Part shown: piece by piece, positions 1 through 64,000 of the stretch
How positions within the stretch are numbered: position 1 is the first letter of the stretch
Layout: each line of letters opens with the position of its first letter
Source: Candidatus Magasanikiibacteriota bacterium
GTDB lineage: Bacteria > Patescibacteriota > Patescibacteriia > Magasanikbacterales > GWA2-37-8
DNA: 64,000 bases
Reading direction: 5' to 3'
NCBI GenBank assembly: GCA_041666745.1
Contig: JBAYGI010000004.1
Span: 3,440 to 67,439 of the forward strand
Made by a program: the position numbers and the translations under genes
The notes under the pieces: generated by a model
What the model saw: only the letters and a program-made list of their open reading frames with translations
Told to the model about the DNA's origin: nothing
The model's database searches: none

Positions 1-11
1 ATAATATTGAA

Positions 12-773
12 GTGGCAAATAATTATAAAAATCTTTCTCCTTTATTAGCACAAGCATATCAAAAGTTTTGGGCCGAATATACAAGTCGTCAGGTAAAAGT
101 TGGTACGGGCTATTCTGATTTGATACCTCCTGGTGGAAAACTTGAGCTGAATACTTTCCAACCCAAAACTCATGTTGTATATTCTGACGCTAGGGGTGGT
201 ATGATATATGACCTTCCGAAGATTAGAGGTGTTGAGTCATTAGATGAAGCGGTTACTTTTGCGAATATTACAGAGCGAGATGCTGGGCTCGTTGCTAAGT
301 TGGAGGCTGTAATTTATCCACAAGGAATGACGCAGGGTAAAGCGCACATGGAAGATATTTTGCGAAAACAACGTGAATTGGAAGTGCCTGGCGCGGCGTC
401 AAGTTTTGTTATTAGATCAGGCAAAGAAGCGGCTGGTTATTTGCTTATATTGCCAGAGGAATCCGAAGTTGACGGTGGACAAGCTGCCCATGTGTATGAC
501 ATGGCCATTCTGCCAAGTTTCCAAGGAAAAGGATTAGCAAGAAAAATGATTGATCATGTCCTTGATATCGCGACAGCATATAATATGCCGATTGAAGCAG
601 AAGCGCGCGCCAGCACATCATACGCCATGTTAATGAATGAACGGGTGCGTCATTTATTTGAAAGCAGGGGATTTGTATTGACACACAATGAAAAAAAAGA
701 GAAATATTTGGGTGGTGAAGATTTTTATTTTGTGCGGTTTGAAAACAAAGGAGCGCCGGCGCAGGAAGAATAA
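12..773 (+). CDS. GNAT-family N-acetyltransferase domain protein (possibly 5'-partial at window edge)
   Basis: 253-aa ORF with GTG start at nt 12 and no upstream stop before the window edge. C-terminal region carries the acetyl-CoA binding motif of the GNAT fold (ILPSFQGKGLARKMIDHV). GC is moderately above neighbouring DNA. Confidence 0.5.
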   Translation: MANNYKNLSPLLAQAYQKFWAEYTSRQVKVGTGYSDLIPPGGKLELNTFQPKTHVVYSDARGGMIYDLPKIRGVESLDEAVTFANITERDAGLVAKLEAVIYPQGMTQGKAHMEDILRKQRELEVPGAASSFVIRSGKEAAGYLLILPEESEVDGGQAAHVYDMAILPSFQGKGLARKMIDHVLDIATAYNMPIEAEARASTSYAMLMNERVRHLFESRGFVLTHNEKKEKYLGGEDFYFVRFENKGAPAQEE

Positions 774-891
774 ACAGTGTGGATAAAAGTTTGCCAAAAT
801 GCTTCGGGGGGGGGTAAAATAGAACTAAAGCGTACACAATCGATATAATTTATCAAAATCCTTTATTAAAAGGACTAATAAATAAAAATAT

Positions 892-1821
892 ATGGTAGGC
901 GACAAACACAATTCTATGGACGAAAGAAATTCACAACCACCTTCGTCTATCAAAGAAGGCGATAAAGAAAGATTAGACACAATAAAGGCGGAAATACTGA
1001 CAAAACAAAATGAAGTTAGGAATTTGCGTGAACAGTTTTTGGATAAAATCGGAGCGCGGTTTTGTGTGGTGGTTAGTCCAGCGAAAAATTTATTAGATTC
1101 TTGGCAAAACAATCCATTAAAGGATGAAGATATTTTCTGTGTTTTAAGTGTATGTCCAGATGAGAGAGATGAAAGAGGGGAATATAATAACGCAGGAAGA
1201 ATATGTTTGAATGCTGAACTTACAGGTTTAATTTATGAGGTGCACGATGGAGACGTCGAAGAAGGATCCAGTGAAAATTTATTAGATTTAGATAATCTTT
1301 TGCCTCCAGGGACAGAAATTAAATATAGTGAATATGGCAATGGAAATTTGTTAAGTATTCATCCTTCTGAAGAGGTGGCTAATAATTATGGACAGAGAAG
1401 GGCTAAAGAAATAAGACAAGAAGCCTCTGAATTAAAAGAACTAATAAATATTAGAGTTGCAAAATCAAAAGAAAATGCTACAAATTTGGCACAGAGAATA
1501 AATCATTTGATACCAAAAGAGGACATTAATAGAGAATCTTTTTTAGAAACTATCATAGATGCTGTTACTGGACATTATGTAGAAGATGAAAATCATCTTA
1601 CTATATTTATAGTTGAGACAGATAAAGTATTAAATGGTTTAAAAGAATATCATGAAGTAGATGATAAATTTATATTAGCCATTTCTTCGTTGTTAAAAGA
1701 ATATAAATTTTTGAGTGATAACAATTTTGATACTCTTATAGAGCAGAAAGATGAGGATTTTGAAAATGTTGTTTTATTACCTGAACTAAAAGAACAATTA
1801 GGGATGAGTAGATATTATTAG
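892..1821 (+). CDS. hypothetical acidic protein
   Basis: 309-aa ORF with AT-rich codon usage matching the host. No recognisable motif. Followed by a hairpin terminator. Confidence 0.4.
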   Translation: MVGDKHNSMDERNSQPPSSIKEGDKERLDTIKAEILTKQNEVRNLREQFLDKIGARFCVVVSPAKNLLDSWQNNPLKDEDIFCVLSVCPDERDERGEYNNAGRICLNAELTGLIYEVHDGDVEEGSSENLLDLDNLLPPGTEIKYSEYGNGNLLSIHPSEEVANNYGQRRAKEIRQEASELKELINIRVAKSKENATNLAQRINHLIPKEDINRESFLETIIDAVTGHYVEDENHLTIFIVETDKVLNGLKEYHEVDDKFILAISSLLKEYKFLSDNNFDTLIEQKDEDFENVVLLPELKEQLGMSRYY

Positions 1822-1851
1822 GTGAGAGAATGAGTATTACAGAGATATTAA

Positions 1852-1890
1852 AAAAACACCTTTGATATTTTCACAGGCGTTTTTTTATTT
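1852..1890. terminator. hairpin plus T-run between convergent genes
   Basis: AAAAACACCT...AGGCGTTTTT inverted repeat (one mismatch) with T-run. Lies between the + gene ending at 1821 and the - gene ending at 1900. Confidence 0.45.
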
Positions 1891-1899
1891 AAATTTATT

Positions 1900-2958
1900 T
1901 TATTCGTTGTTATTGTCCAAATCCTTTTTGTAGTATTCATCATACATCTCCCAAAACGCAATTGCCAGCGAGGCGATGATCGGTCCGATAATGAACCCAG
2001 AAATTCCAAATACGGCTATACCACCAAGTGTGGCGAATAATACCATCAGCGGATGTAGCTCTGAATCTTTGCCCACCAAAATAGGGCGGATGAGATTGTC
2101 GATTGTTCCAATTACCAACGTACCAAACAAAATCATACAAATACCGATGGTGATGTGTCCGGTTATCAACATGATGATCGCGGCCGGTAGCCAGACAAAA
2201 TAACACCCAATCCCTGGGATAGTGGCTAGTAGCACCATCAACAATCCCCAAATCAGAGCGCCCTGTATTCCAGCCAAAGCAAACATGCCCCAACCAAGTC
2301 CACCTTGAACCAAGCCGATGATCACACTTCCTTTGATCGTGGCTCGTACGGTAGAGGTGAATTTTTTGTAGAGTATTGTTTCATAGCGATCTCCCAATGG
2401 CATTAGATGCATTATTGTTTTTAAAAACTTTTCGCCATCGCGAATAAAGAAAAACAAAGCATAAAGCATGATAAAGAACATCACCGCGAAAATCACTGAA
2501 TTTTGAGTGATTGTTTTGGCGCTATCTAGCAAAAAGCTAGTAATAGACTGATACAGCTCAACCACTTTTTGTGTCAAAAATGATTGATCAATATTGAATT
2601 GAGCGGTATATGGATTTTGTTTTACCCATTGGAGTGTTTGCTGGATGCTATTGTTGATGTCGCCACTCTTGTTGGATGCTGTACTATAAAGATTCAGCGC
2701 TTCTTTTATTACCAACGTACTAAGCCCGATCATCGGCAATACTATAATAGTGAAGATCAAAACCAATATTATTGTAGAACTGAGATTTGGTACCTTTATT
2801 TTTCCATTGAGCCATTTGTACAATGGATAAAAAATACCCGCTAGAATTGCCGCCCAAAATATTGGGTAAAAAAATGGCTTCATTATGGCAAAAAAAGCGG
2901 TGGTCACTATTGCCAGTAAAATAAAAAATATAAAATGACGCATTTTGGAAAAATCCAT
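1900..2958 (-). CDS. AI-2E family transporter (PerM/YhhT-like permease)
   Basis: 352 aa with about 8 predicted TM helices. Size and hydrophobicity pattern fit the AI-2E/UPF0118 family. Confidence 0.6.
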   Translation of the reverse strand: MDFSKMRHFIFFILLAIVTTAFFAIMKPFFYPIFWAAILAGIFYPLYKWLNGKIKVPNLSSTIILVLIFTIIVLPMIGLSTLVIKEALNLYSTASNKSGDINNSIQQTLQWVKQNPYTAQFNIDQSFLTQKVVELYQSITSFLLDSAKTITQNSVIFAVMFFIMLYALFFFIRDGEKFLKTIMHLMPLGDRYETILYKKFTSTVRATIKGSVIIGLVQGGLGWGMFALAGIQGALIWGLLMVLLATIPGIGCYFVWLPAAIIMLITGHITIGICMILFGTLVIGTIDNLIRPILVGKDSELHPLMVLFATLGGIAVFGISGFIIGPIIASLAIAFWEMYDEYYKKDLDNNNE

Positions 2959-3010
2959 ATAATTTGATTTATGTTTATGTGTTATATTTTACCAGAAAAA
3001 ACCAATTAGT

Positions 3011-4423
3011 TCAATTTTTGATTCGAACAATTTCTTTGATGGTTTCTTTGGAAATTACTTGAAATAATAAAATAAAGACAATATAGACTGTCCCGCCAAG
3101 CAAAATCGACAGCACAACATTTGGTAATTGGAAGTGTTGGATGAAAAAATACATAATAAATCCGGATAACAAAATTTTGGCCAGCGATTTTATACGAGGT
3201 AAAAAATCGGTGTGGTAAAAAACCAAAAACATCAGCATCGCGCCGGCATAAATTTCTGAAAAAATAGTTACTCCGGCCGCTCCATAGATTCCAAAACGGG
3301 GAATAAAAATAAAATAACCGACAAGACTTAAAATGGCATCGGATAAATAAATCCAGATAGCTTGCTTTTGTTTGTTGATAGCTAGCGCGGTATAGCCAAA
3401 GACGATTCCCATGCATATTCCCAAAATTGTCCAGCTTAGCCAGGTTAAAATTTTCCCCGATCCGACAAATTCCTGTCCGCCAACCAGTTGCATAATCGGC
3501 TCGGCCAAAGTATAAGCGCCAATCATCATCGGAATTAGTAGTAGAGCCATGAGATCAAAAGACATTTGAAGATGTTTTTTGAATTCAACGTGTTGGGCGC
3601 GAGAATAAAAATACGCTAACAGCGGTGACATAATACCCATAGTGAGCGCGGCTGTTTGTACGATCACATCCAACACCCGATAAGCGGCGCCATAAAAACC
3701 AACCTGAATTTGCGAGCTATAAAGAGGTAAAATCACGCGATCTCCTTGTAAATAAAAAGAATTGAAGATGATACACAGGGCGGTCGGATATATTTTTTGA
3801 AAAATTGCTTGAAAAATTTCACGATCAAAAGTGAACTTAATTTTTGGCATTTTATAAAACAAATATATCGCGTTTACCACCGAGGCGCTGGTCAAGATAA
3901 TCATGAACGGTAAAAAGGCGGCGTTGTGTCTTATTAACAAAATTACTCCGAACAATAAAACGATTCGGCCGATCAATTCGCCGGCGGTAATAATTTGAGT
4001 TTTGAGTTGTTGTTGAAAATATCCGGAAAATACTTGGTTGATGCTAATGGCAAAAAAGGAAATAGAAGTAATCGCCACCGCGATTTTTACTTCAACTGGA
4101 TAGGGGAAGAATAAAAATAACAGAGGGGCTAATCCTTGGAATAAGACGGCGGAAAAAAATCTCAAGGTAAATAAATTGTTTAATAATTTTTCTTTATCAA
4201 ATTTTGGTTCGGCCAGCATATTGGCGGTCGTGATAGCAAAACCAAAATCACTGAAAATGCCGACAAATTGCAAAAAGCCAATCGCGGTAGTGTACCAACC
4301 GAATTTTTCGGCTCCCAAACTGCGGATAATCAAAAAAATTGTCAGCAACCCCAAAATAGTACTGACCACTTTGCCGATTAACTGCACGATAGTATTGTGG
4401 GCGATTTGTCTTTTGATAGTCAT
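3011..4423 (-). CDS. MOP-superfamily polysaccharide/lipid-linked oligosaccharide flippase (Wzx/MurJ-like)
   Basis: 470-aa polytopic membrane protein with 12-14 TM segments, typical of Wzx/MurJ flippases. Confidence 0.55.
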   Translation of the reverse strand: MTIKRQIAHNTIVQLIGKVVSTILGLLTIFLIIRSLGAEKFGWYTTAIGFLQFVGIFSDFGFAITTANMLAEPKFDKEKLLNNLFTLRFFSAVLFQGLAPLLFLFFPYPVEVKIAVAITSISFFAISINQVFSGYFQQQLKTQIITAGELIGRIVLLFGVILLIRHNAAFLPFMIILTSASVVNAIYLFYKMPKIKFTFDREIFQAIFQKIYPTALCIIFNSFYLQGDRVILPLYSSQIQVGFYGAAYRVLDVIVQTAALTMGIMSPLLAYFYSRAQHVEFKKHLQMSFDLMALLLIPMMIGAYTLAEPIMQLVGGQEFVGSGKILTWLSWTILGICMGIVFGYTALAINKQKQAIWIYLSDAILSLVGYFIFIPRFGIYGAAGVTIFSEIYAGAMLMFLVFYHTDFLPRIKSLAKILLSGFIMYFFIQHFQLPNVVLSILLGGTVYIVFILLFQVISKETIKEIVRIKN

Positions 4424-4487
4424 AAAATTTCGTATTTAGTATAGCACGCGTTGCCCCTGTTTACAATTGATGATATAATAAATTTCT

Positions 4488-5450
4488 ATGAAAAAATATC
4501 TTTTAGTTTTGTTTTTTAGCTTGATTTTAGCTTTGCCGGTACGGGCGGAAGAAATTTTGGCTACCAGTAGCCTTGAACGGGAACTGGTCGAAATGCCGTC
4601 AATTCGGGTGGGTTTGTTGAAAACCAAAGATCCGATAAAGTTTAAGTCGGAGATTGATTATGAAATATATAGTGGCGATGAGGTGGTTGGGCTATTGTCG
4701 GCAGGCGAGGAGGCGAAAATTAGTTATAAAAATGGTAAATATTTTTTGACTAGCGATAGTTTTGATTTGGAAAGTGAAACTTTTTGGCGTTTGAAACCGA
4801 CTGAAGACAGCAGTGTGTTTGAATTACCCGGATGTAAACGAACGATTACCGGTCGTAAACTGGATTTTTGCGCTTATCGCGGGGTATTGGAATATCGTTA
4901 TGGGAAAACTAGCAAGATGCCGTATTTAATAAACGAACTACCGCTCGAGGATTATATGAAGGGTATCGCTGAGACGGACAACAATTCGGCCGAAGGATAT
5001 ATCAAAGCGGTGTTGGTAGCGGCGCGCAGTTATGCTTATAAAAACATAAGTTTTAGTCCGCCAACTGAAAAAAGACTGTTTGATGTCTTTGCTTCTACTG
5101 TTGATCAACTTTATTTGGGCTATAATTCCGAAAAGCAAATGCCTAGGGTAGCGCAATTTGCCCAAGAAACAGCCGGGGAAATGGTGACATACAATGGTAA
5201 TGTAGTGACAACACCATATTTCAGTCGAAGTAATGGCAAAACCAAAACCTGGAAAAACAGTCAAGGAAAAAATGATCGACCGTGGTTGGTGAGTGTGGAG
5301 TGTCAATATGATAAAAAGAAAAAACAGTTGGGGCACGGTATTGGTATGAGCACACATGACGCGCTAATGCGGGCGACAAAAGATGGCTGGGATTATATAC
5401 AACTGCTAAAACTTTATTATTCGGATACGGAAGTGGAAAAGGTATATTAA
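4488..5450 (+). CDS. SpoIID/LytB-domain protein (cell-wall amidase enhancer family)
   Basis: Signal peptide MKKYLLVLFFSLILALPVRA. Family motifs NELPLEDYMKGIAE...AVLVAARSYA and TPYFSRSNGKT match SpoIID/LytB. Confidence 0.7.
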   Translation: MKKYLLVLFFSLILALPVRAEEILATSSLERELVEMPSIRVGLLKTKDPIKFKSEIDYEIYSGDEVVGLLSAGEEAKISYKNGKYFLTSDSFDLESETFWRLKPTEDSSVFELPGCKRTITGRKLDFCAYRGVLEYRYGKTSKMPYLINELPLEDYMKGIAETDNNSAEGYIKAVLVAARSYAYKNISFSPPTEKRLFDVFASTVDQLYLGYNSEKQMPRVAQFAQETAGEMVTYNGNVVTTPYFSRSNGKTKTWKNSQGKNDRPWLVSVECQYDKKKKQLGHGIGMSTHDALMRATKDGWDYIQLLKLYYSDTEVEKVY

Positions 5451-5667
5451 AATTAAAAAAAATATGGAAAGCTATATTTCGTTGGTAAATAAGGGTGCTA
5501 GACTTACCTTGGTGTGTCGTTCCATGCAAATATTTACTATTACTGAGCCGGAAGTAGATCAGGATGATTCAAACTGGGAGACGGTAGTAGATTTTACCAA
5601 AATTAAACATGGTGGTGTAAATATAAAAGATGTCTTGAAACGAAATTAGTTGTATTGTAGAATAAAA

Positions 5668-6408
5668 TTATAACAGTTCCCATATTATGTTAAAAGTATT
5701 CATCATCAAAGAACTCACTAGTTCATTTTTAATAAGAGTGCCACCGAATGGTTTTTGAAAAGTTATAAAAGCAATTTGAGATTTTGTAATAATCACTCCA
5801 GCATCAAATTTTATATTAGTAGGTAGGAATTTAATTTTATTATTGAAATTTTTTTCAAATTTTTTAAAATGGTCGGCAGTTTTTGAAGGAACTGTTATAA
5901 TTTTTAAATCTAAATTTAGTCGTGCTCTTTTTTGAGCTACCTGTTCAGCAAAATTTTTATCCATGTCAATAAATTTTTGCGAATCAGAAATAATGTAATG
6001 CGGATCTTTGAGATGTGTGTCAGTTAGTAAGTTATTATAAATCGCTTTTATACCAACAAGACCTTGATAATAGGTTATATTATTTGATGTATCTGTATGT
6101 TTAGTGACATCCAGTAATTCTGGCAGTTGTTTGTCAAAAAAATTTAATAGGGTTTCTGTCGTTGAGCGTAAATACTCAGGACTTTGAGCTTTAAATACAT
6201 TTTTAAAACCGCATGTTTCTTGAAACACCAACCCCTTCTTCTGCAATTCACGAAGCACAGGATATACAGTGGTGCGTTTTATACCGGAGAAATCACTAAT
6301 TTTGGATATCTTACTCGCATCTGATGATAATAAAGCAAAATAAACTAAGGCCTCTTTTTCGTTTAAGCCCATTTTTTGGAACAGATCAATGATTTGTTTT
6401 TTGTCCAT
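5668..6408 (-). CDS. TrmB-family transcriptional regulator
   Basis: N-terminal winged-HTH of TrmB type (GLNEKEALVYFALLSSDASKISKISDFSGIKRTTVYPVLRELQKKGLV). 246 aa. Confidence 0.65.
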   Translation of the reverse strand: MDKKQIIDLFQKMGLNEKEALVYFALLSSDASKISKISDFSGIKRTTVYPVLRELQKKGLVFQETCGFKNVFKAQSPEYLRSTTETLLNFFDKQLPELLDVTKHTDTSNNITYYQGLVGIKAIYNNLLTDTHLKDPHYIISDSQKFIDMDKNFAEQVAQKRARLNLDLKIITVPSKTADHFKKFEKNFNNKIKFLPTNIKFDAGVIITKSQIAFITFQKPFGGTLIKNELVSSLMMNTFNIIWELL

Positions 6409-6423
6409 AGTGATTGTGACATT

Positions 6424-6438
6424 ATTGTTGACAACAAT
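6424..6438. promoter_or_regulatory. perfect 15-bp palindrome ATTGTTGACAACAAT immediately upstream of the trmB-like start (candidate operator)
   Basis: Read directly from the sequence, 16 nt upstream of the start codon at 6408 (minus strand). A related half-site ATTGTTGTTCAC lies at about 6504. Confidence 0.3.
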
Positions 6439-6566
6439 TTATAGTGTAATGTTAGCCGTAATAACAATATTATCATACCACTTGTTAACATATTTGTCAA
6501 ATATTGTTGTTCACGATATTATGTGTGTACTGCACAATCATGTGTAGATCAATCAGGGAGGGTGTC

Positions 6567-7154
6567 ATGTTGGCACTCATTCGACACAGCGCCTATTATG
6601 TTGGCGCACAGCAGGCCCAAGTTGGGTGTTCGGACGAAGCATACGCATCGGCACGATATGCGTACGACATGTTCACCCAGCCACTGACCGTAAACGGCGT
6701 CAAGCTGGCCATTCAGTGGGGAGTCGGAAGGACGTATTCCGCCGTGTATGCCTCGCCGGCAATTCGCGCAATTCAGACGGCTGCGGCGGCCGTGGGCGTG
6801 GAGGAAACGAGCGTAATCGTAGATCCGCACTTGTTCTACACTCCGGGTTGTGGTGCGCGTGAGAAGGCGATGAAAGCCCTCTTCATGCGTCAGGGGTACA
6901 ACCCCCCGAGCGCATGGTACTTGGATCAAAATCAGGATGACGTACGGGAGTTCATGGCGGCAGTGGACGATCTCACCATGCTCGTCATCCAGTTGTCTGT
7001 GCGCGACGAGCAGATCCTAGCTGTCTCACATTCTGTCTTTTTGGGGGCTGTTTGTGCGAAACTGACGAACGCCCCAAAAGACTGTCTCAACAAGACGTTC
7101 GGTGTTTGTGAGGGGTTCCTTGCAGATAACGGCGTCTTCAAGGGCTATGTCTAG
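6567..7154 (+). CDS. histidine phosphatase (PGAM-like) family protein encoded in a high-GC island
   Basis: ATG at 6567 preceded by GGGAGGG SD. N-terminal LIRHSAYY (RH catalytic motif) and C-terminal AVSHSVF (SH motif), spaced as in the histidine phosphatase superfamily. About 55-60% GC versus the AT-rich host. The motifs are degenerate, so this is a tentative call. Confidence 0.4.
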   Translation: MLALIRHSAYYVGAQQAQVGCSDEAYASARYAYDMFTQPLTVNGVKLAIQWGVGRTYSAVYASPAIRAIQTAAAAVGVEETSVIVDPHLFYTPGCGAREKAMKALFMRQGYNPPSAWYLDQNQDDVREFMAAVDDLTMLVIQLSVRDEQILAVSHSVFLGAVCAKLTNAPKDCLNKTFGVCEGFLADNGVFKGYV

Positions 7155-7163
7155 GAGGTAAAT

Positions 7164-7199
7164 GGGGGGGGGTGATCAACCATGTGATTACCCCCCCCC
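7164..7199. repeat. G9-N18-C9 homopolymer-flanked hairpin
   Basis: GGGGGGGGG TGATCAACCATGTGATTA CCCCCCCCC read directly, at the right edge of the high-GC island. A second G9 run is at 806-814. Confidence 0.9.
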
Positions 7200-7224
7200 A
7201 GCCTATTCCTTTATTAAAATATTT

Positions 7225-8259
7225 ATGTTGCGAGAAATTAAAAATAAAAAAATTTTAAAAATAAATTGGGAACATATATTTACAAGAAACGCGCCACTTT
7301 TAATGGTTGATTTTCATCGACAGGCGTTTTTTTATGCTACACATAAATGGTTGTCAGACGCAGTGCTGTTTATAAAATATGAGTCAGACAAACAGGGCAA
7401 TATGAGACTGCATTATGAGGCCGGTTGGCGAAAAAGAATTAAACAACAAATAATTAAAACAAATAATTTAGAAAGAGAAAGAATTATAAATGATATTTTT
7501 AGTTGTTTGGACAAAGCAAGACTCAATTTAATTGACACAATACAGACAAATCAAAAATCGGCAAAAGTAGGAATTTTTATTAAGAAATGCACTGATCAAA
7601 TAATTGAATATAATGCGGCCTATTTAATTATTTTTATTTATTTTAATATACTATACGAGGTTGACAAAAAATTATTTTTGAAATACAAAAAATCCATTGA
7701 AACAGCAAGAAATGCACGAGCGTTATTTAAAGATGTCGAAGCATTTTTTGTTTCTTTTTTTAAAGATAATAATTATAGCAATCCAGACGTTGTACTTTGG
7801 TTGCTGTGCGACGAAGTTATGCGACTGCTGACCGGAAGTATTAAATTGGATATTGATATGCTTACAAAAAGACGAAGCAAATATTGTATGATTTGTTCTA
7901 AACACAAGATTCACCACTTTGAATATGGAAAAAACTTAGAACTTATAGGAGAGGCGACGTATAAAAATGGCGTAGTATACGGTTTTGTGAAGAAAATATT
8001 ATCTTTGGAAGACTTGAATAAAATTAATCACCCAGACGATATAGTGGTGTCTTATATGACTAGCACGTGGCATTTTCCAGTATTAAATAAAGCTAAAGCA
8101 ATATTAACCGAAGAAGGCGGAATTTTAAGTCATGCAGCAATTATTAGTAGAGAGCTAAAAATACCTTGCCTAATTAATGTTAAAGAAATTATTAAACACA
8201 CCGAAGATGGTGACTATGTTAAGATTGATACAGAAAATGAGACCGTTGAAATTTTTTAA
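7225..8259 (+). CDS. PEP-utilising enzyme mobile (swivel phosphohistidine) domain protein
   Basis: C-terminal ILTEEGGILSHAAIISRELKIPCLINV matches the PEP-utilisers mobile domain of PpsA/PPDK/rifampin phosphotransferase. N-terminal ~270 aa are unrecognised. The ATG at 7225 is preferred over the ATG at 7162, which lies inside the poly-G hairpin. Confidence 0.55.
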   Translation: MLREIKNKKILKINWEHIFTRNAPLLMVDFHRQAFFYATHKWLSDAVLFIKYESDKQGNMRLHYEAGWRKRIKQQIIKTNNLERERIINDIFSCLDKARLNLIDTIQTNQKSAKVGIFIKKCTDQIIEYNAAYLIIFIYFNILYEVDKKLFLKYKKSIETARNARALFKDVEAFFVSFFKDNNYSNPDVVLWLLCDEVMRLLTGSIKLDIDMLTKRRSKYCMICSKHKIHHFEYGKNLELIGEATYKNGVVYGFVKKILSLEDLNKINHPDDIVVSYMTSTWHFPVLNKAKAILTEEGGILSHAAIISRELKIPCLINVKEIIKHTEDGDYVKIDTENETVEIF

Positions 8260-8276
8260 AGCCCGACTTTTTATAA

Positions 8277-8816
8277 TTATTTCCCGCTATGAAATTTTTT
8301 GTCTTCCGAAGATAGTTCGATAATTACTTCGCGTATTTTATCCGGACGGTGGACGTTGTGGATGATAAATTTTGGAATTGGACCGGCGGTTTGAAGATAA
8401 ACATCGCCGTAATTAAAAATGGTTGGAAAGAAGCCGTGCACTTCCGAAGAAACATCTTGAATCTGATAGAGATCTACCTCAGCCACAGTGCGGGCAAACA
8501 ATGAAATTTGACGAATGTCCACCAAGCGATCGTTGGTAATAATCCAAGCGTCCAAATAAAATTCTACAAAAAAAGAATAGAAAAATAAAAATGTTGATAA
8601 ATAATAAGCACTGGCAAAAAGTATTATGAGCGGAAAGGTAACCGGGTTTTGCATGGTATTTACAAAGGCGGTAGAAAATAGCCAATACACAACTATCGGT
8701 ATTAACAGTATGATTATAAAAATCATCAGGTATGGAAAAAAGGTGATCCCATGTCGTCTTAATGTATATATTATTTTTTCGTAACTTTTAATTTTTACTA
8801 CAGAATCTAAGCTCAT
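8277..8816 (-). CDS. membrane protein with bacterial PH (bPH_2/YdbT-like) domain
   Basis: Two N-terminal TM helices followed by a ~100-aa soluble domain, the architecture of bPH_2 proteins. Confidence 0.4.
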   Translation of the reverse strand: MSLDSVVKIKSYEKIIYTLRRHGITFFPYLMIFIIILLIPIVVYWLFSTAFVNTMQNPVTFPLIILFASAYYLSTFLFFYSFFVEFYLDAWIITNDRLVDIRQISLFARTVAEVDLYQIQDVSSEVHGFFPTIFNYGDVYLQTAGPIPKFIIHNVHRPDKIREVIIELSSEDKKFHSGK

Positions 8817-8819
8817 ATT

Positions 8820-9125
8820 CTAAAAATTAGAAGGATTTAAAATGTTGGAAATCCAATTGTTATTCCAAAGAGTCAGTGGTTGTGTCCAGTCGGTTCCGCT
8901 TAGGAAAACAAAGGTAAAATACAAAGTGGTGATGGCCAGAACAATCACGAGGAAGGTAATCAAAAAACTTATCACAGTTAATGCGCCGTTGCGAAATAAA
9001 TGTGAAAGGTTTACGTAAGAAAAAAGAAATATTACCGCCAAATAAGCCAGATAAATAAAGAGAATAATATACAGTGGAATTGTTACCATAAAATTATAAT
9101 AATGTTTGATTTTTAATTTGTTCAA
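8820..9125 (-). CDS. small integral membrane protein (3 TM)
   Basis: 101-aa hydrophobic ORF. The true start may be the internal Met (MVTIPLY), which would remove the overlap with ruvB. Confidence 0.3.
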   Translation of the reverse strand: MNKLKIKHYYNFMVTIPLYIILFIYLAYLAVIFLFSYVNLSHLFRNGALTVISFLITFLVIVLAITTLYFTFVFLSGTDWTQPLTLWNNNWISNILNPSNF

Positions 9126-10125
9126 AACCCAAATGCGCGTAAGCGGCCGGCGTGGCTTTGCGACCGCGCGGAGTGCGTTCTAAAAATCCGATTTGTAATA
9201 AAAATGGTTCATAAATATCTTCGATAGTTTCCATTTCTTCAGCCACTGCCGCGGCCAAAGTGTTTAATCCGACTGGACCGCCATTGAATTTTTCAATCAT
9301 GGTAGTGAGCAACAAGCGGTCGATTTCATCCAACCCAAATTCATCTATCGCGAGCATTGCCATCGTGTCACTAACAATTTTTTTATCTATTGATTCCTGA
9401 TTTTTTACTTGAGCAAAATCTCGAGCGCGTTTTAATAAACGATTGGCAATACGTGGAGTGCGACGAGCGCGTTGGGCAATTAATTTTGAGCCGTCAGGTT
9501 CTAATTTTGTTTTTAATAAAACCGCGTTGCGATTTACAATAGTTTCGATATCGCTGTGTTCGTAAAAATTTAGATGAAAAACATGTCCAAAGCGATCACG
9601 TAGTGGTCCCGGTAGTAAACTCATTTTGGTAGTAGCGCCAATCAGAGTAAATTTTTCAAGTGGCATACGAAGAGTGCGCGCGGCCGGTCCTTGGCCGATA
9701 ATAATATCGAGCGCGTAATCTTCCAAAGCCGGGTAGAGTACTTCGGCGATAGTTTTGTTGATGCGGTGAATTTCGTCAATAAATAAAATATCACCACGTT
9801 GTAAATTGGAAAGAATCGCGGCGAGGTCACCAACTTTTTCCAAAATCGGTCCGGAAGTTACTTTGATATTGCCACCCATTTCTCTGGCGATGATATGGGC
9901 GAGGGTGGTTTTGCCCAATCCGGGATTGCCATACAACAAAATATGTTCCAAAACATCATTGCGTGCTTTGGCGGCGGAAATGGAGACGTCAAGATTTTTT
10001 TTAATTTGTGTTTGACCGACAAAATCCGTTAAAAGTTCCGGTCGCAAAGTAACTTCGAGCACTCTTTCCTCTCCGTCACTTTCTGAAGCCACTAATCTGT
10101 TTTCTGTTTGATTTTCTTCTATCAT
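9094..10125 (-). CDS. ruvB: Holliday junction branch-migration ATPase RuvB
   Basis: Walker A GNPGLGKTTLAHIIA, RuvB sensor motifs and a winged-helix C-terminus. Start set at MIEENQ (10125); the upstream 62 codons of the raw ORF are a non-homologous extension. Confidence 0.92.
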   Translation of the reverse strand: MIEENQTENRLVASESDGEERVLEVTLRPELLTDFVGQTQIKKNLDVSISAAKARNDVLEHILLYGNPGLGKTTLAHIIAREMGGNIKVTSGPILEKVGDLAAILSNLQRGDILFIDEIHRINKTIAEVLYPALEDYALDIIIGQGPAARTLRMPLEKFTLIGATTKMSLLPGPLRDRFGHVFHLNFYEHSDIETIVNRNAVLLKTKLEPDGSKLIAQRARRTPRIANRLLKRARDFAQVKNQESIDKKIVSDTMAMLAIDEFGLDEIDRLLLTTMIEKFNGGPVGLNTLAAAVAEEMETIEDIYEPFLLQIGFLERTPRGRKATPAAYAHLGFEQIKNQTLL

Positions 10126-10165
10126 AGTGCTATTATTATACTTAATAGCTAACATAAAGTCCAAT

Positions 10166-10636
10166 ATGTCTGAGTTTGAAACACAAAATAGTGAATGGCG
10201 TAGGCGCAATGCGTCTGAGAGTCGCGAAACACAGGTGGAAAATAAGGAAAAACAACCTGATGAACAGGAAAAAAAGGCGGCCGCGCGAGAGCGTGCGGAA
10301 GTGGTCAGCAAAGAAGTTCAGAGCACTCAAAAACAGATGCAAAACATCATGGCCAACATGCAACAGGTGGTAAAAGCCGTGCAGGCCATCCGCACCCAAC
10401 TGCAATTGTCAGATGATGGGTCGATTCCGTCTGTTCAAAGAGATGAAAAAAATATTGAAATTTTGAAAAGAAAACTGGAAAACCTGCGTGGTGAGTTGGG
10501 TGATTTGCGAGTGGCGCTGATTGTTGAGTTAAAAAAGGAGATTGTGGATAATAATAAAAATTTAACCGATCAAGAGGTTGAAAATGAAGCTCAAAAACAG
10601 GCTGACCAACTGTTTTCTCAATTGGGATTGAAATAA
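10166..10636 (+). CDS. hypothetical coiled-coil protein
   Basis: 156 aa, E/K/Q-rich heptad-like sequence. Start at MSEFETQ. Divergent from ruvB. Confidence 0.4.
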   Translation: MSEFETQNSEWRRRNASESRETQVENKEKQPDEQEKKAAARERAEVVSKEVQSTQKQMQNIMANMQQVVKAVQAIRTQLQLSDDGSIPSVQRDEKNIEILKRKLENLRGELGDLRVALIVELKKEIVDNNKNLTDQEVENEAQKQADQLFSQLGLK

Positions 10637-10676
10637 AATCGCCATACAGGTGTATGGTAGGTTAATGCTTTGTGGA

Positions 10677-10706
10677 TAACTCGTGAATACACGAGTTTTT
10701 TGTTTA
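10677..10706 (+). terminator. intrinsic terminator
   Basis: ACTCGTG aataC ACGAGT followed by TTTTTTG. Confidence 0.5.
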
Positions 10707-10719
10707 GTGTTAGCCTAGT

Positions 10720-10746
10720 TTGGCAGGCATTTTATGTTGTGGTATA
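10720..10746 (+). promoter_or_regulatory. sigma70-like promoter upstream of nrdJ
   Basis: TTGGCA, 17-nt spacer, extended -10 TGgTATAAT. Confidence 0.5.
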
Positions 10747-10767
10747 ATATGTTGGCTAATTAAAGTA

Positions 10768-10803
10768 ATACTATATATTGTGTTGAAAAATAAATTTCAA
10801 CAC
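10768..10803 (+). promoter_or_regulatory. NrdR-box-like palindrome (ATACTATATATTGTGT) overlapping a 9-bp-stem hairpin (GTGTTGAAA/TTTCAACAC) in the nrdJ 5' leader
   Basis: Matches the NrdR consensus acaCwAtATaTwGtgt at 14 of 16 positions. The inverted repeat was read directly from the sequence. Confidence 0.4.
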
Positions 10804-10848
10804 AAGCAGTAGTAATAAGCGACATAATGAAAATTAACTATTTTTTAT

Positions 10849-13800
10849 ATGCAGACTGCTACTGCGACCAAAACTTTTAGACTAGACAAGGATTTCAAAT
10901 ATCCTGAAAATGCCATGCATTTTACGCGGCATTATACCAAAGATGATATCAGCCCATTTGATATGTTCGAGTATGAGATGAGATCTTCGGTAATTCGCGA
11001 ACCAAGTGGCAAATTGATTTTTGAAATGAACGATGTTGAAGTTCCAAAACAGTGGTCGCAGGTGGCTACCGATATTTTGGCGCAAAAATATTTTCGTAAA
11101 GCCGGTGTTCCTCAATATGATGACAACGGTTTGCCAAAATTAAACACTGACGGCACTCCGGTTTTGGGTTCGGAAAAAAGCGTAAAGCAAGTAGCTCATC
11201 GTTTGGCCGGTACTTGGAGGTATTGGGGAGAAAAATATGGTTATTTTGCCGGTGCCAAAGATGCGCAGGTGTTTTACGAGGAATTGGTTTACATGATAAT
11301 CAACCAAATGGTGGCTCCAAATTCTCCGCAATGGTTCAACACCGGTTTGTATTGGGCTTATGGTATCAACGGTCCGGCTCAGGGTCACCACTATGTGGAT
11401 CCGGATACCGGAGTATTGACTCGCGCGATTGATTCTTATTCACATCCGCAACCTCATGCCTGCTTCATCCAATCAGTAAAAGATGATCTGGTAAATGAAG
11501 GCGGCATTATGGATTTGTGGGTGCGTGAGGCTCGTTTATTTAAATACGGCAGTGGAACGGGTACAAATTTTTCCAGTTTGCGTGGTGCCAGTGAAAAACT
11601 TTCCGGTGGTGGACAGTCTTCCGGTTTGATGAGTTGGTTGCGAATCGGTGATAGAGCGGCTGGGGCGATTAAATCCGGCGGTACTACTCGTCGCGCGGCA
11701 AAGATGTGTGTTTTGAATATTGATCATCCGGATATTGAAGAATTTGTGAATTGGAAAGTAAGAGAAGAAGACAAAGTAGCCGCTTTGATTGCGGCCGGTT
11801 ATGAGGGTGGTTATGAAGGTGAGGCTTATTTGACAATTTCCGGTCAAAATTCCAACAACACCGTTCGTATCACTCATGATTTCATGGAAGCGATGGTGAA
11901 AGACAATGGTTGGGAATTGCATTGGCGTACCGACGGTCGTTCTTGTAAAAAAATGAAAGCGCGTGATCTGTGGGATCAAATTGCCTATGCGGCTTGGCGT
12001 TGTGCTGATCCGGGGTTGCAGTTTGATACTACAATAAACGACTGGCACACCTGTCTAGCCTCCGGTCGCATCAATGCTTCCAATCCATGTAGTGAATATA
12101 TGTTTTTGGATGATACCGCTTGTAATTTGGCCTCTATAAATTTGGCGCATTATTACGATCCGGAAACTTCTACTTTTGATATTGCCGGTTTCAAATATAC
12201 TACTCGGGCTTGGACGGTTGTTTTGGAAATTAGTATTTTGATGGCTCAATTTCCTAGCGCGGAAATAGCTCAAAATAGTTATGATTTTCGTACATTAGGT
12301 TTGGGTTATGCCAATATTGGTAGTTTGTTGATGACTGCCGGTGTGGCTTATGATTCACCGGAAGCCTTGGCTTTTGCTGGTGCGGTTACTGCACTTATGA
12401 CGGCGGAGTCTTATTCCGCGTCTGCTGAAATGGCCAGTTATTTGGGCACATTTAATAAATATAATGAAAATCGTGAAAATATGTTGCGTGTAATGCGCAA
12501 CCATCGTCGGGCGGTATTCAATGCCCATGAAGATGAATATGAAAATTTGGCGGTGAAGCCGGTGGGTATTGATCCTCAATTTGCTCCTGCCTATTTATTG
12601 GTAGCCGCTCGTGAAAGTTGGAATCGCACTTTGGAAATGGGAGAAAAATATGGTTTTAGAAATGCTCAAACAACTCTATTGGCGCCTACCGGTACGATTG
12701 GTTTGTTGATGGATTGCGCTACTACCGGAGTAGAGCCGGATTTTGCTTTGGTGAAATTCAAAAAATTGGCTGGTGGCGGATATTTCAAAATTGTAAACGA
12801 ATCAGTGCCGGTCGCTATGAAAACTTTGGGTTATGCCGAAAACGAAGTTAGTGATATCGTAGATTATCTCAAAGGCCGTGCCACCCTCAAAGGTTCTCCG
12901 GTAATTAATCATGAAAGTTTGATGCTCAAGGGTTTGACTCAAGAGGAGTTGGACAAAATTGAAAAATCATTGGCAGGCGCGTTTGAATTGCAATTTGCGC
13001 TCAATGCTTGGACTTTGGGTGAAGACACTCTCAAGCGTTTGGGTTTTTCCAGTGAACAATTTTTGGACACCAACTTTAATTTCTTGAAAGCGCTTGGATT
13101 TAGTGATGATGAAATCGAAAAAGCCAATGAGTATGTTTGTGGTGCGATGGCTATCGAAGGCGCGCCATATCTCAAAACAGAACATTACAAAGTTTTTGAT
13201 ACCGCCAATAAAAATGGTAAAAAAGGGAAACGCTTTATTCATTACTTGGGTCATATTCGTATGATGGCGGCGGTACAACCATTTTTGTCCGGAGCAATTT
13301 CCAAAACTATCAACATGCCAAATGAGGCAACTCTCGAAGATGTAAAAATCGCCTACATGGCTTCGTGGAAATTGGGTTTGAAAGCCAACGCAATTTATCG
13401 TGATGGTTGTAAGATGTCTCAACCGCTGGCCAGTAAATCCGATAGTAAAAAAGAAGACAAAGTAGTCGAAGAAAAAATTGTGGAATTGGTGAAAGAAATT
13501 GTGGAAGTTAAAATGGAAAATAAACAGGAAGAAAAGTCTGAAGAAAAAACAATTAAAAAGTTTACTCTTACTAGTCAAGAACAGACGGTGGTCAACCAGG
13601 TTGTCGATGAAAATCAAGCACAGATTAGTTATGCGCACGATGGCACCAACAAAGGCACAAAGATTTACATCCACGGAGAGCAACGCAAGATGCCATACAA
13701 ACGCAGTGGTATCACTATCAAGGCAAAAGTGGCCGGACAGAAAATATTTTTGCGTACCGGTGAATATCCGGATGGTCGTTTGGGAGAAGTGTTTATAGAT

Positions 13801-14331
13801 ATGTATCGCGAGGGGGCGGCGTTTAGAAGTTTGTTAAATTTATTTGCTATTTCTATTTCTACCGGTTTGCAATATGGTATTCCACTTGAAGAATATGTAG
13901 ATAAATTTACCTTCACTCGTTTTGAACCGAGCGGTATGACCGACCATCCAAATATTCGCAACTGTACTTCTATTATTGATTTTGTTTTCCGAGTATTGGG
14001 TATGGAATATTTGGGAAGAACAGATTTTGTACAAGTAAAACCAACCGGTATTCAAAAAAATCGCGCGCAACAATTGGATAAAATGTTTACTGAAATACAG
14101 GGACAAAAATCTATGACTTTTAAGGAGAGCGAAGCTGATGAAGTGGAAAAACAAAAAATAGTTTTAAAAGTAGATGAGGAAAAAGATCCATTTGTGATGT
14201 CGGCGGCCGACCAGATGTTGGCCAATATGATGGGCGACGCCCCACCATGTTCGACTTGCGGGCACATGACTATTCGTAATGGCAGTTGTTACAAATGTTT
14301 GAACTGTGGAAGTACTACCGGGTGTAGTTAA
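10849..14331 (+). CDS. nrdJ: class II adenosylcobalamin-dependent ribonucleotide reductase
   Basis: 1160 aa with the RNR barrel motifs (e.g. NPCSEYMFLDDTACNLASINL) and a C-terminal Cys-rich tail CSTCGHMTIRNGSCYKCLNCG. Has an internal K/E-rich low-complexity insertion. No intein signature. Confidence 0.92.
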   Translation: MQTATATKTFRLDKDFKYPENAMHFTRHYTKDDISPFDMFEYEMRSSVIREPSGKLIFEMNDVEVPKQWSQVATDILAQKYFRKAGVPQYDDNGLPKLNTDGTPVLGSEKSVKQVAHRLAGTWRYWGEKYGYFAGAKDAQVFYEELVYMIINQMVAPNSPQWFNTGLYWAYGINGPAQGHHYVDPDTGVLTRAIDSYSHPQPHACFIQSVKDDLVNEGGIMDLWVREARLFKYGSGTGTNFSSLRGASEKLSGGGQSSGLMSWLRIGDRAAGAIKSGGTTRRAAKMCVLNIDHPDIEEFVNWKVREEDKVAALIAAGYEGGYEGEAYLTISGQNSNNTVRITHDFMEAMVKDNGWELHWRTDGRSCKKMKARDLWDQIAYAAWRCADPGLQFDTTINDWHTCLASGRINASNPCSEYMFLDDTACNLASINLAHYYDPETSTFDIAGFKYTTRAWTVVLEISILMAQFPSAEIAQNSYDFRTLGLGYANIGSLLMTAGVAYDSPEALAFAGAVTALMTAESYSASAEMASYLGTFNKYNENRENMLRVMRNHRRAVFNAHEDEYENLAVKPVGIDPQFAPAYLLVAARESWNRTLEMGEKYGFRNAQTTLLAPTGTIGLLMDCATTGVEPDFALVKFKKLAGGGYFKIVNESVPVAMKTLGYAENEVSDIVDYLKGRATLKGSPVINHESLMLKGLTQEELDKIEKSLAGAFELQFALNAWTLGEDTLKRLGFSSEQFLDTNFNFLKALGFSDDEIEKANEYVCGAMAIEGAPYLKTEHYKVFDTANKNGKKGKRFIHYLGHIRMMAAVQPFLSGAISKTINMPNEATLEDVKIAYMASWKLGLKANAIYRDGCKMSQPLASKSDSKKEDKVVEEKIVELVKEIVEVKMENKQEEKSEEKTIKKFTLTSQEQTVVNQVVDENQAQISYAHDGTNKGTKIYIHGEQRKMPYKRSGITIKAKVAGQKIFLRTGEYPDGRLGEVFIDMYREGAAFRSLLNLFAISISTGLQYGIPLEEYVDKFTFTRFEPSGMTDHPNIRNCTSIIDFVFRVLGMEYLGRTDFVQVKPTGIQKNRAQQLDKMFTEIQGQKSMTFKESEADEVEKQKIVLKVDEEKDPFVMSAADQMLANMMGDAPPCSTCGHMTIRNGSCYKCLNCGSTTGCS

Positions 14332-14356
14332 AAGTATAAGGCATGCTTGTAGTGGT

Positions 14357-14385
14357 GAACCCCGTCTTGATGACGGGGTTTTGGT
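14357..14385 (+). terminator. intrinsic terminator after nrdJ
   Basis: AACCCCGTC ttgatg GACGGGGTT followed by TTGGTTT. Confidence 0.55.
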
Positions 14386-14496
14386 TTCAAAAAACCACCT
14401 GTCGCCAATAAATTCAAATTTTTAAATTCATTGGCGAATGCAGGTGGTGATGAGACCTCCCGCATTCGGTTGCGGGAGAAAAAGAGCGGGGTGGTG

Positions 14497-14895
14497 TTAG
14501 ACCAGAACGAACGGGTGGATGTCCTGGTCATTCTCGTTGAATGCCTCGTTGGCATAATAGACGAGAACGGAACCGGGCGCCAGTACGAAGGCGTGTGCAG
14601 TGCCAGGCTCGACCATCACGTGGAAGGGGGCGGAGATGGCGGTGTGTTGGACGTCGAGGACGAACATCTTGGTGTCGGCATGAAGGAACAACCCGTTTCC
14701 ATGCTTGAGATCAAACGTCTCGGTCGTCCTCTCGTGGAAGTGGTTTCCGAGCGGAAACGCACTTTTCACCACCAGCACCTTGACTGAGAAGCCGACTTCT
14801 GGGCAATTTAGTTCGAAAATGGCTCGTCGACCATCTTCGTGCACCTTGGTAAATCCACGTGCGAGTATTGCCCTCACTTGGTCTTCTACATTCAT
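14497..14895 (-). CDS. cupin-fold protein, WxcM/FdtA-like sugar ketoisomerase/epimerase family (high-GC island)
   Basis: 132 aa with a GNHFHE...H cupin metal motif and a C-terminal acidic tail like FdtA/QdtA. About 55% GC. Other ORFs overlap on both strands, as expected by chance in GC-rich DNA. Confidence 0.4.
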   Translation of the reverse strand: MNVEDQVRAILARGFTKVHEDGRRAIFELNCPEVGFSVKVLVVKSAFPLGNHFHERTTETFDLKHGNGLFLHADTKMFVLDVQHTAISAPFHVMVEPGTAHAFVLAPGSVLVYYANEAFNENDQDIHPFVLV

Positions 14896-15018
14896 GACGT
14901 ATCATCCAAAGCCCAATGTAGCGGGCAGGATGTTTTTTAAATACCATATTTTGACCAATTTGTCAATATTGGAAGGATTGTGTAGAATACCAATTATGAA
15001 ATTTGTAATAAATATTTT

Positions 15019-15558
15019 ATGACAAAAATATATACCAAAACCGGTGACAGTGGCGAGACAACTTTGCTTGGCGGTGAACGTGTTACCAAGGATTGTATTA
15101 CTCTACAAGTGGTGGGAGAGATTGACGAACTCAATTCCAAGTTGGGTGAGGTGGTCGCGCATTTGTGGGAGGAAGAGCCGGTTGATTTTTTAAAAAAAAT
15201 TCAAGGTGATCTTTTTAAGGCGGGGGCTGAAGTGGCCAGTTTGCAAACGGAATTTAATTCTAAAATAATAATAATCGGCCAAGAAGAAATTGAGGAGTTG
15301 GAAAATAATATCGATGCCTATGCCGAACAGCTACCTGAATTAACAAACTTTATTTTACCCGGTGGAAATTTATCGGCCGCGCATTTGCATCACGCTCGTA
15401 CTATTTGTCGTCGGGTGGAGCGAGTGTTGGTAATGTTGGGAAAAGAAAAAAAAGTGCGTCCGGAATTGTATAAATATTTTAATAGATTGAGTGATTATTT
15501 TTTTATTGCGGCGAGGTGGATAAACTTTAATGATGGGGTGGAGGAACATAAAGTTTAA
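15019..15558 (+). CDS. PduO-type ATP:cob(I)alamin adenosyltransferase
   Basis: N-terminus MTKIYTKTGDSGETTLLGGERVTKD...VGEIDELNS is the hallmark of the MMAB/PduO family. 179 aa. Confidence 0.85.
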   Translation: MTKIYTKTGDSGETTLLGGERVTKDCITLQVVGEIDELNSKLGEVVAHLWEEEPVDFLKKIQGDLFKAGAEVASLQTEFNSKIIIIGQEEIEELENNIDAYAEQLPELTNFILPGGNLSAAHLHHARTICRRVERVLVMLGKEKKVRPELYKYFNRLSDYFFIAARWINFNDGVEEHKV

Positions 15559-15597
15559 GCGTGTATTAGCAAATTTTTTATTCACATATTTGCAGGC

Positions 15598-15626
15598 TTG
15601 ACATTGTGCACTTTTAAAATTACAAT
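15598..15626 (+). promoter_or_regulatory. sigma70-like promoter (TTGACA, 17 nt, TACAAT) heading a ~255-nt untranslated leader
   Basis: Read directly from the sequence. The next start codon is at 15882. Confidence 0.35.
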
Positions 15627-15805
15627 GGACAAGACTTTTCTCTACAGAGTTGCGACAGATTTGATGTTTCAATCGGATCGGATTCTGAAAACATTCTCTC
15701 TCCATTTCCTTTATAATTTATTATCTTGGAATGGCGTTTTCTAGATTTGATTCGCAAATTAATACATGCAGATCTGCTCGCAGCTCTGTGGAGAAAAAAT
15801 CAATT

Positions 15806-15830
15806 GCCCAGGTGGTGTAATGGTAGCCAC
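15806..15830 (+). other. tRNA 5'-half-like fragment (acceptor plus D-arm) resembling the downstream tRNA-Leu
   Basis: GCCCAGGTGGTGTAATGGTAGCCAC compared with the tRNA-Leu 5' half GCTCAGGTGGCGGAATGGTCTACGC, about 18 of 25 identical. Confidence 0.4.
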
Positions 15831-15881
15831 GTGATAAGGTATATTGTAATGCGTATGCTATTATGATATACTTTATTTATT

Positions 15882-16352
15882 ATGAGACCAAAAAAATGGA
15901 CAGAGCAACAGCTTAGAGAAATTGTTCCAACAGTTACTAGTGTGCGTCAAGTTTTAAGAGAACTTGGGCTTAAAGAAGCTGGTGGAAATTATGCGCAGAT
16001 AAAAAAATTTTTAAAAGAATATAAAATAGATATCTTGCATTTTACTGGTGTTGGTTGGAATATAGGAATGAAAATGCAGATTAACACAGCTAAACCGTTA
16101 AAAGAAATACTGATTAAAAATAGTAGTTATCAAAGTTTTAAGTTAAAAAAAAGATTGTTTGCAGAGAAAATAAAAAAACCATATTGTGAATTGTGTGGAT
16201 GGGCAAAGTTGTCGATAGACGGTCGAGTACCTTTAGAGTTAGATCATATAAATGGTGATCACTCAGATAATAGGATTGACAATTTACGAATTTTATGTCC
16301 TAATTGTCACAGTTTACAGTTAACTCATAGAGGTAGAAACAGAAAAAAATAA
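15882..16352 (+). CDS. free-standing HNH endonuclease
   Basis: C-terminal ELDHINGDHSDNRIDNLRILCPNCHS is a canonical HNH motif with zinc-finger Cys/His. The stop codon lies 5 nt before tRNA-Leu. Confidence 0.8.
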   Translation: MRPKKWTEQQLREIVPTVTSVRQVLRELGLKEAGGNYAQIKKFLKEYKIDILHFTGVGWNIGMKMQINTAKPLKEILIKNSSYQSFKLKKRLFAEKIKKPYCELCGWAKLSIDGRVPLELDHINGDHSDNRIDNLRILCPNCHSLQLTHRGRNRKK

Positions 16353-16357
16353 AATAT

Positions 16358-16437
16358 GCTCAGGTGGCGGAATGGTCTACGCAAGAGACTTAAAATCTCT
16401 CGCCGCAAGGCTTGCGGGTTCGAGTCCCGCCCTGAGC
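16358..16437 (+). tRNA. tRNA-Leu (anticodon TAA), class II with long variable arm
   Basis: Acceptor GCTCAGG/CCTGAGC, anticodon stem AGAGA/TCTCT, loop CTTAAAA, long variable arm CGCCGCAAGGCTTGCGGG, T-loop GTTCGAGTC. CCA is not encoded. Confidence 0.85.
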
Positions 16438-16440
16438 ACT

Positions 16441-16473
16441 AAAAATACTACTTTTATGAAGTAGTATTTTTAT
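16441..16473 (+). terminator. intrinsic terminator after tRNA-Leu
   Basis: Perfect palindrome AAAAATACTACTT ttatg AAGTAGTATTTTT. Confidence 0.6.
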
Positions 16474-16530
16474 TTGTTGTGTTATTAAAATCGTGATACT
16501 ATTACTCTTTATCCTAAGTAAATAATTTTT

Positions 16531-17400
16531 ATGCCTCCAGATAAATATTCCGCTGTTTGGGTTTCACACACCTCTATTTCTGATTTTTTGAAATGTCCGC
16601 GGGCTTATTTTTTGAAAAATGTTTATCGCGATCCAGCGACCAAACACAAAATAAAAATAATGTCGCCGACGTTGGCTTTGGGGCAGTGTGTGCATGAGGT
16701 TTTGGAATCATTGTCGCAGTTGCCTCGTGGGGGTCGGTTTAGTGAGCCGTTGCCAAATAAATTTGAAAAAGTTTGGGAAAAAATAAAAGGAGAAAAAGGC
16801 GGGTTTCCAAACGATGACACTGAATATCAATATAAAAAACGTGGCTTGGACATGTTGGCGCGCGTGTATAATCATCCGGGACCAATAAACAATCTGTCAG
16901 TAAAAATTCAAATGGATTTGCCGTATTATTGGTTGTCCGAAGAAGATAATATAATTTTGTGCGGTAAAGTCGATTGGCTGGAATATTTTCCAGACACAGA
17001 TAGTGTACACATCATAGATTTCAAGACCGGTAAAATTCAGGAAGAAGAAAGTTCGTTGCAGTTGCCGATATATAGTTTGTTGGTTTCCAAATGTCAAAAA
17101 AGAAAAGCCACCAAGGCCAGTTATTGGTATTTGGCGGAAAATGATAACCTAACTGAAAAACCATTACCGGATTTGGAAGAATCGGAGAAAAAAATATTGG
17201 AGATCGCCAGACAGATGAAAGTGGCTCGACAGATTAACCGTTTCAAATGCCCGAATGGCGAAGATGGATGTTTTGCTTGCAAGCCGTTTGAATCCATACT
17301 AAATAAGACGGCCAAATTGGTCGGCCAAGATGAATATGGCGCCGATGTCTACATTATTGATAGTATTGAGAAAGAAAACAGGGAAGGGGAGATTTTGTAA
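16531..17400 (+). CDS. PD-(D/E)XK nuclease superfamily protein (Cas4/RecB-like, Fe-S Cys motifs)
   Basis: IIDFKTGK (D-x-K), QLPIYSL (QxxxY), N-terminal Cys (LKCPRAYF) and C-terminal CPNGEDGCFAC cluster, as in Cas4/AddB nuclease domains. No cas genes nearby. Confidence 0.6.
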   Translation: MPPDKYSAVWVSHTSISDFLKCPRAYFLKNVYRDPATKHKIKIMSPTLALGQCVHEVLESLSQLPRGGRFSEPLPNKFEKVWEKIKGEKGGFPNDDTEYQYKKRGLDMLARVYNHPGPINNLSVKIQMDLPYYWLSEEDNIILCGKVDWLEYFPDTDSVHIIDFKTGKIQEEESSLQLPIYSLLVSKCQKRKATKASYWYLAENDNLTEKPLPDLEESEKKILEIARQMKVARQINRFKCPNGEDGCFACKPFESILNKTAKLVGQDEYGADVYIIDSIEKENREGEIL

Positions 17401-17504
17401 ATAAAAAATATGTTTAAAATCGGCTGTCTTGCGTTGACAAGCCGGTTTTTTGTGATATAGAAATTATGCATGCCCGCGACGTTGGGCTGTGAGGAAAGAG
17501 TCAA

Positions 17505-17858
17505 ATGAGGAGCTTCTGGGAAAAAAACAAAGTACACGTGGTGATATACATGTTCATCGTCGTTAGTGTCGCCCTGTTCGTGTGGCATGGTGAGTTTTTG
17601 GATGGTCTTCGACTCGAACGCGAGAAGATCGTCGTAGAACAAGCCTTGGCCAAGCAGGCACGAGCTAAGATGGTCGCCAAGGAGGAGGTGATCGACTCGC
17701 TTCAGTATTTCCGTGATCCGCGAGATCCGCTTGACCCGAGATGTTTCTTGTCGGTTGGGTTGGGGGCTGCGACCGGTGTGACACTTCTCGTGTCCGTTGA
17801 CTGCGCTTCGATCCCGCCAGATCTCCTGCGAGATGTGTTTTCACCCAAGCAGGAGTAG
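17505..17858 (+). CDS. hypothetical protein (one TM) in a high-GC island
   Basis: 117 aa, GAGGAAAGAG SD-like sequence upstream, about 57% GC. No recognised motif. ORF length alone is weak evidence in GC-rich DNA. Confidence 0.3.
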   Translation: MRSFWEKNKVHVVIYMFIVVSVALFVWHGEFLDGLRLEREKIVVEQALAKQARAKMVAKEEVIDSLQYFRDPRDPLDPRCFLSVGLGAATGVTLLVSVDCASIPPDLLRDVFSPKQE

Positions 17859-17861
17859 GGC

Positions 17862-18059
17862 GTGTGGGGCAACTGTTCTTTCAACTATGTTTTTGAATGC
17901 CCATTCCCGCCAATAACTTGGCGAGATGGTATCCAAAAGCATGAGCTGGAGAGGGTGGGAGTTTCGGCTCTGCGCCTCTCCAAACCCTCTGTCGGTTTTG
18001 CCGGCACTGATGAGTCCGACGACTGCTCAACCAAGGACGAAAGGGAAAACTGTGGATAA
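17862..18059 (+). CDS. hypothetical small protein in a high-GC island
   Basis: 65 aa, GTG start 4 nt after the upstream stop, AGGAG upstream. Weak evidence. Confidence 0.2.
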   Translation: MWGNCSFNYVFECPFPPITWRDGIQKHELERVGVSALRLSKPSVGFAGTDESDDCSTKDERENCG

Positions 18060-18153
18060 CTATTGGTTAGTTTTTACAAAATAAGGCTCTTTTTACTTTA
18101 TATTAGCCAAAAACAGGCAAAAAACTTGACAATTTTATATAAACTAGCTTCAT

Positions 18154-18182
18154 TTGACAAAACTTCATTTTTGTATTATTAT
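18154..18182 (+). promoter_or_regulatory. sigma70-like promoter for rpoB-rpoC (TTGACA, 17 nt, TATTAT) with a ~250-nt leader
   Basis: Read directly from the sequence. Confidence 0.4.
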
Positions 18183-18430
18183 TTATCCGCTTTCGTGGAA
18201 AGACCACGTATTCAAAAAAAACGCTTAAGTAAGCAAAAAAGTGGCATTTACCGGTTTGGTAAAAAAGCTGCTTGCAAGGTAATTCAATAAAAAAACCTTC
18301 ATGTTAACCTTGCCGTTTTCCGCTAAAATATAACAAAAAGCCATAAAAGCCTATTTTTTTGGCACTTTTTTTGTTTAAAAATTTTCAACTCTCAATTTTT
18401 TATAAAAAATTTATTTTAAAACTTCACCTT

Positions 18431-21400
18431 ATGCCTGTATTCAAACGCCAAGCACTCAAGGAAAAAGATCGCAAGTTTTTTACGAAAGTAAAAAATACTA
18501 TTCCATTGCCAAACCTAATCGAATTGCAATTGGATTCATACAATTGGTTTGTAAAAAATGGTATTAAAGAATTATTCGAAGAAGTTTCTCCAATTACCGA
18601 TTTCTCCGGAAGAAATTTGGAGCTATATTTTGAAGACTATTATTTGGACGAGCCACGCTTTGATAGCGTGACCTGTAAAAAACGCAACGTTACTTTTGAA
18701 GCCCCTCTACGCATTACCGCTCGTTTGACCAACAAACTAACCGGTCAGAGCAAATCTCAAGAAATTTATTTGGGTGACGTGCCGATGATGACCGAGCGCG
18801 GTACTTTTATTATCAACGGTATTGAACGCGTGATTGTTTCTCAGCTGATCCGTAGTGCCGGTGCTTTTTTCACTGCTCAAAGTGAACGTGGACGTCGTTA
18901 TTATAGCGCCAAAGTTATTCCAAATCGTGGCGCTTGGTTGGAAATCGAAACAGATATCAACAATGCTATTTGGGTAAAGGTAGATCGCAAACGCAAGGTG
19001 GCGGTCACTTCATTATTGCGTGCTTTTGGTTTTGACAATGACGAAGAAATTATCAAACATTTTAAAGATGTAAACAATCATCCAACTATCGACTATATTG
19101 ATGCTACTTTGAAAAAAGATTTGGCAAAAAATATGGACGAAGGTTTGATTGAAGTTTACAAACGTATTCGTCCGGGTGATTTGGCGACTTCTGAAAATGC
19201 CAAAGGTTTGATCCATTCCATGTTCTTTAATTTTGAAAGATACGATTTGGGACGTGTGGGTGTTTATAAATTTAATACCAAATTTGATTTGGCTTCCAAG
19301 TCTGAAGATTATGACAACAAAGAAAATCGAGTATTGTCAGTAGAAAAATTGTTGGCGGTAATCAAAGAAGTAATTCGTTTGAATGTAACTCAAGAAGAAC
19401 CGGATGATGTGGATCACTTGGGCAATCGTCGTATTCGCGCGGTTGGTGAACTTGTACAAAATCGTTTTCGTGTTGGTTTGGCTCGTATGGAACGCATCGT
19501 CAAAGATCGCATGAGCACTTATGAGGTAGATCAATTGGTACCAAACAAAGTTATCAATGCTCGTCCGGTGATGAGTGCCATTCGTGAATTCTTTATGAGT
19601 TCACAGATGTCTCAATTCATGGATCAGCACAACCCACTTTCTGAACTCGAACACAAACGTCGTTTGTCCGCTTTGGGTCCTGGTGGTTTGTCTCGTGATC
19701 GCGCCAGTTTTGAAGTTCGCGATGTGCACACTACTCACTATGGTCGTATTTGTCCGATTGCCACTCCTGAAGGTCCGAATATTGGTTTGGTGAATCATCT
19801 TTCCAGTTATGCTCGTATCAATGAATTTGGTTTTATTGAAACCGCTTATCGCAAAGTATTGCGTGAAGTAAAAAATGACGCCACCTTGACTGAAGGAGAA
19901 ATTTTACGTGGTGATGTCGGTGGTACAAAAGATGGCACCAAAATTACCAAAGAAATCGCTGCCAAATTGGCCAAAGAAAAAATTGCGGTAATTCAAGTGA
20001 AACCACGCGTTACCAATGAAGTGGTATATTTGAGTGCGTTCAAAGAAGAAAAATACACTACTGCTTCTGCCAGAACAAAGTTGGATGAAGATGGTTATTT
20101 CCTAGAAGATTATGTGCCGGCTCGTGTAAATTCAAAACCGGGTGTGGCCAAAACTATTGATTTGGAATTTATTGATGTTTCTTCCGCTCAAATTGTGAGT
20201 GTGGCAACTTCTTGTATTCCATTTTTGGAACATGATGACGCTACTCGCGCGTTGATGGGTACAAACATGCAAAGACAGGCTGTGCCTTGTATTCGTCCTG
20301 AACCTCCATTGGTTGGAACTGGTGTTGAACATGAAGCCGCAGTATATTCCGGTCAGGTAGCTATTGCTGATGAAGATGGTGAAATTACCGAATGCGACGG
20401 ATCTCATGTGGTATTGCAAGGTAAAAAAGAAACTCATACTTATAGTTTAAATAAATTTATTCGCGCCAACGCGGCTACTTGTATCAATCAACATCCGACA
20501 GTAGTAGTTGGTCAAAAAGTAAAAAGAGGACAATTTTTGAGTAACGGTCCAAGTATCGCCGAGGATGAATTGGCACTTGGTCAAAATATGTTGGTTGCCT
20601 ATATGGCTTGGGATGGTTTCAATTATGAAGATGCGGTAATTTTATCTGAACGCGTTGTGCACAAAGACCGTTATACTTCTATTCATATTGAAGACTATAC
20701 TATCGATGTTCGTGAAACAAAGCTTGGACCGGAAGTTGTTACTTCAGATATTCCAAATGTTTCTGAAGAAAAATTAAAAAATTTAGATTCCGAAGGTATT
20801 GTGCGTATTGGAGCTGAAGTAAAATCCGGCGACATTTTGGTTGGTAAAATTACTCCAAAAGGTGAAACCGAATTAAGCGCTGAAGAAAGATTGTTGCGCG
20901 CCATCTTCGGTGAAAAAGCTCGCGACGTTCGTGACTCTTCCTTATATCTGGAACACGGTGAACACGGAAAAGTAATCGGTATTCAAGTATTTTCTGAAGA
21001 AGCCGGCGATAAATTGGAACCGGGTGTAATAAAACAAGTACAGATCACTGTAGCGGATATGCGCAAAATTCAAGTTGGTGATAAAATGGCCGGTCGTCAC
21101 GGAAACAAAGGTGTTATTTCCAAAGTGGTACCTTCTGAAGATATGCCTTTCTTGGAAGATGGCACACCAATCGATATTATTTTGTCTCCACTCGGTGTTA
21201 TTTCTCGTATGAACTTGGGTCAGCTTTTGGAAACTCATCTTGGTTTAGCCGCCAATGCTTTGGGTTACAAAGTAGCCACTCCGGTATTAAACGGTGTGAC
21301 TGAAGAACAAATTTATGGAGAATTGGAAAAAGCCGGTTTGCCACTTTCCGGTCAAGCTCAGCTTTATGATGGACGCACCGGTGAAGCTTTTGATCACAAG

Positions 21401-21874
21401 ACTACGATTGGTTACAACTACATGTTGAAACTAAACCACATGGTGGAAGATAAAATCCATCAACGTAGTATTGGTCCATATAGTTTGATTACTCAACAAC
21501 CACTTGGCGGTAAAGCGCAATTTGGTGGTCAGAGATTTGGTGAGATGGAAGTTTGGGCACTGGAAGCTTATGGTGCCGCCCATACTTTGCAAGAAATTTT
21601 GACTATCAAATCCGACGATGTTCCAGGTCGCTCCAAAGCTTATGAAGCGATAATAAAAGGTGAAGAAATTACTCGTGTAAATATTCCAGAGTCCTTCAAT
21701 GTATTGGTACGTGAAATCAAAGGTCTTGGTTTGGAAGTAGAATTATTAAAACGTTCTGAATCCGGAGAATTTACAACTGTAGAAGAAGTTGTCACTGATG
21801 AACAAAAACAAAATAAGAAAAGTGAAAATGCTCTTGATGATTTGAATAGTCACCAGGAAACTTCTAATAAATAA
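18431..21874 (+). CDS. rpoB: DNA-directed RNA polymerase subunit beta
   Basis: Full set of beta-subunit conserved blocks. Start at MPVFKRQ; the raw ORF begins 24 codons upstream. Confidence 0.97.
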   Translation: MPVFKRQALKEKDRKFFTKVKNTIPLPNLIELQLDSYNWFVKNGIKELFEEVSPITDFSGRNLELYFEDYYLDEPRFDSVTCKKRNVTFEAPLRITARLTNKLTGQSKSQEIYLGDVPMMTERGTFIINGIERVIVSQLIRSAGAFFTAQSERGRRYYSAKVIPNRGAWLEIETDINNAIWVKVDRKRKVAVTSLLRAFGFDNDEEIIKHFKDVNNHPTIDYIDATLKKDLAKNMDEGLIEVYKRIRPGDLATSENAKGLIHSMFFNFERYDLGRVGVYKFNTKFDLASKSEDYDNKENRVLSVEKLLAVIKEVIRLNVTQEEPDDVDHLGNRRIRAVGELVQNRFRVGLARMERIVKDRMSTYEVDQLVPNKVINARPVMSAIREFFMSSQMSQFMDQHNPLSELEHKRRLSALGPGGLSRDRASFEVRDVHTTHYGRICPIATPEGPNIGLVNHLSSYARINEFGFIETAYRKVLREVKNDATLTEGEILRGDVGGTKDGTKITKEIAAKLAKEKIAVIQVKPRVTNEVVYLSAFKEEKYTTASARTKLDEDGYFLEDYVPARVNSKPGVAKTIDLEFIDVSSAQIVSVATSCIPFLEHDDATRALMGTNMQRQAVPCIRPEPPLVGTGVEHEAAVYSGQVAIADEDGEITECDGSHVVLQGKKETHTYSLNKFIRANAATCINQHPTVVVGQKVKRGQFLSNGPSIAEDELALGQNMLVAYMAWDGFNYEDAVILSERVVHKDRYTSIHIEDYTIDVRETKLGPEVVTSDIPNVSEEKLKNLDSEGIVRIGAEVKSGDILVGKITPKGETELSAEERLLRAIFGEKARDVRDSSLYLEHGEHGKVIGIQVFSEEAGDKLEPGVIKQVQITVADMRKIQVGDKMAGRHGNKGVISKVVPSEDMPFLEDGTPIDIILSPLGVISRMNLGQLLETHLGLAANALGYKVATPVLNGVTEEQIYGELEKAGLPLSGQAQLYDGRTGEAFDHKTTIGYNYMLKLNHMVEDKIHQRSIGPYSLITQQPLGGKAQFGGQRFGEMEVWALEAYGAAHTLQEILTIKSDDVPGRSKAYEAIIKGEEITRVNIPESFNVLVREIKGLGLEVELLKRSESGEFTTVEEVVTDEQKQNKKSENALDDLNSHQETSNK

Positions 21875-21885
21875 TTTTTTCTTCT

Positions 21886-24800
21886 ATGAACCATGATTCA
21901 AATAAAAATACAAACTTTGACGCGATTCGTTTGCGTCTGGCCTCTCCTGAAATTATTCGCGGATGGTCGTTTGGTGAAGTAAACAAACCGGAGACGATCA
22001 ACTATCGTACTCAAAAACCGGAAAAGGGTGGTTTGTTCGCTGAAGAAATTTTTGGGCCGACCAAAGATTGGGAATGTTATTGTGGAAAGTATAAAAAAAT
22101 TCGTTACAAAGGAATTGTTTGTGACAAGTGTGGAGTAGAAGTTACTACCTCATTGGTTCGTCGTGAACGTATGGGTCATATCGAATTGGCCGCTCCGGTA
22201 GCTCACATTTGGTTCTTGCGATCCGTACCTTCCAAAGTCGGTTTGATTTTGGATGTACCGGTTCAAGCTTTGGAAAAGGTAATTTATTTTGCCGCATTTA
22301 TTATTTCTCATGTTGATGAAGAAGGTAAACGCAAAGCTAGTGATCAGATGCGTCAAGAATACAAAACCAAAAAGAAACAAATTGAACATGAATCTGAAAC
22401 AGAAATTAAAAAAGCCAATGATCAAAAATTGGGCGCTGAATTTTTGGAAAAGGTTCAACATGAAACTGATCGCAAGCAACAAGCTTTGGAACAAGATTTT
22501 GTGGCAGCCGATAAAGAATTAAAAGAATTACAAGTTTTGAAAATTTTGTCTGAAAATCGTTATCAAGAATTGTCTTTGCGTTTTGGACATTTGTTTGAAG
22601 CGGGCATAGGCGCTGAAGCGGTTTACAATTTGCTCGAAAGAATAAATATTCCAGATACTATCAAACAGATTGTCGATGAGCAAGTTACTTCCAAGGGCGC
22701 GAAATTGGAACGTTTGATTCGCCGTCATAAATTACTCAACAGTTTGATGGTGAACAAGATTCGTCCAGAGTGGACAATCATGAAATGTATCCCGGTTATT
22801 CCTCCGGATCTTCGCCCGATGGTGGCGCTTGATGGTGGTCGTTTTGCTACTTCCGATTTGAATGATTTGTATCGTCGCGTGATCAATCGCAACAATCGTT
22901 TACGTCGTTTGTTGGATCTGGATGCTCCGGAAGTTATTTGTCGCAATGAAAAACGCATGTTGCAAGAAGCAGTTGATGCTTTGATTGACAATAATGCTCG
23001 TCATGCCAAAACCGTCTTGGCCGCTACCGGTCAAAAACGTCAGTTGCGTTCCTTGGCTGATATTTTAAAAGGTAAACAAGGTCGTTTCCGTCAGAATTTG
23101 CTCGGTAAACGCGTGGACTACTCCGGTCGTTCCGTTATCGTCGTGGGTCCTCAACTCAATATCGATGAATGTGGTTTGCCAAAACGCATGGCACTTGAAC
23201 TTTTCAAACCGTTTATCATGGGTGAAATTATTAAACGTGAATTGGCTCACAATGTTCGTAGTGCCAGTAGATATATCGAAGCTGAACATGATGAAGTTTG
23301 GGATATTTTGGAAGAACTCACTCAAAATACTCGCGTGATGTTGAATCGCGCTCCTACTTTGCATCGTCTGGGTATTCAAGCTTTCCACCCGCGTTTGGTA
23401 GAAGGTAAAGCTATTCAATTGCACCCATTGTGTTGTACTGCTTTCAATGCGGACTTTGACGGCGATCAGATGGCCGTGCATCTACCTTTGACTGCGGAAG
23501 CTCGTTGGGAGGCGGAAAATTTGATGGCTTCAGAAAAGAACTTGCTCAAACCAGCTACCGGTCAACCGGTAATTACTCCTAAACAGGATATTGCTTTGGG
23601 TTGTTTTTATCTTACAAATTATCACAGTAGTGATACCGCTCCGGTAAAAAGATTTTTTTCTTCCATTAAAGATGCCAAATTGGCTTACAAATGTCGTGTA
23701 GTTACTTTGCACGAAAGAATCAAAGTGCGTTTTAGTGAAAGTGAATTAAATAAATTTCCGGAAGGAACCAATAAATTGATAGAAACCTCCTTGGGACGTA
23801 TTTTGTTCAACGAAATTGTGCCGGATAAAATCGCTTATTACAATGAAACTATTACGGTAAAAAAATTAGCCGAAATTATTCGTTTTTGTTTGGAATTTTA
23901 TGATCAAGAAGCGACTGCTCGCTTTTTGGATGAGTTGAAAAATTTGGGTTATCGTTATGTTACAAAATCCGGTTACTCTTTGGGCATTGCCGATTTTCCA
24001 AAGATTGAAGAAAAAACTTCTTTAACTTTGATTGCCGATAAACAAGTAGCTGAAGTGGAAGAACAATATCAGGAAGGTTTGTTGACTCAAGCTGAACGCC
24101 ACGCCAAGATTTTGGAAATTTGGACTTCTACCAAGGACAAAATCGTTGCCAACAATCAAAAGAACTTGGATAAAAATGGTCCAGTATACGCTATGATCGA
24201 ATCCGGTGCTCGCGGTACTTGGGGTCAGCTCGGTCAGGTTATCGGTATGAAAGGTTTGGTGGTATCTCCATCCGGTGATATTATCGAATTGCCGGTAAAA
24301 GGTAACTTCAAAGAAGGTTTTGATGTGCTCGAATACTTTATTTCTTCACACGGTACTCGTAAAGGTTTGTCTGATACCGCTTTGCGTACCGCCAATGCCG
24401 GTTATTTGACTCGTCGTTTGGTAGATGTGTCTCAAGATGTGGTAATTTTGGAAGAAGATTGTGGAGATACCACCGGTGAGGTGTTTACCGTGGCTCAATC
24501 CAAAGAAATGGGTGAGAAGTTGTCTGATCGTGTTTGGGGTCGCTATGTAATTTCTGAAGTTAAAGTTGGTGATAAAGTTTTTGTAAAAGCCGGTGAAGTT
24601 ATCGATGATAAAACCGCTCGTGCGATTGATGAGGCCGGAGTGAATGAAGTTCATGTACACAGTGTTTTGCAATGTAAATTACCAAAAGGTTTCTGTCGCA
24701 AATGTTATGGCTATGATTTGGCTCACAACAAACCGGTAGAATTTGGTACAGCTGTCGGTATTATCGCCGCTCAATCTTTGGGTGAGCCTGGTACTCAGCT

Positions 24801-25764
24801 CACGTTGCGTACTTTCCACGCCGGTGGTGTGGCTGGTGGCGATATCACTCAAGGTTTGCCTCGTGTAGAAGAATTGTTCGAATGTCGTCCTCCAAAACGT
24901 AAAGCAGTTTTGTCTGAAGTAGATGGTAAAGTGGAAATCGAAGATGCGGACGGCAAGATTGTAACTTCGCCAACCGGTAAAAAGATTTTTGAAGGCCGTC
25001 GTGGACAAAAAATCCTCAAAGTTCATTTTGAAGGCATGGAAGAAACCAAAATCAAATTTGATAGTGGCGATGAAGTGATGGTAAAAGACGGAGATGAGGT
25101 TGAGCCGGGTCAAACTATCTTGGTGCGCGGTGCTTCCGGTGAAGAAGTGGTTGCCAAATATCAAACCAAAGTTAAATTGGGTAAAAATAATTTGCTGTTA
25201 ACTTATGTTGGTCCAAAGGTACGTGAGTATATCATACCGCTTGGGTATAAGTTGTATGTAAAAGAGGGTGAACAAGTAGAAAAAGGACAACAAATGACTG
25301 ACGGTAGTATCAACTTGCAAGAATTGTTTGAGCTCAAAGGACGTCCGGCGGTTCAACGTTATATTTTGCAAGAAGTACAAAATATTTATTCTTCTCAAGG
25401 TCAGAAAGTAAACGACAAACACGTGGAATTGCTTATCTGCCAAATGTTTAGTCGTGTACAAATAGAAGAAGCCGGTGATACCGAATTGTTACCTGGTGAA
25501 GTGGTGGAAAAAGCACAATTTATGTATGCCAACCAGATGGCCAAAAAGAATGGTGGAAAATTGTCCACTTCCAAAGAATTATTGTTTGGTGTATCGCGCG
25601 TGGCACTATCCACTCAAAGTTTCTTATCGGCTGCTTCCTTCCAAGAAACCGCCAAAGTATTGATCAATACCGCATTAACCGGCAAGATTGACTATCTCGA
25701 AGGTTTGAAAGAAAATGTGATTATTGGGCGATTGATACCGGCTGGTACTGGGTTTAAACAGTAA
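21886..25764 (+). CDS. rpoC: DNA-directed RNA polymerase subunit beta'
   Basis: Zn-finger CYCGKYKK...CDKCGVEV, catalytic NADFDGD, bridge helix and trigger loop regions. Confidence 0.97.
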   Translation: MNHDSNKNTNFDAIRLRLASPEIIRGWSFGEVNKPETINYRTQKPEKGGLFAEEIFGPTKDWECYCGKYKKIRYKGIVCDKCGVEVTTSLVRRERMGHIELAAPVAHIWFLRSVPSKVGLILDVPVQALEKVIYFAAFIISHVDEEGKRKASDQMRQEYKTKKKQIEHESETEIKKANDQKLGAEFLEKVQHETDRKQQALEQDFVAADKELKELQVLKILSENRYQELSLRFGHLFEAGIGAEAVYNLLERINIPDTIKQIVDEQVTSKGAKLERLIRRHKLLNSLMVNKIRPEWTIMKCIPVIPPDLRPMVALDGGRFATSDLNDLYRRVINRNNRLRRLLDLDAPEVICRNEKRMLQEAVDALIDNNARHAKTVLAATGQKRQLRSLADILKGKQGRFRQNLLGKRVDYSGRSVIVVGPQLNIDECGLPKRMALELFKPFIMGEIIKRELAHNVRSASRYIEAEHDEVWDILEELTQNTRVMLNRAPTLHRLGIQAFHPRLVEGKAIQLHPLCCTAFNADFDGDQMAVHLPLTAEARWEAENLMASEKNLLKPATGQPVITPKQDIALGCFYLTNYHSSDTAPVKRFFSSIKDAKLAYKCRVVTLHERIKVRFSESELNKFPEGTNKLIETSLGRILFNEIVPDKIAYYNETITVKKLAEIIRFCLEFYDQEATARFLDELKNLGYRYVTKSGYSLGIADFPKIEEKTSLTLIADKQVAEVEEQYQEGLLTQAERHAKILEIWTSTKDKIVANNQKNLDKNGPVYAMIESGARGTWGQLGQVIGMKGLVVSPSGDIIELPVKGNFKEGFDVLEYFISSHGTRKGLSDTALRTANAGYLTRRLVDVSQDVVILEEDCGDTTGEVFTVAQSKEMGEKLSDRVWGRYVISEVKVGDKVFVKAGEVIDDKTARAIDEAGVNEVHVHSVLQCKLPKGFCRKCYGYDLAHNKPVEFGTAVGIIAAQSLGEPGTQLTLRTFHAGGVAGGDITQGLPRVEELFECRPPKRKAVLSEVDGKVEIEDADGKIVTSPTGKKIFEGRRGQKILKVHFEGMEETKIKFDSGDEVMVKDGDEVEPGQTILVRGASGEEVVAKYQTKVKLGKNNLLLTYVGPKVREYIIPLGYKLYVKEGEQVEKGQQMTDGSINLQELFELKGRPAVQRYILQEVQNIYSSQGQKVNDKHVELLICQMFSRVQIEEAGDTELLPGEVVEKAQFMYANQMAKKNGGKLSTSKELLFGVSRVALSTQSFLSAASFQETAKVLINTALTGKIDYLEGLKENVIIGRLIPAGTGFKQ

Positions 25765-25782
25765 AAAAGTTTAAAAAAAGAG

Positions 25783-25812
25783 TGTTTAACAGCACTCTTT
25801 TTTTGTTGACTT
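25783..25812 (+). terminator. intrinsic terminator after rpoC
   Basis: AAGAGTG tttaacag CACTCTT followed by TTTTTTG. Confidence 0.55.
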
Positions 25813-25866
25813 TTTGTTTTGTTGTGCTATGATTTTGGTGGTTCGTTCTTTCGTTTAGGAGGGAAC

Positions 25867-26547
25867 ATGGGAAAGAGAAAAGGTTGGTCCTGGGGCAAGT
25901 TGTCACTAGGACGTGAAGTGGTTCGTGCTCTGTTTCACTGGCTCTGTGGTATGGCAATGTGGTTGATAATGCACCCATTGCCGATACCGGACGTAGCTGT
26001 CTGGATCTGCGGAGTCGTAATTTTCGCCACCTTCATGGTGTTTCGGCACGTGCGTGGTTCGCGCGCGGTTCGTTTCGCCAGTTTCAACCACGTCATCGAT
26101 CGATGGTTGGCGAGGGATGTCGAAAAAGGACAAATGACGGCTGCATGGCCAACGTACGTTGGTTGCCTATTCGCATGGGTAATCATCTGTGCGTGTAATA
26201 CCCGTTGGATCGGAGCGCTCACCGCCTTGCTGTTTGGCATGGTGGATCCGCTCGCTCGATTGGGTATGAAGTGGCCAATAACCAAGCGGTTCAAGAACGA
26301 GAAGTCGTGGGGTGGGCTCCTATTTGGCTTTCTGGGTGGTTTGCTGGCGGTCGGTCTGATCGCCATCGTTTGCCACTGCGGAGTGCCACTGGTCGCCGCA
26401 CCAAGGTTCGAAATCCTCGTTATCGTGTACGCAGTCGGAGTCGTGTCTGCGTCACTCTTTGAGCTTCGCGGAGGGAGATGGGACAATTTCATCATACCTG
26501 CCGGGACGACCGTCGCAATGACGGTTGCATACTATGCTCTCCTCTAA
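25867..26547 (+). CDS. integral membrane protein, CTP-dependent polyprenol/diacylglycerol kinase-like (DUF92/SEC59/CdsA-like motif), high-GC island
   Basis: AGGAGG SD 5 nt before the ATG at 25867. 5-6 TM helices. A KRFKNEKSWGGLLFGFLGG motif resembles the CTP-transferase family signature. About 57% GC. Weak family call. Confidence 0.35.
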   Translation: MGKRKGWSWGKLSLGREVVRALFHWLCGMAMWLIMHPLPIPDVAVWICGVVIFATFMVFRHVRGSRAVRFASFNHVIDRWLARDVEKGQMTAAWPTYVGCLFAWVIICACNTRWIGALTALLFGMVDPLARLGMKWPITKRFKNEKSWGGLLFGFLGGLLAVGLIAIVCHCGVPLVAAPRFEILVIVYAVGVVSASLFELRGGRWDNFIIPAGTTVAMTVAYYALL

Positions 26548-26560
26548 TCCCAGGAAAATT

Positions 26561-26596
26561 CCGCCGACCCCCGAGGGTCGGCGTTGCGTTTTTTGG
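26561..26596 (+). terminator. intrinsic terminator
   Basis: GCCGACCC ccga GGGTCGGC followed by GTTGCGTTTTTTGG. Confidence 0.6.
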
Positions 26597-26647
26597 TTAA
26601 ATACGGTAGATTATAGGTAGTCAATTTCAATTTTTATAGAAAATTAT

Positions 26648-27373
26648 ATGTCTGGACATTCAAAATGGCACAACATCCAACAACGCAAAGGTAAACAGGA
26701 CGCCAAGCGTAGTAGTATGTTTTCCAAATACTCCAAAGCGGTTTCTATCGCGGCACAAAAAGGCGGAGGTGATCCGGAGACTAATTTTTCTTTGCGTTTG
26801 GCTATTGAAAAAGCAAAAAGTGTGGCCATGCCAAAAGATAATATTGATCGCGCGATAAAAAAAGGTACCGGTGAAGCCGGTGATGGTATGCAAATCGAGG
26901 AAGTTTTTTATGAGGCTTACGGTCCGGGTGGAGTGGCGATTATCATCAAATGTTTGACCGACAATCGCAATCGTACCAGTGCCGACATGAAACATTTGTT
27001 GTCAAAAAATAGTGGTACATTGGGAAGTAGTGGTAGTGTGATGTGGATGTTTGATTTGTTTGGTTTGATTCAATTTGAGAGTTCAAAATTACCGGCTGAT
27101 CGAGATTCTTTTGAAATGGATTTGATTGAAGCCGGCGCAGAAGATATTTCTGTTGAAGATAATCAGGTGGAAATAAAAACTAAGGTAGAAAATTTTTCCA
27201 AAGTTTTAAATAAATTAAAATCACTTGGAATTGAACCGGATGATTCCGGTTTGCAATACATTGCGAAAGACGAAGTAGCTATAAACGATGAAGTGAGCAA
27301 TCGACTATCAACCTTGTTTGAACTTTTTGAAGAAAACGATGATGTAGAAGATTATTACACCAACGCCGGATAG
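26648..27373 (+). CDS. yebC: YebC/PmpR-family transcriptional regulatory protein
   Basis: MSGHSKWHNIQQRKGKQDAKR... is the highly conserved N-terminus of the YebC family. Confidence 0.9.
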   Translation: MSGHSKWHNIQQRKGKQDAKRSSMFSKYSKAVSIAAQKGGGDPETNFSLRLAIEKAKSVAMPKDNIDRAIKKGTGEAGDGMQIEEVFYEAYGPGGVAIIIKCLTDNRNRTSADMKHLLSKNSGTLGSSGSVMWMFDLFGLIQFESSKLPADRDSFEMDLIEAGAEDISVEDNQVEIKTKVENFSKVLNKLKSLGIEPDDSGLQYIAKDEVAINDEVSNRLSTLFELFEENDDVEDYYTNAG

Positions 27374-27388
27374 AATAAAAAATAAAAT

Positions 27389-27889
27389 ATGCCAAAACAA
27401 GAAATTATTTTAGGAATTGATCCCGGTTTTGGTCGAGTGGGTTTTGGTGTAATTGAAAAATTAAAAACAGGGGAGTGGAAATCTTTGGATTATGGATGTA
27501 TCGAGACGTCACCAAAGAAAATTTTTGTTGATCGGTTGTTGGAAATATATGAAGCGGTTGGTTTTTTAATAAAAAAATACAAACCATCGAGAGTGGCGGT
27601 AGAAAAACTTTTTTTCTTTAGAAATGTGACTACGGCAATAGAAGTTGGGCAGGCTAGAGGCGTGATTTTACTCTGTGCGGTGCAAATTGGTTTGCCGATA
27701 GATGAGTTCACACCACTGCAGATCAAACAAGCAATTACCGGCTATGGCAAAGCAGAAAAGCAACAAATGCAAAAAATGGTAGCGATAATTTTGGGGATAA
27801 AAGGCAAAATAAAATCGGACGATGCCGCCGATGCGTTGGCCGTGGCATTGTGTGCCGGACAAAGTTTGTGGCATAAGAATATAAAATAA
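27389..27889 (+). CDS. ruvC: crossover junction endodeoxyribonuclease RuvC
   Basis: ILGIDPGFGRVGFGVIE and catalytic acidic residues. 166 aa. Confidence 0.9.
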   Translation: MPKQEIILGIDPGFGRVGFGVIEKLKTGEWKSLDYGCIETSPKKIFVDRLLEIYEAVGFLIKKYKPSRVAVEKLFFFRNVTTAIEVGQARGVILLCAVQIGLPIDEFTPLQIKQAITGYGKAEKQQMQKMVAIILGIKGKIKSDDAADALAVALCAGQSLWHKNIK

Positions 27890-27890
27890 T

Positions 27891-28541
27891 ATGCTCAAAG
27901 TTTTATACGAAGACAATCACCTCGTCGCGGTTTTTAAACCAGCGGGTGTTTTGGTACAGGGCGATGAAACCGGTGACAAATGTTTGATGGATGAGGTGAA
28001 AGAATATTTAAAAGAAAAATACAATAAGCCCGGGCAGGTATTTTTGGGATTGTTACACCGTTTGGATCGGCCGGTGAGTGGAGTGGTGTTGTTTGCCAAA
28101 ACCAGTAAAGGAGCTTCACGATTGTCTGAACAAATTCGCACTCATAAAGTACAAAAAGTTTATCAGGCATTGGTGGAGGGGAAAGTAAAAAAAGAAAGGG
28201 GTACTTTGATAAATTGGTTGAAAAAAGATGAACAAAAAAATAAAGTGACTGTTTTTGATAAAGAAACTAAAGATACGCTTTATGCTGAATTGGATTATAA
28301 GGTTTTAAAATCCAACAGCCAAAATTCATTGTTGGAAATAAATTTAAAAACCGGTCGGCCACATCAGATTCGTTCACAGTTGGCACACATCGGACATCCG
28401 ATAGTGGGGGATCTGAAATATGGAGCAAAAAATGCTTTGCCGGATAAATCTATTGCGTTGTGTGCGGTTTCTTTTACTTTTGAAACGGCGACTGGTGGTG
28501 AAATAAAAACAGCGACCGTGGAGACGCCATTTTTCTTGTAG
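27891..28541 (+). CDS. RluA-family RNA pseudouridine synthase
   Basis: HRLDRPVSGVVLFAKT with catalytic Asp, and KVYQALVEG motif II. Confidence 0.85.
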   Translation: MLKVLYEDNHLVAVFKPAGVLVQGDETGDKCLMDEVKEYLKEKYNKPGQVFLGLLHRLDRPVSGVVLFAKTSKGASRLSEQIRTHKVQKVYQALVEGKVKKERGTLINWLKKDEQKNKVTVFDKETKDTLYAELDYKVLKSNSQNSLLEINLKTGRPHQIRSQLAHIGHPIVGDLKYGAKNALPDKSIALCAVSFTFETATGGEIKTATVETPFFL

Positions 28542-28547
28542 TTTTAC

Positions 28548-28642
28548 GCTCGGTCGCCTATTGCTTTTCGCTTTTTTCGACCGCGAGGTCGAAAGGATGA
28601 GCCTCGGGCTCATAACCCGCTCAAAACAATAGGTGACCGAGC
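28548..28642. repeat. structured palindromic intergenic element, copy 1 (outer 16-bp stem, inner stem TCGACC-gcga-GGTCGA, conserved core with hairpin ATGAGCC-tcg-GGCTCAT)
   Basis: Read directly from the sequence. Followed by a T-run. A 62-nt core is shared with 42641-42733 in inverted orientation. Confidence 0.85.
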
Positions 28643-29337
28643 TATATTTTTTCAAAAAGGGGTTTGTAGATGTCGTCTTTGATGTCTATTTTTAGTTCAT
28701 TGCGATTGACGGTATTGATAAATTCTATAGGGGCATCAGAAATTATTGCCAGCGGTTGTTTTTCTGTGCCTTCGCCCATTACCAATACAGCGGTGGTGGC
28801 TAGGCTGTCGGCGATGTCTGTTTTGGAAACTTTAAATTTTCTGTCAAATAAATCCGGTTTTCCGATGTAATTTTTTATCCCTTTGAACCCGGCATATCCC
28901 ATAGATATGCCCACTACGCCGGCGCGCAAAGGCATGAGGCGACTGTCGGTGATTATTACCCCGAGTTTTTTTAGTTTATATTTTTTGAGTAGATAATCGC
29001 GCACTATTTCGGCGCTTTGGTAGCAATCTTTTGGTAGTAGTATCAATTTTCCATTGGCGTTGGACTCATCGATGCCGGCACTGGACAACACGTCGCCGTC
29101 TTTGATGGTCAGCCAAGCATATTTTGTTTTAATAGCAAAATCACTTTCTTGTCGGATGATTTTTTCTTTATATTTTTCATCTTTCGCCACACAAAACCTA
29201 CCTTCGGATAGGGCGACAATTTTTGAAGTTATTACCACCACGTCCTTATTTTTTATTTGAGGTAAATGTTTGTCCAAAAAAGAAAATAGGTCGCCGTTTT
29301 CTTTGAATAAAGAAGTTTTGATTGGTTGGACTTTCAT
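28642..29337 (-). CDS. CofE-like protein (F420-0:gamma-glutamyl ligase family fold)
   Basis: VVVITSKIVALSEGR and SSAGIDESN match CofE family motifs. 231 aa. Confidence 0.6.
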   Translation of the reverse strand: MKVQPIKTSLFKENGDLFSFLDKHLPQIKNKDVVVITSKIVALSEGRFCVAKDEKYKEKIIRQESDFAIKTKYAWLTIKDGDVLSSAGIDESNANGKLILLPKDCYQSAEIVRDYLLKKYKLKKLGVIITDSRLMPLRAGVVGISMGYAGFKGIKNYIGKPDLFDRKFKVSKTDIADSLATTAVLVMGEGTEKQPLAIISDAPIEFINTVNRNELKIDIKDDIYKPLFEKI

Positions 29338-29338
29338 G

Positions 29339-30169
29339 TTATAGGATTTGTTTTAAAATATCATTAACAAAATCGAAATTATCATTTCCTCCAAACACCA
29401 CATCAAATTTTTGAGCAAATTTTTGTTCATCCTCCTCTTTGTGAACAAAAGCAATGTTTAATAAATTTTTATAATCAAATCCTTCAATCATTCCCAGATC
29501 ATCAATCGCATCGCCTAGCAACATGACATTGGTTCGATCTTTTAGCTGTTCAAAAAAAGGAAATTCGCGCAAAATTATTTCATATTTATTTAGGGAGTGA
29601 ATAATCGGTTTTTTGGCACCGATCATATAGCCAGCTTGATCAAAATCATAATAATTGGCCACAATATGGACATTATCAGTCAATAATCCGTCTCGCTCAA
29701 GCATTTTTTCGATCATATAAGCCGGTCCGCCGGAGATAATTACTATCGGTACATTGTATTGATGTAATAATTTAAAAAAAGTTTCCGCTCCTGCGCGTAG
29801 TTTCATGTGGGCGGCGGAAATCACCGTATCCATGTCGTGTTTATTTAATCGACATTGAATAAGTAATTTACTATGTTCTTCCCACCATTCATCCATTTTT
29901 TTCATTCGATCCGGGCGAGAGATTTTCTGGTCGTGTTCAAACGGAGCATATTTTTGAAATAATTCAAAAGAGGCCGGCGCATATTCCGGTGTTAAGTATC
30001 CACCAACGCGCAGTTGTCCGATCAATGAGCCGACCGGTTTTCCATTGATATAAGAAACAACAGTGATGGTTTTGTCAAAGTCACTAAGAATATGCAACTT
30101 GTTTGATCCACCCTCAGCCATTTTTTGGATTTTTTCAGCCAGTTGTTGTTCGTTTGAAATTAGTTTCAT
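29339..30169 (-). CDS. HAD-superfamily hydrolase, pyrimidine 5'-nucleotidase (cN-III/UMPH-1)-like
   Basis: DxDxT motif in HILSDFDKTIT, GDAIDD motif IV, size about 276 aa. Confidence 0.5.
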   Translation of the reverse strand: MKLISNEQQLAEKIQKMAEGGSNKLHILSDFDKTITVVSYINGKPVGSLIGQLRVGGYLTPEYAPASFELFQKYAPFEHDQKISRPDRMKKMDEWWEEHSKLLIQCRLNKHDMDTVISAAHMKLRAGAETFFKLLHQYNVPIVIISGGPAYMIEKMLERDGLLTDNVHIVANYYDFDQAGYMIGAKKPIIHSLNKYEIILREFPFFEQLKDRTNVMLLGDAIDDLGMIEGFDYKNLLNIAFVHKEEDEQKFAQKFDVVFGGNDNFDFVNDILKQIL

Positions 30170-30235
30170 AATAAAAGAATTATAAAGCTAAAAAGGTTAA
30201 TGGTCAATAAGCTAAATTGGTGCTAAATTTATAAC

Positions 30236-30266
30236 AAAAAATCCGCTTATTCAGCGGATTTTTAGT
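30236..30266 (-). terminator. intrinsic terminator downstream of the small lysine-rich ORF
   Basis: AATCCGCT gaataa AGCGGATT flanked by A/T runs. Confidence 0.5.
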
Positions 30267-30271
30267 AAGAA

Positions 30272-30346
30272 TTATTTCTTACCCTTTTTCTTAGCTTTCT
30301 TAGCTTTTTTCTTAGCTACAACTTTCTTTTTCTTAGCTTTTGCCAT
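30272..30346 (-). CDS. candidate 24-aa lysine-rich small protein MAKAKKKKVVAKKKAKKAKKKGKK
   Basis: Strong SD AGGAGGTG 6 nt upstream of the ATG on the minus strand, with a terminator immediately downstream. The identity of the protein is unknown. Confidence 0.4.
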   Translation of the reverse strand: MAKAKKKKVVAKKKAKKAKKKGKK

Positions 30347-30684
30347 AAATTTCACCTCCTGATTTACTCTCATTAAGTTGAGAGAAATTAATTTTTCCTA
30401 CTCGCGAGTGCGAGAAAAAATTTTTAAGAAGTATTTTTTACAAGACAAGCATTGTTGTAAAAAAATATTTTCTTCGACCTATGCATATATTATAATACTT
30501 TTCTGAAAAAAAGAAATAGTGTCAACCAAAGTTATGCACAGGTAGGCGGAAAAAAAGTTTTTATTAATTTTTTTTAAGAAAATTTATTTTTTATATAAGA
30601 AATAAAAATTCGGTGAACGCCTACTTGACAAAAATATATTTTTTTGGTTTAATTGGTGCGTAATATTATTAATTTTTTTAATGT

Positions 30685-31215
30685 ATGGGTCATCTAACAG
30701 ACGAAGATAAACAATTTTTACACGAATTGCGTGAGAAAAATATTTTGGAAGAAGTTGAGCCGAATTCATTGAGTTTATCTCATGGGGCGATAGTTTTAAC
30801 TTGCGCCGACGGGGATCAATTTTATGACTATTATAGCCATATTAGCAGTATTACCAAAGGACAGATCGCAAAAAGCAGAGTACATACTTTTGCTCTAAAC
30901 GGTGGATCGATTTTGTTGTCCTCAGCTTGGCCGGACAAAGAAGAAGCAGTCGTTTTGAAGCGCCATATCAATGTGGCAGTAGATCTCAAAGATATTCATA
31001 CTGTAATTTTATACGCACATGCGCCTTGTGGCGCGGCGGCGATGTGTCACTTGAATATAAAAACAGTCATTGATTATTTGATGGAAGCAAAGTCAATAAT
31101 TAAAAATTTACGAACAGATATAAAAGTAATTTGTTTCATGCATGTGGATTGGGACGGAGAAAAGAAGCGAACATATTTTATTTCGCGAGACAAATGGGAA
31201 AAATTTGATAAATAA
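30685..31215 (+). CDS. hypothetical protein
   Basis: 176-aa ORF, TTGACA-like promoter upstream, no recognised motif. Confidence 0.45.
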   Translation: MGHLTDEDKQFLHELREKNILEEVEPNSLSLSHGAIVLTCADGDQFYDYYSHISSITKGQIAKSRVHTFALNGGSILLSSAWPDKEEAVVLKRHINVAVDLKDIHTVILYAHAPCGAAAMCHLNIKTVIDYLMEAKSIIKNLRTDIKVICFMHVDWDGEKKRTYFISRDKWEKFDK

Positions 31216-31227
31216 AACAAAATAAAA

Positions 31228-31262
31228 AAACAATCCTGACTGAATCGGGATTGTTTTTTTGT
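31228..31262. terminator. bidirectional hairpin terminator
   Basis: AACAATCC tgactgaa tcGGGATTGTT with flanking A-run and T-run, between a + CDS and the - tRNA genes. Confidence 0.55.
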
Positions 31263-31337
31263 TGGTGCCCTCGGCAGGAGTCGAACCCACATTCCCAGGT
31301 TCGAAGCCTGGTGTCCTATCCGTTGAACGACGAGGGC
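31263..31337 (-). tRNA. tRNA-Arg (anticodon TCG), CCA encoded
   Basis: Minus-strand GCCCTCG...CGAGGGC A CCA. Anticodon stem CCAGG/CCTGG, loop CTTCGAA, T-loop TTCGACT. Confidence 0.7.
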
Positions 31338-31354
31338 AAATTGTGTTTTGTTTG

Positions 31355-31427
31355 TGGGCCGGCCGGGGATCGAACCCGGGACCTTATCCTTAAGAGGGAT
31401 CTGCTCTACCAGCTGAGCTACCGGCCC
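31355..31427 (-). tRNA. tRNA-Lys (anticodon CTT)
   Basis: Minus-strand GGGCCGG TA GCTC AGCTGGTA GAGC ... loop CTCTTAA ... T-arm CCGGG TTCGATC CCCGG, acceptor CCGGCCC A. One G-A mismatch at the base of the anticodon stem. Confidence 0.65.
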
Positions 31428-31441
31428 GTGAAGGTGATCGG

Positions 31442-32212
31442 TTATTGAATCGGATCACCCGGTTGTCGTTTTAGTATTTCCATTTTTGGTCCTTTCCAGC
31501 CTTTGATTTTCAAAGCGGCCTCGGCGGCTTCGGTTTGAGCTTCTTGTTTGCTACTACCATTACCACTGGCGATTAATTCTTTTTCTAAGAATATTCCCAC
31601 TTTAAAAATTTTATCATGATCCGGTCCTTCTTCTTCCAACACGCGATAAGTCGGAGTGATCCCCAAAATCTCTTGAGAAGATTCTTGGAAGCGACTCTTG
31701 GCATCCATATACAAACCATTTTCCAGTACAAAAGGTAATTTGGAAATTACCCAACGCAAGATGAATTTTTTACAGGCTTCATAACCTTGATCCAGATAAA
31801 TCGCACCCACCAATGATTCAAACACATTGGCCATGATATATTCACGAGCCTTGGTGCCGGAGTCTTTGGTTTCGCCATGGCTCAAGAACAAAAACGGTTC
31901 AACACCGATTTCATACGCCACACTAGCGAGCATTTTGGCGTTGACCAAAGCCGCGCGCCAATTGGTCAATTCACCCTCTGGATTGCCATATTCATTGAAA
32001 AGGTATTCAGTAACAACTAATTCTACCACAGCGTCCCCCAAAAATTCAAGACGTTCGTTTTGACCCAATGGAAATTCGTGGTGTTCGTTTAAATATGATC
32101 GATGGACAAAAGCTTGAACCAAAAAATCAATGTTTTTAAATTTGATGTCGATTTTTGTTTCCAATAACGGAAAGTCCTTTTCTTGGACTTCCGGTAAGTC
32201 GGTTGATTTCAT
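31442..32212 (-). CDS. rnc: ribonuclease III
   Basis: HRSY...NERLEFLGDAVV signature plus a C-terminal dsRBD. Confidence 0.9.
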   Translation of the reverse strand: MKSTDLPEVQEKDFPLLETKIDIKFKNIDFLVQAFVHRSYLNEHHEFPLGQNERLEFLGDAVVELVVTEYLFNEYGNPEGELTNWRAALVNAKMLASVAYEIGVEPFLFLSHGETKDSGTKAREYIMANVFESLVGAIYLDQGYEACKKFILRWVISKLPFVLENGLYMDAKSRFQESSQEILGITPTYRVLEEEGPDHDKIFKVGIFLEKELIASGNGSSKQEAQTEAAEAALKIKGWKGPKMEILKRQPGDPIQ

Positions 32213-32220
32213 ATTTGTAT

Positions 32221-32670
32221 TTATTTTTTTTCTGCGATTAATGATTCGCCGTTTGGGTACATGTCTTTGTAGAGTGAGCCCAACACGCCGTTTACAAATT
32301 TTCCCGAAGCCGGTCCGCCATAACTTTTGGCCAATTCAATCGCTTCGTTGATAGCGACTTTGGGAGGAACTTCCGGGTTGAATTTCATTTCCCATATTCC
32401 AATACGCAAAATATTGCGATCCATGACGGTGATTTTTTCTAATGGCCAATTGGGAGCATATTTTACAATGATTTCATCGATTTCTTTCAAATGGTCAATG
32501 ATGCCATTGATGATATCACTGGAAAATTGCTTTTCATCACCTAAACCCACTCCAAACTCTTTGATATTTTGATCCAAAATAGCTGGCAGACCAGCACTGG
32601 GCTGTCCACGAAAATCCCATTCAAAGATGGTTTGCATAGCGATTGAGCGAGCGAGATGACGATTGGACAT
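32221..32670 (-). CDS. nusB: transcription antitermination factor NusB
   Basis: [17 protein letters not shown] start and all-helical ~149 aa, consistent with NusB. Confidence 0.8.
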
Positions 32671-32715
32671 AGGAAAAAACTAAGGCCAATAGTGAAAAAC
32701 TATTGGCCAAAGGCA

Positions 32716-32931
32716 TTATTTCTTTTTAGTTTTGCGAACAGTGCGAGAAGCGCGTTTGGTGATGTTGAGAACTTGACGACCACGATAGATTCCACAAAAG
32801 GCGCAAGCGCGGTGTGGACGAGTGGTTTTACCGCATTTTGGACAAGTAGCAGGGTTGATTGCTTTTAGTCCATGTTGCGCGGCACGACGGCGTTTATCGC
32901 CACTAGTACGGCGATGACCAGGTAAACCCAT
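32716..32931 (-). CDS. rpmF: 50S ribosomal protein bL32
   Basis: PGHRRTSGDKRRRAAQHGLK, CPKCG...CAFCG zinc ribbon, 71 aa. Confidence 0.8.
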   Translation of the reverse strand: MGLPGHRRTSGDKRRRAAQHGLKAINPATCPKCGKTTRPHRACAFCGIYRGRQVLNITKRASRTVRKTKKK

Positions 32932-33065
32932 ATAGGTATGTTTATTTTAGTAAAAAAACGAAATTTGGAATTTCCAAATTGCAAAGTTATTATACATCAA
33001 AAAGAGGTGTTTGTAAAGGGTCACGGTTGATTTTATCCGCAATTTAGATTAAAATACCTGTAATT

Positions 33066-34037
33066 ATGAAACAAATACGTCAAATTGAAGAAAAAACTAT
33101 TTGGGATCGGTTGGTTTTGGCTGGTTTTGCGCCGTTTGCTCAATCTTGGGATTGGGGAGCTGTTTTGGTTGCTGAAGGAAAAGAAGTGGAAAGGTTGGTG
33201 GTGGAAAACGATGGAGAGGTAGTATTTGGAGCACAAGTGGTTTATCTGCCCCTGATTTTTGGTTGGCGTTATGCTTTTTGTCCAAAAGGACCGGTCGGGG
33301 ATCTGAACGCAGAAAATTTTAGACTGTTGAATGAATATTTTAAGAAAAATAAAATAGTTTTTTGGCGCTTTGAGCCGGCAGAAAAAATCGAGTTGCCAAA
33401 TTTAATTAAAACCGTAGATATAAATCCGCGGGCCACTTTAATTTTGGATTTGCAAAAAAGTGAAGAAGAAATTTTGGAAAAAATGCATACCAAAACAAGA
33501 TATAATATTCGTCTAGCTCAAAAGAAAAATTTGGAAATAAAAAATGAAAAGAATTTAAAAATATTTTTGGAATTAATGAAAAAAACCGGCAGTCGCGATA
33601 ATTTTCGTTTGCATGAGACCAAACACTATGAAGCGATTTTAAATTCAGATTTTTGTAAACAAATTACTATATACTACGAACAAAAACCTTTGGCCACAGC
33701 AATGTTTGTGGGATGTGGTGAAACGTTTACTTATTTATTTGGCGCGTCTGATCACGGATATCGTCAGCTGATGGCGCCATATCTATTGCAGTGGGAGGGA
33801 ATAAAACTCGGGAAGAAAAACAATTATAAATTTTATGATTTTTTTGGTGTGGCACCAAAAATAAACGAAGAAGGCGAGTATGAATTTGATTACAAACATC
33901 AGTATGCCGGAGTAAGTCGATTCAAACACGGTTTCGGTGGAGTATATTATGAAGCACCAGGAACTTTTGATTTAAAAATCAACAAAACCAAATATAATAT
34001 TTATTTTTGGCTTCGCAAATTGCGTAGGATGGTTTAA
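33066..34037 (+). CDS. FemAB-family peptidoglycan interpeptide-bridge peptidyltransferase
   Basis: TRYNIRLAQKK motif and overall FemAB/MurM-like length and pattern. Confidence 0.65.
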   Translation: MKQIRQIEEKTIWDRLVLAGFAPFAQSWDWGAVLVAEGKEVERLVVENDGEVVFGAQVVYLPLIFGWRYAFCPKGPVGDLNAENFRLLNEYFKKNKIVFWRFEPAEKIELPNLIKTVDINPRATLILDLQKSEEEILEKMHTKTRYNIRLAQKKNLEIKNEKNLKIFLELMKKTGSRDNFRLHETKHYEAILNSDFCKQITIYYEQKPLATAMFVGCGETFTYLFGASDHGYRQLMAPYLLQWEGIKLGKKNNYKFYDFFGVAPKINEEGEYEFDYKHQYAGVSRFKHGFGGVYYEAPGTFDLKINKTKYNIYFWLRKLRRMV

Positions 34038-37000
34038 AGCATCGTCACGCTATTTACTTTGTCTCCCGGTTCTTTGAATCTCATCAGTCGTACTCCCTGA
34101 GTAGCGCGACCGGAGGAAGAAATAGATTTGAATGGTAAACGAATTACTTGTCCGTGAGTAGACATCAATAGTAAATCTTTTTCGTTGGCATCAACGGTAT
34201 CCACTACTTTGGCGAAAGTAAGATTGCCGGTTTTAGTGGTAATTTCGGCGGTTTTTATACCACTACCACCACGACCCTGTACTTTGTATTCTTTCAAAAC
34301 CGTGCGTTTGCCAACCCCATTTTCACCAACTGTCAAAAATACCAGCGAAGTATTTTTTGGGTCCACTATATCCATACCGATTACTTCGTCAGAACCTTTG
34401 AGGCGCATACCACGTACACCACCAGCTGTGCGTCCCATTTCACGAACGTCTTTTTCACGGAAGCGGATAGCCTGACCTTGTTTGGTGGCGATCATGATTT
34501 CGTTGTTTCCATTGCTTGGTTTGACCCATTCGAGATTGTCGTCCGGTTTTAATTTTAGAGCAACCAAACCATTGCGTCGAACATTGGCAAAATCTTCCAG
34601 AGCGGTCTTTTTGATATTTCCGCGAGTGGTTACCATTACCAAATATTTGATATTGGTCAAATCACCGGTGCCAAGTAGGGCGGTAATTTTTTCATTTGGA
34701 GCCATTTGCAAGAAGTTGACCAAGGCCTGACCTTTGGCGGTGCGACTGGCTTGTGGAATATCATAAGCCATCAATTGGAATACGCGTCCGCGATTGGTGA
34801 AGAATAAAATATTGTCGTGTGTATTGGTAGCCATCAGATGAGCGACACTTTCTTCTTCTTTGGTAGTAACTCCTATTACACCTTTGCCACCACGTGATTG
34901 TTGGTGGAAAGTATCCGGTGGCAAGCGTTTGATGTAGCCATCGGTAGTGATCATGATCACCGTTGGTTCGTTTGGAATCAAATCTTCGGTAGTAAATTCT
35001 TTTACACCGTGCGCGATGATTTTGGTACGACGTTCTTCGCCGTATTTTTCTTGTATTTCTTCAGTTTCAGTTTTTACGATGCCCAATATTTTTTTCTGAG
35101 AAGATAAAATACTTTCCAAATCTTTGATAATCAATCTTTTTTCTTTTAATTCATCTTCAATTTTTTGTCTTTCCAAATTGGCCAATTGTTGTAGTTTCAT
35201 TTCCAAAATAGCAGTCGCTTGTCGATCACTAAATTTGAATTTGGCGATTAAATTTATTTTGGCTTCGTCTTTGTCGTTACTGGCGCGAATCAATTTGATA
35301 ATCAAATCGATTTTATCCAAGGCGATTTTTAAACCTTCCAAAATATGTTCACGATCCTTGGCTTTTTCGAGATCAAATTCGGTGCGACGACGAATTACTA
35401 CTTGACGATGTTTGATGAACTCTTCCAAAATATTTTTTAGATTCAAAACACGTGGTTGGATACCATCTACCAAAGCTAGCAGGTTGTAGTGGAAAGTTGT
35501 TTGTAGCTCGGTTTGTTTGAAAAGTTGATTTAAAACTTTTTGTGGGTAAGAATCTTTTTTGAGTTCGATAACTATACGCACGCCGTCTTTGTTGGACTCA
35601 TCGCGTAAGTCGCGGATGCCTTCCATTTTTTTATCTTGTACCAAGTTGGCGATTTTTTCAATCATCTCGGCTTTGTTTACTTGGTAGGGCACTTCCGTAA
35701 CAATAATTTGGAACATGCCACTTTTTTTGGCTTCCTGAATTTCGGCTTTGGCGCGAATGACCACACCCCCACGTCCGGTAGCACAGGCCGTCAAAATATC
35801 TTTTTTATTATAAATAATACCACCGGTTGGGAAGTCCGGGCCTTTGATAATTTCGGCCAATTCTTCCACAGTAGTTTGAGGTTCTTCGATCAGTTTGATA
35901 ATACCACCGCAAAGTTCAGAAAGATTGTGCGGAGGAATAGAAGTCGCCATACCAACGGCGATACCCATCGTGCCGTTTAGAAGTAGGTTTGGTAGTTTGG
36001 CCGGTAATACCATCGGTTCATTGTGTGAGCCGTCGTAGGTGGCATTGAAATTGACAGTATTTTTTTCAATATCAAAAAGCATTTCCTCGGCAATCGCGCG
36101 TAAACGGGCCTCGGTATAGCGCATAGCAGCCGCAGAATCCCCATCCATTGAGTTATGGACAAATACACCGGAGGCAAGCGCAAAATTGTGAGTATTATCT
36201 ATTGTCAAATCAAACACATCCTCGCGTGTATTTATTTTTTCCACACTTTTCACTTTGTGATTTTTGGTAATATCCTGCAAAACGCATTCTAAATTTTCAG
36301 TATAGTATTTTTTGAAACCTGTATCCCAAGTGGTGGATGCTCCATATGGATAAACTATTTTTCTCACCTGTTCATACAACTCTTGGTTTAATTTTTGGTA
36401 TCTGCCGAATGTTTCTTTGCAGATAGTTAAAAATTTCTTTTTTCCGGTATTGTTGGTCAAGCGTTTTTTGTTGGAGGCGGCGATTTTATCATGGAATAAT
36501 TGTTTGTATTCCGGCAACTTCCACAGTCGTGTCAGGGTTGTGGTAGCACGTTTACTTAGTTCAACTCTTTTTTCCGGGTGTGCTTGAATATGTTCTTTGT
36601 TTACTCTGCTCAAAGTTTGTTTCATCTTTTCTTTGTATTCCGGATTTTGCCAGTTGATCAAATTTCGTGATTTCATTCTTTCGGCAGTCTTCGCACGGTT
36701 TTCTGGTTTTGACCAAAATTCTTTACGGCCTTGTGCAATTTTTTGTCTGTAAGATTCGTCTTGATGTTTTAAGCTGACATTGTCAGAATGAATTTTCCAA
36801 TGTTCACCCCAGTGCATGCGGGTAATGTTCTCTGGATTGTTATTTGTTTTATCAAAATTGACATGGTGGCGTACTCGTCCATCAGCCTTTTGATATTTTT
36901 TATTGGTCAAGTTATAGTTATCTGCCAAATGATGTGCAGGGATCCACTCTTTTGTTTTATTTTGTAATATTAATGAATAACCTTGACGATTTAACCGATC

Positions 37001-37678
37001 AGTAGTTTCGGAAATTTTTTCATAAATAGGCATCAACGATGTTTCGGCTTGTAAATATTGCGCTTCCTTATAACTACCATCACGTAACATAAACAAATGA
37101 TTTGGTGTGCATCTTATTTCTTCGTCGTTGTCCAAAGTTATTTTTACGAGCTCAGCATTTTGTCTTGTCAATCTAGGGTGTTTAATTTCAGCAATAGAAA
37201 TCAAACCGGCACTATTAACAGTGTAGGTATAATTTTTTTTGCCCTGCTCAAATTCTTTTATTAAATCACCGAAACTCAAAGAACGACCGTCCGTCAGTTT
37301 TACTTTAGTGTCTATGGTAAAACAGCCGAAATTTCCCTGGCCATCCACCAACTGATGACGCATGGAAAACTCCTGTGCCATACGCACCATTGCCTCATAT
37401 ATGGAAGAGTCACCGTGCGGATGGTATTTGGCCATCACCTCACCGACTACGTGGGCGGATTTGCGGAATTTACCGGTATGTCGCAGACCAATATTCCACA
37501 TGGCGTAAAGAATACGACGATGCACCGGTTTGAGTCCGTCGCGAACATCTGGCAGAGCGCGTGAAATGATCACACTCATGGCATATTCCAAGTATGAATT
37601 TTTCATTTCACTGACGATAGAAGTCTGAGTGATTTTTCCGATGTCTCCTCCTTTTGGTAGTTCAAGTTTGTTTTGCAT
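34034..37678 (-). CDS. gyrA: DNA gyrase subunit A, interrupted by an in-frame intein
   Basis: LPDVRDGLKPVHRRILYAM, HPHGDSSIYEAMVRMAQEFSMRHQLVDGQGNFG [intein] SMDGDSAAAMRYTEARL, and a C-terminal beta-pinwheel. 1214 aa raw, 823 aa without the intein. Confidence 0.95.
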   Translation of the reverse strand: MQNKLELPKGGDIGKITQTSIVSEMKNSYLEYAMSVIISRALPDVRDGLKPVHRRILYAMWNIGLRHTGKFRKSAHVVGEVMAKYHPHGDSSIYEAMVRMAQEFSMRHQLVDGQGNFGCFTIDTKVKLTDGRSLSFGDLIKEFEQGKKNYTYTVNSAGLISIAEIKHPRLTRQNAELVKITLDNDEEIRCTPNHLFMLRDGSYKEAQYLQAETSLMPIYEKISETTDRLNRQGYSLILQNKTKEWIPAHHLADNYNLTNKKYQKADGRVRHHVNFDKTNNNPENITRMHWGEHWKIHSDNVSLKHQDESYRQKIAQGRKEFWSKPENRAKTAERMKSRNLINWQNPEYKEKMKQTLSRVNKEHIQAHPEKRVELSKRATTTLTRLWKLPEYKQLFHDKIAASNKKRLTNNTGKKKFLTICKETFGRYQKLNQELYEQVRKIVYPYGASTTWDTGFKKYYTENLECVLQDITKNHKVKSVEKINTREDVFDLTIDNTHNFALASGVFVHNSMDGDSAAAMRYTEARLRAIAEEMLFDIEKNTVNFNATYDGSHNEPMVLPAKLPNLLLNGTMGIAVGMATSIPPHNLSELCGGIIKLIEEPQTTVEELAEIIKGPDFPTGGIIYNKKDILTACATGRGGVVIRAKAEIQEAKKSGMFQIIVTEVPYQVNKAEMIEKIANLVQDKKMEGIRDLRDESNKDGVRIVIELKKDSYPQKVLNQLFKQTELQTTFHYNLLALVDGIQPRVLNLKNILEEFIKHRQVVIRRRTEFDLEKAKDREHILEGLKIALDKIDLIIKLIRASNDKDEAKINLIAKFKFSDRQATAILEMKLQQLANLERQKIEDELKEKRLIIKDLESILSSQKKILGIVKTETEEIQEKYGEERRTKIIAHGVKEFTTEDLIPNEPTVIMITTDGYIKRLPPDTFHQQSRGGKGVIGVTTKEEESVAHLMATNTHDNILFFTNRGRVFQLMAYDIPQASRTAKGQALVNFLQMAPNEKITALLGTGDLTNIKYLVMVTTRGNIKKTALEDFANVRRNGLVALKLKPDDNLEWVKPSNGNNEIMIATKQGQAIRFREKDVREMGRTAGGVRGMRLKGSDEVIGMDIVDPKNTSLVFLTVGENGVGKRTVLKEYKVQGRGGSGIKTAEITTKTGNLTFAKVVDTVDANEKDLLLMSTHGQVIRLPFKSISSSGRATQGVRLMRFKEPGDKVNSVTML
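36152..37324 (-). mobile_element. 391-aa intein with HNH-type homing endonuclease and NUMOD-like repeats, inserted between GQGNFG and SMDGD of GyrA
   Basis: Begins with Cys (CFTIDTKVKL, block A), has a TPNH block B, and ends with ...TIDNTHNFALASGVFVHN followed by Ser (+1). Internal HHVNFDKTNNNPENITRMHWGEHWKIH (HNH motif) and repeated N..W..PEYK modules. Confidence 0.85.
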
Positions 37679-37680
37679 AA

Positions 37681-38094
37681 TTATCTTTTAGTGCTAGTTG
37701 TTTTAGTAGTGATAGAAATAATAGTGGAGGTGGTGATATCGATCGTGCTAGTCGTACTGGTAGAAATATTTTTTATCTGTTGTTTTAAAACGTTGTTTAA
37801 TAATTCTTTTAGTTGTAATTTTGTCAGCTGGTTTTGTAATTCATTTTCTCTCGTAGTTTGTAATACTTGATCCCAATCGCTACTGGATTGTTTTAAAATT
37901 TTACTTTCTTCAGTTTTTTTCCAATTTATACTGGATATATTTGACCACAATGAATATCCCCAAAAAAATACTATCAACACGCCCAATCCGCCAACCCCGA
38001 CCCAAAGCCAGATAGACAATTTTTTTTCTTTGGTCAGTTGTTCGTTTATAAATTGTTCGCGAATATTTTTTTTACCCCCTTTTTTGGTCGGCAT
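37681..38094 (-). CDS. hypothetical membrane-anchored protein with low-complexity S/T-rich tail
   Basis: 137 aa, one TM helix, TSTTSTIDITTSTIISITTKTTST tail. Confidence 0.4.
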   Translation of the reverse strand: MPTKKGGKKNIREQFINEQLTKEKKLSIWLWVGVGGLGVLIVFFWGYSLWSNISSINWKKTEESKILKQSSSDWDQVLQTTRENELQNQLTKLQLKELLNNVLKQQIKNISTSTTSTIDITTSTIISITTKTTSTKR

Positions 38095-38097
38095 ATA

Positions 38098-38712
38098 TTA
38101 GTAATTTTTTTCTAACACCATTAGTTTTGTTTCTTCAGTTGGCAGATCTTTCTTTTTTATAATAATTTTTTTATCAGTGATATCCGGTTTGAGACCAAGC
38201 ACTTTGATAAAACTGCTCAAGGTGCCGGCTTTGGGATCGCTATCACACTGGTAGGCGATTGGAATCACAATACGTGGTTCCATAGCCGTCACCATATCCG
38301 CCGCATCTTCCGGGGATAGATAGTTGCCACCATCACCGACTGGCACAAACAAAATATCCGGTGTGCCCAGTTTTTCAATATATTCAGCGTCTAATTTTTT
38401 GGTGATTTTTCCTAAATGTACCAGGTTTAAATTTTCGGCATTGATTTTAAAAACTTGGCCATCTCCACAAGGGTAGCTATAACACATCACACCTTTGACT
38501 TCACATTCGCCGGAAGTGGAAATAATAAATGGTTCTTGAGAAAGAGTGGTGGCGTCGTCTTCACCGTGAGAATACAAGGCGATTTGAGGGCTGAAACTAC
38601 GAGGAAATTCACCAGTGGTGGGTTTGTAGCCATCAATAATCACCGTGATATCTTCGTCGAGATTTTTGGTTTGCAGACGGACGCAAGTTTGTCCAAGCCA
38701 TGAAATGTGCAT
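38098..38712 (-). CDS. hypothetical protein, possibly a degenerate metallo-beta-lactamase-fold hydrolase
   Basis: 204 aa with an MBL-like N-terminal beta pattern, but the canonical HxHxDH motif is missing. Confidence 0.35.
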   Translation of the reverse strand: MHISWLGQTCVRLQTKNLDEDITVIIDGYKPTTGEFPRSFSPQIALYSHGEDDATTLSQEPFIISTSGECEVKGVMCYSYPCGDGQVFKINAENLNLVHLGKITKKLDAEYIEKLGTPDILFVPVGDGGNYLSPEDAADMVTAMEPRIVIPIAYQCDSDPKAGTLSSFIKVLGLKPDITDKKIIIKKKDLPTEETKLMVLEKNY

Positions 38713-38826
38713 ATTTTTATCTAAAAAATCTGAAAAATTAAGTCAAATAAAACTGTTGAAATTATATCATAATATGGTAGGGGTGGCAAGTAGAAAAATA
38801 GGGTAAATAGTGTATAAACATGAGTA

Positions 38827-38855
38827 TTGACAAATCCTTGAAAATAGGTTATTAT
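38827..38855 (+). promoter_or_regulatory. sigma70-like promoter upstream of rpsA (TTGACA, 17 nt, TATTAT)
   Basis: Read directly from the sequence. Confidence 0.4.
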
Positions 38856-38949
38856 AGCTTCATCAATTAAATATCCAAGTTCGCCCAGTTTAGAGGTGGA
38901 CACCCATTTTGACTAGGATCAAAAGGGATAAAAAGATTTTTTTTGTTTT

Positions 38950-40128
38950 ATGACAGATGCTGTCAAAAATACCGTCAAACAAGATTTCAAAACTCTGTTG
39001 GCTGGTATGGCTATAAACGTCCCTAAGGTTGGGGAAGTTATCAAAGGTAAAGTAATCTCCGTCGATCGTGGTGAGGTTCGTTTGGATGTCGAAGGGGTGA
39101 CCACCGGTGTTGTCCGTGGTCGCGAATTATTTGTGGAATCACGTGAATATGCCGGCCTAAAGGTTGGTGATTCGGCTGAGGCCACGGTAGTGGATTTGGA
39201 AAATGAAAATGGCGAAATGGAGCTTTCCTTCCGCATTGCCGGTTATCAGCGTGCTTGGGATAGTATGAAAAAATGGATGAAAGACGGTTTGACTTTGAAA
39301 GCCAAAGTTGTATCCGCCAACAAAGGTGGTTTGATGATGCGTGTAGATGCTTTGTCTGGTTTTATGCCAGTTTCTCAGCTCTCTCCTGACAATTATCCAC
39401 GAGTTACCGGTGGTGACAAGAATCGTATTTTGGATAAATTGCGTGAAATGCAAGGCAAAGAATTCGAAGTGAAAGTTATCGATGTTGATGAAAAAGAAGA
39501 AAAATTGATTGTTTCCGAGCGTGCAGTTTGGGAAGATTCTCAAAAAGCCGTACTTGAAACATACAAGATTGGCGATGTGGTATCCGGTGAAATTTCCGCT
39601 TTGACTTCATTTGGCGCTTTTGTGAAATTTGGTGATGGTCTGGAAGGCTTGATTCATATTTCTGAAATCGCTTGGCAGAGAATTGATCACCCAAAAGATG
39701 TTTTGAAAGTTGGTGATCAGGTCAAAGCTCAAATTATCCAGCTTGATCATTCCAAGATTTATTTGTCTATCAAACGTTTGGTGGATGATCCTTGGAAAAA
39801 AGTAAAGGAAAAATACAAAATGGGCGATAAAGTGACCGGTAAAATTATCAAAGTAGAACCATTTGGTTTGATGATTGCCCTAGACAAAGAAATTCACGGT
39901 TTGGCTCATATTTCTGAACTTTCCGATGATCCAATTTCCAATATTCACGACAAATTCAAACTCGGACAAGAATTGGAGTTTGAAGTGGTATCAGTAGAGC
40001 CTGCCGAACATCGTTTGGGCTTGAAAGTAGCCGGGGTAAAAGGGAAATTGAAGAAAGAAGATAAAAAAGATGAGGCGAAAAAAGAGGAAGTGAAAGAAGA
40101 AAAAAAGGAAGAAGTTAAGGCAGAATAA
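38950..40128 (+). CDS. rpsA: 30S ribosomal protein S1 (multi-S1-domain)
   Basis: Four or more tandem S1 domains (GxV motifs every ~85 aa) and a K/E-rich tail. Confidence 0.8.
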   Translation: MTDAVKNTVKQDFKTLLAGMAINVPKVGEVIKGKVISVDRGEVRLDVEGVTTGVVRGRELFVESREYAGLKVGDSAEATVVDLENENGEMELSFRIAGYQRAWDSMKKWMKDGLTLKAKVVSANKGGLMMRVDALSGFMPVSQLSPDNYPRVTGGDKNRILDKLREMQGKEFEVKVIDVDEKEEKLIVSERAVWEDSQKAVLETYKIGDVVSGEISALTSFGAFVKFGDGLEGLIHISEIAWQRIDHPKDVLKVGDQVKAQIIQLDHSKIYLSIKRLVDDPWKKVKEKYKMGDKVTGKIIKVEPFGLMIALDKEIHGLAHISELSDDPISNIHDKFKLGQELEFEVVSVEPAEHRLGLKVAGVKGKLKKEDKKDEAKKEEVKEEKKEEVKAE

Positions 40129-40143
40129 AATATACAAAATTTT

Positions 40144-40175
40144 AAAAACCGTCCGTAATTGGGCGGTTTTTTTAT
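40144..40175 (+). terminator. intrinsic terminator after rpsA
   Basis: AAAACCGTCCG taatt GGGCGGTTTTTTT. Confidence 0.6.
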
Positions 40176-40241
40176 TTTGACGATGAGGTGAAAAAAGAGT
40201 AAAATATATTGTGTAAATTATTTTTTATTAATTAAAAATTT

Positions 40242-40733
40242 ATGCAACAAATAGATAATATAATAAAAAATACACAGATTGCGATTTTTAAAGGTAAGGA
40301 AATTAGGAAAACTTTGTTTCAAGGCGAGTGGTGGTTTTCGGTAACTGATGTAGTAGAAGCGCTTACGGACAGTTCAAACCCAAATGATTATTGGTATCGT
40401 ATGAAAGTTCGTGTAAAAAGTGAGGATAAAATTGAGTTATCAACAATTTGTCGACAACTGAAATTAGAATCTTCTGATGGCAAAAAGTATGAAACTGACT
40501 GTGCCAACACAGAAGGAATTTTTCGTATCATCCAATCAATCCCATCCCCCAAAGCCGAGCCATTCAAACGTTGGTTGGCAAAGGTGGGTTACGAACGAGT
40601 GCAAGAAATAGAAAATCCGGAGCTCGCCACCAAGCGAACACGAATGTTGTATAAAATGAAAGGATATAAGGAATTACTCGGGGCACCTCAAAAACTCATC
40701 ACTACGGTGGTGATTTTTTGTTTAGTGCCTTGA
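40242..40733 (+). CDS. Bro-N domain protein (phage antirepressor-like N-terminal domain)
   Basis: EIRKTLFQGEWWFSVTDVVEALTDSSNP matches the Bro-N consensus (F..iR....ge.WF.a.Dva.aLg). Confidence 0.5.
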   Translation: MQQIDNIIKNTQIAIFKGKEIRKTLFQGEWWFSVTDVVEALTDSSNPNDYWYRMKVRVKSEDKIELSTICRQLKLESSDGKKYETDCANTEGIFRIIQSIPSPKAEPFKRWLAKVGYERVQEIENPELATKRTRMLYKMKGYKELLGAPQKLITTVVIFCLVP

Positions 40734-40784
40734 TTTTGTTATTGAAATAGGGTAGTATTATTACTATATTATTAAGCAATATAT

Positions 40785-42629
40785 ATGAAAAACTTTTTGA
40801 AAAATTTTATAGCTGTGTTTTTGGTGCTGTTGGTGGTGGCGGGTGTGTTGGGGTTAACTCGATCCAATGCAAGCCAAAAACCGGACAAAGTAGATATCGG
40901 CTGGTTGATTCAAGAAATCAATGCCGGTCAGGTGAAAAAAGTTTCCGTGAGTGGAGATACTATTGATGTAGAATTGAAAGATGCTACCGCCAAACATCAA
41001 GAAGTAAAAAAAGAAACAGGTGAATCGTTTGGTGATATTATGAAAAACTACGGCGTGTCGGATACCGCCCGCAATAGTATCGCGGTGGAAATTAAAGACG
41101 AAAGTGGTTGGAAATTTTGGTTGGTGAATCTTTTGCCGGTGATTATCCCATTGGTTATTATTATGGCATTTTTATATTTCATGACTAGAGGGGTACAAGG
41201 TGCCAACAACAAAGCGATGGGATTTGGTCAGAGTAATCCTCGCCAAGTAGGGGCAGATAATAAAGATAAAAAAACTTTTGCGGATGTTGCGGGTGCAAAA
41301 GAAGCCAAAGAAGAGCTGGAAGAAATCGTAGATTTTTTGAAAGACCCAAAAAAGTTTGCCGACATGGGTGCCAAAATTCCCAAAGGTGTATTGTTGATGG
41401 GTGCTCCGGGTACTGGTAAAACTTTGTTGGCCAAAGCAGTTGCGGGTGAAGCGGGGGTGCAATTTTTTCACATGAGCGGTTCAGAATTTGTGGAAATGTT
41501 TGTGGGTGTTGGTGCCAGTCGTGTGCGTGATTTGTTTGCCAAAGCAAAAAAAGCCGCTCCGGCGATTGTGTTTATTGATGAAATCGATGCGGTTGGACGA
41601 CGTCGTGGTACCGGTATGGGTGGTGGTCATGATGAACGCGAACAAACTTTGAATCAAATTTTGGTGGAGATGGATGGTTTTGAAGCCAATTTGGGAGTAA
41701 TCGTAATGGCGGCCACCAATCGCCCGGATGTTTTGGATCCAGCTTTGTTGCGCCCAGGTCGTTTTGATCGTCGTGTGGTTATCGATTTACCGGACATCAA
41801 AGATCGTGAAGAAATTTTGACAGTTCATGCCAAAGGCAAACCGATAGATAGTACTGTTTCTCTAAACAAGTTGGCTCAACGCACCCCCGGATTTTCCGGA
41901 GCGGATTTAGCCAATCTGTTGAATGAAGCGGCTATTTTGACTGTGCGTCGTGGTAAAAAAATTATTGGAGAGAGTGAAGTTTTGGAAAGTATTGAAAAAG
42001 TATTACTTGGCCCGGAAAGAAAAAATCGAATTATCAGTACACAAGAAAAGAAAATGACTGCTTATCATGAAGCGGGGCATGCGGTGGTAGGGCATTTTTT
42101 GTCGCACTGTGATCCAATTCGCAAGGTGTCAGTAATTTCTCGAGGACAAGCCGGTGGTTATACTTTGCATATGCCAACCGAAGACAAACACTATCGCACA
42201 CTTGCTCAGTTTCGAGATGATTTGGCTATGATGTTTGGTGGTTATGCAGTGGAAAAATTAATTTTTGGTGATGATATGTTGTCGACCGGTCCAAGCTCGG
42301 ATTTGCGCAACGCTACCAAAACCGCCAAAGATATGGTGACTCGTTATGGTATGAGTGAAAAACTCGGCCCACGTACTTTTGGAGAGCATGAGGAAATGAT
42401 TTTCTTAGGCAAAGAAATCCACGAACAGCGCGATTATAGCGATAAAACCGCTGAAGAAATAGACAAAGAAATTAAAGTATTGGTGGAAAATGCTGAAAAA
42501 CGCGCCAACACAATCGTGGTGGCCAATCGTGAAAAAATGGATTTGTTGGTGCAAGAGCTGATGGAAAAAGAAACAATCGAACAAGAAGACATCCTGAGAA
42601 TTTTAGGACCACGCCCTACCGTAGAATAA
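40785..42629 (+). CDS. ftsH: ATP-dependent zinc metalloprotease FtsH
   Basis: N-terminal TM helices, Walker [19 protein letters not shown] zinc motif. Confidence 0.96.
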
Positions 42630-42640
42630 TATTAAAAAAT

Positions 42641-42733
42641 ACCGGCTACAATTACCTTTGAGCGGGTTATGAGCCCGAGGCTCATCCTTTTGCCCTCGCG
42701 GGCAAAAAAAGCGAAAAGGTTGTTGTAGCCGGT
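42641..42733. repeat. structured palindromic intergenic element, copy 2 (inverted relative to copy 1; inner stem TTGCCC-gcga-GGGCAA)
   Basis: Read directly from the sequence. Flanked by an A-run and a T-run. Lies 3' of ftsH. Confidence 0.85.
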
Positions 42734-42807
42734 ATTTTTTGTTTTTCAGAAATGTGCTATAATATATTTAGTCAGGCAAGTTTAATTGCCAATTGTTATT
42801 TGTATCT

Positions 42808-43779
42808 ATGCACGAACCAACTTTTCGTCAAGCGCTCTCTCGTTCTTGGCAATTGGTAGCGCAAAAAAAATCTTTGTGGATTTTTGGATTATTGTCAGCG
42901 TTGATTGGACAGATGGGGTTGAGTGATTTTGTGGGGATGTTATACAAAACTACCAACGAAGGTTTTAGGCCTTATGATTTTAGTTTATTTTTCGATTTTA
43001 TCAACAGTTTAAATTGGCATCGGGTGTCGGTGGTTTTGTTGGCGCTTTGGTTGCTCGGAATTATTTTACTTTTAATAATGGTAATAGTTTTTGTATCGGT
43101 TAGTGCCAGAGGGGCGATCATCGCATACGCTATTCATTGGTATAAAAAAGAAAGTATCATGCCGTTGTCTGATGCTTGGAACAAAGGCGTGCAAAGATTT
43201 TTTCCACTCTTGGCAATTTCCATAGTTGGTAGAGGTTTGCAGATGATTTTTATTTGTTTATTTTCTGTAGTGGCTTCTAGATTAGTTCAGGGCAATACAT
43301 TGTCTGGGAGTTTGTGGTTGATATTTTCCGCGACTGTGGCCTTGTGTTTTATTTTATTGATTGAAGCGGTTTCGATTTTTAGCAGCGGATATTTGATGTT
43401 TGAAAAGAAAAGTTTGGTCAAATCTGTTCAAAAAGGTTGGAGTTTATTTTTGGATCATGTGTTGGTTTCTTTCGAATTGGGAGTGGTGTTGATGTTGCTC
43501 AGCGCTATTTTATTGGGAGTGATTATTTATGGTTCGTTTGTCGCTTTTCTGCCGTCGTTGGTGATGTGGCTTATTGCTGGATTAAGCGGTATGAATTTTT
43601 TAATTGGTTTTGGAATTTATTCCGGAGTAGTTTTGTATATTGCTTTAGTGTTGGTTTTAGCCGGCATTTTCAATGCTTTTGTGACTTGTTCTTGGATGTA
43701 TTTATTTATGAAAATGCATCATGAAGGAGTGGTCAGTAGAGTTATTCATTTTTTTCAACATCTTTTTAGAAGAACTTAA
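42808..43779 (+). CDS. hypothetical polytopic membrane protein
   Basis: About 324 aa with 7-8 TM helices. Immediately precedes the pilB-type ATPase. Confidence 0.45.
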   Translation: MHEPTFRQALSRSWQLVAQKKSLWIFGLLSALIGQMGLSDFVGMLYKTTNEGFRPYDFSLFFDFINSLNWHRVSVVLLALWLLGIILLLIMVIVFVSVSARGAIIAYAIHWYKKESIMPLSDAWNKGVQRFFPLLAISIVGRGLQMIFICLFSVVASRLVQGNTLSGSLWLIFSATVALCFILLIEAVSIFSSGYLMFEKKSLVKSVQKGWSLFLDHVLVSFELGVVLMLLSAILLGVIIYGSFVAFLPSLVMWLIAGLSGMNFLIGFGIYSGVVLYIALVLVLAGIFNAFVTCSWMYLFMKMHHEGVVSRVIHFFQHLFRRT

Positions 43780-43781
43780 TT

Positions 43782-45521
43782 ATGCCTTCAGATTTTCCAT
43801 CAATTAGTAATTTGTTACCCAAAAAACCTGTGACTGGTAGTGCTCCGGTCGGTAAGGTTTCTAGCAAACCGACGAATGGTAATTCTACCGAGAAATTTGA
43901 TCAACAGATGAAAAAAATCGGTATTAAAGAAAAAGAGGAAACAGTGCGAGCCAATGCTCAATCGCTTGGGTTGTCATATATTGATTTGAGCGCTTTTCCG
44001 GTAGCTTCCGAATCTTTGCGTATGATTCCGGAGGAGCTGGTAAAAGAAAAAGGAATAGTTTGTTTTTATTCTACACCCGAGGAAATTCGTGTGGGTTGTA
44101 TTGAGCCAAACAAAGACCTCGATGATTTTTTGTATCAACTTGGTGAGCGTCATCACGCCAAAGTGGTTTTGCATTTGATTTCCAAAAATAGTTTTGATCA
44201 CGTGGTAAAATTATATGCAAATTTACCAATTGTAAAAGCAATTACCAAAGATATAAATATTACCGATGAGGAACTAAATAAATTCGGAGAAAAAATTGAT
44301 AATTTACAAAGTTTGCAAGAAAAGTTTTTAAATGTTTCGGTGACAGATATTTTGAGTTTGATGATCGCCGCCGCTTTAAAAATAAATTCATCAGATATTC
44401 ATGTGGAAGCGGAAGAAAATGGTATCGCGGTGCGTTATCGTATTGATGGTATTTTGCATGACGTGGCGACTTTGCCAAAGGAACAGTGGAAGCGATTTGT
44501 GTCGCGTATAAAATTATTATCGGCTTTAAAAATAAATATAAATGACAAACCTCAAGACGGTCGTGTGACTTTGGCTTTGGGATCCGGCAATTTGGATGTT
44601 CGTGTTTCGACAATGCCGACTATTCACGGTGAGAGTGTGGTGATGCGTATCTTGCACAGTGGAAGTAAAGGGGTGACCTTTGATGAACTCGGCTTGCGTG
44701 GTGATGCCTTCAACCGTCTCAAGCGAGAGGTGGAAAGACCAAATGGCATGATTATTACGACCGGTCCGACCGGTTCCGGTAAAACCACTACTTTGTATGG
44801 TATTTTGCGAACTTTAAACAAGCCGGGTGTAAAAATCATTACTTTGGAGGATCCAATTGAAATCAAAATGGAAGGTATCAACCAGAGTCAGGTGGATATT
44901 TCCAAGGATTATACTTTTGCCAAAGGATTGCGAAGTATTTTGCGCCAAGATCCGGATATTTGTATGGTTGGTGAAATCCGTGATTTGGAGAGTGCTGAAA
45001 TCGCTATTCAGGCCGCTCTTACCGGTCATTTGATGTTGTCTACTATTCATACCAATAGTGCGTCTGGTGTGATCCCACGTTTTCTTTCGATGGGGGTTAA
45101 GCCATTTTTGTTGGCACCGGCGCTAAATGCGGTGATTGGCCAGCGTTTGGTGCGTCGTATTTGTGAATTTTGCAAAGAAGAAGATACAGCAACGGCTGAA
45201 AAATTGGAACGCGCTAAAAAAATATTATCGGAACTACCGGAAGCAGAAAAGAAAAATGTGGACATGAACAATTTGCATTTTTACAAAGGCAAGGGTTGTG
45301 AAAAATGTAGTGGTTTGGGATACAAAGGACGTGTTGGTATTTATGAAATTTTCACCATGACCAAAGAAATTGAGCAAATAATTTTGAGTACTGAGGTTTC
45401 GGAATATAAAATTCAAGAATTAGCGGTAAAAGGTGGTATGACCACCATGGCTCAGGATGGTTTGTTGAAAGCTTTGGACAAGATTACTTCATTGGATGAG
45501 ATTTTCCGTGTGACTGAGTAG
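43782..45521 (+). CDS. pilB: type IV pilus assembly / type II secretion ATPase (PilB/GspE family)
   Basis: T2SE N-domain, Walker A GPTGSGKTTTLY, Asp/His boxes, tetracysteine CEFC...CEKCSGLGYKGRVGIYE. Confidence 0.9.
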   Translation: MPSDFPSISNLLPKKPVTGSAPVGKVSSKPTNGNSTEKFDQQMKKIGIKEKEETVRANAQSLGLSYIDLSAFPVASESLRMIPEELVKEKGIVCFYSTPEEIRVGCIEPNKDLDDFLYQLGERHHAKVVLHLISKNSFDHVVKLYANLPIVKAITKDINITDEELNKFGEKIDNLQSLQEKFLNVSVTDILSLMIAAALKINSSDIHVEAEENGIAVRYRIDGILHDVATLPKEQWKRFVSRIKLLSALKININDKPQDGRVTLALGSGNLDVRVSTMPTIHGESVVMRILHSGSKGVTFDELGLRGDAFNRLKREVERPNGMIITTGPTGSGKTTTLYGILRTLNKPGVKIITLEDPIEIKMEGINQSQVDISKDYTFAKGLRSILRQDPDICMVGEIRDLESAEIAIQAALTGHLMLSTIHTNSASGVIPRFLSMGVKPFLLAPALNAVIGQRLVRRICEFCKEEDTATAEKLERAKKILSELPEAEKKNVDMNNLHFYKGKGCEKCSGLGYKGRVGIYEIFTMTKEIEQIILSTEVSEYKIQELAVKGGMTTMAQDGLLKALDKITSLDEIFRVTE

Positions 45522-45571
45522 AACAAAAATCAATTTTGTGATATAATAAATTTACTTTAAAGAATTTTATT

Positions 45572-46720
45572 ATGCGTGTTCGCCATACAGAAACTCGCGC
45601 TCAATTTTCTGAGCCATCAGTCAATTTTTATCGCACGATTGCTTTGTCCTTTTTAATTATAACTGTTGTCTTGTTGGCGGTGGTAGTTTTTGTAACCTCA
45701 AAAAAAGCTACGATTACTATTTTGGCCAAAGAAGATACTAGAAGTGTCAATTTGACCGTGGGTTTGAATGCTGGTGGAGGATCTCCTGACGTCAACACTA
45801 TTGTTGGTACGGTTTCTTCATCGGTAGTAAATTTTTCACAAAAATATTTTCCAACCGGTTCGAAAACTATCGAGGGTTTGGCTGGTGGTGAAGTAACTAT
45901 TTATAACAAAACCAACGAACCGCAAGTTTTGGTTAAAACTACCAGACTGCAGACTGAAAAAGGAATTTTGTTTAGATTATCTGACAAAGTTTCCGTCCCA
46001 GCCAACGGTCAAATTGTCGCCACAGTTTATGCTGACAAAGCTGGGGCTGAAAGCGATATTGGACCGAGTAAATTTATTATCCCAGGTTTGGATGCCGACA
46101 AACAAAAAGTGGTTTATGCCGAGAGTCTGAAACCAATGGATACCGGTGTTCGCAAAGTGGGCATTTTGACTGAGGATGATGTAAAAGCGGCCAGTAAAGA
46201 TTTTGAAGAAAAAATCAAAGAACAATATGGTACAATTTCGGTAGATGAAAATATAAAAAAAGTAGTCACGGTGACTGGAGCAAGCCCAATATCTGATAAA
46301 AAAGTCGGTGAAGAAGTGGACGGATTCAATTTGAGTGGCACTAGCACAGTAGTAATAATTTCTTATGACAAAACCGCTCTAAATGATGTTGTGTCCAAAG
46401 TAATTTCATCAAAAGTGGATAATACCTTAGAAAAAGTTTTGACTGTCACCAATGATCCAAAAGTAAGCGTGGCCTCATATGATTCGGCCAACAAAACCGC
46501 TCAGTTGTCTGTTGCTCAAGATGTGTTAGTCACATTGGATGCCAATGCCGAAAAACTATCACCACAATATTTTATGGACAAAAACAAAGATGATATCGAA
46601 AGATATGTGTTTGAGCTCAATCATGTGGCTGGTGTGGAAGTAAAGTTTTCGCCATCATGGATTAGTAAAGCGCCAAGCGTACCAGACAAGATAAAGGTGA
46701 TAGTAAAGAACGTAAAATAA
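45572..46720 (+). CDS. hypothetical membrane-anchored protein
   Basis: 382 aa with an N-terminal TM anchor and a beta-rich extracytoplasmic body. Confidence 0.45.
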   Translation: MRVRHTETRAQFSEPSVNFYRTIALSFLIITVVLLAVVVFVTSKKATITILAKEDTRSVNLTVGLNAGGGSPDVNTIVGTVSSSVVNFSQKYFPTGSKTIEGLAGGEVTIYNKTNEPQVLVKTTRLQTEKGILFRLSDKVSVPANGQIVATVYADKAGAESDIGPSKFIIPGLDADKQKVVYAESLKPMDTGVRKVGILTEDDVKAASKDFEEKIKEQYGTISVDENIKKVVTVTGASPISDKKVGEEVDGFNLSGTSTVVIISYDKTALNDVVSKVISSKVDNTLEKVLTVTNDPKVSVASYDSANKTAQLSVAQDVLVTLDANAEKLSPQYFMDKNKDDIERYVFELNHVAGVEVKFSPSWISKAPSVPDKIKVIVKNVK

Positions 46721-46757
46721 TAATTTGACTTATTTCGGACTTTAATTTACTATACAA

Positions 46758-46790
46758 TCGATATCTTTGCTTAGATATCGGTTTTTTATT
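46758..46790 (+). terminator. hairpin plus T-run between a TTGACT/TATACAAT-like promoter and the thrS start (terminator or leader attenuator)
   Basis: ATCGATATCT ttgctt AGATATCG gTTTTTT. Confidence 0.4.
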
Positions 46791-46813
46791 TAAAATAATT
46801 AAAAAATGTTTAT

Positions 46814-48598
46814 ATGGATAAAGAACAATTGGAAATCATGCGTCATAGTTGCGCGCATTTGGTAGCAGCGGCGGTACAAAAAATGTACCCCCAAGCGAAG
46901 TTTGGAGTGGGTCCAACCGTAGAAAATGGTTTTTATTATGATATTGATTTTGGTACCGCGATTAATGATGGGGATTTGCAAAAAATCGAAAATTGCGCTC
47001 GCGAATTGGCCAAAGGGAAATTAAAATATGAACGCCAAGAGTTGCCGATCGATGAGGCGATAAAATTGTTTGATGATTTGAAACAAAATTATAAAGTAGA
47101 ACTATTACACGATATAAAAGAAAAAGGTACAACTAAAGTACATAGTGAAGAAAAAAAAGAAACAGTGGATTCAGTATCCATATATACTACCGGTGAGTTT
47201 GTGGATTTGTGTCGTGGTCCACATCTAAAAAATACTAGTGAAATTGGTGTGTTTAAACTTACTAAATTGGCTGGTGCTTATTGGCGCGGAAAAAGTGAAA
47301 ATCCACAACTGACTCGTATTTATGGGGTTTGTTTTGCCACCCCAGCTGAATGGGAGGAGTATTTAAAAATGTTGGAAGAAGCTGAAAAGCGTGACCATCG
47401 TAAAATAGGCGCTGAGCAAGATCTGTTTTTCTTTGATGATAAAGTTGGTAAAGGTTTGGTAATGTGGTTGCCAAACGGCACGATAATTCGTAATGAAATA
47501 GAAAAATTGGCTACAGATTTTGAACGTGCGGCTGGTTATGTGCGTGTGCGTACACCTCATTTGGCCAAAGAAGAACTATATTTGACTTCCGGGCACTTGC
47601 CATATTACAAAGATAGTATGTATCCGGCTATGGAAATGGATGATGGTACTTATTATCTCAAAGCGATGAATTGTCCGCACCATCATACTATTTTTAATCA
47701 CAACAAACATAGTTATCGCGATCTGCCTTTGCGTATTGCCGAATATGGCGAATGTTATCGCAATGAGTTGTCTGGAACTTTGGCTGGTTTGTTGCGGGTG
47801 CGTTGCATGGCCATGAATGACGCTCATATTTATTGCCGAAAAGATCAAATAAAAAATGAATTCAAGAGTGTGATAGATTTGATGATTAAATATTTTAAAA
47901 TATTTGGCTTGGAAAATTATTGGTTTAGACTTTCCAAATGGAGTCCTGATCATTTGGAAAAATACATCAACGAGCCAACCAATTGGGAATATTCAGAAGG
48001 GATAATTCGTGAGGTTTTACAAGAAATGGAAGTACCTTTTGTGGAAGCGGAAGATGAAGCGGCTTTTTACGGTCCAAAAGTGGATGTGATGTTTAAGTCT
48101 ATTGTCGGGAGAGAAGAAACCATGTCCACTGTGCAATTGGATTTTGCCGCAAAACAAAAATTCGGTTTAAATTATGTGGATGAAACTGGACAAGATAATA
48201 ACGAAGTGTTTGTTATTCATCGCGCACCACTTTCTACTCACGAACGCTTTACCGCCTTTTTGATAGAGCATTACGGTGGTCGTTGGCCAGTATGGTTGTG
48301 TCCAACTCAAATAGTGTTGGTGCCGGTGACTGACAAGCACGCTGAAGGGGCAAAAAAGATAGAACAGGAGCTATTTGATTTGAACATACGGGTGGAGAGT
48401 GATAGTGCCAACGAAACTTTGGGCAACCGAGTGCGTAAAGCGGCCAGTAGACAAGTGTCATACATCATTGTGGTGGGAGACAAAGAGCTTGCTGGTGAAG
48501 ATTGGATGATTCGTGTGCGTGGGCAGAAAGATCAGATTAAAATGAGCAAGGCTGAATTTATTGCCAAAATTCAACAGGAAATTAAAGATAGGGTGTAA
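46814..48598 (+). CDS. thrS: threonyl-tRNA synthetase
   Basis: Editing-domain HxxxH/CxxxH motifs (MRHSCAHLVAAA), class II motifs 1-3, C-terminal anticodon-binding domain. Lacks an N-terminal TGS extension. Confidence 0.95.
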   Translation: MDKEQLEIMRHSCAHLVAAAVQKMYPQAKFGVGPTVENGFYYDIDFGTAINDGDLQKIENCARELAKGKLKYERQELPIDEAIKLFDDLKQNYKVELLHDIKEKGTTKVHSEEKKETVDSVSIYTTGEFVDLCRGPHLKNTSEIGVFKLTKLAGAYWRGKSENPQLTRIYGVCFATPAEWEEYLKMLEEAEKRDHRKIGAEQDLFFFDDKVGKGLVMWLPNGTIIRNEIEKLATDFERAAGYVRVRTPHLAKEELYLTSGHLPYYKDSMYPAMEMDDGTYYLKAMNCPHHHTIFNHNKHSYRDLPLRIAEYGECYRNELSGTLAGLLRVRCMAMNDAHIYCRKDQIKNEFKSVIDLMIKYFKIFGLENYWFRLSKWSPDHLEKYINEPTNWEYSEGIIREVLQEMEVPFVEAEDEAAFYGPKVDVMFKSIVGREETMSTVQLDFAAKQKFGLNYVDETGQDNNEVFVIHRAPLSTHERFTAFLIEHYGGRWPVWLCPTQIVLVPVTDKHAEGAKKIEQELFDLNIRVESDSANETLGNRVRKAASRQVSYIIVVGDKELAGEDWMIRVRGQKDQIKMSKAEFIAKIQQEIKDRV

Positions 48599-48612
48599 AG
48601 GAGTGTTATGAT

Positions 48613-49545
48613 GTGGTTATGTCAAAAATCCCCAAAATTGTTGTTATTTTAGGTCCTACGGCGAGCGGAAAAACCAATCTTGGTGTTGTTTTGGCGCGGG
48701 AATTTAACGGTGAAATTATCAATGCCGATTCTAGGCAAGTTTACAAAGAAATGGATGTCGCTACCGCCAAACCACACAAAGATGTAGGGTGCAAAAAGGG
48801 CGAATATGTTTTTCAAGGAATCACGCATCATTTGATGAATATCGTCAAGCCAAATGAGCGATTCACCTTGTCTGATTTTAAAGAACGGGCAAGTTTGGTA
48901 ATTGCCGATATTTTATCTCGTGGTAAATTACCGATAGTGGTTGGTGGTACCGGATTATATATTTGGTCGTTGGTGGATAATTTGGATATCCCAAAAGTAA
49001 AGCCAAATATTAAGTTGCGTAAAAGTTTTGATAAGAAAACTTTGGACGAGTTGGTCAAATTGTTAAAAAATATTGATCAGGCAACCGCTAAAAAAATTGA
49101 TTTAAAAAATCGTCGTCGAGTAATTCGTGCCTTGGAAGTGGCCATTAGCAGTGGTGAATCTTTTGTTGCGCAAACTACCAAATCTGCGCCACTTTATGAT
49201 GTTTTGCAAATTGGTATAAAATGTGACCGGGAAAAACTCTATCAAAATATTAATAGTCGTATTGATCAACAAATGCAATCCGGTCTGGTGGAAGAAACTA
49301 AAAAATTGGCCAAAAAATATTCTTGGGATTTGCCAAGCATGAGTAGTATTGGCTACAAACAAATTGGAAGTTATTTGCGAGGGGAGATGTCGTTAGCAGA
49401 TGCAGTCGAACGGTTCAAGAGAGATACCCGTCGATATGCCAAACGACAAGAGACTTGGTTTAAGCGCGATAAACGAATCGTATGGATACCGTTGGAAGAT
49501 TTTGATGGCGCGAAATTAATTGTTGAGAGGTATCTCGTCACCTAA
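48613..49545 (+). CDS. miaA: tRNA dimethylallyltransferase
   Basis: P-loop ILGPTASGKT and the ADSRQVYKEMDVATAKP motif. Confidence 0.9.
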   Translation: MVMSKIPKIVVILGPTASGKTNLGVVLAREFNGEIINADSRQVYKEMDVATAKPHKDVGCKKGEYVFQGITHHLMNIVKPNERFTLSDFKERASLVIADILSRGKLPIVVGGTGLYIWSLVDNLDIPKVKPNIKLRKSFDKKTLDELVKLLKNIDQATAKKIDLKNRRRVIRALEVAISSGESFVAQTTKSAPLYDVLQIGIKCDREKLYQNINSRIDQQMQSGLVEETKKLAKKYSWDLPSMSSIGYKQIGSYLRGEMSLADAVERFKRDTRRYAKRQETWFKRDKRIVWIPLEDFDGAKLIVERYLVT

Positions 49546-51360
49546 CATTTCCAGCTTCTTTCCGCTGATAGTATCGTCAGCGACAATATGGATTTTTGAG
49601 ACCAAAGTATTTTGAGTCGGGTCTTTTTTGTTGATAACAACTGTAAATGGCAGATCCAGCACATCGGTATTTTCAGTCATCTCCGGTATGATCCAGACCA
49701 GATGTTTGGTTTTTGGATCAAAGGTCACAGTGCCGGCTGATGTGGAAGAAGGTCCTTGCCAAATTATGTCACCAAAAACATCAGCGGAGAGTGTCATGTT
49801 TTTGAGTGGGTGGTAAGTGTTGTTTAGTACCCAAGTAATATTGTGTTGTTCTTTTTCTTGGCTGTTGCTACTGATTTCATTTTTTACTTGGATGGACAGA
49901 TCTGAATTGAGAGTGATGTTTATTGGGTTACCGCTAATCGTTTGGGTAGTTTTGGTGGAGTCGTTAAAAGTCAATTCGGCGGTTATTTTAATTTGATTAT
50001 TTTCGATACTATTCCAAGGAGCGGCGTCACTATTTTTGATAGGCAACTGAAAGTCCAGAGAAACTTCATCGCCGGCTTTGATTTTACTTAAACCAGTTAA
50101 TTTACTACCGTTCCAAGCTAGGTTGGCACGACGAATTTGTTCAGCTACTTGCGATCCGGTAATATCACCATCATTTTTATCGGCTATATCAGCCCAACCC
50201 AAAACACTTTGTTTTTTATAGGATGGCGAATCGACAGTAAGTTTTATTTGAGCTTTGTCGATATTTTCTTTACCGGAATTTTTTACTAAAACTGTAAAAT
50301 TTAAGATGTCACCCGGTTTGGATTCCATGTCGGTAAGCGAGCCGTTGATAGCCACGTTGATTGTTATCGCATTTTTTATAATTTCGGTATTGAGGGTAGC
50401 TTCTGAGAGGAGATAGCTGTCTTTATTGGAGTTCGCTAATTTTACTTGTACTTTTAGTGGTACGGTATTTTCATCGGTTAAAGAAAATTTGCCGATAAAA
50501 TTGATAGTATATTTAGAAATATTTTCTGTGGAGGTGGACGGTTTGAGTTTCCAGATATTTTTTTCCAGCGGAATGGATGAAGATGAAATAGAAAAGCTGG
50601 CAGGGAAAACCGGAACGATTTCTAAATTTTTTCCTACCAAGTTATCTTTGCTCTCAACGGTAATAGTGTAGTTGGTCGGTGTGCCTAGGGCAATTTTATC
50701 TATGCCGGTGAGTGAAATAATGATGGGCGCTTGTGTAGGGTTTACATTGAGTGTAGCTATTTTTTGCATTTCTGATTTGAAATTTTCCGGAGTATAGTTG
50801 AACAATACCCGCCAAGATTGCGCATCTCCCAATGATCCAAATAAATTGCCGGTGATTTGTAAAGTTTTTTCTTCATTTGGTTTTAAACTTCCAATATCCC
50901 ATTCATTTTTACCGATATTTTTTGGTTCCAACGAACTTTGTGAATATACAAAACCGGATGGGTAATTGGCGGTTAAATTAACTTTGTTGAGTGTGACGCT
51001 TTGATTGTTTTTGAAAATAATTTGGTAGGTGGTGGTAGCGCCAATAGTGAAATTTTCCGGACCGACTATTTTTAGATCCAACTGAGCATCAGAAAATTTA
51101 TTGGCCATTGGTAAAAAGAAAAATCCGGCCCAGGCCAAGGCGGCTAAAATGGCTATTGAAAATAAAAACTTGAATAAACCACCAACAAACGATCCTGTTT
51201 TAGCCTTTTTTATTTTGCGCATATCTGGCATGTGGCCGGTGTCATCTTTGTATATGTTGGTCAACTGACGTTCGATTTTTTGTTCAGCGAAGCTTTCTTC
51301 TTTGGGTGAACTGAGCTTTGTCACGCGACGTCGAGGTTTTTTTGGTGTTGAGTTTTCCAT
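49516..51360 (-). CDS. hypothetical membrane-anchored surface protein (beta-rich repeats)
   Basis: 614 aa with a basic N-terminus, one TM helix, and a long T/S/N-rich beta-strand body. Confidence 0.5.
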   Translation of the reverse strand: MENSTPKKPRRRVTKLSSPKEESFAEQKIERQLTNIYKDDTGHMPDMRKIKKAKTGSFVGGLFKFLFSIAILAALAWAGFFFLPMANKFSDAQLDLKIVGPENFTIGATTTYQIIFKNNQSVTLNKVNLTANYPSGFVYSQSSLEPKNIGKNEWDIGSLKPNEEKTLQITGNLFGSLGDAQSWRVLFNYTPENFKSEMQKIATLNVNPTQAPIIISLTGIDKIALGTPTNYTITVESKDNLVGKNLEIVPVFPASFSISSSSIPLEKNIWKLKPSTSTENISKYTINFIGKFSLTDENTVPLKVQVKLANSNKDSYLLSEATLNTEIIKNAITINVAINGSLTDMESKPGDILNFTVLVKNSGKENIDKAQIKLTVDSPSYKKQSVLGWADIADKNDGDITGSQVAEQIRRANLAWNGSKLTGLSKIKAGDEVSLDFQLPIKNSDAAPWNSIENNQIKITAELTFNDSTKTTQTISGNPINITLNSDLSIQVKNEISSNSQEKEQHNITWVLNNTYHPLKNMTLSADVFGDIIWQGPSSTSAGTVTFDPKTKHLVWIIPEMTENTDVLDLPFTVVINKKDPTQNTLVSKIHIVADDTISGKKLEMLGDEIPLNN

Positions 51361-51383
51361 AAATATATAATTATTTTTTTATT

Positions 51384-53861
51384 TTATTTTTCCATTACCA
51401 GACCCCAGATACGATCAGTGTCTAAGGTGAGTGGGGGAATGCTAGCGCCATTTTTTGCCAATTCAATTCCTTCGCCCTCTTGGTAGTTTGGTTTCCAGTC
51501 AGCTGGGAAAATTATTTGGCTTTCAAACGAACTGTTGATACCGGATTGTTTTTGTACTACCAATTGATAACGTTGCGCTTGTTTGGAGTCGATTATTTTT
51601 TGCCAAGAACTGTTGTTGGTTTGACTGATGTCGGTAAGCGTAAAAGGCAATTTATAAGTAAATTCAATTTGACTGGTTTGTCCTGGTTCGGTAATCACCC
51701 AATTACCAAACGCAGTTTTGTCAAATTCTTCGGTTATTCTGGTGCCGGTACGCTCGTCTATTTTTATTTCTTTTTCTGTTTGTTTTAAAAATTCGTCTAT
51801 TTTGTATGTTTTATCCGGTACCTTGAAACTGTTTTCTTCCGGCCAAGTGAAACCACTGGCAGAAATTAATTCACTGTTTTTCGGAACATACAAACGAATA
51901 TAGTCGATATTGGCGGCACCATATAATTTTTCTTCAGCATTGCCGGTATGAGTGCGGGAAATAACGACGGTATCAGTAATAGTACCATCGTTTTGCACGA
52001 TAGCTTGGTGACTGATGGTTTGTTTTATTTTATCATCACTTTTTTGACCTTGGATGTTGGTGTTGAATACAGCTAGATAATCTTGGTGATCATTGGTATC
52101 TAAAATTTTTCCACTCCAACCTAGCTGATCTACTGCCGATTGAGCGGTTTGGTCGGTAAAATATGCCTGTACTTCTTTTTTGGACAAAGCTTCTTGTAAG
52201 TTGATAATCAGTGGAATCAGATCTTTTGGTTGACTGTTTTTAAAATGGTCGATAAATTGAGGCGCCAAATCTGAAAGAATTTGTTTTGGTTTGTGGTCCT
52301 TTTTTTCTGGACCCTCCTCGACTACTTGCTGAATTGTTTTGAGAGCATTGTCGGAAGAAAGTGTAAGACCACGTTTGTCGTCAGTAATTGGTCCGGTGAT
52401 GGCCAGTAATCTTTCGAGCACTTCGGCATTGATAGCAATCACACCATCAACTGTAACTTTGCGACTATGACGATAAAACCACATCATTTTTTGAGCACTA
52501 GCTGGAAAATTCGGGAACCAATTTGAGTCTTGGAATTCCCAGCGTTTGTTGGATAGCAACAATGGGGTAGGTGGTTCTAAAAATTGATCCAACTGCCCTT
52601 GTAAATCATAGCTACCACCGGCAGGAACGTCCAAATTTATGACTTTTCCATCTTTGACATCCATTATGGCAATACTTCCTATAAATCCACCGGTAGGACG
52701 CAATTCACTTGGATTTTGGAAGGCCAACAAATAACGTCGTTGACCCTGAGTGCCAAAAATTTCTTTTATGGCACCGTTTAAATCGGATAAATTTTGGAGA
52801 TCATGCAGAACGGCAGTAAAGATGATCTTGAATTCTTTGTATGGTCCTTGGTATTCCAATGGTAATGAATCCGGATTGACTGTATCTAAATAAGCCAGTG
52901 CTGATTTGTAGTTTGGTATGGCAGCGGATAAATGGTCGTTAAAAATTCCCAGTCTGGTGCTGATAGTACTGCTGGTGTCGGCCTGACTATCCGCGATGCC
53001 TTTGAGAAAAAAAGTATTACCCTGGGCGATTTTTTGGCCGGCTAGCAATAATGATTGACGACTTTTTACTTCACTGTCTAATATCGGAACAACAGAAACG
53101 ATTTTTTGTAAAAATTGATGTTTGTTTTGCATGGTTTCAACCGCCAAACCAAAACTTTTCAAGGCGTCATCGATAGCATTTTGAGCAGTTGGCAAATCAG
53201 CCTGCATCAGTGCGGCGGTGGAATTTTGCAGTGACAAAAACCCCGCAGTACTGTCTTCGGTGATTTTATTTTTGGTCAGTTTTACATCTTGGTAATAACT
53301 ACTGGCTGAGCTAGGAGCGATAATGATTATGATCAAAATAGCCGTGGCGACCGCTAGGCGTTGTAAGAAAAAATTTTCTTTGATGAAGGTTTTGAGTGCT
53401 GGCCACTTTGGGTGTTCACTGTTTTTTGGTTTTTTGGGTGACAAATTTGCCGGTAAGGTGGTTATCGAGATTGGTTCAGTTTGAGATAAAGGTGCAAATA
53501 TTTTTTGGTTGATGTCTTTTGGCTCGAATGTTTTTGATGATTGTATTTCTTGTTTTATTTTTTCATAAGCGGCATTAAAATCTATCGAACGGTTTTTTTC
53601 CGGGGCAATTGTGGCTACACTGTGCCAAGCTGGAGAGGTGTCCTGTTTTAAATTAACAACATGTGGTGAACCAACCGGTGAATTGGAAACATGGTGTACA
53701 AAAAACTTGATTGGCGCGGTCGAGGTGTGAGAAGAATTTACATTGATAATGGAATTCAAATAATCAGCACAAGTGGATTTGTTGTGTCCCGGTTTATCGC
53801 AAAAAGCACAACGACGAAGTTGCGGTCTTTTTTTGTTGAACAATTTTGTTGTTCTTGTCAT
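51384..53861 (-). CDS. hypothetical membrane-anchored protein with N-terminal CCHC zinc-knuckle-like motif
   Basis: 825 aa. CAFCDKPGHNKSTC near the N-terminus, one TM helix, and a large extracytoplasmic domain. Confidence 0.5.
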   Translation of the reverse strand: MTRTTKLFNKKRPQLRRCAFCDKPGHNKSTCADYLNSIINVNSSHTSTAPIKFFVHHVSNSPVGSPHVVNLKQDTSPAWHSVATIAPEKNRSIDFNAAYEKIKQEIQSSKTFEPKDINQKIFAPLSQTEPISITTLPANLSPKKPKNSEHPKWPALKTFIKENFFLQRLAVATAILIIIIIAPSSASSYYQDVKLTKNKITEDSTAGFLSLQNSTAALMQADLPTAQNAIDDALKSFGLAVETMQNKHQFLQKIVSVVPILDSEVKSRQSLLLAGQKIAQGNTFFLKGIADSQADTSSTISTRLGIFNDHLSAAIPNYKSALAYLDTVNPDSLPLEYQGPYKEFKIIFTAVLHDLQNLSDLNGAIKEIFGTQGQRRYLLAFQNPSELRPTGGFIGSIAIMDVKDGKVINLDVPAGGSYDLQGQLDQFLEPPTPLLLSNKRWEFQDSNWFPNFPASAQKMMWFYRHSRKVTVDGVIAINAEVLERLLAITGPITDDKRGLTLSSDNALKTIQQVVEEGPEKKDHKPKQILSDLAPQFIDHFKNSQPKDLIPLIINLQEALSKKEVQAYFTDQTAQSAVDQLGWSGKILDTNDHQDYLAVFNTNIQGQKSDDKIKQTISHQAIVQNDGTITDTVVISRTHTGNAEEKLYGAANIDYIRLYVPKNSELISASGFTWPEENSFKVPDKTYKIDEFLKQTEKEIKIDERTGTRITEEFDKTAFGNWVITEPGQTSQIEFTYKLPFTLTDISQTNNSSWQKIIDSKQAQRYQLVVQKQSGINSSFESQIIFPADWKPNYQEGEGIELAKNGASIPPLTLDTDRIWGLVMEK

Positions 53862-53949
53862 CTTAAAAATTTTGGTGAATGTTTAGTTACTATATTATAC
53901 ACCTTTTTAAGCTGACGCGCATCTGAAAAAAATGGTAGTTATCCACTTT

Positions 53950-55068
53950 TTACTTGGCTTTATTATAAATTTGAAGAGTTTTGGAGGTGGTAATCTTCCA
54001 AGAGTATTTTTGCAGGATTTTTTGTCCTTTAATGATTAAGTTTTTGCGAATTTCAGTATCTTTAATCACCGTGTTGGCGGTATCGGCGATTGCTTGGGGG
54101 TCTTTTGGGTCAAAATAGACAGCGGCATCTTCCAAAATTTCCGGCAAACAAGTGTGGTTGGAAGCGATGACTGGCAAATTGTATTGCATGGCCTCTAGGG
54201 GAGGCAAACCGAAGCCCTCATAAAGAGTCGGAAAGACATATAGAGAAGCGTTACGATAAAGCTCGGGCAATTCAGCATCGGGGACAAAATCAGTGAGAAC
54301 GACATCCTTGACATTTTTTTGTTGAATATATTTTTCCAGCTGATGATAAAAATAATTCTTTTTTCCGGTTAGTACCAGTTGGTAGTTGTGATCGTGTTGT
54401 TGATAAAAAATTTCCCAAGCATCTATCAGTTTGGTCAGGTTTTTGTGTGGATAAGCCACCCCCACATATAGCCAATACGGTTTGGTGATGTCATATTTTT
54501 TGTATAAGGAAAATGGAATTTCAGCCACGGTTTTTTCAAGAGGCGATAGATAAATAACGGCTATTTTTTCAGGATCAATTTTCATGGTTTGCACAATATC
54601 CTGTTTGGTAAATTCACTGACCGTAATGATTGTTTTAGCCTTTTTTACCGCGTGGTTAAGAGCAAATCTGAACATCTTATTTTTAAACCAATAAAGCACC
54701 GGCCCGAGAGTGCTGGCGCGTCTGGTAGGAAAATGCAACAACAATAAATCATGGATAGTAACGACAAATTTTTTGTTATATAAAATTGGCACATTCCAAT
54801 GTGGAAAATGCATTAAATCTATTTTTTCCTTTCGTATAATTTTTGGAAATCGTAATTGTTCTTCCCAACCATACCATCCGATATCCGCCAAAACTTTTTT
54901 AAATTTTGAATTTACCGGATTAAAATCACCCCAATTTTCTTTACGCAAAAAAATTACATAAGTATTATCCGTGTCAATTTTTTCCAAATGAATAATCAAT
55001 TGTTCAATGTATCGCCCCAACCCACCCTGTCTAGAACCAAACATGCGGGCATCAATTCCAATTTGCAT
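53950..55068 (-). CDS. glycosyltransferase family 4 (GT-B)
   Basis: E-x7-E motif FPTLYEGFGLPPLEAM. Start at MQIGIDARMF. Confidence 0.8.
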   Translation of the reverse strand: MQIGIDARMFGSRQGGLGRYIEQLIIHLEKIDTDNTYVIFLRKENWGDFNPVNSKFKKVLADIGWYGWEEQLRFPKIIRKEKIDLMHFPHWNVPILYNKKFVVTIHDLLLLHFPTRRASTLGPVLYWFKNKMFRFALNHAVKKAKTIITVSEFTKQDIVQTMKIDPEKIAVIYLSPLEKTVAEIPFSLYKKYDITKPYWLYVGVAYPHKNLTKLIDAWEIFYQQHDHNYQLVLTGKKNYFYHQLEKYIQQKNVKDVVLTDFVPDAELPELYRNASLYVFPTLYEGFGLPPLEAMQYNLPVIASNHTCLPEILEDAAVYFDPKDPQAIADTANTVIKDTEIRKNLIIKGQKILQKYSWKITTSKTLQIYNKAK

Positions 55069-55096
55069 AATATTATATTTATAATAAGAACATCTA

Positions 55097-55219
55097 GGTC
55101 GAGAGGATATTAATTTTCGCCGCGCGAATTGTTTGAAGTAGCGAGAACCAAAACCGCTGTCTGTCAAACTCCAAATTCGCTACAAGTCTGAGCGCAAGAA
55201 AATTGATATCCTCTCGACC
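55097..55219. repeat. 123-bp imperfect palindrome with 22-bp terminal inverted repeats (GGTCGAGAGGATATTAATTTTC / GAAAATTGATATCCTCTCGACC), followed by two 15-bp direct repeats CCGTAAAATAATTAA at 55218 and 55248
   Basis: Read directly from the sequence. Lies in the divergent intergenic region between the GT4 gene and the MgtE_N/CBS gene. Confidence 0.85.
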
Positions 55220-55363
55220 GTAAAATAATTAACCAATACTTTTTCAGCCGTAAAATAATTAAAATTAATTAACAGAATTCACTCTAAAATAGTATATCAG
55301 AGATGTCCGAAAATTGCCAAAAGTAGTTTTTTACTATATAATAAACCCGTCTAAATATTTCAT

Positions 55364-56578
55364 ATGCCATATTTGAGTCATTTATTAAACAGCAAAGTGA
55401 GTGACAGCGCCGACGTGGTGATTGGCCGTCTCGAGGATGTATTAATCAAGGAAAAAGCGGGCGATTATTCTCCATTGGAGTATGTAATAATCAAAAAACG
55501 CCATCAGAAAAAGAGAGTGATCATTCCTTATGATGCCATTGAAAATTTTAGTAGCGAAGAGGTTTCGTTGCGCACACTTTATTCCAAAATAAATTTTTTA
55601 GAAGATGAGCCGGAGGGATATATTCGTTTGAATCGCGATGTGATGGATCAACAGATTGTGGATGTGGCGGGCGCGCGAGTAGTGCGGGTCAACGATCTGC
55701 GTATTGGTGATTTTGAAGGCAAAATGTGTGTGCTTGGAATTGATATTAGTTTTGGTGGTTTGTTGCGTCGTTTGGGTGTGTTGAGGCTAGATTTCCTAGG
55801 TTTTTTTAAAGTAAATTTGATAGATTGGCGCAAGGTTCAACCGGTTAAAGGAGAATTAAAATTGGACAGTGTTTCCAGAGATTTGACCCGACTTCATCCG
55901 GCCGACATTGCCAACATTATCGAGGATTTGAGTGTAAAACAAGGCAGTAATTTGGTTTTGTCTCTTGATAAAAATATGGCCGCTAGAGTGTTTGAAGAAA
56001 TTGATCCTGAAATTCAAAAACTTTTGATTTCTCGGTTGAGCCCGGAACACGCGGCGCGTATTAGTGAACGTATGTCTATAGATGAGTTGGTAGATTTGAT
56101 TCATTCTCTCCCACACCATCAATCCAAACAACTGCTTGGCTATGTGGAGCAAGATCGCATGAAAAAAGTAAAGAAATTGTTGAACTATGAAGACGATACC
56201 GCCGGTGGTTTGATGGTTACTGATTACCTAGCTGGTTTGCCTGACGATACTGTCGCTGTAACAATTGAAAAAATTCGCAAACTTTCAGATAGTTTTCGTT
56301 CCGTCAATTATATTTATGTTATTGATGAAAAAAATAAGTATAAAGGAGTAATTTCTTTTAGAAAATTGTTGATTTCTGATCCAAAAGAAATTTTGAAAGA
56401 TGTGATGAAGAAAAATATTCATTTGCCCGTGCTGCATCCAAAAGAATCAATCAAAAGTGTAGCTCATCTGATGACCAAATATGATCTGAATTCGGTTGCG
56501 GTAGTTGATGGTGATAATAAATTTTTGGGAGTAGTGGCCGTGGACGATGTCATGCGAGCTTTAGTACCAAATGCTTAA
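55364..56578 (+). CDS. soluble PRC-barrel + MgtE_N + tandem CBS domain protein (cytoplasmic sensor module of MgtE, no TM domain)
   Basis: The MgtE_N region (DLTRLHPADIANIIEDLSVKQG...) and CBS pair (VMKKNIHLPVLHPKESIKSVAHLMTKYDLNSVAVVD...GVVAVDDVMRAL) are recognisable. No hydrophobic segments. Confidence 0.7.
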   Translation: MPYLSHLLNSKVSDSADVVIGRLEDVLIKEKAGDYSPLEYVIIKKRHQKKRVIIPYDAIENFSSEEVSLRTLYSKINFLEDEPEGYIRLNRDVMDQQIVDVAGARVVRVNDLRIGDFEGKMCVLGIDISFGGLLRRLGVLRLDFLGFFKVNLIDWRKVQPVKGELKLDSVSRDLTRLHPADIANIIEDLSVKQGSNLVLSLDKNMAARVFEEIDPEIQKLLISRLSPEHAARISERMSIDELVDLIHSLPHHQSKQLLGYVEQDRMKKVKKLLNYEDDTAGGLMVTDYLAGLPDDTVAVTIEKIRKLSDSFRSVNYIYVIDEKNKYKGVISFRKLLISDPKEILKDVMKKNIHLPVLHPKESIKSVAHLMTKYDLNSVAVVDGDNKFLGVVAVDDVMRALVPNA

Positions 56579-57848
56579 TATGGAAAAAACCAACAACAAA
56601 GGTTCAAGAATAAAAAGATTGTGGCCAAGAATTTTGTTAATTTCGAGCGTGATTGGCCCGGGGATTATTGCCGGTACGGCCGATAACGATGCTGGCGGTA
56701 TCGCGACTTATTCTGTGGCTGGCTCGCAATTTGGCTATCATCTGATTTGGGTGTTGTTTTTGGTAACTTTTGTTTTAGCCATTACCCAAGAAATGGGTGC
56801 TCGTTTGGGAATTGTTTCCGGCAAAGGACTGTCGGCTTTGATTCGTGAAAATTTTCCATTCAAAGCGACTTTTTTTATCATTTTATTGAGCTTTGTTGCC
56901 AACTGGGCCAATGTTTTGGCTGAATTTTCCGGTGTTTCAGCCGTGGCCAATATTTATGGTATACCAAATTGGTTGTTTGTTTTGAGCTCGGCCGGGTTGA
57001 TTAGTTGGCTGGTTATTTCAGGAAATTTTAAAAATATTCAAAGAATTTTTCTTACTTCTTCGGCACTGTATTTTGCCTATGTTTTTGCTGGTTTTATGAC
57101 TCATCCGGATTGGTCGGCGGCAATGAAATCTATTGTGGTGCCATCGTGGATTCCAACTCAAGATTTTTTATTTATGGCGATTGCTTTAATTGGTACCACA
57201 GTAACAATTTGGGGGCAGTTTTTTATTCAATCATATTTTGCGGAAAAAGGTGTCCGAACGCAAGACTTGAATTTGGCCAGAGCGGATGTTTATGTCGGGT
57301 CTTTTTGGACAAATTTTGTCGCTTTTTTTATTATAGTAGCTACTGCCGGTACATTGTATGTTAATGGAATTACTATCAGCGATGCGGCGGATGCAGCACG
57401 CGCTTTGGAGCCGTTTGCCGGTTCTTTGGCAAAGCATTTGTTTGCTTGGGGGTTGTACAACGCTTCGATGCTTGGGGCAGGTGTTGTAACAATTGCGACC
57501 GCTTATTCTATTACCGAGGCTTTTGGATGGGAGGGAAAAGTGAATGCCGGCTACAAAGAGTCGTCGGCTTTTTATAAGATATTTTTGTTTTGTATTTTTT
57601 CTACCGCTTTGATTGTGTTGATACCAAACTTTCCAATTGTGCCGGTATTGGTCGCGTCGCAAGCTCTAAATACTTTTGTTTTACCAGTTTTGTTTTTCTT
57701 TTTGTTGCGACTGTTAAACCGCAAAGATATTATGGGGAATCATTGCAATGGTTTGTTTTTAAATATTGTCGGTTGGGTTTCCATCGTGGCTTTGTCGGTA
57801 TTAAATTTTTCTTATTTTGTTTATTTGATTAAAAGTTTTTTCCACTAA
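56571..57848 (+). CDS. mntH: NRAMP-family divalent metal cation transporter (MntH-like)
   Basis: GPGIIAGTADNDAGGIATYSVAGSQFGYHLIWV matches the NRAMP DPGN/consensus region. About 11 TM helices. Overlaps the upstream stop by 8 nt (alternative ATG at 56580). Confidence 0.8.
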   Translation: MLNMEKTNNKGSRIKRLWPRILLISSVIGPGIIAGTADNDAGGIATYSVAGSQFGYHLIWVLFLVTFVLAITQEMGARLGIVSGKGLSALIRENFPFKATFFIILLSFVANWANVLAEFSGVSAVANIYGIPNWLFVLSSAGLISWLVISGNFKNIQRIFLTSSALYFAYVFAGFMTHPDWSAAMKSIVVPSWIPTQDFLFMAIALIGTTVTIWGQFFIQSYFAEKGVRTQDLNLARADVYVGSFWTNFVAFFIIVATAGTLYVNGITISDAADAARALEPFAGSLAKHLFAWGLYNASMLGAGVVTIATAYSITEAFGWEGKVNAGYKESSAFYKIFLFCIFSTALIVLIPNFPIVPVLVASQALNTFVLPVLFFFLLRLLNRKDIMGNHCNGLFLNIVGWVSIVALSVLNFSYFVYLIKSFFH

Positions 57849-58984
57849 CTGTTTATAATCGCCAGATGTTCTTTGGCACTATTTTCCCAAGTATATTTAG
57901 AGGCTAATTCCAAGCCTCTTTTTAAATATTCTTCGTAGAGTTTGCTATTTTTAAGCAGTGATTTTATAGCATTACTGATATTTGATACATTGTTTGGATT
58001 GATTAAATAAGTGGCGTTGTTGGTTATTTCCGGCATGGAAGACCGATTGCTGGTGATGACCGGCGTGCCCATTTTCATAGCTTCAATAACAGGAAATCCG
58101 AAGCCTTCATAAAAACTTGGAAAAACAAAAAGATTCGAAAGGGCAAACAGTGCCGGTTTGTCGGTATCGGCGATGTACCCCAAAAATTTGATATGATCAC
58201 GCAATTTTGATTTACCGGCGGTTTCATAAATTGATTTATTTTTCCAGCCTGAGCCACCGGCAATTATTAAATAAAATTTATCACTTAAATCTTTTGGTAA
58301 TTTTTCAAAAGCTTTGATTAAACCGATTAAATTTTTGCGCGGTTCGATTGATCCTAAAAATAAAATAAAATTTTCCGGCAAGTCGTATTTTTTTTGAACG
58401 ATAGTTTTTTGCAATTTCAATCTGGCATCGGTTAGGTCAAAATTTGGTGATATTCCCGGATAAATTACTTTGATTTTATTTTCGTTTATTTGGTAATATT
58501 CTATCAAATCCCGTTTGGTATTTTCAGATGGTACGACGATAGTATCGGCTCGCACACATTGTTTTTTTGGATTGATAATTTTGTGCCACAATTGTTGTTT
58601 GAGAGTATAAAATTCAGGAAATAATTCAAAAGAAATATCATGAATAGTCAGTATATGCTTGATGTTTTTATTTAATGATAAAAAATTGATATTTGGAGAA
58701 TACCAACAGTCGATTTTTTCAGGCAGAAGTTTGTTTATGTTTATGAGCTTGCAAGCTAGCGCAAGATTGAGAAGTTTGTTGGGAAAATTTGTGTGGATAT
58801 GGTGTGTATTTGGCTGTTGCCAAGCCAACAAATTCCGATCTGTTTTTTTTGAAGCATTGGAAAATAAATAATAGTTATTGGTTGTGTCTGTCTTTAAAAT
58901 AGCGTTTAATAATCCAAACGCATATTCGCCGATGCCGGTTTTATTTTTGGTCATGAGCGATCTGACATCTACACCAATGTTCAT
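57845..58984 (-). CDS. glycosyltransferase family 4
   Basis: FVFPSFYEGFGFPVIEAMKMGTPVITSN E-x7-E motif. Start at MNIGVDVRSL. Confidence 0.8.
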   Translation of the reverse strand: MNIGVDVRSLMTKNKTGIGEYAFGLLNAILKTDTTNNYYLFSNASKKTDRNLLAWQQPNTHHIHTNFPNKLLNLALACKLININKLLPEKIDCWYSPNINFLSLNKNIKHILTIHDISFELFPEFYTLKQQLWHKIINPKKQCVRADTIVVPSENTKRDLIEYYQINENKIKVIYPGISPNFDLTDARLKLQKTIVQKKYDLPENFILFLGSIEPRKNLIGLIKAFEKLPKDLSDKFYLIIAGGSGWKNKSIYETAGKSKLRDHIKFLGYIADTDKPALFALSNLFVFPSFYEGFGFPVIEAMKMGTPVITSNRSSMPEITNNATYLINPNNVSNISNAIKSLLKNSKLYEEYLKRGLELASKYTWENSAKEHLAIINS

Positions 58985-58991
58985 ATTGAGT

Positions 58992-60092
58992 TTATAAACT
59001 GTTTTGGAATTGCGCGAAATGGTCGTTGGTAAATGATTGGATATTATTTTTAAACTTATCACAAGAAAATTTTTGGGTATGCAGACGGATTTTTTCACTA
59101 TCCCAGTGATATGGATCAAAATTCAATATGCTGTTTAACAATGATTCCCAAGTTTGTTCGTAAAAAAACACACCAGTTTCGTTGGGTATGATAGTTTCGG
59201 TGGCACCGCCATAACCATAGGCGATAACCGGCCGGCCAGCAGACATCGCTTCGATAGGGGTGATCCCGAAGTCTTCTTTTTGGGGGTGGATAAAAGCCAG
59301 CGCGCGACTAAACAAAACCGCTTTTTCGTTTTCAGAAATTTTTCCGTAAAATTCAACATTTGGTTTGGCGATTCTTTTTAGATGTTTATATTCCGGTCCA
59401 ATCCCAAAAATTTTCAATGGTAATTGTAAGCGGTTAAAAACTTTGACAACCAAATCCAAGCGTTTGTATGGAACCAAACGACCACCGGCGACATAGTAGT
59501 CACCCAATGTACTGGCAATTTGAAAACGGTGAGTATCGACCGGTGGAAAAATAATTTCAGAATCGCGACGGTAATATTTTTTGATTCTCTTTTGAACGGT
59601 TTGAGAATTGGCAATAAAATGATCAACTCGTTGAGTGCTCATTTGATCCCACATACGCAAACGGTGGTTGAGCAGAGGTAAAATTAATTTTACGAAATAA
59701 TTGCTTTTCAAATCTGATAAATAATTATTGCCATCACCCCAAAGAAAACGTGGTGGGGTATGACAATAAGAAATATGCAGAGTATCCGGTGAAGTAATGA
59801 TACCTTTGGCAAAAATACTGGTCGAAGAAATAACTACATCAAAATTGCGCAGGTCGTGTTGCTCAGTAGCCATGGGCATGAAAGGCAGATACCATTGAAA
59901 AATATTATCGACAAATGGCATTTTGGCCAACCACGATTCTCGGATTTTTTCATTATCAAAATAATTTATTTTTTTTCGATCATGAAATAAAACAAAAATT
60001 GGCGCTGACGGCCAAATTTCGTGTAAGGCTTTTAATACTCTTTCTGCCCCTCCATCTTGAGAAAGATAATCATGTATCAGGGCAATGCGCAT
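58992..60092 (-). CDS. glycosyltransferase family 4
   Basis: MRIALIHDYLSQDGGAERV N-terminus and the PQKEDFGITPIEAMSAGRPVIA motif. Confidence 0.8.
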   Translation of the reverse strand: MRIALIHDYLSQDGGAERVLKALHEIWPSAPIFVLFHDRKKINYFDNEKIRESWLAKMPFVDNIFQWYLPFMPMATEQHDLRNFDVVISSTSIFAKGIITSPDTLHISYCHTPPRFLWGDGNNYLSDLKSNYFVKLILPLLNHRLRMWDQMSTQRVDHFIANSQTVQKRIKKYYRRDSEIIFPPVDTHRFQIASTLGDYYVAGGRLVPYKRLDLVVKVFNRLQLPLKIFGIGPEYKHLKRIAKPNVEFYGKISENEKAVLFSRALAFIHPQKEDFGITPIEAMSAGRPVIAYGYGGATETIIPNETGVFFYEQTWESLLNSILNFDPYHWDSEKIRLHTQKFSCDKFKNNIQSFTNDHFAQFQNSL

Positions 60093-60096
60093 AAGT

Positions 60097-61515
60097 TTAC
60101 CAAGCTCCTTTGTTTTTTAAGACGACAAAAGGGGTTTTGATTAAAATAATCAGGTCAATAAAAAAACTCCAATGTTCGATATAGAAAATATCCAAGCGGG
60201 CTTCTTCGTCAAAATTCAAATCACTGCGTCCGGAAATTTGCGCCAATCCGGTGATCCCGGGGCGAATAGCAAATAGGGTTTTGTGCCATTTTTCGTATTT
60301 GTTTACTTCACGCGGTTGGTGTGGGCGTGGACCAACCAAACTCATATCTCCCTTTAAAACATTGAAGAAATTTGGTAATTCATCCAAACTGAAACGACGA
60401 ATAAAACGGCCAAATGGTGTGATGCGTGGGTCGTTTTTAATTTTGTATACCGGGCCGTTTTTTTCACTTTTTTCTTTGATTAGTTGTTGTTCGAAAGAGA
60501 GGGCTCTGCTATTTTGTTTTTCAAATTGCGCGCCGGTGCAATATTTTTGGTACATTGATCTAAATTTGTAGGTGAAGAATTTTTTACCTTCTTGTCCGAC
60601 ACGTTCGTTTTTATAAATAATCGGGCGACCGGTTTCCAATAAAATAACAATCGTGACTAAAAGATAAAGTGGGGAAAATAAAATCATCAAAATAATACTG
60701 CCAATAATATCCAATATTCGTTTGGAGATCCTGCCCCAACCAGATAGACGGGTGCGGCGCAATTCAACAATTGGCACACCGGCGATAGTAGACATGGTCA
60801 TATTGGAGGAAATGGTTGCGAATAAATCGGCGGAATATTTGAAAGTGATATGGTTTTCATTGGCAAAATCAATAGCGCTCATCGTATCGCTCTCGTTGGC
60901 TTTGGGGTCGGTAAAAATTATTTCATCCAAGCGTTGTGTTTTTAGTTCGGCTAATTTTGTCGCGTCAAAATGTTTGAGACAGGCAACGATTTTGTAGCCC
61001 ATGTATGGTTTTTCTTCCAAAGTGTCTGTTATGGTTTCGGCAATATTTTGTGAGCCGATTATGACCGTGCGGCGTAAACCAATACCCAGACGGTAACAAA
61101 GTATTTTTAAAAGACGCATAAAAATGTGTGTCGCAAAAACGTATATCACTGACAATATCCAACCGGCTAAAACCAAAAAGCGCGAATCAAATTTTTGTAG
61201 AGTGAAAAAGACAAAAATAGTAATGGCGGCAAAGCCGGTGGCGCAAGCAAAAAAGACGCGGTTCAGTTCATTGGTGAGTTTGCGATTGGGATTGGAAGAA
61301 TACAGACCGGAAAAGGCAAAAATGACAATCCAGACGGCGGCGACTACAAAAACAGTTGGCCAATATTTTGGCCAAGAAAGATTAAAAATCACCGGACGGA
61401 TAGCGGTGACAAAGCCGGCAAAACGCAAAGAATAGGCGGTGAAACCGGCTAAAACCAATGCCAAGTAGTCGATTGGTACTTGTAGAAATGCGAAAGTGAG
61501 TTCAAAGCGTTTCAT
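60097..61515 (-). CDS. polyprenyl-phosphate sugar-phosphotransferase (WbaP/WcaJ-type priming glycosyltransferase)
   Basis: C-terminal bacterial sugar transferase domain KRILDIIGSIILMIL...KFRSM...DELPNFFNVLKGDMSLVGPRP. Start at MKRFELTF. Confidence 0.85.
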   Translation of the reverse strand: MKRFELTFAFLQVPIDYLALVLAGFTAYSLRFAGFVTAIRPVIFNLSWPKYWPTVFVVAAVWIVIFAFSGLYSSNPNRKLTNELNRVFFACATGFAAITIFVFFTLQKFDSRFLVLAGWILSVIYVFATHIFMRLLKILCYRLGIGLRRTVIIGSQNIAETITDTLEEKPYMGYKIVACLKHFDATKLAELKTQRLDEIIFTDPKANESDTMSAIDFANENHITFKYSADLFATISSNMTMSTIAGVPIVELRRTRLSGWGRISKRILDIIGSIILMILFSPLYLLVTIVILLETGRPIIYKNERVGQEGKKFFTYKFRSMYQKYCTGAQFEKQNSRALSFEQQLIKEKSEKNGPVYKIKNDPRITPFGRFIRRFSLDELPNFFNVLKGDMSLVGPRPHQPREVNKYEKWHKTLFAIRPGITGLAQISGRSDLNFDEEARLDIFYIEHWSFFIDLIILIKTPFVVLKNKGAW

Positions 61516-61604
61516 AATTACTATTATTTTACTCTTTTTTGGGTTTTGCGTCAATTGTCTTATCCGATTGACTTTTAGCCAAAATTTTAGTAAACTTACG
61601 AAGT

Positions 61605-61901
61605 ATGAAATTGACTTTTGAACGTGAAAAAATTGGCGATCCCGAGAGATTCATCCGCCGTTGTGGTTATGGCCAGCATAAAACCAGAAATGGCGAGGTG
61701 AGTTATGTAAAACGGGTGCACGGTGACTGGTATCCACGTTTTCATGTGTATATTTTGGATGAAAAAGATAAAATAATTTTTAATTTGCATTTGGATCAGC
61801 GTCAACCGGTTTACGAGGGTGTAACTGCTCACGCCGGTGAGTATGATGGCGAAGTAGTGGAACGTGAAGCAGAAAGAATTAAAAAAATAATCCAACCTTA
61901 G
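61605..61901 (+). CDS. hypothetical protein
   Basis: 98-aa ORF, no recognised motif. Confidence 0.35.
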   Translation: MKLTFEREKIGDPERFIRRCGYGQHKTRNGEVSYVKRVHGDWYPRFHVYILDEKDKIIFNLHLDQRQPVYEGVTAHAGEYDGEVVEREAERIKKIIQP

Positions 61902-61906
61902 ACAGT

Positions 61907-62569
61907 ATGAAAAAGATTTTAATATTTATCGGTCCTCCGGGAAGTGGAAAAGGAACTCAAGCAAAACTGTTGGCCAAAAAATATGGATACAAACATATTT
62001 CCACCGGTGATCTTTTTCGTGCTTTGGCTTCTGACAAAAATGTGACCGAAAAAGAAAAACAAGCATTGGAAGAAATGAAATCCGGTAAATTGGTTTCGGA
62101 TTGGTTAGTATATGATTTGGCTTTCAAAGAAATTAAGAAAAATTTGGAAACCGGTGTCGGTGTAGTATTGGACGGGGCTATTCGCAGTGTAGAACAAGCC
62201 GAAGAATTTCAAAAATTTTTTGAGAAATATGGTTGGGAAAATGAAGTGCAATCTGTCGAAGTGGCTATTTCAGATGAGGAGTCTTTTAATCGCTTAACTA
62301 AGCGTAGAATTTGTAGTAAATGTGATGAAATTATTCCATATTTACCAACCACCAAAGACCTAACCAGTTGCCCAAAATGTGGCGGTGAATTGGTTTCTCG
62401 CAAAGATGACAATGAACAAGTAATCAAAGCAAGAATTGAAAAACAAGGTAATAAAATTTTGCGTCCAATTTTGGATTATTATTCTAAAAAAAGAATGTTA
62501 AAAGTTGTCGATGGGATGAAAGGTATTGCTGAAGTTGAAACGGAAATTAAAAAATCCATTAATTTTTAA
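61907..62569 (+). CDS. adk: adenylate kinase (zinc-lid type)
   Basis: GPPGSGKGTQA P-loop and a lid with CSKCDE...CPKCGG. Confidence 0.95.
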   Translation: MKKILIFIGPPGSGKGTQAKLLAKKYGYKHISTGDLFRALASDKNVTEKEKQALEEMKSGKLVSDWLVYDLAFKEIKKNLETGVGVVLDGAIRSVEQAEEFQKFFEKYGWENEVQSVEVAISDEESFNRLTKRRICSKCDEIIPYLPTTKDLTSCPKCGGELVSRKDDNEQVIKARIEKQGNKILRPILDYYSKKRMLKVVDGMKGIAEVETEIKKSINF

Positions 62570-62588
62570 ATTCGATTGAATATTTTTT

Positions 62589-63395
62589 ATGTCACTTATA
62601 AAATCACAATCGGATATCAACCAAATAATCTCCGGTGGAAAAGCCATGGGAAAAATTTTAGAAAAATTAGAAAAAATGGTTAAGGTGGGAATGACCACTT
62701 GGGAAGTAGATCAATTGGCGGAAAAATTGATCAAAGATGTTGGTGGTCGTCCAGCTTTCAAAGGATATTTTACTCGACCGGGCGATACTCCGTTTCCAAC
62801 CACGATTTGTGCCTCGGTAAATGAGGAACTGGTGCATGGAATCGCAAAAAAAGAAACAGTTTTAAATGACGGGGATATTTTTAGTATAGATATAGGCATG
62901 GAATGGCCTTATAAAAAGGGTGGTAAAGGTTTTTTTACCGATACGGCTTTGACTGTGCCGGTGGGGAAAATTTCTAAAGAAGTGATGGAATTATTGCGTG
63001 TTACCAAAGAATCTTTGGAAGTGGGTATCAAGGCGGCTCAACCCGGATATAGTGTGGCTGGTATTGGAAAAGCAATTGAACATTATGTAAAATCTCAAGG
63101 TCCATACGGGATTATTCGTGATTTGGTTGGGCATGGAGTAGGACACGCGGTACATGAAGATCCAAGAGTGCCGAATTATTATGATCCAAAGTTGGAAAAA
63201 ATAAAACTTCGACCCGGTATGGTGATTGCCATAGAGCCGATGATTTCAATGGGCGATTGGCGAGTTACCGACGGACAAGATGGTTGGACGATTGTGATGG
63301 AAGATGGGTCGTTGTGCGCGCATTTTGAGCATACGGTTGTTATTACAGAGAGTGGAAATATTGTGGCGACTAGACGGCCATCTGAAAAATTTTAG
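62589..63395 (+). CDS. map: methionine aminopeptidase type I
   Basis: Metal ligands in DIFSIDIG, HGVGHAVHE and the ...EHTVVIT context. Confidence 0.92.
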   Translation: MSLIKSQSDINQIISGGKAMGKILEKLEKMVKVGMTTWEVDQLAEKLIKDVGGRPAFKGYFTRPGDTPFPTTICASVNEELVHGIAKKETVLNDGDIFSIDIGMEWPYKKGGKGFFTDTALTVPVGKISKEVMELLRVTKESLEVGIKAAQPGYSVAGIGKAIEHYVKSQGPYGIIRDLVGHGVGHAVHEDPRVPNYYDPKLEKIKLRPGMVIAIEPMISMGDWRVTDGQDGWTIVMEDGSLCAHFEHTVVITESGNIVATRRPSEKF

Positions 63396-63396
63396 T

Positions 63397-63777
63397 ATGA
63401 ATATTTTAGCAGTAGATTTTGGAACAAAAAATATTGGGTTGGCTTGGTGTGATACCGGTATTGGTGTAGTTTTTCCTTTCGGCGTGATTAAAAGTGAAGA
63501 TAAAAATAAAGCCAAAAAAGATTTGCTTGATTTTGTAAAAAAAGAACATGTGGATCAGCTGGTTGTGGGGTTGCCGTTATCATTGGATGGCAAAGAAAAT
63601 AAAAATACCGAGCGTATTCGTGATTTTTTTTCCAGTTTGGATTTGAAAATAAAATTAGATTTTTTTGATGAACGATTTACTTCTAGACAAGCCGATCGAT
63701 CCGAGGGCGGGGCCAGTCGTGATGAAAAATCCGCGATGGTAATATTGGAGAGTTATTTACAAAAAAATAAAAAATAA
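63397..63777 (+). CDS. ruvX: Holliday junction resolvase-like protein RuvX/YqgF
   Basis: MNILAVDFGTKNIGLAWCD N-terminus, 126 aa. The raw ORF starts 31 codons upstream inside map. Confidence 0.85.
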   Translation: MNILAVDFGTKNIGLAWCDTGIGVVFPFGVIKSEDKNKAKKDLLDFVKKEHVDQLVVGLPLSLDGKENKNTERIRDFFSSLDLKIKLDFFDERFTSRQADRSEGGASRDEKSAMVILESYLQKNKK

Positions 63778-63779
63778 CA

Positions 63780-64000
63780 TGTTTGCTTTTGTTTTGTCGC
63801 GCGCTGATTTGCGAGAAAAAGATCAAATGGTTTCACTGTATACCTGGGAGAAAGGAAAAATCGAGGCGGCGATTCGTGGTGTCAAAAAAATTACCAGCAA
63901 AAACTCGGCTTACTTGGAGCCGGTTTTTTTAATCGACGCTGAAATTTTACCGGGGAAAGAAATCAACCATCTCATCAAAGCCGTGCCATTTTTTTGTTAT
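63780..64000 (+). CDS. recO: DNA repair protein RecO (N-terminal part; runs off the window)
   Basis: MFAFVLSRADLREKDQMVSLYTWEKGKIEAAIRGVKK resembles the RecO N-terminal OB-fold. No stop before the window end. Confidence 0.5.

Follow-up and report, generated by a model that had tools for sequence, protein, structure and literature searches.

Four short GC-rich islands interrupt the window, that is, the whole 64,000-nucleotide stretch analysed, which is chromosomal DNA of a Candidatus Magasanikbacteria (Patescibacteria/CPR) metagenome-assembled genome (MAG). They are real, separately assembled single-gene insertions, attributable mostly to ordinary gene transfer, with the exception of the family to which the fourth belongs, and they are probably small, horizontally acquired one-gene expression cassettes of a moron-like kind. 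The islands measure 0.5–0.8 kb at 57–60% GC inside a window of 39% GC. In 300-nt windows, GC has a mean of 0.391 (sd 0.054, 99th percentile 0.557), and values of at least 0.50 are confined to the islands, a two-tRNA locus and a stretch inside gyrA:

6469–7241, island 1, GC peak 0.60
14311–14941, island 2, GC peak 0.58
17451–18094, island 3, GC peak 0.57
25803–26661, island 4, GC peak 0.58
31221–31589, two-tRNA locus, GC ≥0.50
37262–37586, stretch inside gyrA, GC ≥0.50

The islands named in the preliminary description are borne out by this sliding profile, in which all four peak at 0.57–0.60, and so is their intergenic placement beside the terminators of core genes: they occupy slots directly 3′ of the TrmB gene, nrdJ, a PD-(D/E)XK gene (itself immediately ahead of rpoB) and rpoC. 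Their clustering in 20 kb, the remaining 44 kb having no island, is by our estimate not in itself statistically compelling.

The codon composition of the islands is foreign, as had been proposed: GC at third codon positions (GC3) is 0.55–0.66 in the island ORFs against 0.35 ± 0.05 in 46 native genes. Codon usage correlates among the islands with r = 0.24–0.43, and between islands and native genes with r = −0.18 to 0.17. GC1, GC2 and GC3 of the islands are about 0.60, 0.39 and 0.64. Equations relating codon-position GC to the GC of the source genome were reportedly given by Lawrence and Ochman in 1997; by these, the values fit a source of about 55% GC. At islands 1 and 4 the GC steps coincide with the Shine-Dalgarno sequence (SD) on the left and with the hairpin end on the right. 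ORFs 1, 2, 3a and 4 all show strong three-base codon periodicity (0/1000 shuffles each). Compared with 500 shuffles, ORF length is above chance in islands 1 (1/500) and 4 (2/500) and within chance in islands 2 (80/500) and 3 (189/500).

An SD core precedes only 3 of the 46 long ORFs of the window, two of which, judging by their upstream sequences, are probably ORFs 1 and 4 of the islands. It precedes none of 13 genes of L093, the closest relative found (syntenic, with RpoB and RpoC 93% identical), so the absence of SDs from native genes is confirmed; in GC-rich Patescibacteria relatives, 0–20% of genes have one. That the island ORFs are SD-led holds for islands 1, 3 and 4, with strong SDs, but not for island 2, which has no clear SD; moreover, the AGGAGG cited earlier lies at 7154–7159, ahead of a start at 7162 that is spurious and falls within the G9/C9 hairpin of island 1. 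In Bacteroidia, translation is SD-independent via anti-SD occlusion (rpsU/bS21) and a few specially regulated genes, native regulators, are SD-led. The window would resemble them in having native genes devoid of SD and a tiny minority with a very strong one, but the SD-led genes here appear to be compositionally foreign accessory genes and not native regulators. Overall, the preliminary description was right about the islands, their foreign and self-contained character, their codon composition and position and the SD-less native genes, and wrong in several details of SDs and ORFs.

Island 1 comprises the following features:

6494–6522, forward strand, candidate sigma-70-like promoter TTGTCA-17-TATTAT in AT-rich DNA, predicted by consensus scan
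6556–6562, forward strand, SD GGGAGGG, with the GC step-up at 6555
6567–7154, forward strand, island 1 gene, 195 aa, GC 0.56, GC3 0.65 (NCBI MFA6547801.1)
7163–7200, forward strand, 3′ hairpin G9...C9 with 16-nt arms, 94% complementary, and the GC step-down at 7203

The hairpin is followed by no clear T tract, and for the next native gene ATG 7225 is the more likely start. This island is present in NCBI, JGI, ENA and Logan records. Its protein is a divergent match to Pfam His_Phos_1, above the cutoff (27.8 bits against 21.7; E 2.4e-6), which makes the histidine phosphatase label given earlier broadly right and suggests such an activity; among 5.8 billion proteins it matched only itself.

Island 2 lies on the opposite strand:

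14402–14437, AT-rich palindrome adjoining the hairpin (repeat scan)
14458–14478, reverse strand, hairpin CTCCCGCA/TGCGGGAG directly 3′ of the gene, read from the sequence
14497–14895, reverse strand, island 2 gene, 132 aa orphan, GC 0.54, GC3 0.66 (NCBI MFA6547807.1, WCT11_02560)

The protein is predicted to be beta-rich, its AF2 model has a pLDDT of 39, and a search of 5.8 billion proteins returned no match but itself. Its earlier designation as a cupin sugar isomerase is not borne out, the sole basis being matches that are all sub-threshold (TIGR04366, E 0.048). In genome L008 the same slot holds a different GC-rich ORF, unrelated to island 2, and further unrelated GC-rich orphan ORFs occur elsewhere in that genome. 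Sporadic SD-led, GC-rich single ORFs are also seen at other Patescibacteria loci.

Island 3 is a clean insertion:

17401–18046, forward strand, inserted block of about 646 nt, from the alignment of empty (L093) and filled (window) sites
17419–17462, forward strand, AT-rich head of the insert, read from the sequence
17491–17500, forward strand, SD GAGGAAAGAG
17505–17858, forward strand, ORF 3a, 117 aa orphan, GC3 0.64 (periodicity 0/1000, length within chance)
17862–18059, forward strand, ORF 3b, 65 aa, GTG start (periodicity 166/1000)

The insert begins directly after the stop codon of the PD-(D/E)XK gene and ends ahead of a conserved TGTGGATAAC, and the two sites compared show no target duplication. 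In its head, a terminator-like hairpin appears to overlap a promoter-like TTGACA-17-TG-n-TATAGA. Two small orphan ORFs had been described here. The periodicity of 3a supports coding; its protein has a hydrophobic helix at the N-terminus, and its records (JGI, Logan) come only from contigs of the same organism. ORF 3b, by contrast, lacks codon periodicity and is probably not a gene; its stop codon falls in conserved flanking DNA and its product is absent from the protein collection.

Island 4 follows rpoC and has predicted expression signals:

25772–25805, forward strand, native AT-rich rpoC terminator, directly 5′ of the island
25806–25833, forward strand, candidate extended −10 promoter TTGACT-16-TG-c-TATGAT (prediction)
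25838–25866, forward strand, 5′ leader with a YTCTTT motif and the SD AGGAGGG (25857–25863)
25867–26547, forward strand, island 4 gene, 226 aa, GC 0.54, GC3 0.61
26562–26594, forward strand, GC-rich predicted intrinsic terminator with a 9-bp stem and TTGCGTTTTTT tail, and the GC step-down at 26583

The product is a polytopic membrane protein, distant kin of CdsA, dolichol kinase and polyprenol kinases (CTP_transf_1). The earlier label of a membrane kinase-like protein is broadly right in view of this kinship, and the protein may be a lipid or polyprenol-phosphate enzyme.

Empty sites could be compared for islands 3 and 4, both of which are absent from the syntenic loci of L093: the corresponding gaps are 312 nt and 127 nt there versus 958 nt and 883 nt in the window. 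With just 50% identity at the four-fold sites of rpoC, L093 is no very near relative, so this absence could reflect loss instead of non-gain. The abrupt composition steps, in a genome assembled from a metagenome, had raised the alternative of chimeric or contaminant joins, which is effectively refuted. Short contigs from JGI 3300037810 and Logan SRR6484324 span islands 2, 3 and 4, crossing both junctions at 99.9–100% identity, and the same junctions are assembled in ENA ERZ27249449 (85 kb) and in the NCBI MAG contig (83.6 kb), although these datasets may derive from related samples. Syntenic native genes also lie on both sides of each island, and relatives of island 4 occur in the same slot of three other, separately assembled MAGs. 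It is just as improbable that the blocks are structured non-coding RNA genes whose ORFs arise by chance in GC-rich sequence. GC-rich intergenic blocks in AT-rich genomes are often RNA genes, and the ORFs of islands 2 and 3 are no longer than chance allows; nevertheless, no island matches Rfam even at E ≤ 0.1, shuffled sequence folds as well as island 3 does (z = −1.2), the periodicity of ORFs 1, 2, 3a and 4 is strong, and islands 1 and 4 have homologs at the protein level.

Island 4 belongs to a rare family, with 44 cluster representatives carrying conserved motifs among 1.84 billion. The slot downstream of rpoC holds this family in four Magasanikbacteria genomes (the window, L090, L088/89 and L174). 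Their 5′ leaders are homologous, and they share the terminator tail TTGCGTTTTTT, which is also kept in L175. Within the L090/L088/L174 clade the order rpoC, family gene, Memo is conserved (yebC comes next in L090 and L174), and the divergence of the family (40–49%) comes fairly close to that of the adjacent Memo (36–59%). Between the window's copy and the other rpoC-slot copies, four-fold sites have reached saturation, yet the GC of all copies at these sites is 52–65%, against 20–41% in the adjoining rpoC and yebC. The gene is GC-richer than its flanks in 9/9 genomes examined, all AT-rich, keeping to a narrow band (0.47–0.55) in recipients of 0.36–0.42 GC; a native-looking composition was found in none of the nine, and 8/9 copies have a strong SD. 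These observations would fit island genes that are long-term residents, with GC-rich coding and strong SDs actively maintained, at least island 4 having entered the rpoC slot before these Magasanikbacteria lineages diverged and having been lost in L093, L008 and others. SD initiation might then provide a regulated translation channel where ribosomes normally use unstructured A/U-rich leaders, or GC-rich mRNA might resist AU-directed decay. The YTCTTT motif, common to family members, can pair with the SD as an 8-bp hairpin, and the recurrence of this pairing hints at translational control; however, the leader hairpins of the family are not individually significant, nor is the island-4 leader fold alone (z = −1.5). 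Long residence seems to us rather unlikely. The distribution is patchy, the family being missing from L093 and from eight or more further relatives in which the slot could be read (L046, L095, L096, L098, L103 and L113 likewise have an empty rpoC–yebC slot). Its tree is nearly star-like, with all pairs at 37–49% identity, compared with 61% to 84% for YebC. The family is also found between recA and efp (L173), beside a phage-type integrase (L175) and in a multi-gene GC-rich block (L006), where it adjoins a His_Phos_1 gene with no detectable orthology to island 1; L006 has a run of five GC-rich, SD-led genes with GC3 up to 0.92. Furthermore, islands 1–3 have no such relatives at all, and we know of no mechanism able to hold the GC3 of a single gene about 0.3 above the genome equilibrium.

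The occurrence beside an integrase points in another direction, which we regard as more doubtful still: a mobile element or virus of Patescibacteria, as yet unsampled, of about 50–55% GC and with SD-led genes, would have seeded terminator-proximal slots repeatedly and with some site preference, perhaps helped by double-strand breaks due to nearby free-standing nucleases or inteins. At least three GC-rich, SD-led units form an array in the L090 slot, and one contains a variable gene and template repeat of the diversity-generating retroelement (DGR) type (TR/VR) with adenine-specific differences. On either side of this unit lies an exact direct repeat of 132 nt comprising the 3′ end of the family gene plus its terminator, reminiscent of a scar left by recombination or integration. 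In addition, cassette homology runs from the 5′-UTR to the terminator and excludes the promoter DNA, islands 2 and 3 have HNH and PD-(D/E)XK nuclease genes between them, and there are inteins in the window's GyrA and in the NrdJ of L008. On the other hand, the four island proteins searched have no close IMG/VR relatives and no PHROG or PADLOC matches, no integrase, transposase or shared boundary motif is found near the window's islands, and both nuclease genes are conserved in relatives and not obviously mobile.

Acquisition as one-gene cassettes is the reading that we prefer. Each cassette would consist of a ribosome-binding site or 5′ leader, one ORF and a hairpin, placed in an intergenic slot directly 3′ of a core gene. 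Insertion appears to have proceeded by illegitimate or double-strand-break-repair recombination with no dedicated element, given the lack of terminal repeats, target duplications, attC-like sites and nearby recombinase genes; transposon, integron or DGR (TR/VR pair) signatures are likewise absent from the window. As to the foreign origin first proposed, composition and absence from L093 support it; the search for a donor by protein similarity named none, and recency is too simple a description. Islands 3 and 4 are indeed missing from L093, but the family of island 4 sits in the same slot of three other genomes, and synonymous sites have become saturated between the copies. Amelioration would be expected after a single old acquisition, while independent recent acquisitions in four genomes require a slot specificity that is unexplained. 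The persistent foreign composition of this family is not accounted for by the cassette reading.

Morons of HK97/HK022-type phages are extra DNA between conserved neighbours, with their own expression signals and deviant GC (PMC3594210). The islands share with them the position between two genes that are neighbours in relatives, the single gene with predicted promoter-like and terminator-like elements (consensus matches), the deviant GC and the lack of a recombinase. Unlike morons, they lie in the core chromosome (nrdJ, rpoB, rpoC, yebC) of a free-standing, ultra-small bacterial genome and not in a phage or prophage, their recipients normally lack SDs, and one cassette family occupies the same slot in several genomes. 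The amelioration model of Lawrence and Ochman deals with genomic islets of atypical GC and codon usage. Such islets resemble the islands in these traits, in patchy distribution and in codon-position GC fitting a source of about 55%; the islands differ in being very small (0.5–0.8 kb, one gene) and in having no adjoining tRNA genes or integrases, and foreign composition kept across synonymously saturated copies is not predicted by the model. Single-ORF units with a 3′ hairpin, as well as the L090 array in one slot, recall integron cassettes and CALIN arrays, but there is no IntI integrase and no attC-like imperfect palindrome common to the units. Their hairpins, perfect GC stems of short length ending in U tails, resemble intrinsic terminators, and every unit comes with an SD and a promoter-like site of its own, with the window's four cassettes at four separate loci. 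DGRs are common in CPR, and the L090 unit in the same slot is akin to them; the window has no TR/VR pair and its island proteins have no DGR features.

The source of the cassettes would be a genome of roughly 55% GC, at which their genes had equilibrated, and one that uses SD-dependent initiation, as the Magasanikbacteria clade largely does not. The family of the island-4 cassette probably circulates in AT-rich, SD-less Patescibacteria genomes, its leader, ORF and terminator being conserved together as one unit.

The window has a GC content of 39.1% (300-nt windows: mean 0.391, sd 0.054, 99th percentile 0.557). A GC of at least 0.50 is seen in six segments and nowhere else: four islands, a two-tRNA locus and a stretch within gyrA. 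The GC islands of the preliminary description are real. The islands and their open reading frames (ORFs) are the following, with the peak GC taken from 300-nt windows:

6469–7241, island 1, peak GC 0.60; ORF 6567–7154, plus strand
14311–14941, island 2, peak GC 0.58; ORF 14497–14895, minus strand
17451–18094, island 3, peak GC 0.57; ORF 3a 17505–17858, plus strand
25803–26661, island 4, peak GC 0.58; ORF 25867–26547, plus strand

The GC3 of the island ORFs is 0.55–0.66, against 0.35 ± 0.05 in 46 native genes, and their codon-position GC fits a source of ~55% GC (equations of Lawrence and Ochman). Native starts in the window are preceded by pure A/T leaders. A Shine-Dalgarno (SD) core is found before just three of the 46 long ORFs, two of which are taken, from their upstream sequences, as the ORFs of islands 1 and 4. 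Strong SD sequences are present at islands 1 (GGGAGGG), 3 (GAGGAAAGAG) and 4 (AGGAGGG) and missing at island 2; the earlier statement that all the islands carry SD-led ORFs thus holds for three of them, and the AGGAGG it listed sits where island 1 ends on its 3′ side, ahead of a spurious start codon. At the same edge, a mechanical ORF (7162–8259) begins within that island's G9/C9 hairpin; the start of this PEP-utilizer-domain gene is more likely the ATG at 7225, which has a native-style A/T leader. Among GC-rich Patescibacteria relatives from the RpoB set (L010, L011, L021, L026, L029, and L039; GC 0.53–0.61), SD cores precede just 0–20% of the long ORFs. SD-independent initiation thus looks clade-wide rather than a by-product of AT richness, and these relatives are unlikely donors, since SD usage is lacking there too.

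The sequence of the window is reproduced by other assemblies, whose datasets may derive from related samples. An 85-kb ENA contig (ERZ27249449), reached by exact-protein look-up and BLAST, shows a single mismatch to it over 20.7 kb, and the window also matches an 83.6-kb NCBI MAG contig annotated as Candidatus Magasanikbacteria. In addition, short contigs from other datasets contain entire islands, flanked on either side by native sequence, at 99.9–100% identity:

window 25738–26673, spanning island 4 (L002, Logan SRR6484324)
window 14208–15747, spanning island 2 (L003, JGI 3300037810)
window 16936–18176, spanning island 3 (L004)
window 17181–18130, spanning island 3 (L005)

The length of the ORFs of islands 1, 2, 3, and 4 was matched in 1, 80, 189, and 2 of 500 shuffles, respectively. 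Codon periodicity was matched in 0 of 1000 shuffles for ORFs 1, 2, 3a, and 4 and in 166 of 1000 for ORF 3b (17862–18059), which is probably no gene, because its stop codon falls in conserved flanking DNA. Island 4 has a textbook layout, in which the native rpoC terminator is followed by a promoter-like site (TTGACT-16-TGcTATGAT), the SD, a 226-codon ORF, a 9-bp GC stem and a T tract. Promoter-like sites 5′ of islands 1 and 4, and the GC-rich terminator 3′ of island 4, are predicted from consensus matches. In both islands the GC steps up at the SD and down at the end of the 3′ hairpin. No clear T tract accompanies the hairpin of island 1 or that of island 2, and a 3′ hairpin is missing from island 3. 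Rfam yields tRNAs alone, and nothing in the islands, whether searched at the gathering threshold or with E ≤ 0.1, and the fold of island 3 is no more stable than the folds of its shuffled versions (z = −1.2). The products of ORF 3a and of island 4 occur in JGI, Logan, and ENA gene calls without an NCBI record; the NCBI annotation of the source MAG apparently left both genes uncalled.

The closest syntenic relative, L093 (Ga0066639_10000746), came from a metagenome scan with RpoC. Its RpoB and RpoC are 93% identical to those of the window, and synteny runs from the PD-(D/E)XK gene through gyrA. It lacks both island 3 and island 4, as reflected in the gaps between conserved genes:

PD-(D/E)XK gene to rpoB: 312 nt in L093, 958 nt in the window
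rpoC to yebC: 127 nt in L093, 883 nt in the window

The insert of island 3 measures ~646 nt (17401 to ~18046) and lies between the PD-(D/E)XK stop codon and the conserved TGTGGATAAC, a clean filled site whose junctions, aligned with L093, show no target duplication. Since L093 has diverged from the window (identity of 0.50 at rpoC four-fold sites), the absence of the islands there may reflect loss. An empty rpoC–yebC slot is likewise seen in L046, L095, L096, L098, L103, and L113, whereas other genes occupy it in L008, L099, L101, and L102. This empty-site comparison covers islands 3 and 4; the slot of island 2 is filled with different content in L008 (Magasanikbacteria GW2011_GWA2_37_8), the closest named relative and a syntenic genome, found by a genome scan with RpoB (81% identical). 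L008 has GC-rich single ORFs of its own:

5797–6466, minus strand, GC-rich ORF of 175 aa after nrdJ
7857–8542, GC-rich ORF of 192 aa before an HNH gene

The former sits in the slot downstream of nrdJ and shares the minus-strand orientation of island 2, to which it is unrelated in sequence. Neither ORF resembles a window island protein or any Pfam family, and the window island ORFs share no similarity with the GC-rich ORFs of L008 or of L090, a genome discussed below. The pduO-like gene of L008 is seemingly disrupted (7360–7775). Next to island 3, a ~310-nt non-coding leader of rpoB (18047–18358) is conserved with L093 far above other intergenic DNA. It contains a predicted near-consensus promoter (TTGACA-17-TATTAT, 18154–18182), has no match in Rfam and may be a regulatory leader.

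Of the encoded proteins, that of island 1 is a divergent member of His_Phos_1 in Pfam (27.8 bits, cutoff 21.7), with the motifs LIRHS (residues 4–8) and SHS (residues 153–155), and reaches no equivalog in NCBIfam. For island 2, the cupin sugar isomerase proposed earlier is not borne out: the profile matches are sub-threshold (TIGR04366, E 0.048, 13.5 bits, cutoff 42; PF14667, 21.8 bits, cutoff 28.7), PDB sequences give no match, and the protein is an orphan whose beta-rich AF2 model (pLDDT 39) is unusable. The 3a protein is also an orphan, with a hydrophobic helix at the N-terminus. Island 4 encodes a polytopic membrane protein without a match in Pfam or NCBIfam, for which a profile search among 1.84 billion representatives gave only 44 relatives. 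Its AF2 model is equally unusable (pLDDT 43). A profile of 33 homologs weakly matches Thermotoga CdsA (TmCdsA, PDB 4q2e; E = 0.005), one of these 33 matches PF01148 (CTP_transf_1; 4.8e-4), and a fragment in the 90% cluster of the protein is named ‘dolichol kinase’ by JGI; from these sequence matches, it is tentatively assigned to the CdsA/polyprenol-kinase superfamily. In a word-indexed search of 5.8 billion proteins, the proteins of islands 1 and 2 matched nothing but themselves, and that of island 4 had a single match (39% identity); as this search misses relatives near 40% identity, islands 1–3 may have undetected relatives. A profile-based locus search of JGI metagenomes with alignment A5 gave no match.

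The relatives of the island 4 protein were studied in their genomic context in nine genomes. In all nine the family gene is GC-richer than its flanks (GC 0.47–0.55; GC3 0.44–0.65 vs. a native GC3 of ~0.3–0.4) and has a hairpin directly 3′ of the stop codon, and eight of the nine copies have a strong SD. The hosts are AT-rich, and their native starts lack an SD where they are readable (L090, L174, L175, and L006). As in the window, the gene directly follows rpoC in L090, L088/89, and L174, whose RpoC is 80–82% identical to that of the window. A terminator tail, GGCG/GGTG-YTYRYGTTT, is common to the four copies in this rpoC slot and to L175. The 5′ leaders carry a YTCTTT motif 5–12 nt 5′ of the SD, while the promoter-proximal DNA differs; such leaders are seen in the window (25838–25866) and in L088, L174, L091, L092, L006, and L173. 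In minimum-energy folds the motif pairs with the SD in six of the nine copies (8 bp and −9.6 kcal/mol in the window), and none of the leader folds is individually significant against shuffles. This hairpin may be an SD-occluding element of translational control, of the fourU type.

The four syntenic copies share 37–49% protein identity in all pairs; in the same genomes RpoC is 80–85% identical (L090/L088, 92% over the C-terminal 196 residues) and YebC 61–70%. At four-fold sites of conserved residues, the identity of the window copy to the others is 0.20–0.31, vs. a composition expectation of 0.25–0.27, which means that these sites are saturated. Nonetheless, the four-fold GC is 52–65% in each copy, vs. 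20–41% in the adjacent rpoC and yebC.

The only long family context without a CPR-like look is L006 (Logan ERR15113708). It was considered as a ‘home’ genome and discarded, being another AT-rich, SD-less recipient. Five consecutive GC-rich, SD-led genes lie at 3471–9496 (Cation_efflux, Usp, VWA with a GC3 of 0.92, His_Phos_1, and the island 4 homolog), and their heterogeneous GC3, up to 0.92, implies several donors. The adjacency of His_Phos_1 and the family gene echoes islands 1 and 4, the phosphatases having no detectable orthology. A cobalamin-salvage theme (a CobC-like His_Phos and a CobS-like membrane protein beside nrdJ and pduO) was dropped: the His_Phos_1 of L006 is CobC-like, that of island 1 has no detectable relation to it (E 0.43), and the membrane family gives no CobS match in Pfam or NCBIfam scans.

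The rpoC slot of L090 (NCBI GCA_964535515.1, CAZHTA010000001.1) holds an array. An exact 132-nt direct repeat (8616–8747 and 10101–10232), comprising the 3′ end of the family gene and its terminator, encloses a 1.35-kb GC-rich insert located after that gene, and a further SD-led small ORF follows the insert. The insert contains a DGR-type pair, with VR at 9419–9526, in the C-terminus of a plus-strand ORF, and TR at 9909–10016. They differ at 13 positions in 108 nt, 11 of which are A in TR and another base in VR; the fetched locus contains no reverse transcriptase. The minus-strand gene call ‘h183’ is probably wrong, as VR belongs to the C-terminus of the plus-strand ORF (~8966–9535). The array shows that the rpoC slot is a hot spot accumulating GC-rich cassettes. 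In L175 (GCA_900089805.1), a 23S_rRNA_IVP (Avd-like) protein (1844–2221) lies amid T4SS-pilin genes, ~6 kb from a distant family member and a phage-type integrase, a further hint that DGRs or mobile elements are active close to these cassettes.

The islands of the window lack the signatures of known mobile elements. Self-comparison revealed no TR/VR pair, which discards a DGR there. The four islands share no boundary motifs and have neither terminal repeats nor direct repeats at their flanks, and this, with the island 3 junctions, speaks against a transposon, IS or MITE. Integron gene cassettes were rejected, as no attC-like imperfect palindromes are common to the islands and no integrase is among the annotated neighbors. 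A viral origin was likewise set aside after four IMG/VR scans, which detect close relatives only, and PHROGs and PADLOC gave no matches. GyrA (34034–37678) carries an intein (Pfam Intein_splicing), an intein-sized insertion is present in the NrdJ of L008 (1242–5708; 1488 aa) and absent in that of the window (1160 aa), and the interval from island 2 to island 3 contains free-standing nuclease genes of the HNH (15882–16352) and PD-(D/E)XK (16531–17400) types; homing-type elements are thus plentiful here, close to highly conserved genes. A 62-nt inverted repeat (28564–28625 vs. 42657–42718; 93.5% identity) connects distant intergenic or gene-end sites, its second copy lying in a 107-nt imperfect palindrome (42634–42740).

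In the best-supported reading, which is a probable one, the islands are self-contained cassettes of one gene each, gained by horizontal transfer and moron-like in anatomy. Like phage morons (definition from PMC3594210), they are extra DNA between conserved neighbors, as seen from the absence of islands 3 and 4 in L093, and deviate in GC from the surrounding genes; unlike them, they lie outside any phage or prophage, amid nrdJ, rpoB, rpoC, yebC, ruvC, and ruvB, with a pduO-type adenosyltransferase gene also adjacent. The cassettes would come from sources of ~55% GC with SD-dependent initiation and would be inserted by signature-less recombination into slots just downstream of core genes. Small horizontally acquired cassettes are a known phenomenon; the setting is unusual. 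Chimeric joins, the alternative raised in the preliminary description, are refuted by the short contigs of other datasets that run across the junctions of islands 2, 3 and 4, and an assembly chimera is accordingly extremely improbable. Structured-RNA genes are rejected on the Rfam and folding results, and an RNA gene has next to no likelihood.

The earlier attribution to foreign DNA is broadly right, but import leaves the island 4 family unexplained: it is rare, has retained a foreign composition and turns up repeatedly in one slot. There remains the option that each genome separately imported a divergent copy into that slot, which needs a site preference and an unsampled reservoir. That a dedicated mobile reservoir delivers the cassettes is very unlikely. 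The other option, long residence of the family gene with its GC and SD preserved, is unlikely; we know of no mechanism for such maintenance. A wider proposal, which we regard as doubtful, is that a distinct class of GC-rich, strongly SD-led single-gene cassettes persists in those Patescibacteria that are AT-rich and SD-less, and that their composition is actively maintained or continually renewed instead of being that of a fading recent import. The island 4 family, with its conserved leader, ORF and terminator, its higher GC in nine of nine genomes and its rpoC slot in four of nine, would be the exemplar. On this doubtful proposal, either SD-dependent translation of structured GC-rich mRNA might form a separate regulatory channel for ribosomes that otherwise ignore the SD, or the cassettes might be renewed from a dedicated, unsampled mobile reservoir targeting the downstream side of core-gene terminators.

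CPR/Patescibacteria genomes are tiny and streamlined, and their routes of gene gain are little known. The window presents gene gain at its finest grain, a single gene with predicted expression signals of its own, set just downstream of the most conserved genes, past their terminators, and GC3 together with the presence of an SD provides a simple marker for such gains in this clade. If the foreign composition of the island 4 family is truly long-lived, it would challenge the standard amelioration clock used for dating transfers and would suggest that CPR bacteria have either a dual regime of translation initiation or a hidden pool of mobile genes.

Follow-up and report, generated by a model that had tools for sequence, protein, structure and literature searches.

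A G9/C9 stem-loop between a foreign-looking histidine phosphatase gene and a host gene in a Magasanikbacteria contig

The hairpin and the genes around it

The locus described here lies in a 64,000-nucleotide stretch of a contig from Candidatus Magasanikiibacteriota bacterium, which we call the window. An ORF of the histidine phosphatase superfamily is followed there by a poly-G/poly-C hairpin and then, on the same strand, by a PEP-utilising (phosphohistidine swivelling) gene (Table 1). The genes of the neighbourhood are TrmB-like, His_Phos_1, PEP-utilizers, bPH_2, RuvB and RNR.

Table 1. Coordinates of the features discussed, in window positions
Feature	Position	Strand	Remarks
Promoter-like site TTGCCA-18-TAAAAT	791..820	+	71 nt upstream of the 309-aa ORF 892-1821
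Sigma-70-like promoter TTGTCA-17-TATTAT	6494..6522	+	In AT-rich host DNA, at the left island edge
Shine-Dalgarno sequence GGGAGGG	6556..6562	+	4 nt ahead of the island ORF start
Foreign-looking histidine phosphatase superfamily ORF, 195 aa	6567..7154	+	GC 0.56, GC3 0.65
SD-like hexamer AGGAGG	7153..7158	+	Overlaps the TAG stop (7152-7154); 3 nt ahead of ATG 7162
Hairpin left arm	7163..7178	.	T + G9 (7164-7172) + TGATCA
Hairpin loop	7179..7184	.	ACCATG
Hairpin right arm	7185..7200	.	TGATTA + C9 (7191-7199) + A
Host PEP-utilising (phosphohistidine swivelling) gene, 344 aa	7225..8259	+	30% GC, no SD

Read from the window sequence, the order at the locus is GTC TAG GAGGTAA ATGGGGGGGGG TGATCAACCATGTGATTA CCCCCCCCC AGCC. 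The phosphatase stop codon and the G9-N18-C9 arrangement (spacer 7173–7190) are thus as given in the preliminary description, and one detail of that account has to be amended: an ATG does stand at the head of the poly-G run, but its G already counts as the first of the nine, and the text reads ATG followed by G8 rather than by G9. Complementarity extends beyond the homopolymers to a 16-bp stem with one G.U pair, which takes in the U and G of ATG 7162, while the AGGAGG hexamer just upstream pairs in the fold with TTCCT at 7206–7210. The hairpin starts 8 nt after the phosphatase stop codon and lies 24 nt ahead of ATG 7225.

Such a stem is as unusual as had been supposed, since no G9-N6..30-C9 arrangement arose in 100 dinucleotide shuffles. 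Among the G runs of the window, 14 have length 5, none has a length of 6–8 and two have length 9; the corresponding C runs are eight of length 5, one of length 6 and one of length 9. With a folding energy of −37.4 kcal/mol in a 50-nt window, against −26.1 for the next best fold in the 64 kb (mean −6.3, s.d. 3.8), the hairpin is by a wide margin the most stable local structure of the window. The second G9 run reported earlier, at 806–814, is present but has no C-run partner, and its surroundings do not form half of a second hairpin (fold insignificant, z −1.4).

The hairpin occurs once in the window and once in 77 kb of the 85-kb contig. Searches of JGI metagenome contigs with its core, or with the hairpin at variable run lengths together with its flanks, returned no match, nor did the core and an adjoining unique 34-mer match any GTDB representative genome, a set to which the MAG itself does not belong. 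Rfam models run over 6400–7400 and 700–950 with E up to 10 gave noise alone, far under the gathering scores, and SRR6484324, ERZ27249449 and MFA6547801 received no mention in the papers searched.

A GC-rich island in AT-rich DNA

The contrast in composition noted in the preliminary description is clear: GC content is 50–61% over about 6550–7203 as against 25–35% in the flanks, and the right-hand boundary between GC-rich and AT-rich DNA falls at about 7203, some 3 nt past the stem. The island ORF, recorded at NCBI as a histidine phosphatase family protein (MFA6547801.1), matches Pfam PF00300 above the gathering cut-off (E 3.3e-6), and its GC and GC3 compare with about 0.39 and 0.35 for host genes. 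Its ribosome-binding site is equally distinct from those of the host, in that the GGGAGGG duplex with a generic anti-SD has an energy of −11.4 kcal/mol where the average host gene stands at +0.6. A Shine-Dalgarno core precedes three of the four island ORFs, and also ATG 7162, but only one of 39 host genes. The AGGAGG at the end of the phosphatase ORF was probably the ribosome site of the next gene in the donor.

The phosphatase itself is, at the level of sequence, an orphan. No match beyond itself was found among 5.8 billion proteins, and an exhaustive search of 1.8 billion representatives gave a nearest non-self match of 30% identity (E 4.5e-7), with relatives reaching about 36% identity at most. 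The gene contexts of two of these distant relatives were uninformative on the donor, plasmid and phage sequences gave no blastn match to the island, and at its edges no target-site duplication, direct repeat or terminal inverted repeat rose above shuffled sequence. Nor did any near relative of the host genome turn up in which presence and absence of the island could be compared, the best homologue of the PEP-utilizers protein sharing 40% identity over 31% of the query. Ahead of the island ORF and the PEP-utilizers gene alike there is a single promoter-like site, the sigma-70-like one at 6494–6522; none was found between 6600 and 7225, nor on the + strand between 6600 and 7350.

Three or four islands akin to this one exist without homopolymers. 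In other high-GC single-ORF islands of the window, too, a GC-rich hairpin stands 14–18 nt past the stop codon: that of the island at 25867–26547 reads CGCCGACCC-CCGA-GGGTCGGCG and carries a T-run, and that of the island at 14497–14895 (minus strand) reads CTCCCGCA-N6-TGCGGGAG and carries none. As an observation in its own right, this AT-rich, SD-less Magasanikbacteria genome holds four or five recent single-ORF inserts that are high in GC and SD-bearing, each behind a host-type promoter and with almost no relatives in public data.

Possible origins and roles of the hairpin

Our preferred reading, which we hold tentatively, is that the G9-N18-C9 element is a 16-bp intercistronic 3′ stem-loop of a single-gene foreign cassette, acting as a leaky terminator or an mRNA stabiliser. 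The cassette would consist, in order, of a Shine-Dalgarno sequence, the histidine phosphatase ORF, a second SD-ATG stub and the hairpin as its last 38 nt, and would occupy the 5′ leader of the PEP-utilizers gene that belongs to the host. Both genes would be transcribed from the promoter-like site at 6494–6522. The hairpin may pause or partly terminate RNA polymerase, may shield the phosphatase message from 3′ exonucleases and may silence the leftover SD-ATG, while leaving enough read-through for expression of the host gene, with ATG 7225 as its start.

A super-stable terminator had been suggested earlier, and both the stability of the hairpin and its place 8 nt past the stop codon fit that suggestion. 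Complete termination does not: the tail past the stem is GCCTATTCCT, with three T in its first 8 nt and no U-tract, and the downstream gene, having only 24 nt ahead of it and no promoter-like site of its own, could not be expressed if termination were complete. It is because the U-tract and a separate downstream promoter are both missing that we favour a leaky terminator or a stabiliser. Set against the usual features of intrinsic terminators, the locus has the stable GC-rich stem-loop and lacks the U/T tract and the promoter-bearing downstream gene; the host's own terminators, unlike the poly-G hairpin, carry T-runs, and a terminator scan of 5400–8600 returned no site. There is precedent for the arrangement, as exact G9-loop-C9 hairpins, some of them T-tailed, occur right after stop codons within phage contigs, for example L112 and L122. 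The homopolymer arms were probably inherited from the donor and have no separate role. The reading as a cassette stem-loop leaves two things unexplained, namely why the arms are homopolymers exactly 9 nt long and why long G runs elsewhere in the contig are sited where they could bear on expression. It also counts against this reading that the hairpin is single-copy and was matched in none of the genomes and metagenomes scanned, so that neither conservation nor covariation speaks for a function.

The main rival account, unlikely in our estimation, takes the G and C runs for hypermutable contingency tracts, in which slipped-strand changes in length would switch expression. Somewhat more doubtful still is the specific claim that the G8, G9 and G9/C9 runs in the first 11 kb of the contig, at contig positions 551–558, 4263–4271, 10621–10629 and 10648–10656, are true contingency tracts by which a CPR bacterium switches three genes on and off at random or grades their expression; the targets may then be a 1330-aa GNAT-domain protein (through its frame), the 309-aa orphan (through its promoter spacer) and the phosphohistidine-domain gene (through its leader hairpin). 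The runs G9, C9, G9 and G8 all reach the minimum for slippage (7–8 nt or more). G runs in the window leap from length 5 to length 9 with none between, and all runs of at least 7 in 77 kb of the contig are placed 5′, in regulatory or coding sequence. Ahead of the window, at contig 551–558, the G8 falls exactly at the frame switch between called genes of 111 and 1232 aa, and G7 or G10 at this position gives a single ORF of 1329 or 1330 aa, so that a change in length would open or close the 1330-aa ORF. At 806–814 the G9 forms the 3′ half of the 18-nt spacer between TTGCCA and TAAAAT, which a change in length would shift to 17 or 19 nt. This match is weak: it has 10 of 12 consensus bases and is the sole promoter-like site in 600–1000, where 1.3 would be expected by chance, and by our estimate a random tract in that region falls within the spacer about 9% of the time.

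At the hairpin, a change in length would alter either the stem or the frame in which ATG 7162 leads on to the PEP-utilizers ORF. That ATG is in frame downstream with G9+C9, G8+C7, G8+C10, G11+C7 and G11+C10, whereas the other 20 of the 25 run-length pairs tested (7–11 for each run) meet a stop within 3–32 codons. Another SD-ATG-C7 was found in a GC-rich stretch at 12982–13003 of L136, on the minus strand. A one-base change in either run would scarcely affect the stem, however, and since a stem of about −37 kcal/mol encloses the ATG and the host makes no use of SD sites, switching at the level of translation is implausible. Tract length is, moreover, invariant between two assemblies, though these were probably built from the same reads, and the Logan contigs run unbroken through the tracts. 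A literature search brought up no paper on homopolymeric phase variation in bacteria of the candidate phyla radiation; a search on SD and HGT likewise found nothing.

A recombination scar had been suggested earlier as well. The hairpin could be a recombination structure that insertion of the foreign DNA left behind or made use of, which we regard as improbable. In one variant it would be an HUH/Y1-type subterminal hairpin (an IS200/IS605-type right end, or REP-like) or carry a rolling-circle-origin-like nick, ATTA/C; in another it would be a fold-back (snap-back) inverted duplication, formed where a broken donor fragment was joined just past the ATGGG of the next donor gene. The hairpin does sit exactly at the junction of foreign and host DNA, the GC-rich sequence stopping about 3 nt past the stem, and the foreign DNA terminates in a stub of a next gene, with SD and ATG. 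The beginning of island 4 at its 5′ end, GTTTAGGAGGGAACATGGG, looks like this stub, GTCTAGGAGGTAA-ATGGG, a likeness equalled by 19 of 1000 shuffles, and the sole homologue of the island 4 protein adjoins a His_Phos_1 gene in L138, which raises the possibility that islands 1 and 4 once formed one operon that was broken at the start of the G run. Against this, likeness around SD and ATG is to be expected of any two strong ribosome sites, and the kinship between the L138 phosphatase and that of the island is remote (E 0.43).

In CRESS-type viral contigs a TAGTATTAC nick site is framed by G9/C9 stems, and the hairpin described here ends in TGTGATTA-C; of the nonanucleotide consensus NANTATTAC, however, TGTGATTAC matches no more than 7 of the 9 positions, and its bases lie in the stem rather than in the loop, and no Rep, TnpA or other HUH gene is found among the annotated neighbours. 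Compared with IS200/IS605 elements, there is a right-end-like hairpin some 3 nt from the boundary, while the left-end hairpin and the repeat are absent and no TnpA was seen in the 77 kb. More generally, the left island edge has no hairpin, direct or inverted repeats were not found at the edges, and the structure has one copy in the 77 kb and none in the collections that were scanned.

Several defined elements were considered separately and found not to fit. A CRESS/HUH rolling-circle origin does not fit a nonanucleotide that is matched 7/9 and base-paired, among neighbours without an HUH domain. By inspection, an integron attC site is contradicted by a perfect stem without bulges and by the lack of GTTRRRY or RYYYAAC at the stem ends, and the defining sequence features of a G-quadruplex and of a serine-recombinase att site are absent. 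A REP/BIME or other repeated palindrome is at odds with a single copy and no matches in metagenome and genome collections.

That ATG 7162 is itself a real start seems most improbable. It would give either a 365-aa extended PEP-utilizers protein, MGGGDQPCDYPPPAYSFIKIF-MLRE, or a Gly/Pro-rich, PPP-stalling leader that regulates the downstream gene. The ATG does share the frame of the PEP-utilizers ORF, as had been claimed, the frame stays open into the host gene, the AGGAGG is perfect and the C9 run encodes a PPP motif. Yet no more than 3 nt separate SD and ATG, the 16-bp stem encloses the start codon and the host does not use SD sites; as only one of 39 host genes has one, AGGAGG-ATG (7153–7164) is better seen as foreign baggage than as a host start. 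An N-terminal extension would, moreover, cross the composition boundary and so cannot be ancestral to the host protein. The doubt expressed in the preliminary description is supported too by the gene callers on record, all of which use ATG 7225: the 344-aa product is called in NCBI, JGI, ENA and Logan, and a 365-aa product is on record nowhere.

Finally, we give almost no credence to the hairpin as a sequencing or assembly artefact, be it two-colour poly-G dark cycles or a palindromic chimera joining the DNA of two organisms, because a second assembler gives the identical sequence. The locus lies in the interior of the 85-kb MEGAHIT k141 contig k141_269178, which holds both flanks, and the ENA MEGAHIT contig and two Logan contigs (SRR6484324) are 100% identical over 12.3 kb, including the G8, G9, G9 and C9 runs; the MEGAHIT (k141) and Logan (k31) assemblies probably share one read set. 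The different assembly behind the NCBI MAG contig (83,583 bp) encodes the flanking MFA6547801.1 and MFA6547802.1 consecutively. It is true that poly-G/poly-C palindromes are common at contig ends of public assemblies, that the composition of the island is foreign, that the DNA examined may all stem from one read set and that the hairpin is missing from JGI metagenome contigs even though sample 3300037810 contains the organism. A poly-G run is indeed what the locus has in common with two-colour Illumina artefacts, but here G9 is matched by C9 and by unique palindromic bases on which two assemblers agree; the palindrome runs into TGATCA/TGATTA, which is impossible for dark-cycle poly-G. The artefactual G/C runs of IMG/VR contigs are long, ragged and at contig ends, whereas these are interior and count exactly 9 nt instead of tens. 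No homopolymer marks the left edge of the island, which is well formed and intergenic, with a host-like promoter, an SD, an intact Pfam-positive ORF and a hairpin, in a genome where similar islands lack homopolymers.

Comparison with known systems

The hairpin itself is of little import, being another GC-rich stem-loop that ends an acquired gene. Its practical value is as a warning to annotators, for whom AGGAGG-ATG is a decoy start and the poly-G is no assembly error. Of wider relevance is that the few long G/C runs of the contig are all sited where a change in length could, on paper, affect expression; reads of mixed tract length, if found, would be an argument for phase variation in a CPR lineage of episymbionts. 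Simple-sequence contingency loci, with poly-G or poly-C in promoter spacers or 5′ coding regions, are found in Neisseria, Haemophilus, Campylobacter and Helicobacter. Like them, the contig has runs of 8–9 G or C in an AT-rich genome, at a −35/−10 spacer, at a frame switch and after an SD-ATG. Here, though, G9 and C9 pair with each other in one hairpin, and we know of no contingency tracts that do so.

The origin stem-loops of CRESS-DNA viruses offer a second parallel, since several small IMG/VR contigs have G9/C9 stems and the ATTA-C9 ending is shared. The hairpin described here differs in lying on a bacterial chromosome with no Rep gene nearby and in its partial, paired nonanucleotide (7/9). 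The REP/BIME of enterobacteria are intercistronic, mRNA-stabilising palindromes, present in many copies per genome and linked to RAYT transposases. The palindrome of about 38 nt likewise lies between co-oriented genes, just past the upstream stop codon, and by analogy its expected effect would be protection of the upstream message together with partial attenuation; it is unlike them in being single-copy in 77 kb and absent from the collections scanned.

Intrinsic (Rho-independent) terminators include the debated U-tract-less, 'I-shaped' hairpins of high-GC bacteria. The hairpin shares with intrinsic terminators its GC-rich stem, its position a few nucleotides past a stop codon and its rank as the strongest local fold. 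It departs from them in the absent U-tract, in its atypical homopolymer arms and in that full termination would silence a promoterless downstream gene. Most likely it is the transcript-end stem-loop of a foreign gene, a curiosity and not a new kind of element.

Sequence and fold of the G9/C9 hairpin

We class the stem-loop at the 3′ edge of island 1, the high-GC insert with a phosphatase gene, as a GC-rich 3′ stem-loop that belongs to an acquired gene and is unusual in its homopolymer arms. The sequence of 7150–7203, TCTAGGAGGTAA ATGGGGGGGGG TGATCAACCATGTGATTA CCCCCCCCC AGCC, bears out the G9-N18-C9 hairpin of the preliminary description, whose run length of nine was also correct; its reading of the 5′ arm as ATG plus G9 becomes ATG plus G8, as the ATG at 7162 already takes in the first G of the run. 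The stem pairs T-G9-TGATCA with TGATTA-C9-A over 16 bp, with one G·U pair and an ACCATG loop, and its complementarity reaches bases both inside and outside the homopolymer runs; extra AGGAG/TTCCT pairing lies beyond a symmetric 5×5 internal loop. At −37.4 kcal/mol, the hairpin is the top 50-nt fold on both strands of the 64 kb, the next best being −26.1 kcal/mol and the mean −6.3 (sd 3.8). The window holds 14 G runs of length 5, none of lengths 6–8 and two of length 9, and the C9 of the hairpin is its sole C run longer than 6. No G9-N6..30-C9 arrangement occurred in shuffled copies of the window.

Positions of the hairpin arms, islands and associated features (window coordinates unless marked)
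Feature	Position	Strand	Remarks
G9 of hairpin	7164-7172		
C9 of hairpin	7191-7199		18 nt from G9
Second G9	806-814		no C-run partner, no significant fold
Island 1 ORF	6567-7154	+	195 aa; sole ORF of island 1
High-GC island	14424-14884		ORF on minus strand
High-GC island	17505-18073		
High-GC island (island 4)	25850-26600		ORF 25867-26547
Fifth small GC-rich stretch	L136 (same contig) 12810-13040		outside the window, intergenic; 50-55% GC; tiny ORFs only
Promoter-like site, TrmB-like gene	left of island 1	-	
Promoter-like site, TTGTCA-17-TATTAT	6494-6522	+	
Called gene	contig 240-575		111 aa
Called gene	contig 532-4230		1232 aa; GNAT domain at C-terminus
CRESS-like contigs with G9/C9 stems	IMG/VR L027, L046, L092, L124, L126-L132		

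High-GC islands of probable foreign origin

The GC content of ~6550–7203 is 50–61%, against 25–35% in the flanks, and the GC3 of the island-1 ORF is 0.65, against ~0.35 in host genes. Its product scores above the gathering cut-off of Pfam His_Phos_1 and, by eye, keeps an RH motif (LIRHS) followed further on by SHS. Judged by its sequence, the protein is nearly an orphan, with only a self match among 5.8 billion clustered proteins and a best non-self match of 30% identity (E 4.5e-7) among 1.8 billion representatives.

The clearest sign of the foreign origin of island 1 is its Shine-Dalgarno (SD) signal. In the 43 gene starts of the window examined, an SD core precedes just 1 of 39 host genes, whose anti-SD duplex energies average +0.6 kcal/mol and whose starts are set in plain AT-rich sequence; translation in this lineage seems to initiate on unstructured AT-rich leaders. 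Three of the four high-GC island ORFs carry an SD core (GGGAGGG, AGGAGGG and GAGGAAAGAG). Because such cores are near-absent from host genes and present in the islands, the AGGAGG upstream of ATG 7162 marks the DNA before the hairpin as foreign, and this AGGAGG-ATG is most simply the start of a donor gene that once followed the phosphatase. The preliminary description rightly doubted that it starts the downstream PEP-utilizers host gene, and it is not that start: all four sources call ATG 7225 (344-aa product), no gene for a 365-aa product from ATG 7162 is on record, and the U and G of the latter codon are paired within the hairpin stem.

At least three further intergenic single-ORF high-GC islands (50–55% GC) lie in the window, each behind a host-type −35/−10 (14960–14988 and 25806–25833; the others read by eye), and most of the three have strong SD sites. 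No Pfam or NCBIfam family was found for their proteins, save for one sub-threshold Polysacc_synt_C match. Since GC-rich hairpins also follow the stop codons of two of these three islands by 14–18 nt, a T-run being present in just one of the two, a 3′ hairpin appears to belong to the usual make-up of these cassettes, with the G9/C9 hairpin as the extreme case. The only detectable homologue of the island-4 membrane protein is P0136 (39% identity), whose gene immediately follows a His_Phos_1 gene in an unrelated contig of 47% GC (L138 7230–8720), a hint that phosphatase and membrane protein may form a functional pair.

Other elements were observed on the contig of the window. A large serine recombinase gene (L136 20116–20807, at ~76.2 kb of the contig, near its end; 513 aa; Resolvase, Recombinase and Zn_ribbon_recom) showed no link to the islands. 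An HNH endonuclease gene adjoins tRNA-Leu(UAA) (16358–16439) and a PD-(D/E)XK nuclease gene, and this region (15882–17400) may represent a small cluster related to mobility or defence. A conserved core of 60 nt, in which a small covarying hairpin lies between CTTTTCGCTTTTTT and AAAGGATGAGCCTCGGGCTCATAACCCGCTCAAA, is shared by the two copies of an element at 28548–28642 (+) and 42640–42734 (−) and is nested in long outer stems that are unrelated in sequence; the element had no match in Rfam, and might be either an insert targeting hairpin loops or a small structured RNA.

Promoter setting of island 1 and the proposed role of the hairpin

The neighbours are ordinary bacterial genes (AI-2E transporter, flippase, SpoIID, TrmB-like regulator, RuvB and ribonucleotide reductase), and the size and position of two long neighbouring ORFs suggest rpoB and rpoC. 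The host intergenic region left of island 1 carries divergent promoter-like sites; ATTGTTG/CAACAAT palindromes repeated there (6423–6438, 6460–6471 and 6500–6511) are probably operator sites of the TrmB-like regulator. Since nothing promoter-like occurs from 6600 to 7225, and ATG 7225 follows the hairpin by just 24 nt, island 1 appears to have landed within the leader of the PEP-utilizers gene, whose transcription must now run through island 1 and the hairpin. The histidine-phosphatase gene thus lies directly 5′ of a gene whose sole recognisable domain is a phosphohistidine ‘swivelling’ domain (6567–8259). The two are probably co-transcribed, and may either work together, as a phosphohistidine phosphatase with its target, or be neighbours by coincidence.

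The suggestion of a super-stable terminator fits the observed stability and position, but not the observed absence of a U-tract and of a downstream promoter: with no T-tract 3′ of it, the hairpin fails the canonical terminator test, whereas host terminators bear T-runs (for example those after the PD-(D/E)XK gene, after ribonucleotide reductase and after the long ORF with its end at 25764). In the likeliest reading, which is tentative, the acquired phosphatase cassette would have the hairpin as its 3′ stem-loop, with an intercistronic role in the transcript. The message would begin near 6530 and contain the hairpin as an intercistronic structure, which may pause or partly terminate RNA polymerase and shield the upstream message from 3′ exonucleases; the leftover SD-ATG would be buried in it, and the host gene could still be expressed from 7225 by read-through.

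Alternative explanations and comparison with known systems

It is rather unlikely, though arguable from several sites, that the long G/C runs are hypermutable contingency tracts. A G8 located 2.9 kb upstream of window position 1 (L134, same contig, 551–558 in contig coordinates) sits exactly at the frame switch of two called genes: the first frame closes 5 codons past it, the second opens 8 codons ahead of it, and G7 or G10 would fuse the two into an ORF of 1329 or 1330 aa. The same G8 is present in Logan, a second assembly, and no run-length variation is visible in the ENA and Logan consensus assemblies, which argues against such tracts. At TTGCCA-18-TAAAAT (791–820), the sole promoter-like site in 600–1000, 71 nt before an orphan 309-aa ORF (892–1821), the second G9 makes up the 3′ half of the spacer; G8 there would shorten the spacer to the optimal 17 nt, but the promoter match is weak on its own. 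A reading frame starting at ATG 7162 continues into the host gene for five length pairs, G9+C9, G8+C7, G8+C10, G11+C7 and G11+C10 (the remaining 20 of 25 pairs, 7–11 each, meet a stop within 3–32 codons); however, this ATG is occluded and a one-base change would hardly weaken the 16-bp stem. At L136 12982–13003 (minus strand), AGGAGA, 5 nt, ATG and directly C7 repeat the SD-ATG-homopolymer layout of 7153–7172, with ORFs of only 8–24 codons at any run length. Interest would grow if read data revealed varying run lengths.

Less probable again is a recombination structure or scar, to which the composition boundary within 3 nt of the hairpin end and the termination of the foreign DNA in a gene stub would point. 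This stub (GTCTAGGAGGTAA-ATGGG, 7148–7166) resembles the island-4 start region (GTTTAGGAGGGAACATGGG, 25852–25871) over a 19-nt alignment, scored equally by 19 of 1000 shuffles; because of this likeness, and because P0136 adjoins a His_Phos_1 gene, islands 1 and 4 may come from one two-gene unit, broken at the start of the G-run. However, two strong ribosome sites would be alike anyway, the L138 phosphatase is only remotely similar to that of island 1, no repeats flank island 1, and no HUH, Rep or TnpA gene was seen. A CRESS-type nick motif, flanked by G9 and C9 stems in certain small viral contigs, matches only 7/9 here and is base-paired. The CRESS-like viral contigs themselves (2.2–6 kb, mostly from samples 33000200xx) carry homopolymer G9/C9 stems around a TAGTATTAC or CAGTATTAC origin loop.

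A sequencing or assembly artefact, raised earlier as poly-G or an assembly join, is very improbable and we reject it: a k141 contig and a k31 assembly give the same sequence through the 38-nt palindrome and into the unique sequence on either side, each run measures exactly 9 nt, non-homopolymer bases lie within the palindrome, and the left edge of island 1 has no homopolymer. The window is 3458–67457 of ENA contig ERZ27249449:k141_269178 (85,443 bp), to which two Logan contigs (SRR6484324) are 100% identical over 12.3 kb, all four long runs included; the assemblies probably share reads, making this independence of assembler, not of sample. Both hairpin-flanking proteins are consecutive NCBI entries (MFA6547801.1 and MFA6547802.1; ‘MAG: Candidatus Magasanikbacteria bacterium’, 83,583-bp contig). 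Long, ragged poly-G/poly-C palindromes occur at the starts or ends of many public viral contigs (IMG/VR L004–L123, e.g. L013, L019, L048 and L061) and look like assembly or sequencing artefacts. They served as a negative control: in the IMG/VR scan for G9-N-C9 this class consists of long, ragged G(n)C(n) blocks no more than a few dozen bases from contig ends, which the hairpin does not resemble.

Set against known systems, the hairpin does not qualify as an attC site or as a rolling-circle origin, and it differs from REP-type repeats in being single copy. It is alike in form to contingency tracts, whose defining property is length polymorphism; poly-G switches are known in Neisseria, Haemophilus and Campylobacter, and the run pattern of this contig recalls them. 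Though it differs from a canonical terminator in its missing U-tract, its closest working likeness is an intrinsic terminator or intercistronic stabiliser.

Follow-up and report, generated by a model that had tools for sequence, protein, structure and literature searches.

A putative HNH homing-endonuclease cassette in the tRNA-Leu(UAA) gene of Patescibacteria

Comparison of related loci indicates that a free-standing HNH homing-endonuclease cassette has probably invaded the tRNA-Leu(UAA) gene of the lineage studied here. In the ancestral order, which is kept in relatives, a promoter is followed by a 167-nt structured RNA, tRNA-Leu(UAA), and a terminator. In the window, i.e., the whole 64,000-nt stretch of DNA analyzed, the old tRNA is cut after nucleotide (nt) 26 and followed by a promoter-HNH cassette, a tRNA-Leu(UAA) of another allele, and the old terminator. 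Going beyond the view taken in a preliminary description of this DNA, the element is a superphylum-wide, tRNA-Leu(UAA)-specific family and not a one-off event.

Locus anatomy and the tRNA-Leu remnant

All features of the locus lie on the plus strand. On its left, the insertion site is bordered by a conserved, rod-shaped structured RNA of 167 nt (15634..15802), preceded by a sigma-70-type promoter (TTGACA-17-TACAAT, 15598..15626; 11/12 matches in the promoter scan) with both hexamers invariant in five related loci. In HNH-less relatives, this promoter presumably also drives the tRNA-Leu located directly behind the RNA. The RNA folds with a minimum free energy of -67 kcal/mol (z = -9.15). Across twelve homologues, 96% of cells are paired and 19 pairs are changed on both sides, a result equaled by none of 500 shuffles. 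No Rfam family matches the 167-nt RNA.

Behind the structured RNA follows the remnant of the old tRNA-Leu(UAA), comprising nt 1-26 with the 5' strand of the acceptor stem and the D arm (15806..15831). Its first 25 nt, GCCCAGGTGGTGTAATGGTAGCCAC (15806-15830), occur once in the window and stand 51 nt upstream of the HNH start codon. The preliminary description had placed a tRNA-like fragment about 50 nt before the HNH start, with roughly 18 of 25 positions identical to the neighboring tRNA-Leu 5' half, and an ungapped alignment reproduces exactly this value. One pair of the D stem differs on both sides (T11-A24 versus C11-G24). The remnant is identical in 26/26 positions to nt 1-26 of the intact tRNA-Leu(TAA) found at the orthologous position in loci L092 and L093, where the old allele reads GCCCAGGTGGTGTAATGGTAGCCACG followed by CAGGAC. 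Homology to these tRNAs stops after G26, exactly at the boundary between D arm and anticodon stem, and their 3' acceptor strand, CCTGGGC, pairs with the remnant sequence. The fragment had been taken for a duplicate of the present tRNA. Judged by its sequence, it is instead the stump of an older resident allele, and the intact downstream tRNA is a different allele.

With an nhmmer model of 79 other tRNA-Leu(TAA) genes, limited to their first 34 nt, the remnant scores 20.6 bits (E 3.5e-5 in the 64-kb window), compared to 24.3 for the true tRNA 5' half and 6.8 for the next-best site in the window. The shuffled controls proposed in the preliminary description favor the fragment, as 0/1000 shuffled remnants reach its score. 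The shortness of the fragment and its 18/25 match to the neighboring tRNA could have suggested a chance resemblance between an intergenic 25-mer and a tRNA 5' half. This reading, to which we give practically no weight, is refuted by the full identity to a real tRNA-Leu at the orthologous site, by the model score and its shuffled control, and by comparable remnants in the matching position of ten or more other lineages (see below). Compared across tRNA types, the fragment is of the Leu type and not of Cys or any other. A tRNA-Cys origin was rejected, since Leu 5' halves match far better than Cys.

The HNH gene has its own promoter, TTGTAA-17-TATACT with a TG extension (15844..15872; promoter scan), and encodes a protein of 156 amino acids (15882..16352; Pfam HNH_3/HNH matches). 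Its stop codon lies 5 nt before the cassette-linked replacement allele of tRNA-Leu(UAA) (16358..16439; ARAGORN; Rfam tRNA 61.6 bits), which is uninterrupted, intron-free, and canonical on its own. Both this spacing and the integrity of the tRNA agree with what had been described before. On the right, an AT-rich 9-bp hairpin with a T run, read from the sequence (16445..16476), is conserved with the empty site and likely represents the terminator of the HNH-tRNA unit; a homologous hairpin also lies 3' of the tRNA in the HNH-less locus L093. The terminator scan made no call here because the stem contains few G-C pairs.

tRNA-Leu(UAA) is a classic host of the bacterial group I intron, and HNH genes are often intron-encoded (PMC3428280). 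On these grounds, remnant and tRNA could be parts of a split or intron-containing tRNA-Leu(UAA) whose 5' and 3' parts are spliced, with an intron-encoded HNH gene comparable to the cyanobacterial group I intron. Yet, the downstream tRNA is complete by itself, the break at nt 26/27 falls outside the anticodon loop, the upstream part lacks the acceptor strand in most lineages, and Rfam recovers only tRNA at the gathering threshold and neither a group I nor a group II intron when relaxed to E <= 10, which makes such an arrangement highly improbable. A hidden ribozyme or intron between remnant and tRNA was likewise discarded, as Rfam yielded nothing there at the gathering threshold or at E <= 10.

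Empty, filled, and re-filled sites

Four loci, L092, L093, L100, and L102, represent empty sites when set against HNH-containing relatives. In four loci, L092 and L093 among them, an intact tRNA-Leu begins 3-4 nt past the structured RNA. Comparison of related genomes, as advised in the preliminary description, contrasts one intact tRNA-Leu at the empty sites with remnant, HNH gene, and tRNA in the window. The window and L095 part from the L092/L093 loci exactly after G26, and the insert defined by this comparison amounts to ~550 bp and replaces everything from tRNA nt 27 on. It contains the HNH open reading frame (ORF) with its promoter, followed by a complete tRNA-Leu(UAA). Since the 3' part of the old tRNA is missing from HNH-containing genomes, the empty allele could not be regenerated by deletion.

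The linked tRNA differs from the old allele along its whole length, including D arm, anticodon stem, and variable arm. This is the pattern expected from co-conversion, but the tRNA alleles of the empty loci L100 and L102 resemble HNH-linked tRNAs; these may be secondary losses or natural alleles. The intact downstream allele either arrived with the cassette or was co-converted by it.

Within clade I, whose members share 94-98% amino acid identity in rpoB, an HNH gene of type A fills the site in the window, L002, and L095. The site is empty in L093, which is 98% identical to L002 in rpoB, and is occupied in L099 by a type B HNH gene only 55-59% identical to type A. Despite the divergent HNH gene, the structured RNA of L099 remains 92-93% identical. 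Clade III also contains one HNH-containing and one empty locus. The element is mobile because the same site in near relatives is empty, filled with type A, or filled with type B. Incongruence between element and host is seen at L099; over larger distances, the signal is for the most part vertical or lacks resolution. In L002 and L003, the ORFs between the tRNA and a PD-(D/E)XK gene form a variable set.

The same remnant is present in the HNH-containing relatives L002 and L095. It is conserved in 26/26 positions in the three genomes even though their HNH genes differ at dS ~1 and the spacers are 60-76% identical, and is therefore more than a decaying scar. Its conservation reflects either selection or repeated invasion of a conserved old allele.

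Genomic islands classically integrate at tRNA genes and are then flanked by partial tRNA repeats. The preliminary description had left the choice between site-specific integration and homing. The homing part is supported by the empty sites, by a cassette with HNH as its only protein gene, and by the second HNH lineage in L099. The alternative, an integrase-type integrative element or genomic island targeted to the tRNA gene with HNH as cargo, could draw on the typical target, its partial-repeat flank, and the variable ORFs of L002 and L003. However, the repeat copies enclose only the 156-aa HNH gene and no integrase or recombinase, the repeated part is the 5' and not the 3' end of the tRNA, and the insert is only ~550 bp long. 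Further, the expected repeat of the tRNA 3' end at 17.4-18.1 kb did not materialize, as the window holds no second copy with up to 3 mismatches. We therefore regard integrase-type integration as very unlikely and retain the invasion by a homing cassette.

The HNH family and its expression

The HNH protein consists of an N-terminal three-helix domain and a zinc-bound beta-beta-alpha-Me nuclease domain, with Pfam HNH_3/HNH above cut-off. C102, C105, C139, and C142 as well as H122, N134, and H143 are invariant in 116 homologues and form the motifs DH...N...H and CxxC...CxxC. The AlphaFold2 model is confident (pLDDT 87.6) and has HNH nucleases as best PDB matches. Sequence and fold searches of the PDB return generic HNH nucleases only, e.g., McrA, ScoMcrA, and Cap5; for the N-terminal domain, they are uninformative. 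Matches in NCBIfam are sub-threshold. The profile PHROG 10822 matches the protein over its full length (E 3.3e-43), with residues 2-156 aligned to positions 4-157 of the 245 in the profile. In a test for a GIY-YIG domain, only HNH families match, and the protein is not a member of the T4 SegB-like (GIY-YIG Seg) family. The gene evolves at a dN/dS of 0.07-0.13.

At least 556 relatives of the protein are found among GTDB species genomes. Across Patescibacteria, a same-strand tRNA-Leu(TAA) lies immediately 3' of the HNH gene in 80/82 loci, starting a median of 46 nt past the CPNCH motif, and the two exceptions are one truncated and one N-masked locus. Consequently, all evaluable family members sit directly 5' of tRNA-Leu(UAA). 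On the other side, tRNA-Cys is located 5' of HNH in about half of the family loci. At least ten further lineages carry a tRNA-Leu 5' remnant in the corresponding position, between -76 and -37 relative to the ATG. Examples are L050, L068, L043, L025, L024, and L055, and these remnants all end at about nt 26. In most lineages, the upstream remnant has no acceptor strand. In L050 and L068, the D arms of remnant and linked tRNA are nearly identical. A literature search on this HNH-tRNA-Leu element in CPR/Patescibacteria found nothing relevant.

Median pairwise identity within the family is 63% across Patescibacteria classes, and the ORFs are intact in essentially all of the 80 top loci. The nearest HNH neighbors often belong to the same taxon (Moranbacteria, Magasanikbacteria, Saccharimonadales). 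Together with the strong conservation, this indicates that much of the family history is vertical. For a selfish gene, such conservation is unusually high.

The -10 hexamer of the HNH promoter ends 9 nt before the ATG, so that the mRNA is probably leaderless or nearly so. The promoter element is kept in L002, L003, L034, and L046, and a -10-like hexamer is found 6-9 nt upstream of the ATG in 41 of 76 family loci. Since the promoter scan detected no plus-strand promoter-like site between 15873 and 16357, the tRNA is probably co-transcribed with HNH and freed by RNase P.

In many family members, an inverted repeat composed of the D-arm-like GGTAGAC and its complement GTCTACC brackets the HNH promoter. 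A generic search for inverted repeats 5' of the HNH gene gave noisy output; a clear result came only from the directed motif test, which places the 7-mer in 39/81 loci (peak at -60) and its complement in 30/81, each against ~2 expected. The sequence pattern suggests that the repeat probably limits expression of the HNH gene, whether by serving as an operator or by forming a hairpin in read-through transcripts. A GGTAAAC/GTTTACC repeat is also present in phage cassettes sitting after a complete tRNA. Thus, the D-arm-like motif in other lineages may be cassette-borne rather than a footprint.

Several of these features would also suit a domesticated, essentially vertical host gene. HNH and its promoter would then be part of the tRNA-Leu(UAA) expression unit, serving for example in tRNA promoter supply or in the regulation or quality control of the tRNA, with the remnant as an ancient relic retained for regulation. 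The family-wide identity, a dN/dS of about 0.1, ORFs intact in nearly all loci, an adjacency to tRNA-Leu(TAA) of effectively 100%, and frequent same-taxon neighbors are in line with this possibility, as are a tRNA lacking its own promoter and the positionally conserved D-arm-like motif and complement around the HNH promoter. Nevertheless, relatives at 94-98% rpoB identity do without the gene and carry a normal tRNA-Leu behind the structured RNA, and the L099 site holds a different HNH lineage. Moreover, full-length homologues are typical free-standing phage HNH genes, and the insertion destroyed the old tRNA. We consider a host gene unlikely, albeit the most serious competitor, and an invading homing cassette remains the preferred reading.

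Proposed mechanism and comparison with known systems

A homing cycle can be proposed on the basis of the junctions. The nuclease would recognize HNH-less tRNA-Leu(UAA) genes via the D-arm region and cut or nick them near nt 26/27, a site deduced only from the junction. The break could then be repaired by copying an HNH-bearing locus, with the conserved tRNA T-arm/3' end and the terminator as right homology and the tRNA 5' part or the upstream RNA gene as left homology. If the linked tRNA allele is co-converted, as proposed, the cell always retains a working tRNA-Leu(UAA). With the tRNA apparently reliant on transcription through the cassette, loss of the cassette would be costly. The 26/27 junction is still intact in the linked tRNA, so any immunity of this allele would have to rest on sequence differences. 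Taken further, the HNH-tRNA-Leu(UAA) module might act as a superphylum-wide gene drive that repeatedly overwrites the single-copy tRNA-Leu(UAA) with its own linked allele, is locked in as the transcription unit of the tRNA, and limits its own expression through the D-arm-like promoter repeat, with the nuclease or read-through RNA as the sensor. We offer this extension tentatively, as a possibility that may well prove wrong.

Most known homing endonucleases come from phages, organelles, introns, and inteins. The present case is chromosomal and intron-less, its insertion point is mapped to the nucleotide, and empty, filled, and re-filled sites are all available. Moreover, throughout a vast and largely uncultured bacterial radiation, the element is linked to a single tRNA gene that is essential and present in one copy. 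If invasion by a homing cassette is correct, it provides a natural marker for tracing how CPR lineages recombine and exchange genes, an example of a selfish gene that preserves host gene function by supplying a spare copy, and a candidate site-specific nuclease with a tRNA-gene target. Should the gene drive be real, tRNA-Leu(UAA) allele turnover in Patescibacteria would be driven by a selfish nuclease, and the spread of the element would directly record DNA exchange between episymbiotic, mostly uncultured lineages. For annotation, caution is advised, as the ubiquitous Patescibacteria proteins labeled "HNH endonuclease signature motif" constitute one coherent tRNA-Leu-linked element.

HNH endonucleases of phage tRNA clusters, among them the T5 F-Tfl enzymes, form a close parallel. 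A tblastn search against phages returned 264 records, 64 of which cover >=80% of the query, and the homologue of a Felix O1-like phage ends 1 nt 5' of tRNA-Leu. Among 80 homologue loci in IMG/VR, 72 have tRNAs within 2.5 kb; the immediate upstream neighbor is tRNA-Leu(TAA) in 28 loci and the immediate downstream neighbor in 8. Many of these phage homologues flank tRNA-Leu(TAA) and share the promoter-bracketing inverted repeat with the Patescibacteria cassette. However, phage copies are 35-54% identical and usually follow a complete tRNA, not a stump. HNH genes in tRNA clusters or arrays have been described in Felix O1-like phages (PMC3185647) and in mycobacterial and phage tRNA arrays (PMC5966550), where the HNH-tRNA association was noted without a mapped insertion site or empty site.

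T4 SegB, a homing endonuclease in a tRNA cluster, recognizes a motif conserved in tRNAs and takes tRNA genes with it (PMC2330249). By analogy, the best reading is that the element resembles SegB in logic. Both are free-standing nuclease genes among tRNA genes, with otherwise homologous genomes lacking the nuclease, and both would combine a recognition site containing a conserved tRNA motif with homing that moves neighboring tRNA genes, as proposed here. In contrast to the GIY-YIG enzyme SegB, the window protein is a zinc HNH enzyme. While SegB recognizes the T-psi-C motif, the junction in the window points to the boundary between D arm and anticodon stem. Unlike the phage-borne SegB, the element resides in the chromosome, is bound to a single tRNA species, and is distributed across the superphylum, and it leaves a 26-nt stump of the invaded gene.

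Homing-endonuclease genes of T4 such as I-TevI are autorepressed via an operator similar to the homing site, and hairpins keep read-through transcripts from being translated. The cassette shares with them a compact gene unit and a promoter between inverted-repeat arms, one of which resembles the presumed target, the tRNA D arm. In the main type among Patescibacteria, the two arms are both located 5' of the -10 hexamer and the mRNA is seemingly leaderless; thus, the details must differ from I-TevI.

As in tRNA-targeting integrative elements, the invaded tRNA gene remains functional because its lost sequence arrives with the incoming DNA, and the border is marked by a partial copy of the tRNA. 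Those elements are kilobases long, encode an integrase, and duplicate the 3' part, whereas the window element does without a recombinase, leaves the 5' part behind, and brings an entire tRNA with it. With the cyanobacterial and plastid tRNA-Leu(UAA) group I intron, it has in common that a selfish element occupies the same host gene, but it lacks ribozyme and splicing and breaks the gene at nt 26/27 instead of in the anticodon loop. The two preserve gene function in different ways: the intron is excised, whereas the window element replaces the tRNA.

Layout of the HNH and tRNA-Leu locus

The window derives from a metagenome contig of Candidatus Magasanikbacteria (CPR/Patescibacteria) and carries, in this order, a class II ribonucleotide reductase gene, a PduO-type cobalamin adenosyltransferase gene (15019-15558), a 320-nt non-coding stretch, an HNH ORF of 156 aa (15882-16352, + strand), a canonical, uninterrupted tRNA-Leu(TAA) (16358-16439, +), a PD-(D/E)XK nuclease gene (16531-17400), and rpoB. 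As the preliminary description had it, the HNH stop codon lies 5 nt before an intact tRNA-Leu; the tRNA-like 25-mer it pointed out is located at 15806-15830, 51 nt 5′ of the HNH ATG. The HNH gene has its own promoter (15844-15872, +), whose TG-extended -10 hexamer ends 9 nt 5′ of the ATG, while a promoter scan of the + strand from here to tRNA-Leu returned no promoter-like site. Directly 3′ of the tRNA, an AT-rich hairpin is followed by a T run.

The HNH protein matches Pfam HNH_3/HNH and, over its full length, PHROG 10822 as best family (E 3.3e-43). Neither the two CxxC pairs nor the DH...N...H residues vary among 116 homologues. In the AlphaFold2 model (pLDDT 87.6), a three-helix domain at the N terminus precedes a beta-beta-alpha-Me domain; PDB searches with the protein retrieved generic HNH nucleases only. 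In the Paceibacterota locus L036 (2501-2970; L numbers denote related loci from genomes and metagenomes), CPNCY replaces CPNCH, so that an otherwise intact ORF lacks the final histidine of the HNH motif; this nuclease may be inactive yet retained.

The non-coding stretch harbors a structured RNA of 167 nt (15634-15802, +), a long rod preceded by a near-consensus promoter (15598-15626, +; TTGACA-17-TACAAT) in the promoter scan. Its fold (z = -9.15) carries an invariant 9-nt pyrimidine-rich bulge (CAUUCUCUC). In 12 homologues, pairing holds for 96% of cells, and both partners have changed in 19 pairs, a result matched by 0/500 shuffles. Conservation among relatives is higher for the RNA than for the HNH coding sequence, and homologues of RNA plus promoter (15598-15802) occur in L002, L003, L034, L046, and L091-L102. 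The Rfam search assigned no family; as its central region is paired and covaries, the RNA does not resemble a classical 6S RNA. The tRNA fragment begins 3 nt 3′ of this RNA.

Downstream, the interval between tRNA-Leu and the PD-(D/E)XK gene varies among relatives. L002 encodes a 237-aa ORF (4703-5416) and L003 a 64-aa and a 171-aa ORF (4688-5404) at this position, all without Pfam matches, and L003 additionally contains an EamA gene (6507-6944) after the nuclease gene; all these ORFs are missing from the window. Between the PD-(D/E)XK gene and rpoB, the G+C-rich segment 17500-18100 (~53% versus ~38% nearby) contains an ORF of 117 aa that lacks Pfam matches and whose N-terminal segment is hydrophobic. 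As this gap is much shorter in L093 by blast coordinates, the segment may be another insertion. A candidate type III hammerhead ribozyme (17985-18048, +) displays all core elements (CCCUC/UGUCGG-loop-CCGGCA CUGAUGA GUCC-17 nt-GGAC GAAA GGG), but scores just 19.8 bits (E 0.06 on 221 nt) against Rfam Hammerhead_3, whose gathering score is 48.5; the MFE of the candidate is no better than that of shuffles (z = -0.5). A second G+C-rich patch (14350-14950, up to 57%) lies just 3′ of the ribonucleotide reductase gene; it holds a 132-aa minus-strand ORF (14497-14895) with a sub-threshold Pfam match only, where the source annotation places a 118-aa plus-strand ORF instead.

Insertion within a resident tRNA-Leu(UAA) gene

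The resemblance of the fragment to tRNA exceeds chance. It is identical to the 5′ half of the neighboring tRNA at 18 of 25 ungapped positions, the very figure reported initially, and one D-stem pair differs on both sides. An HMM built from the initial 34 nt of 79 tRNA-Leu(TAA) genes, run over the window, scored the fragment at 20.6 bits (E 3.5e-5), compared with 24.3 for the true tRNA 5′ half and 6.8 for the next-best site; 0/1000 shuffles reached its score. Among tRNA 5′ halves from 80 related loci, Leu isoacceptors match best, with L042 (GCCCGGGTGGTGTAACTGGTAGCCACG) and the Magasanikbacterium locus L012 at the top, and tRNA-Cys and all other types score below Leu.

When metagenomes were scanned with a degenerate pattern based on the structured RNA, 12 loci were retrieved, each of which contains the RNA. 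In four of them (L092, L093, L100, L102), an intact tRNA-Leu(TAA) follows 3-4 nt after the RNA without an HNH gene; because the two are directly adjacent in these relatives, they probably form one transcript that is cut by RNase P. The tRNA-Leu of L092 and L093 starts with GCCCAGGTGGTGTAATGGTAGCCACG, identical at 26/26 positions to window 15806-15831, and its 3′ acceptor strand CCTGGGC pairs with this 26-nt 5′ sequence. The window and its HNH-containing relative L095 match the empty sites through G26 and then depart into the HNH promoter, while the post-tRNA hairpins of window and L093 are homologous. Taken together, these sequence correspondences identify the fragment as the stump of a resident tRNA-Leu(UAA) gene. 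From nt 27 to its 3′ end, the old tRNA has been replaced by promoter, HNH gene, and a complete tRNA-Leu(UAA) from another allele, distinct from the old one in D arm, anticodon stem, and variable arm. Since the old 3′ part is missing from HNH-containing genomes, the empty allele is ancestral and the polarity is that of an insertion. This insertion maps to nt 26/27, and the compact cassette carries promoter and HNH gene only, beside the linked tRNA. In L093 (3885-3966, -), the T loop of the old-allele tRNA reads TCCGAGT rather than TTCGAGT, so that U55, which normally does not vary, is altered; this difference could be a sequencing variant or indicate a weakened tRNA.

Four clades, set by the identities of flanking genes and structured RNA, reveal presence/absence polymorphism. 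In Clade I (rpoB 94-98% aa identity), the window, L002, and L095 share HNH type A (86-89% identical to one another), and L093, whose rpoB is 98% identical to that of L002, is empty. A further member, L099, has an HNH only 55-59% identical to type A, yet its structured RNA is 92-93% identical. Both loci of Clade II are empty; in Clade III, L003 is filled and L100 empty. Thus, empty, filled, and differently filled sites occur among close relatives, and at least two independent HNH lineages occupy one site.

The stump is 26/26 identical among the window, L002, and L095, whose 50-nt spacers are only 60-76% identical and whose HNH genes differ at dS ~1. This constancy reflects either selection or repeated invasion of a conserved old allele by diverged type-A cassettes. 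In L003, the acceptor part is deleted, and in L034, L046, and L099 the remnant is reduced to a D-loop-like core.

The family across Patescibacteria

Close homologues of the HNH protein number >3600, those bearing names being Patescibacteria, with at least 556 relatives in GTDB species genomes. A same-strand tRNA-Leu(TAA) follows the HNH gene in 80/82 loci from many candidate phyla (median start 46 nt after the CPNCH motif), the exceptions being one truncated and one N-masked locus; tRNA-Leu(UAA) specificity thus holds across the whole family. The stop codon precedes the tRNA by 0-11 nt in 42 loci, while in 36 the ORF extends into it, which explains the odd C-terminal extensions of some homologues. 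In 37 loci, tRNA-Cys is encoded on the same strand no more than 300 nt upstream of the ATG.

Remnants of tRNA-Leu 5′ sequence occupy the same offset, between -76 and -37 relative to the ATG, in L050, L068, L043, L025, L024, L055, and others, with homology to the locus's own tRNA stopping at about nt 26 in each. A D-arm-like 7-mer (GGTAGAC and variants), peaking at about -60, is present in 39/81 loci (~2 expected) and in many is all that survives; its complement adjoins the -10 element in 30/81 (~2 expected). As a -10-like hexamer sits 6-9 nt 5′ of the ATG in 41/76 loci, the HNH mRNAs appear to be leaderless.

Pairwise HNH identities are narrowly spread (median 63%), and nearest neighbors often come from one taxon, so that at greater depth much of the history appears vertical or unresolved. 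In two Falkowbacteria-like loci, L035 (757-1144) and L068 (1609-1993), the gene upstream of the cassette is tmRNA, which in L035 ends only ~75 nt 5′ of the ATG. The remnant has lost its acceptor part in L035 but retains it in L068, indicating erosion from the 5′ side. L027 contains a 30-nt tRNA-Leu 5′-half copy (3837-3866; GCCGAGGTGGCGAAATTGGTAGACGCAAGT...) 12 nt before tRNA-Leu(TAG) (3879-3961) with no HNH between, possibly a scar left by an aborted event or by a cassette since lost. Loci titled as Gammaproteobacteria, Pseudomonadales, Nevskiaceae, Clostridia, Elusimicrobia, or Omnitrophica MAGs (L011, L013-L015, L019, L024, L038, L044, L047, L060, L063, L064, L080) show typical Patescibacteria tRNA clusters. 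Mis-binning or mislabelling probably accounts for these titles; the element could also be present outside Patescibacteria.

Probable homing and relation to known systems

Integration at a tRNA gene and homing-endonuclease-mediated insertion had both been proposed. Empty, filled, and differently filled sites, the mapped insertion, and the HNH-only cassette support the latter: the element is most likely a free-standing homing endonuclease gene in a tRNA context. Integrase-island, intron, and chance explanations each fail specific tests. The nuclease would cut HNH-less alleles close to the junction, and repair would copy the cassette and co-convert the tRNA, which would be co-transcribed with HNH and then freed by RNase P. 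By analogy to T4 endonuclease genes, the inverted repeat may restrain HNH expression. Domestication of the HNH gene stays a live minority view because the gene is strongly conserved (dN/dS 0.07-0.13). As a homing element, the cassette stands out by its mapped site, by replacing the tRNA it invades, and by its spread across Patescibacteria; our literature search found no paper on an HNH-tRNA-Leu element in CPR bacteria.

Full-length homologues (35-46% identity, tblastn) occur in large lytic phages. In a Felix O1-like phage, the homologue is part of the tRNA cluster, with 1 nt separating its end from tRNA-Leu(TAG) downstream; that of cyanophage S-CRM01 is located between tRNA-Leu(CAA) and another tRNA, and that of Staphylococcus Kayvirus follows tRNA-Asp and tRNA-Phe. 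In IMG/VR, 72/80 homologue loci have tRNAs within 2.5 kb; tRNA-Leu(TAA) immediately precedes the homologue in 28 loci and immediately follows it in 8, and a GGTAAAC...GTTTACC repeat around the promoter is found here as well. Earlier work has recorded HNH genes within tRNA arrays of phages and mycobacteria (PMC3185647; PMC5966550), and T4 SegB, which belongs to a tRNA cluster and recognizes a tRNA motif, has been proven to be a homing endonuclease (PMC2330249).
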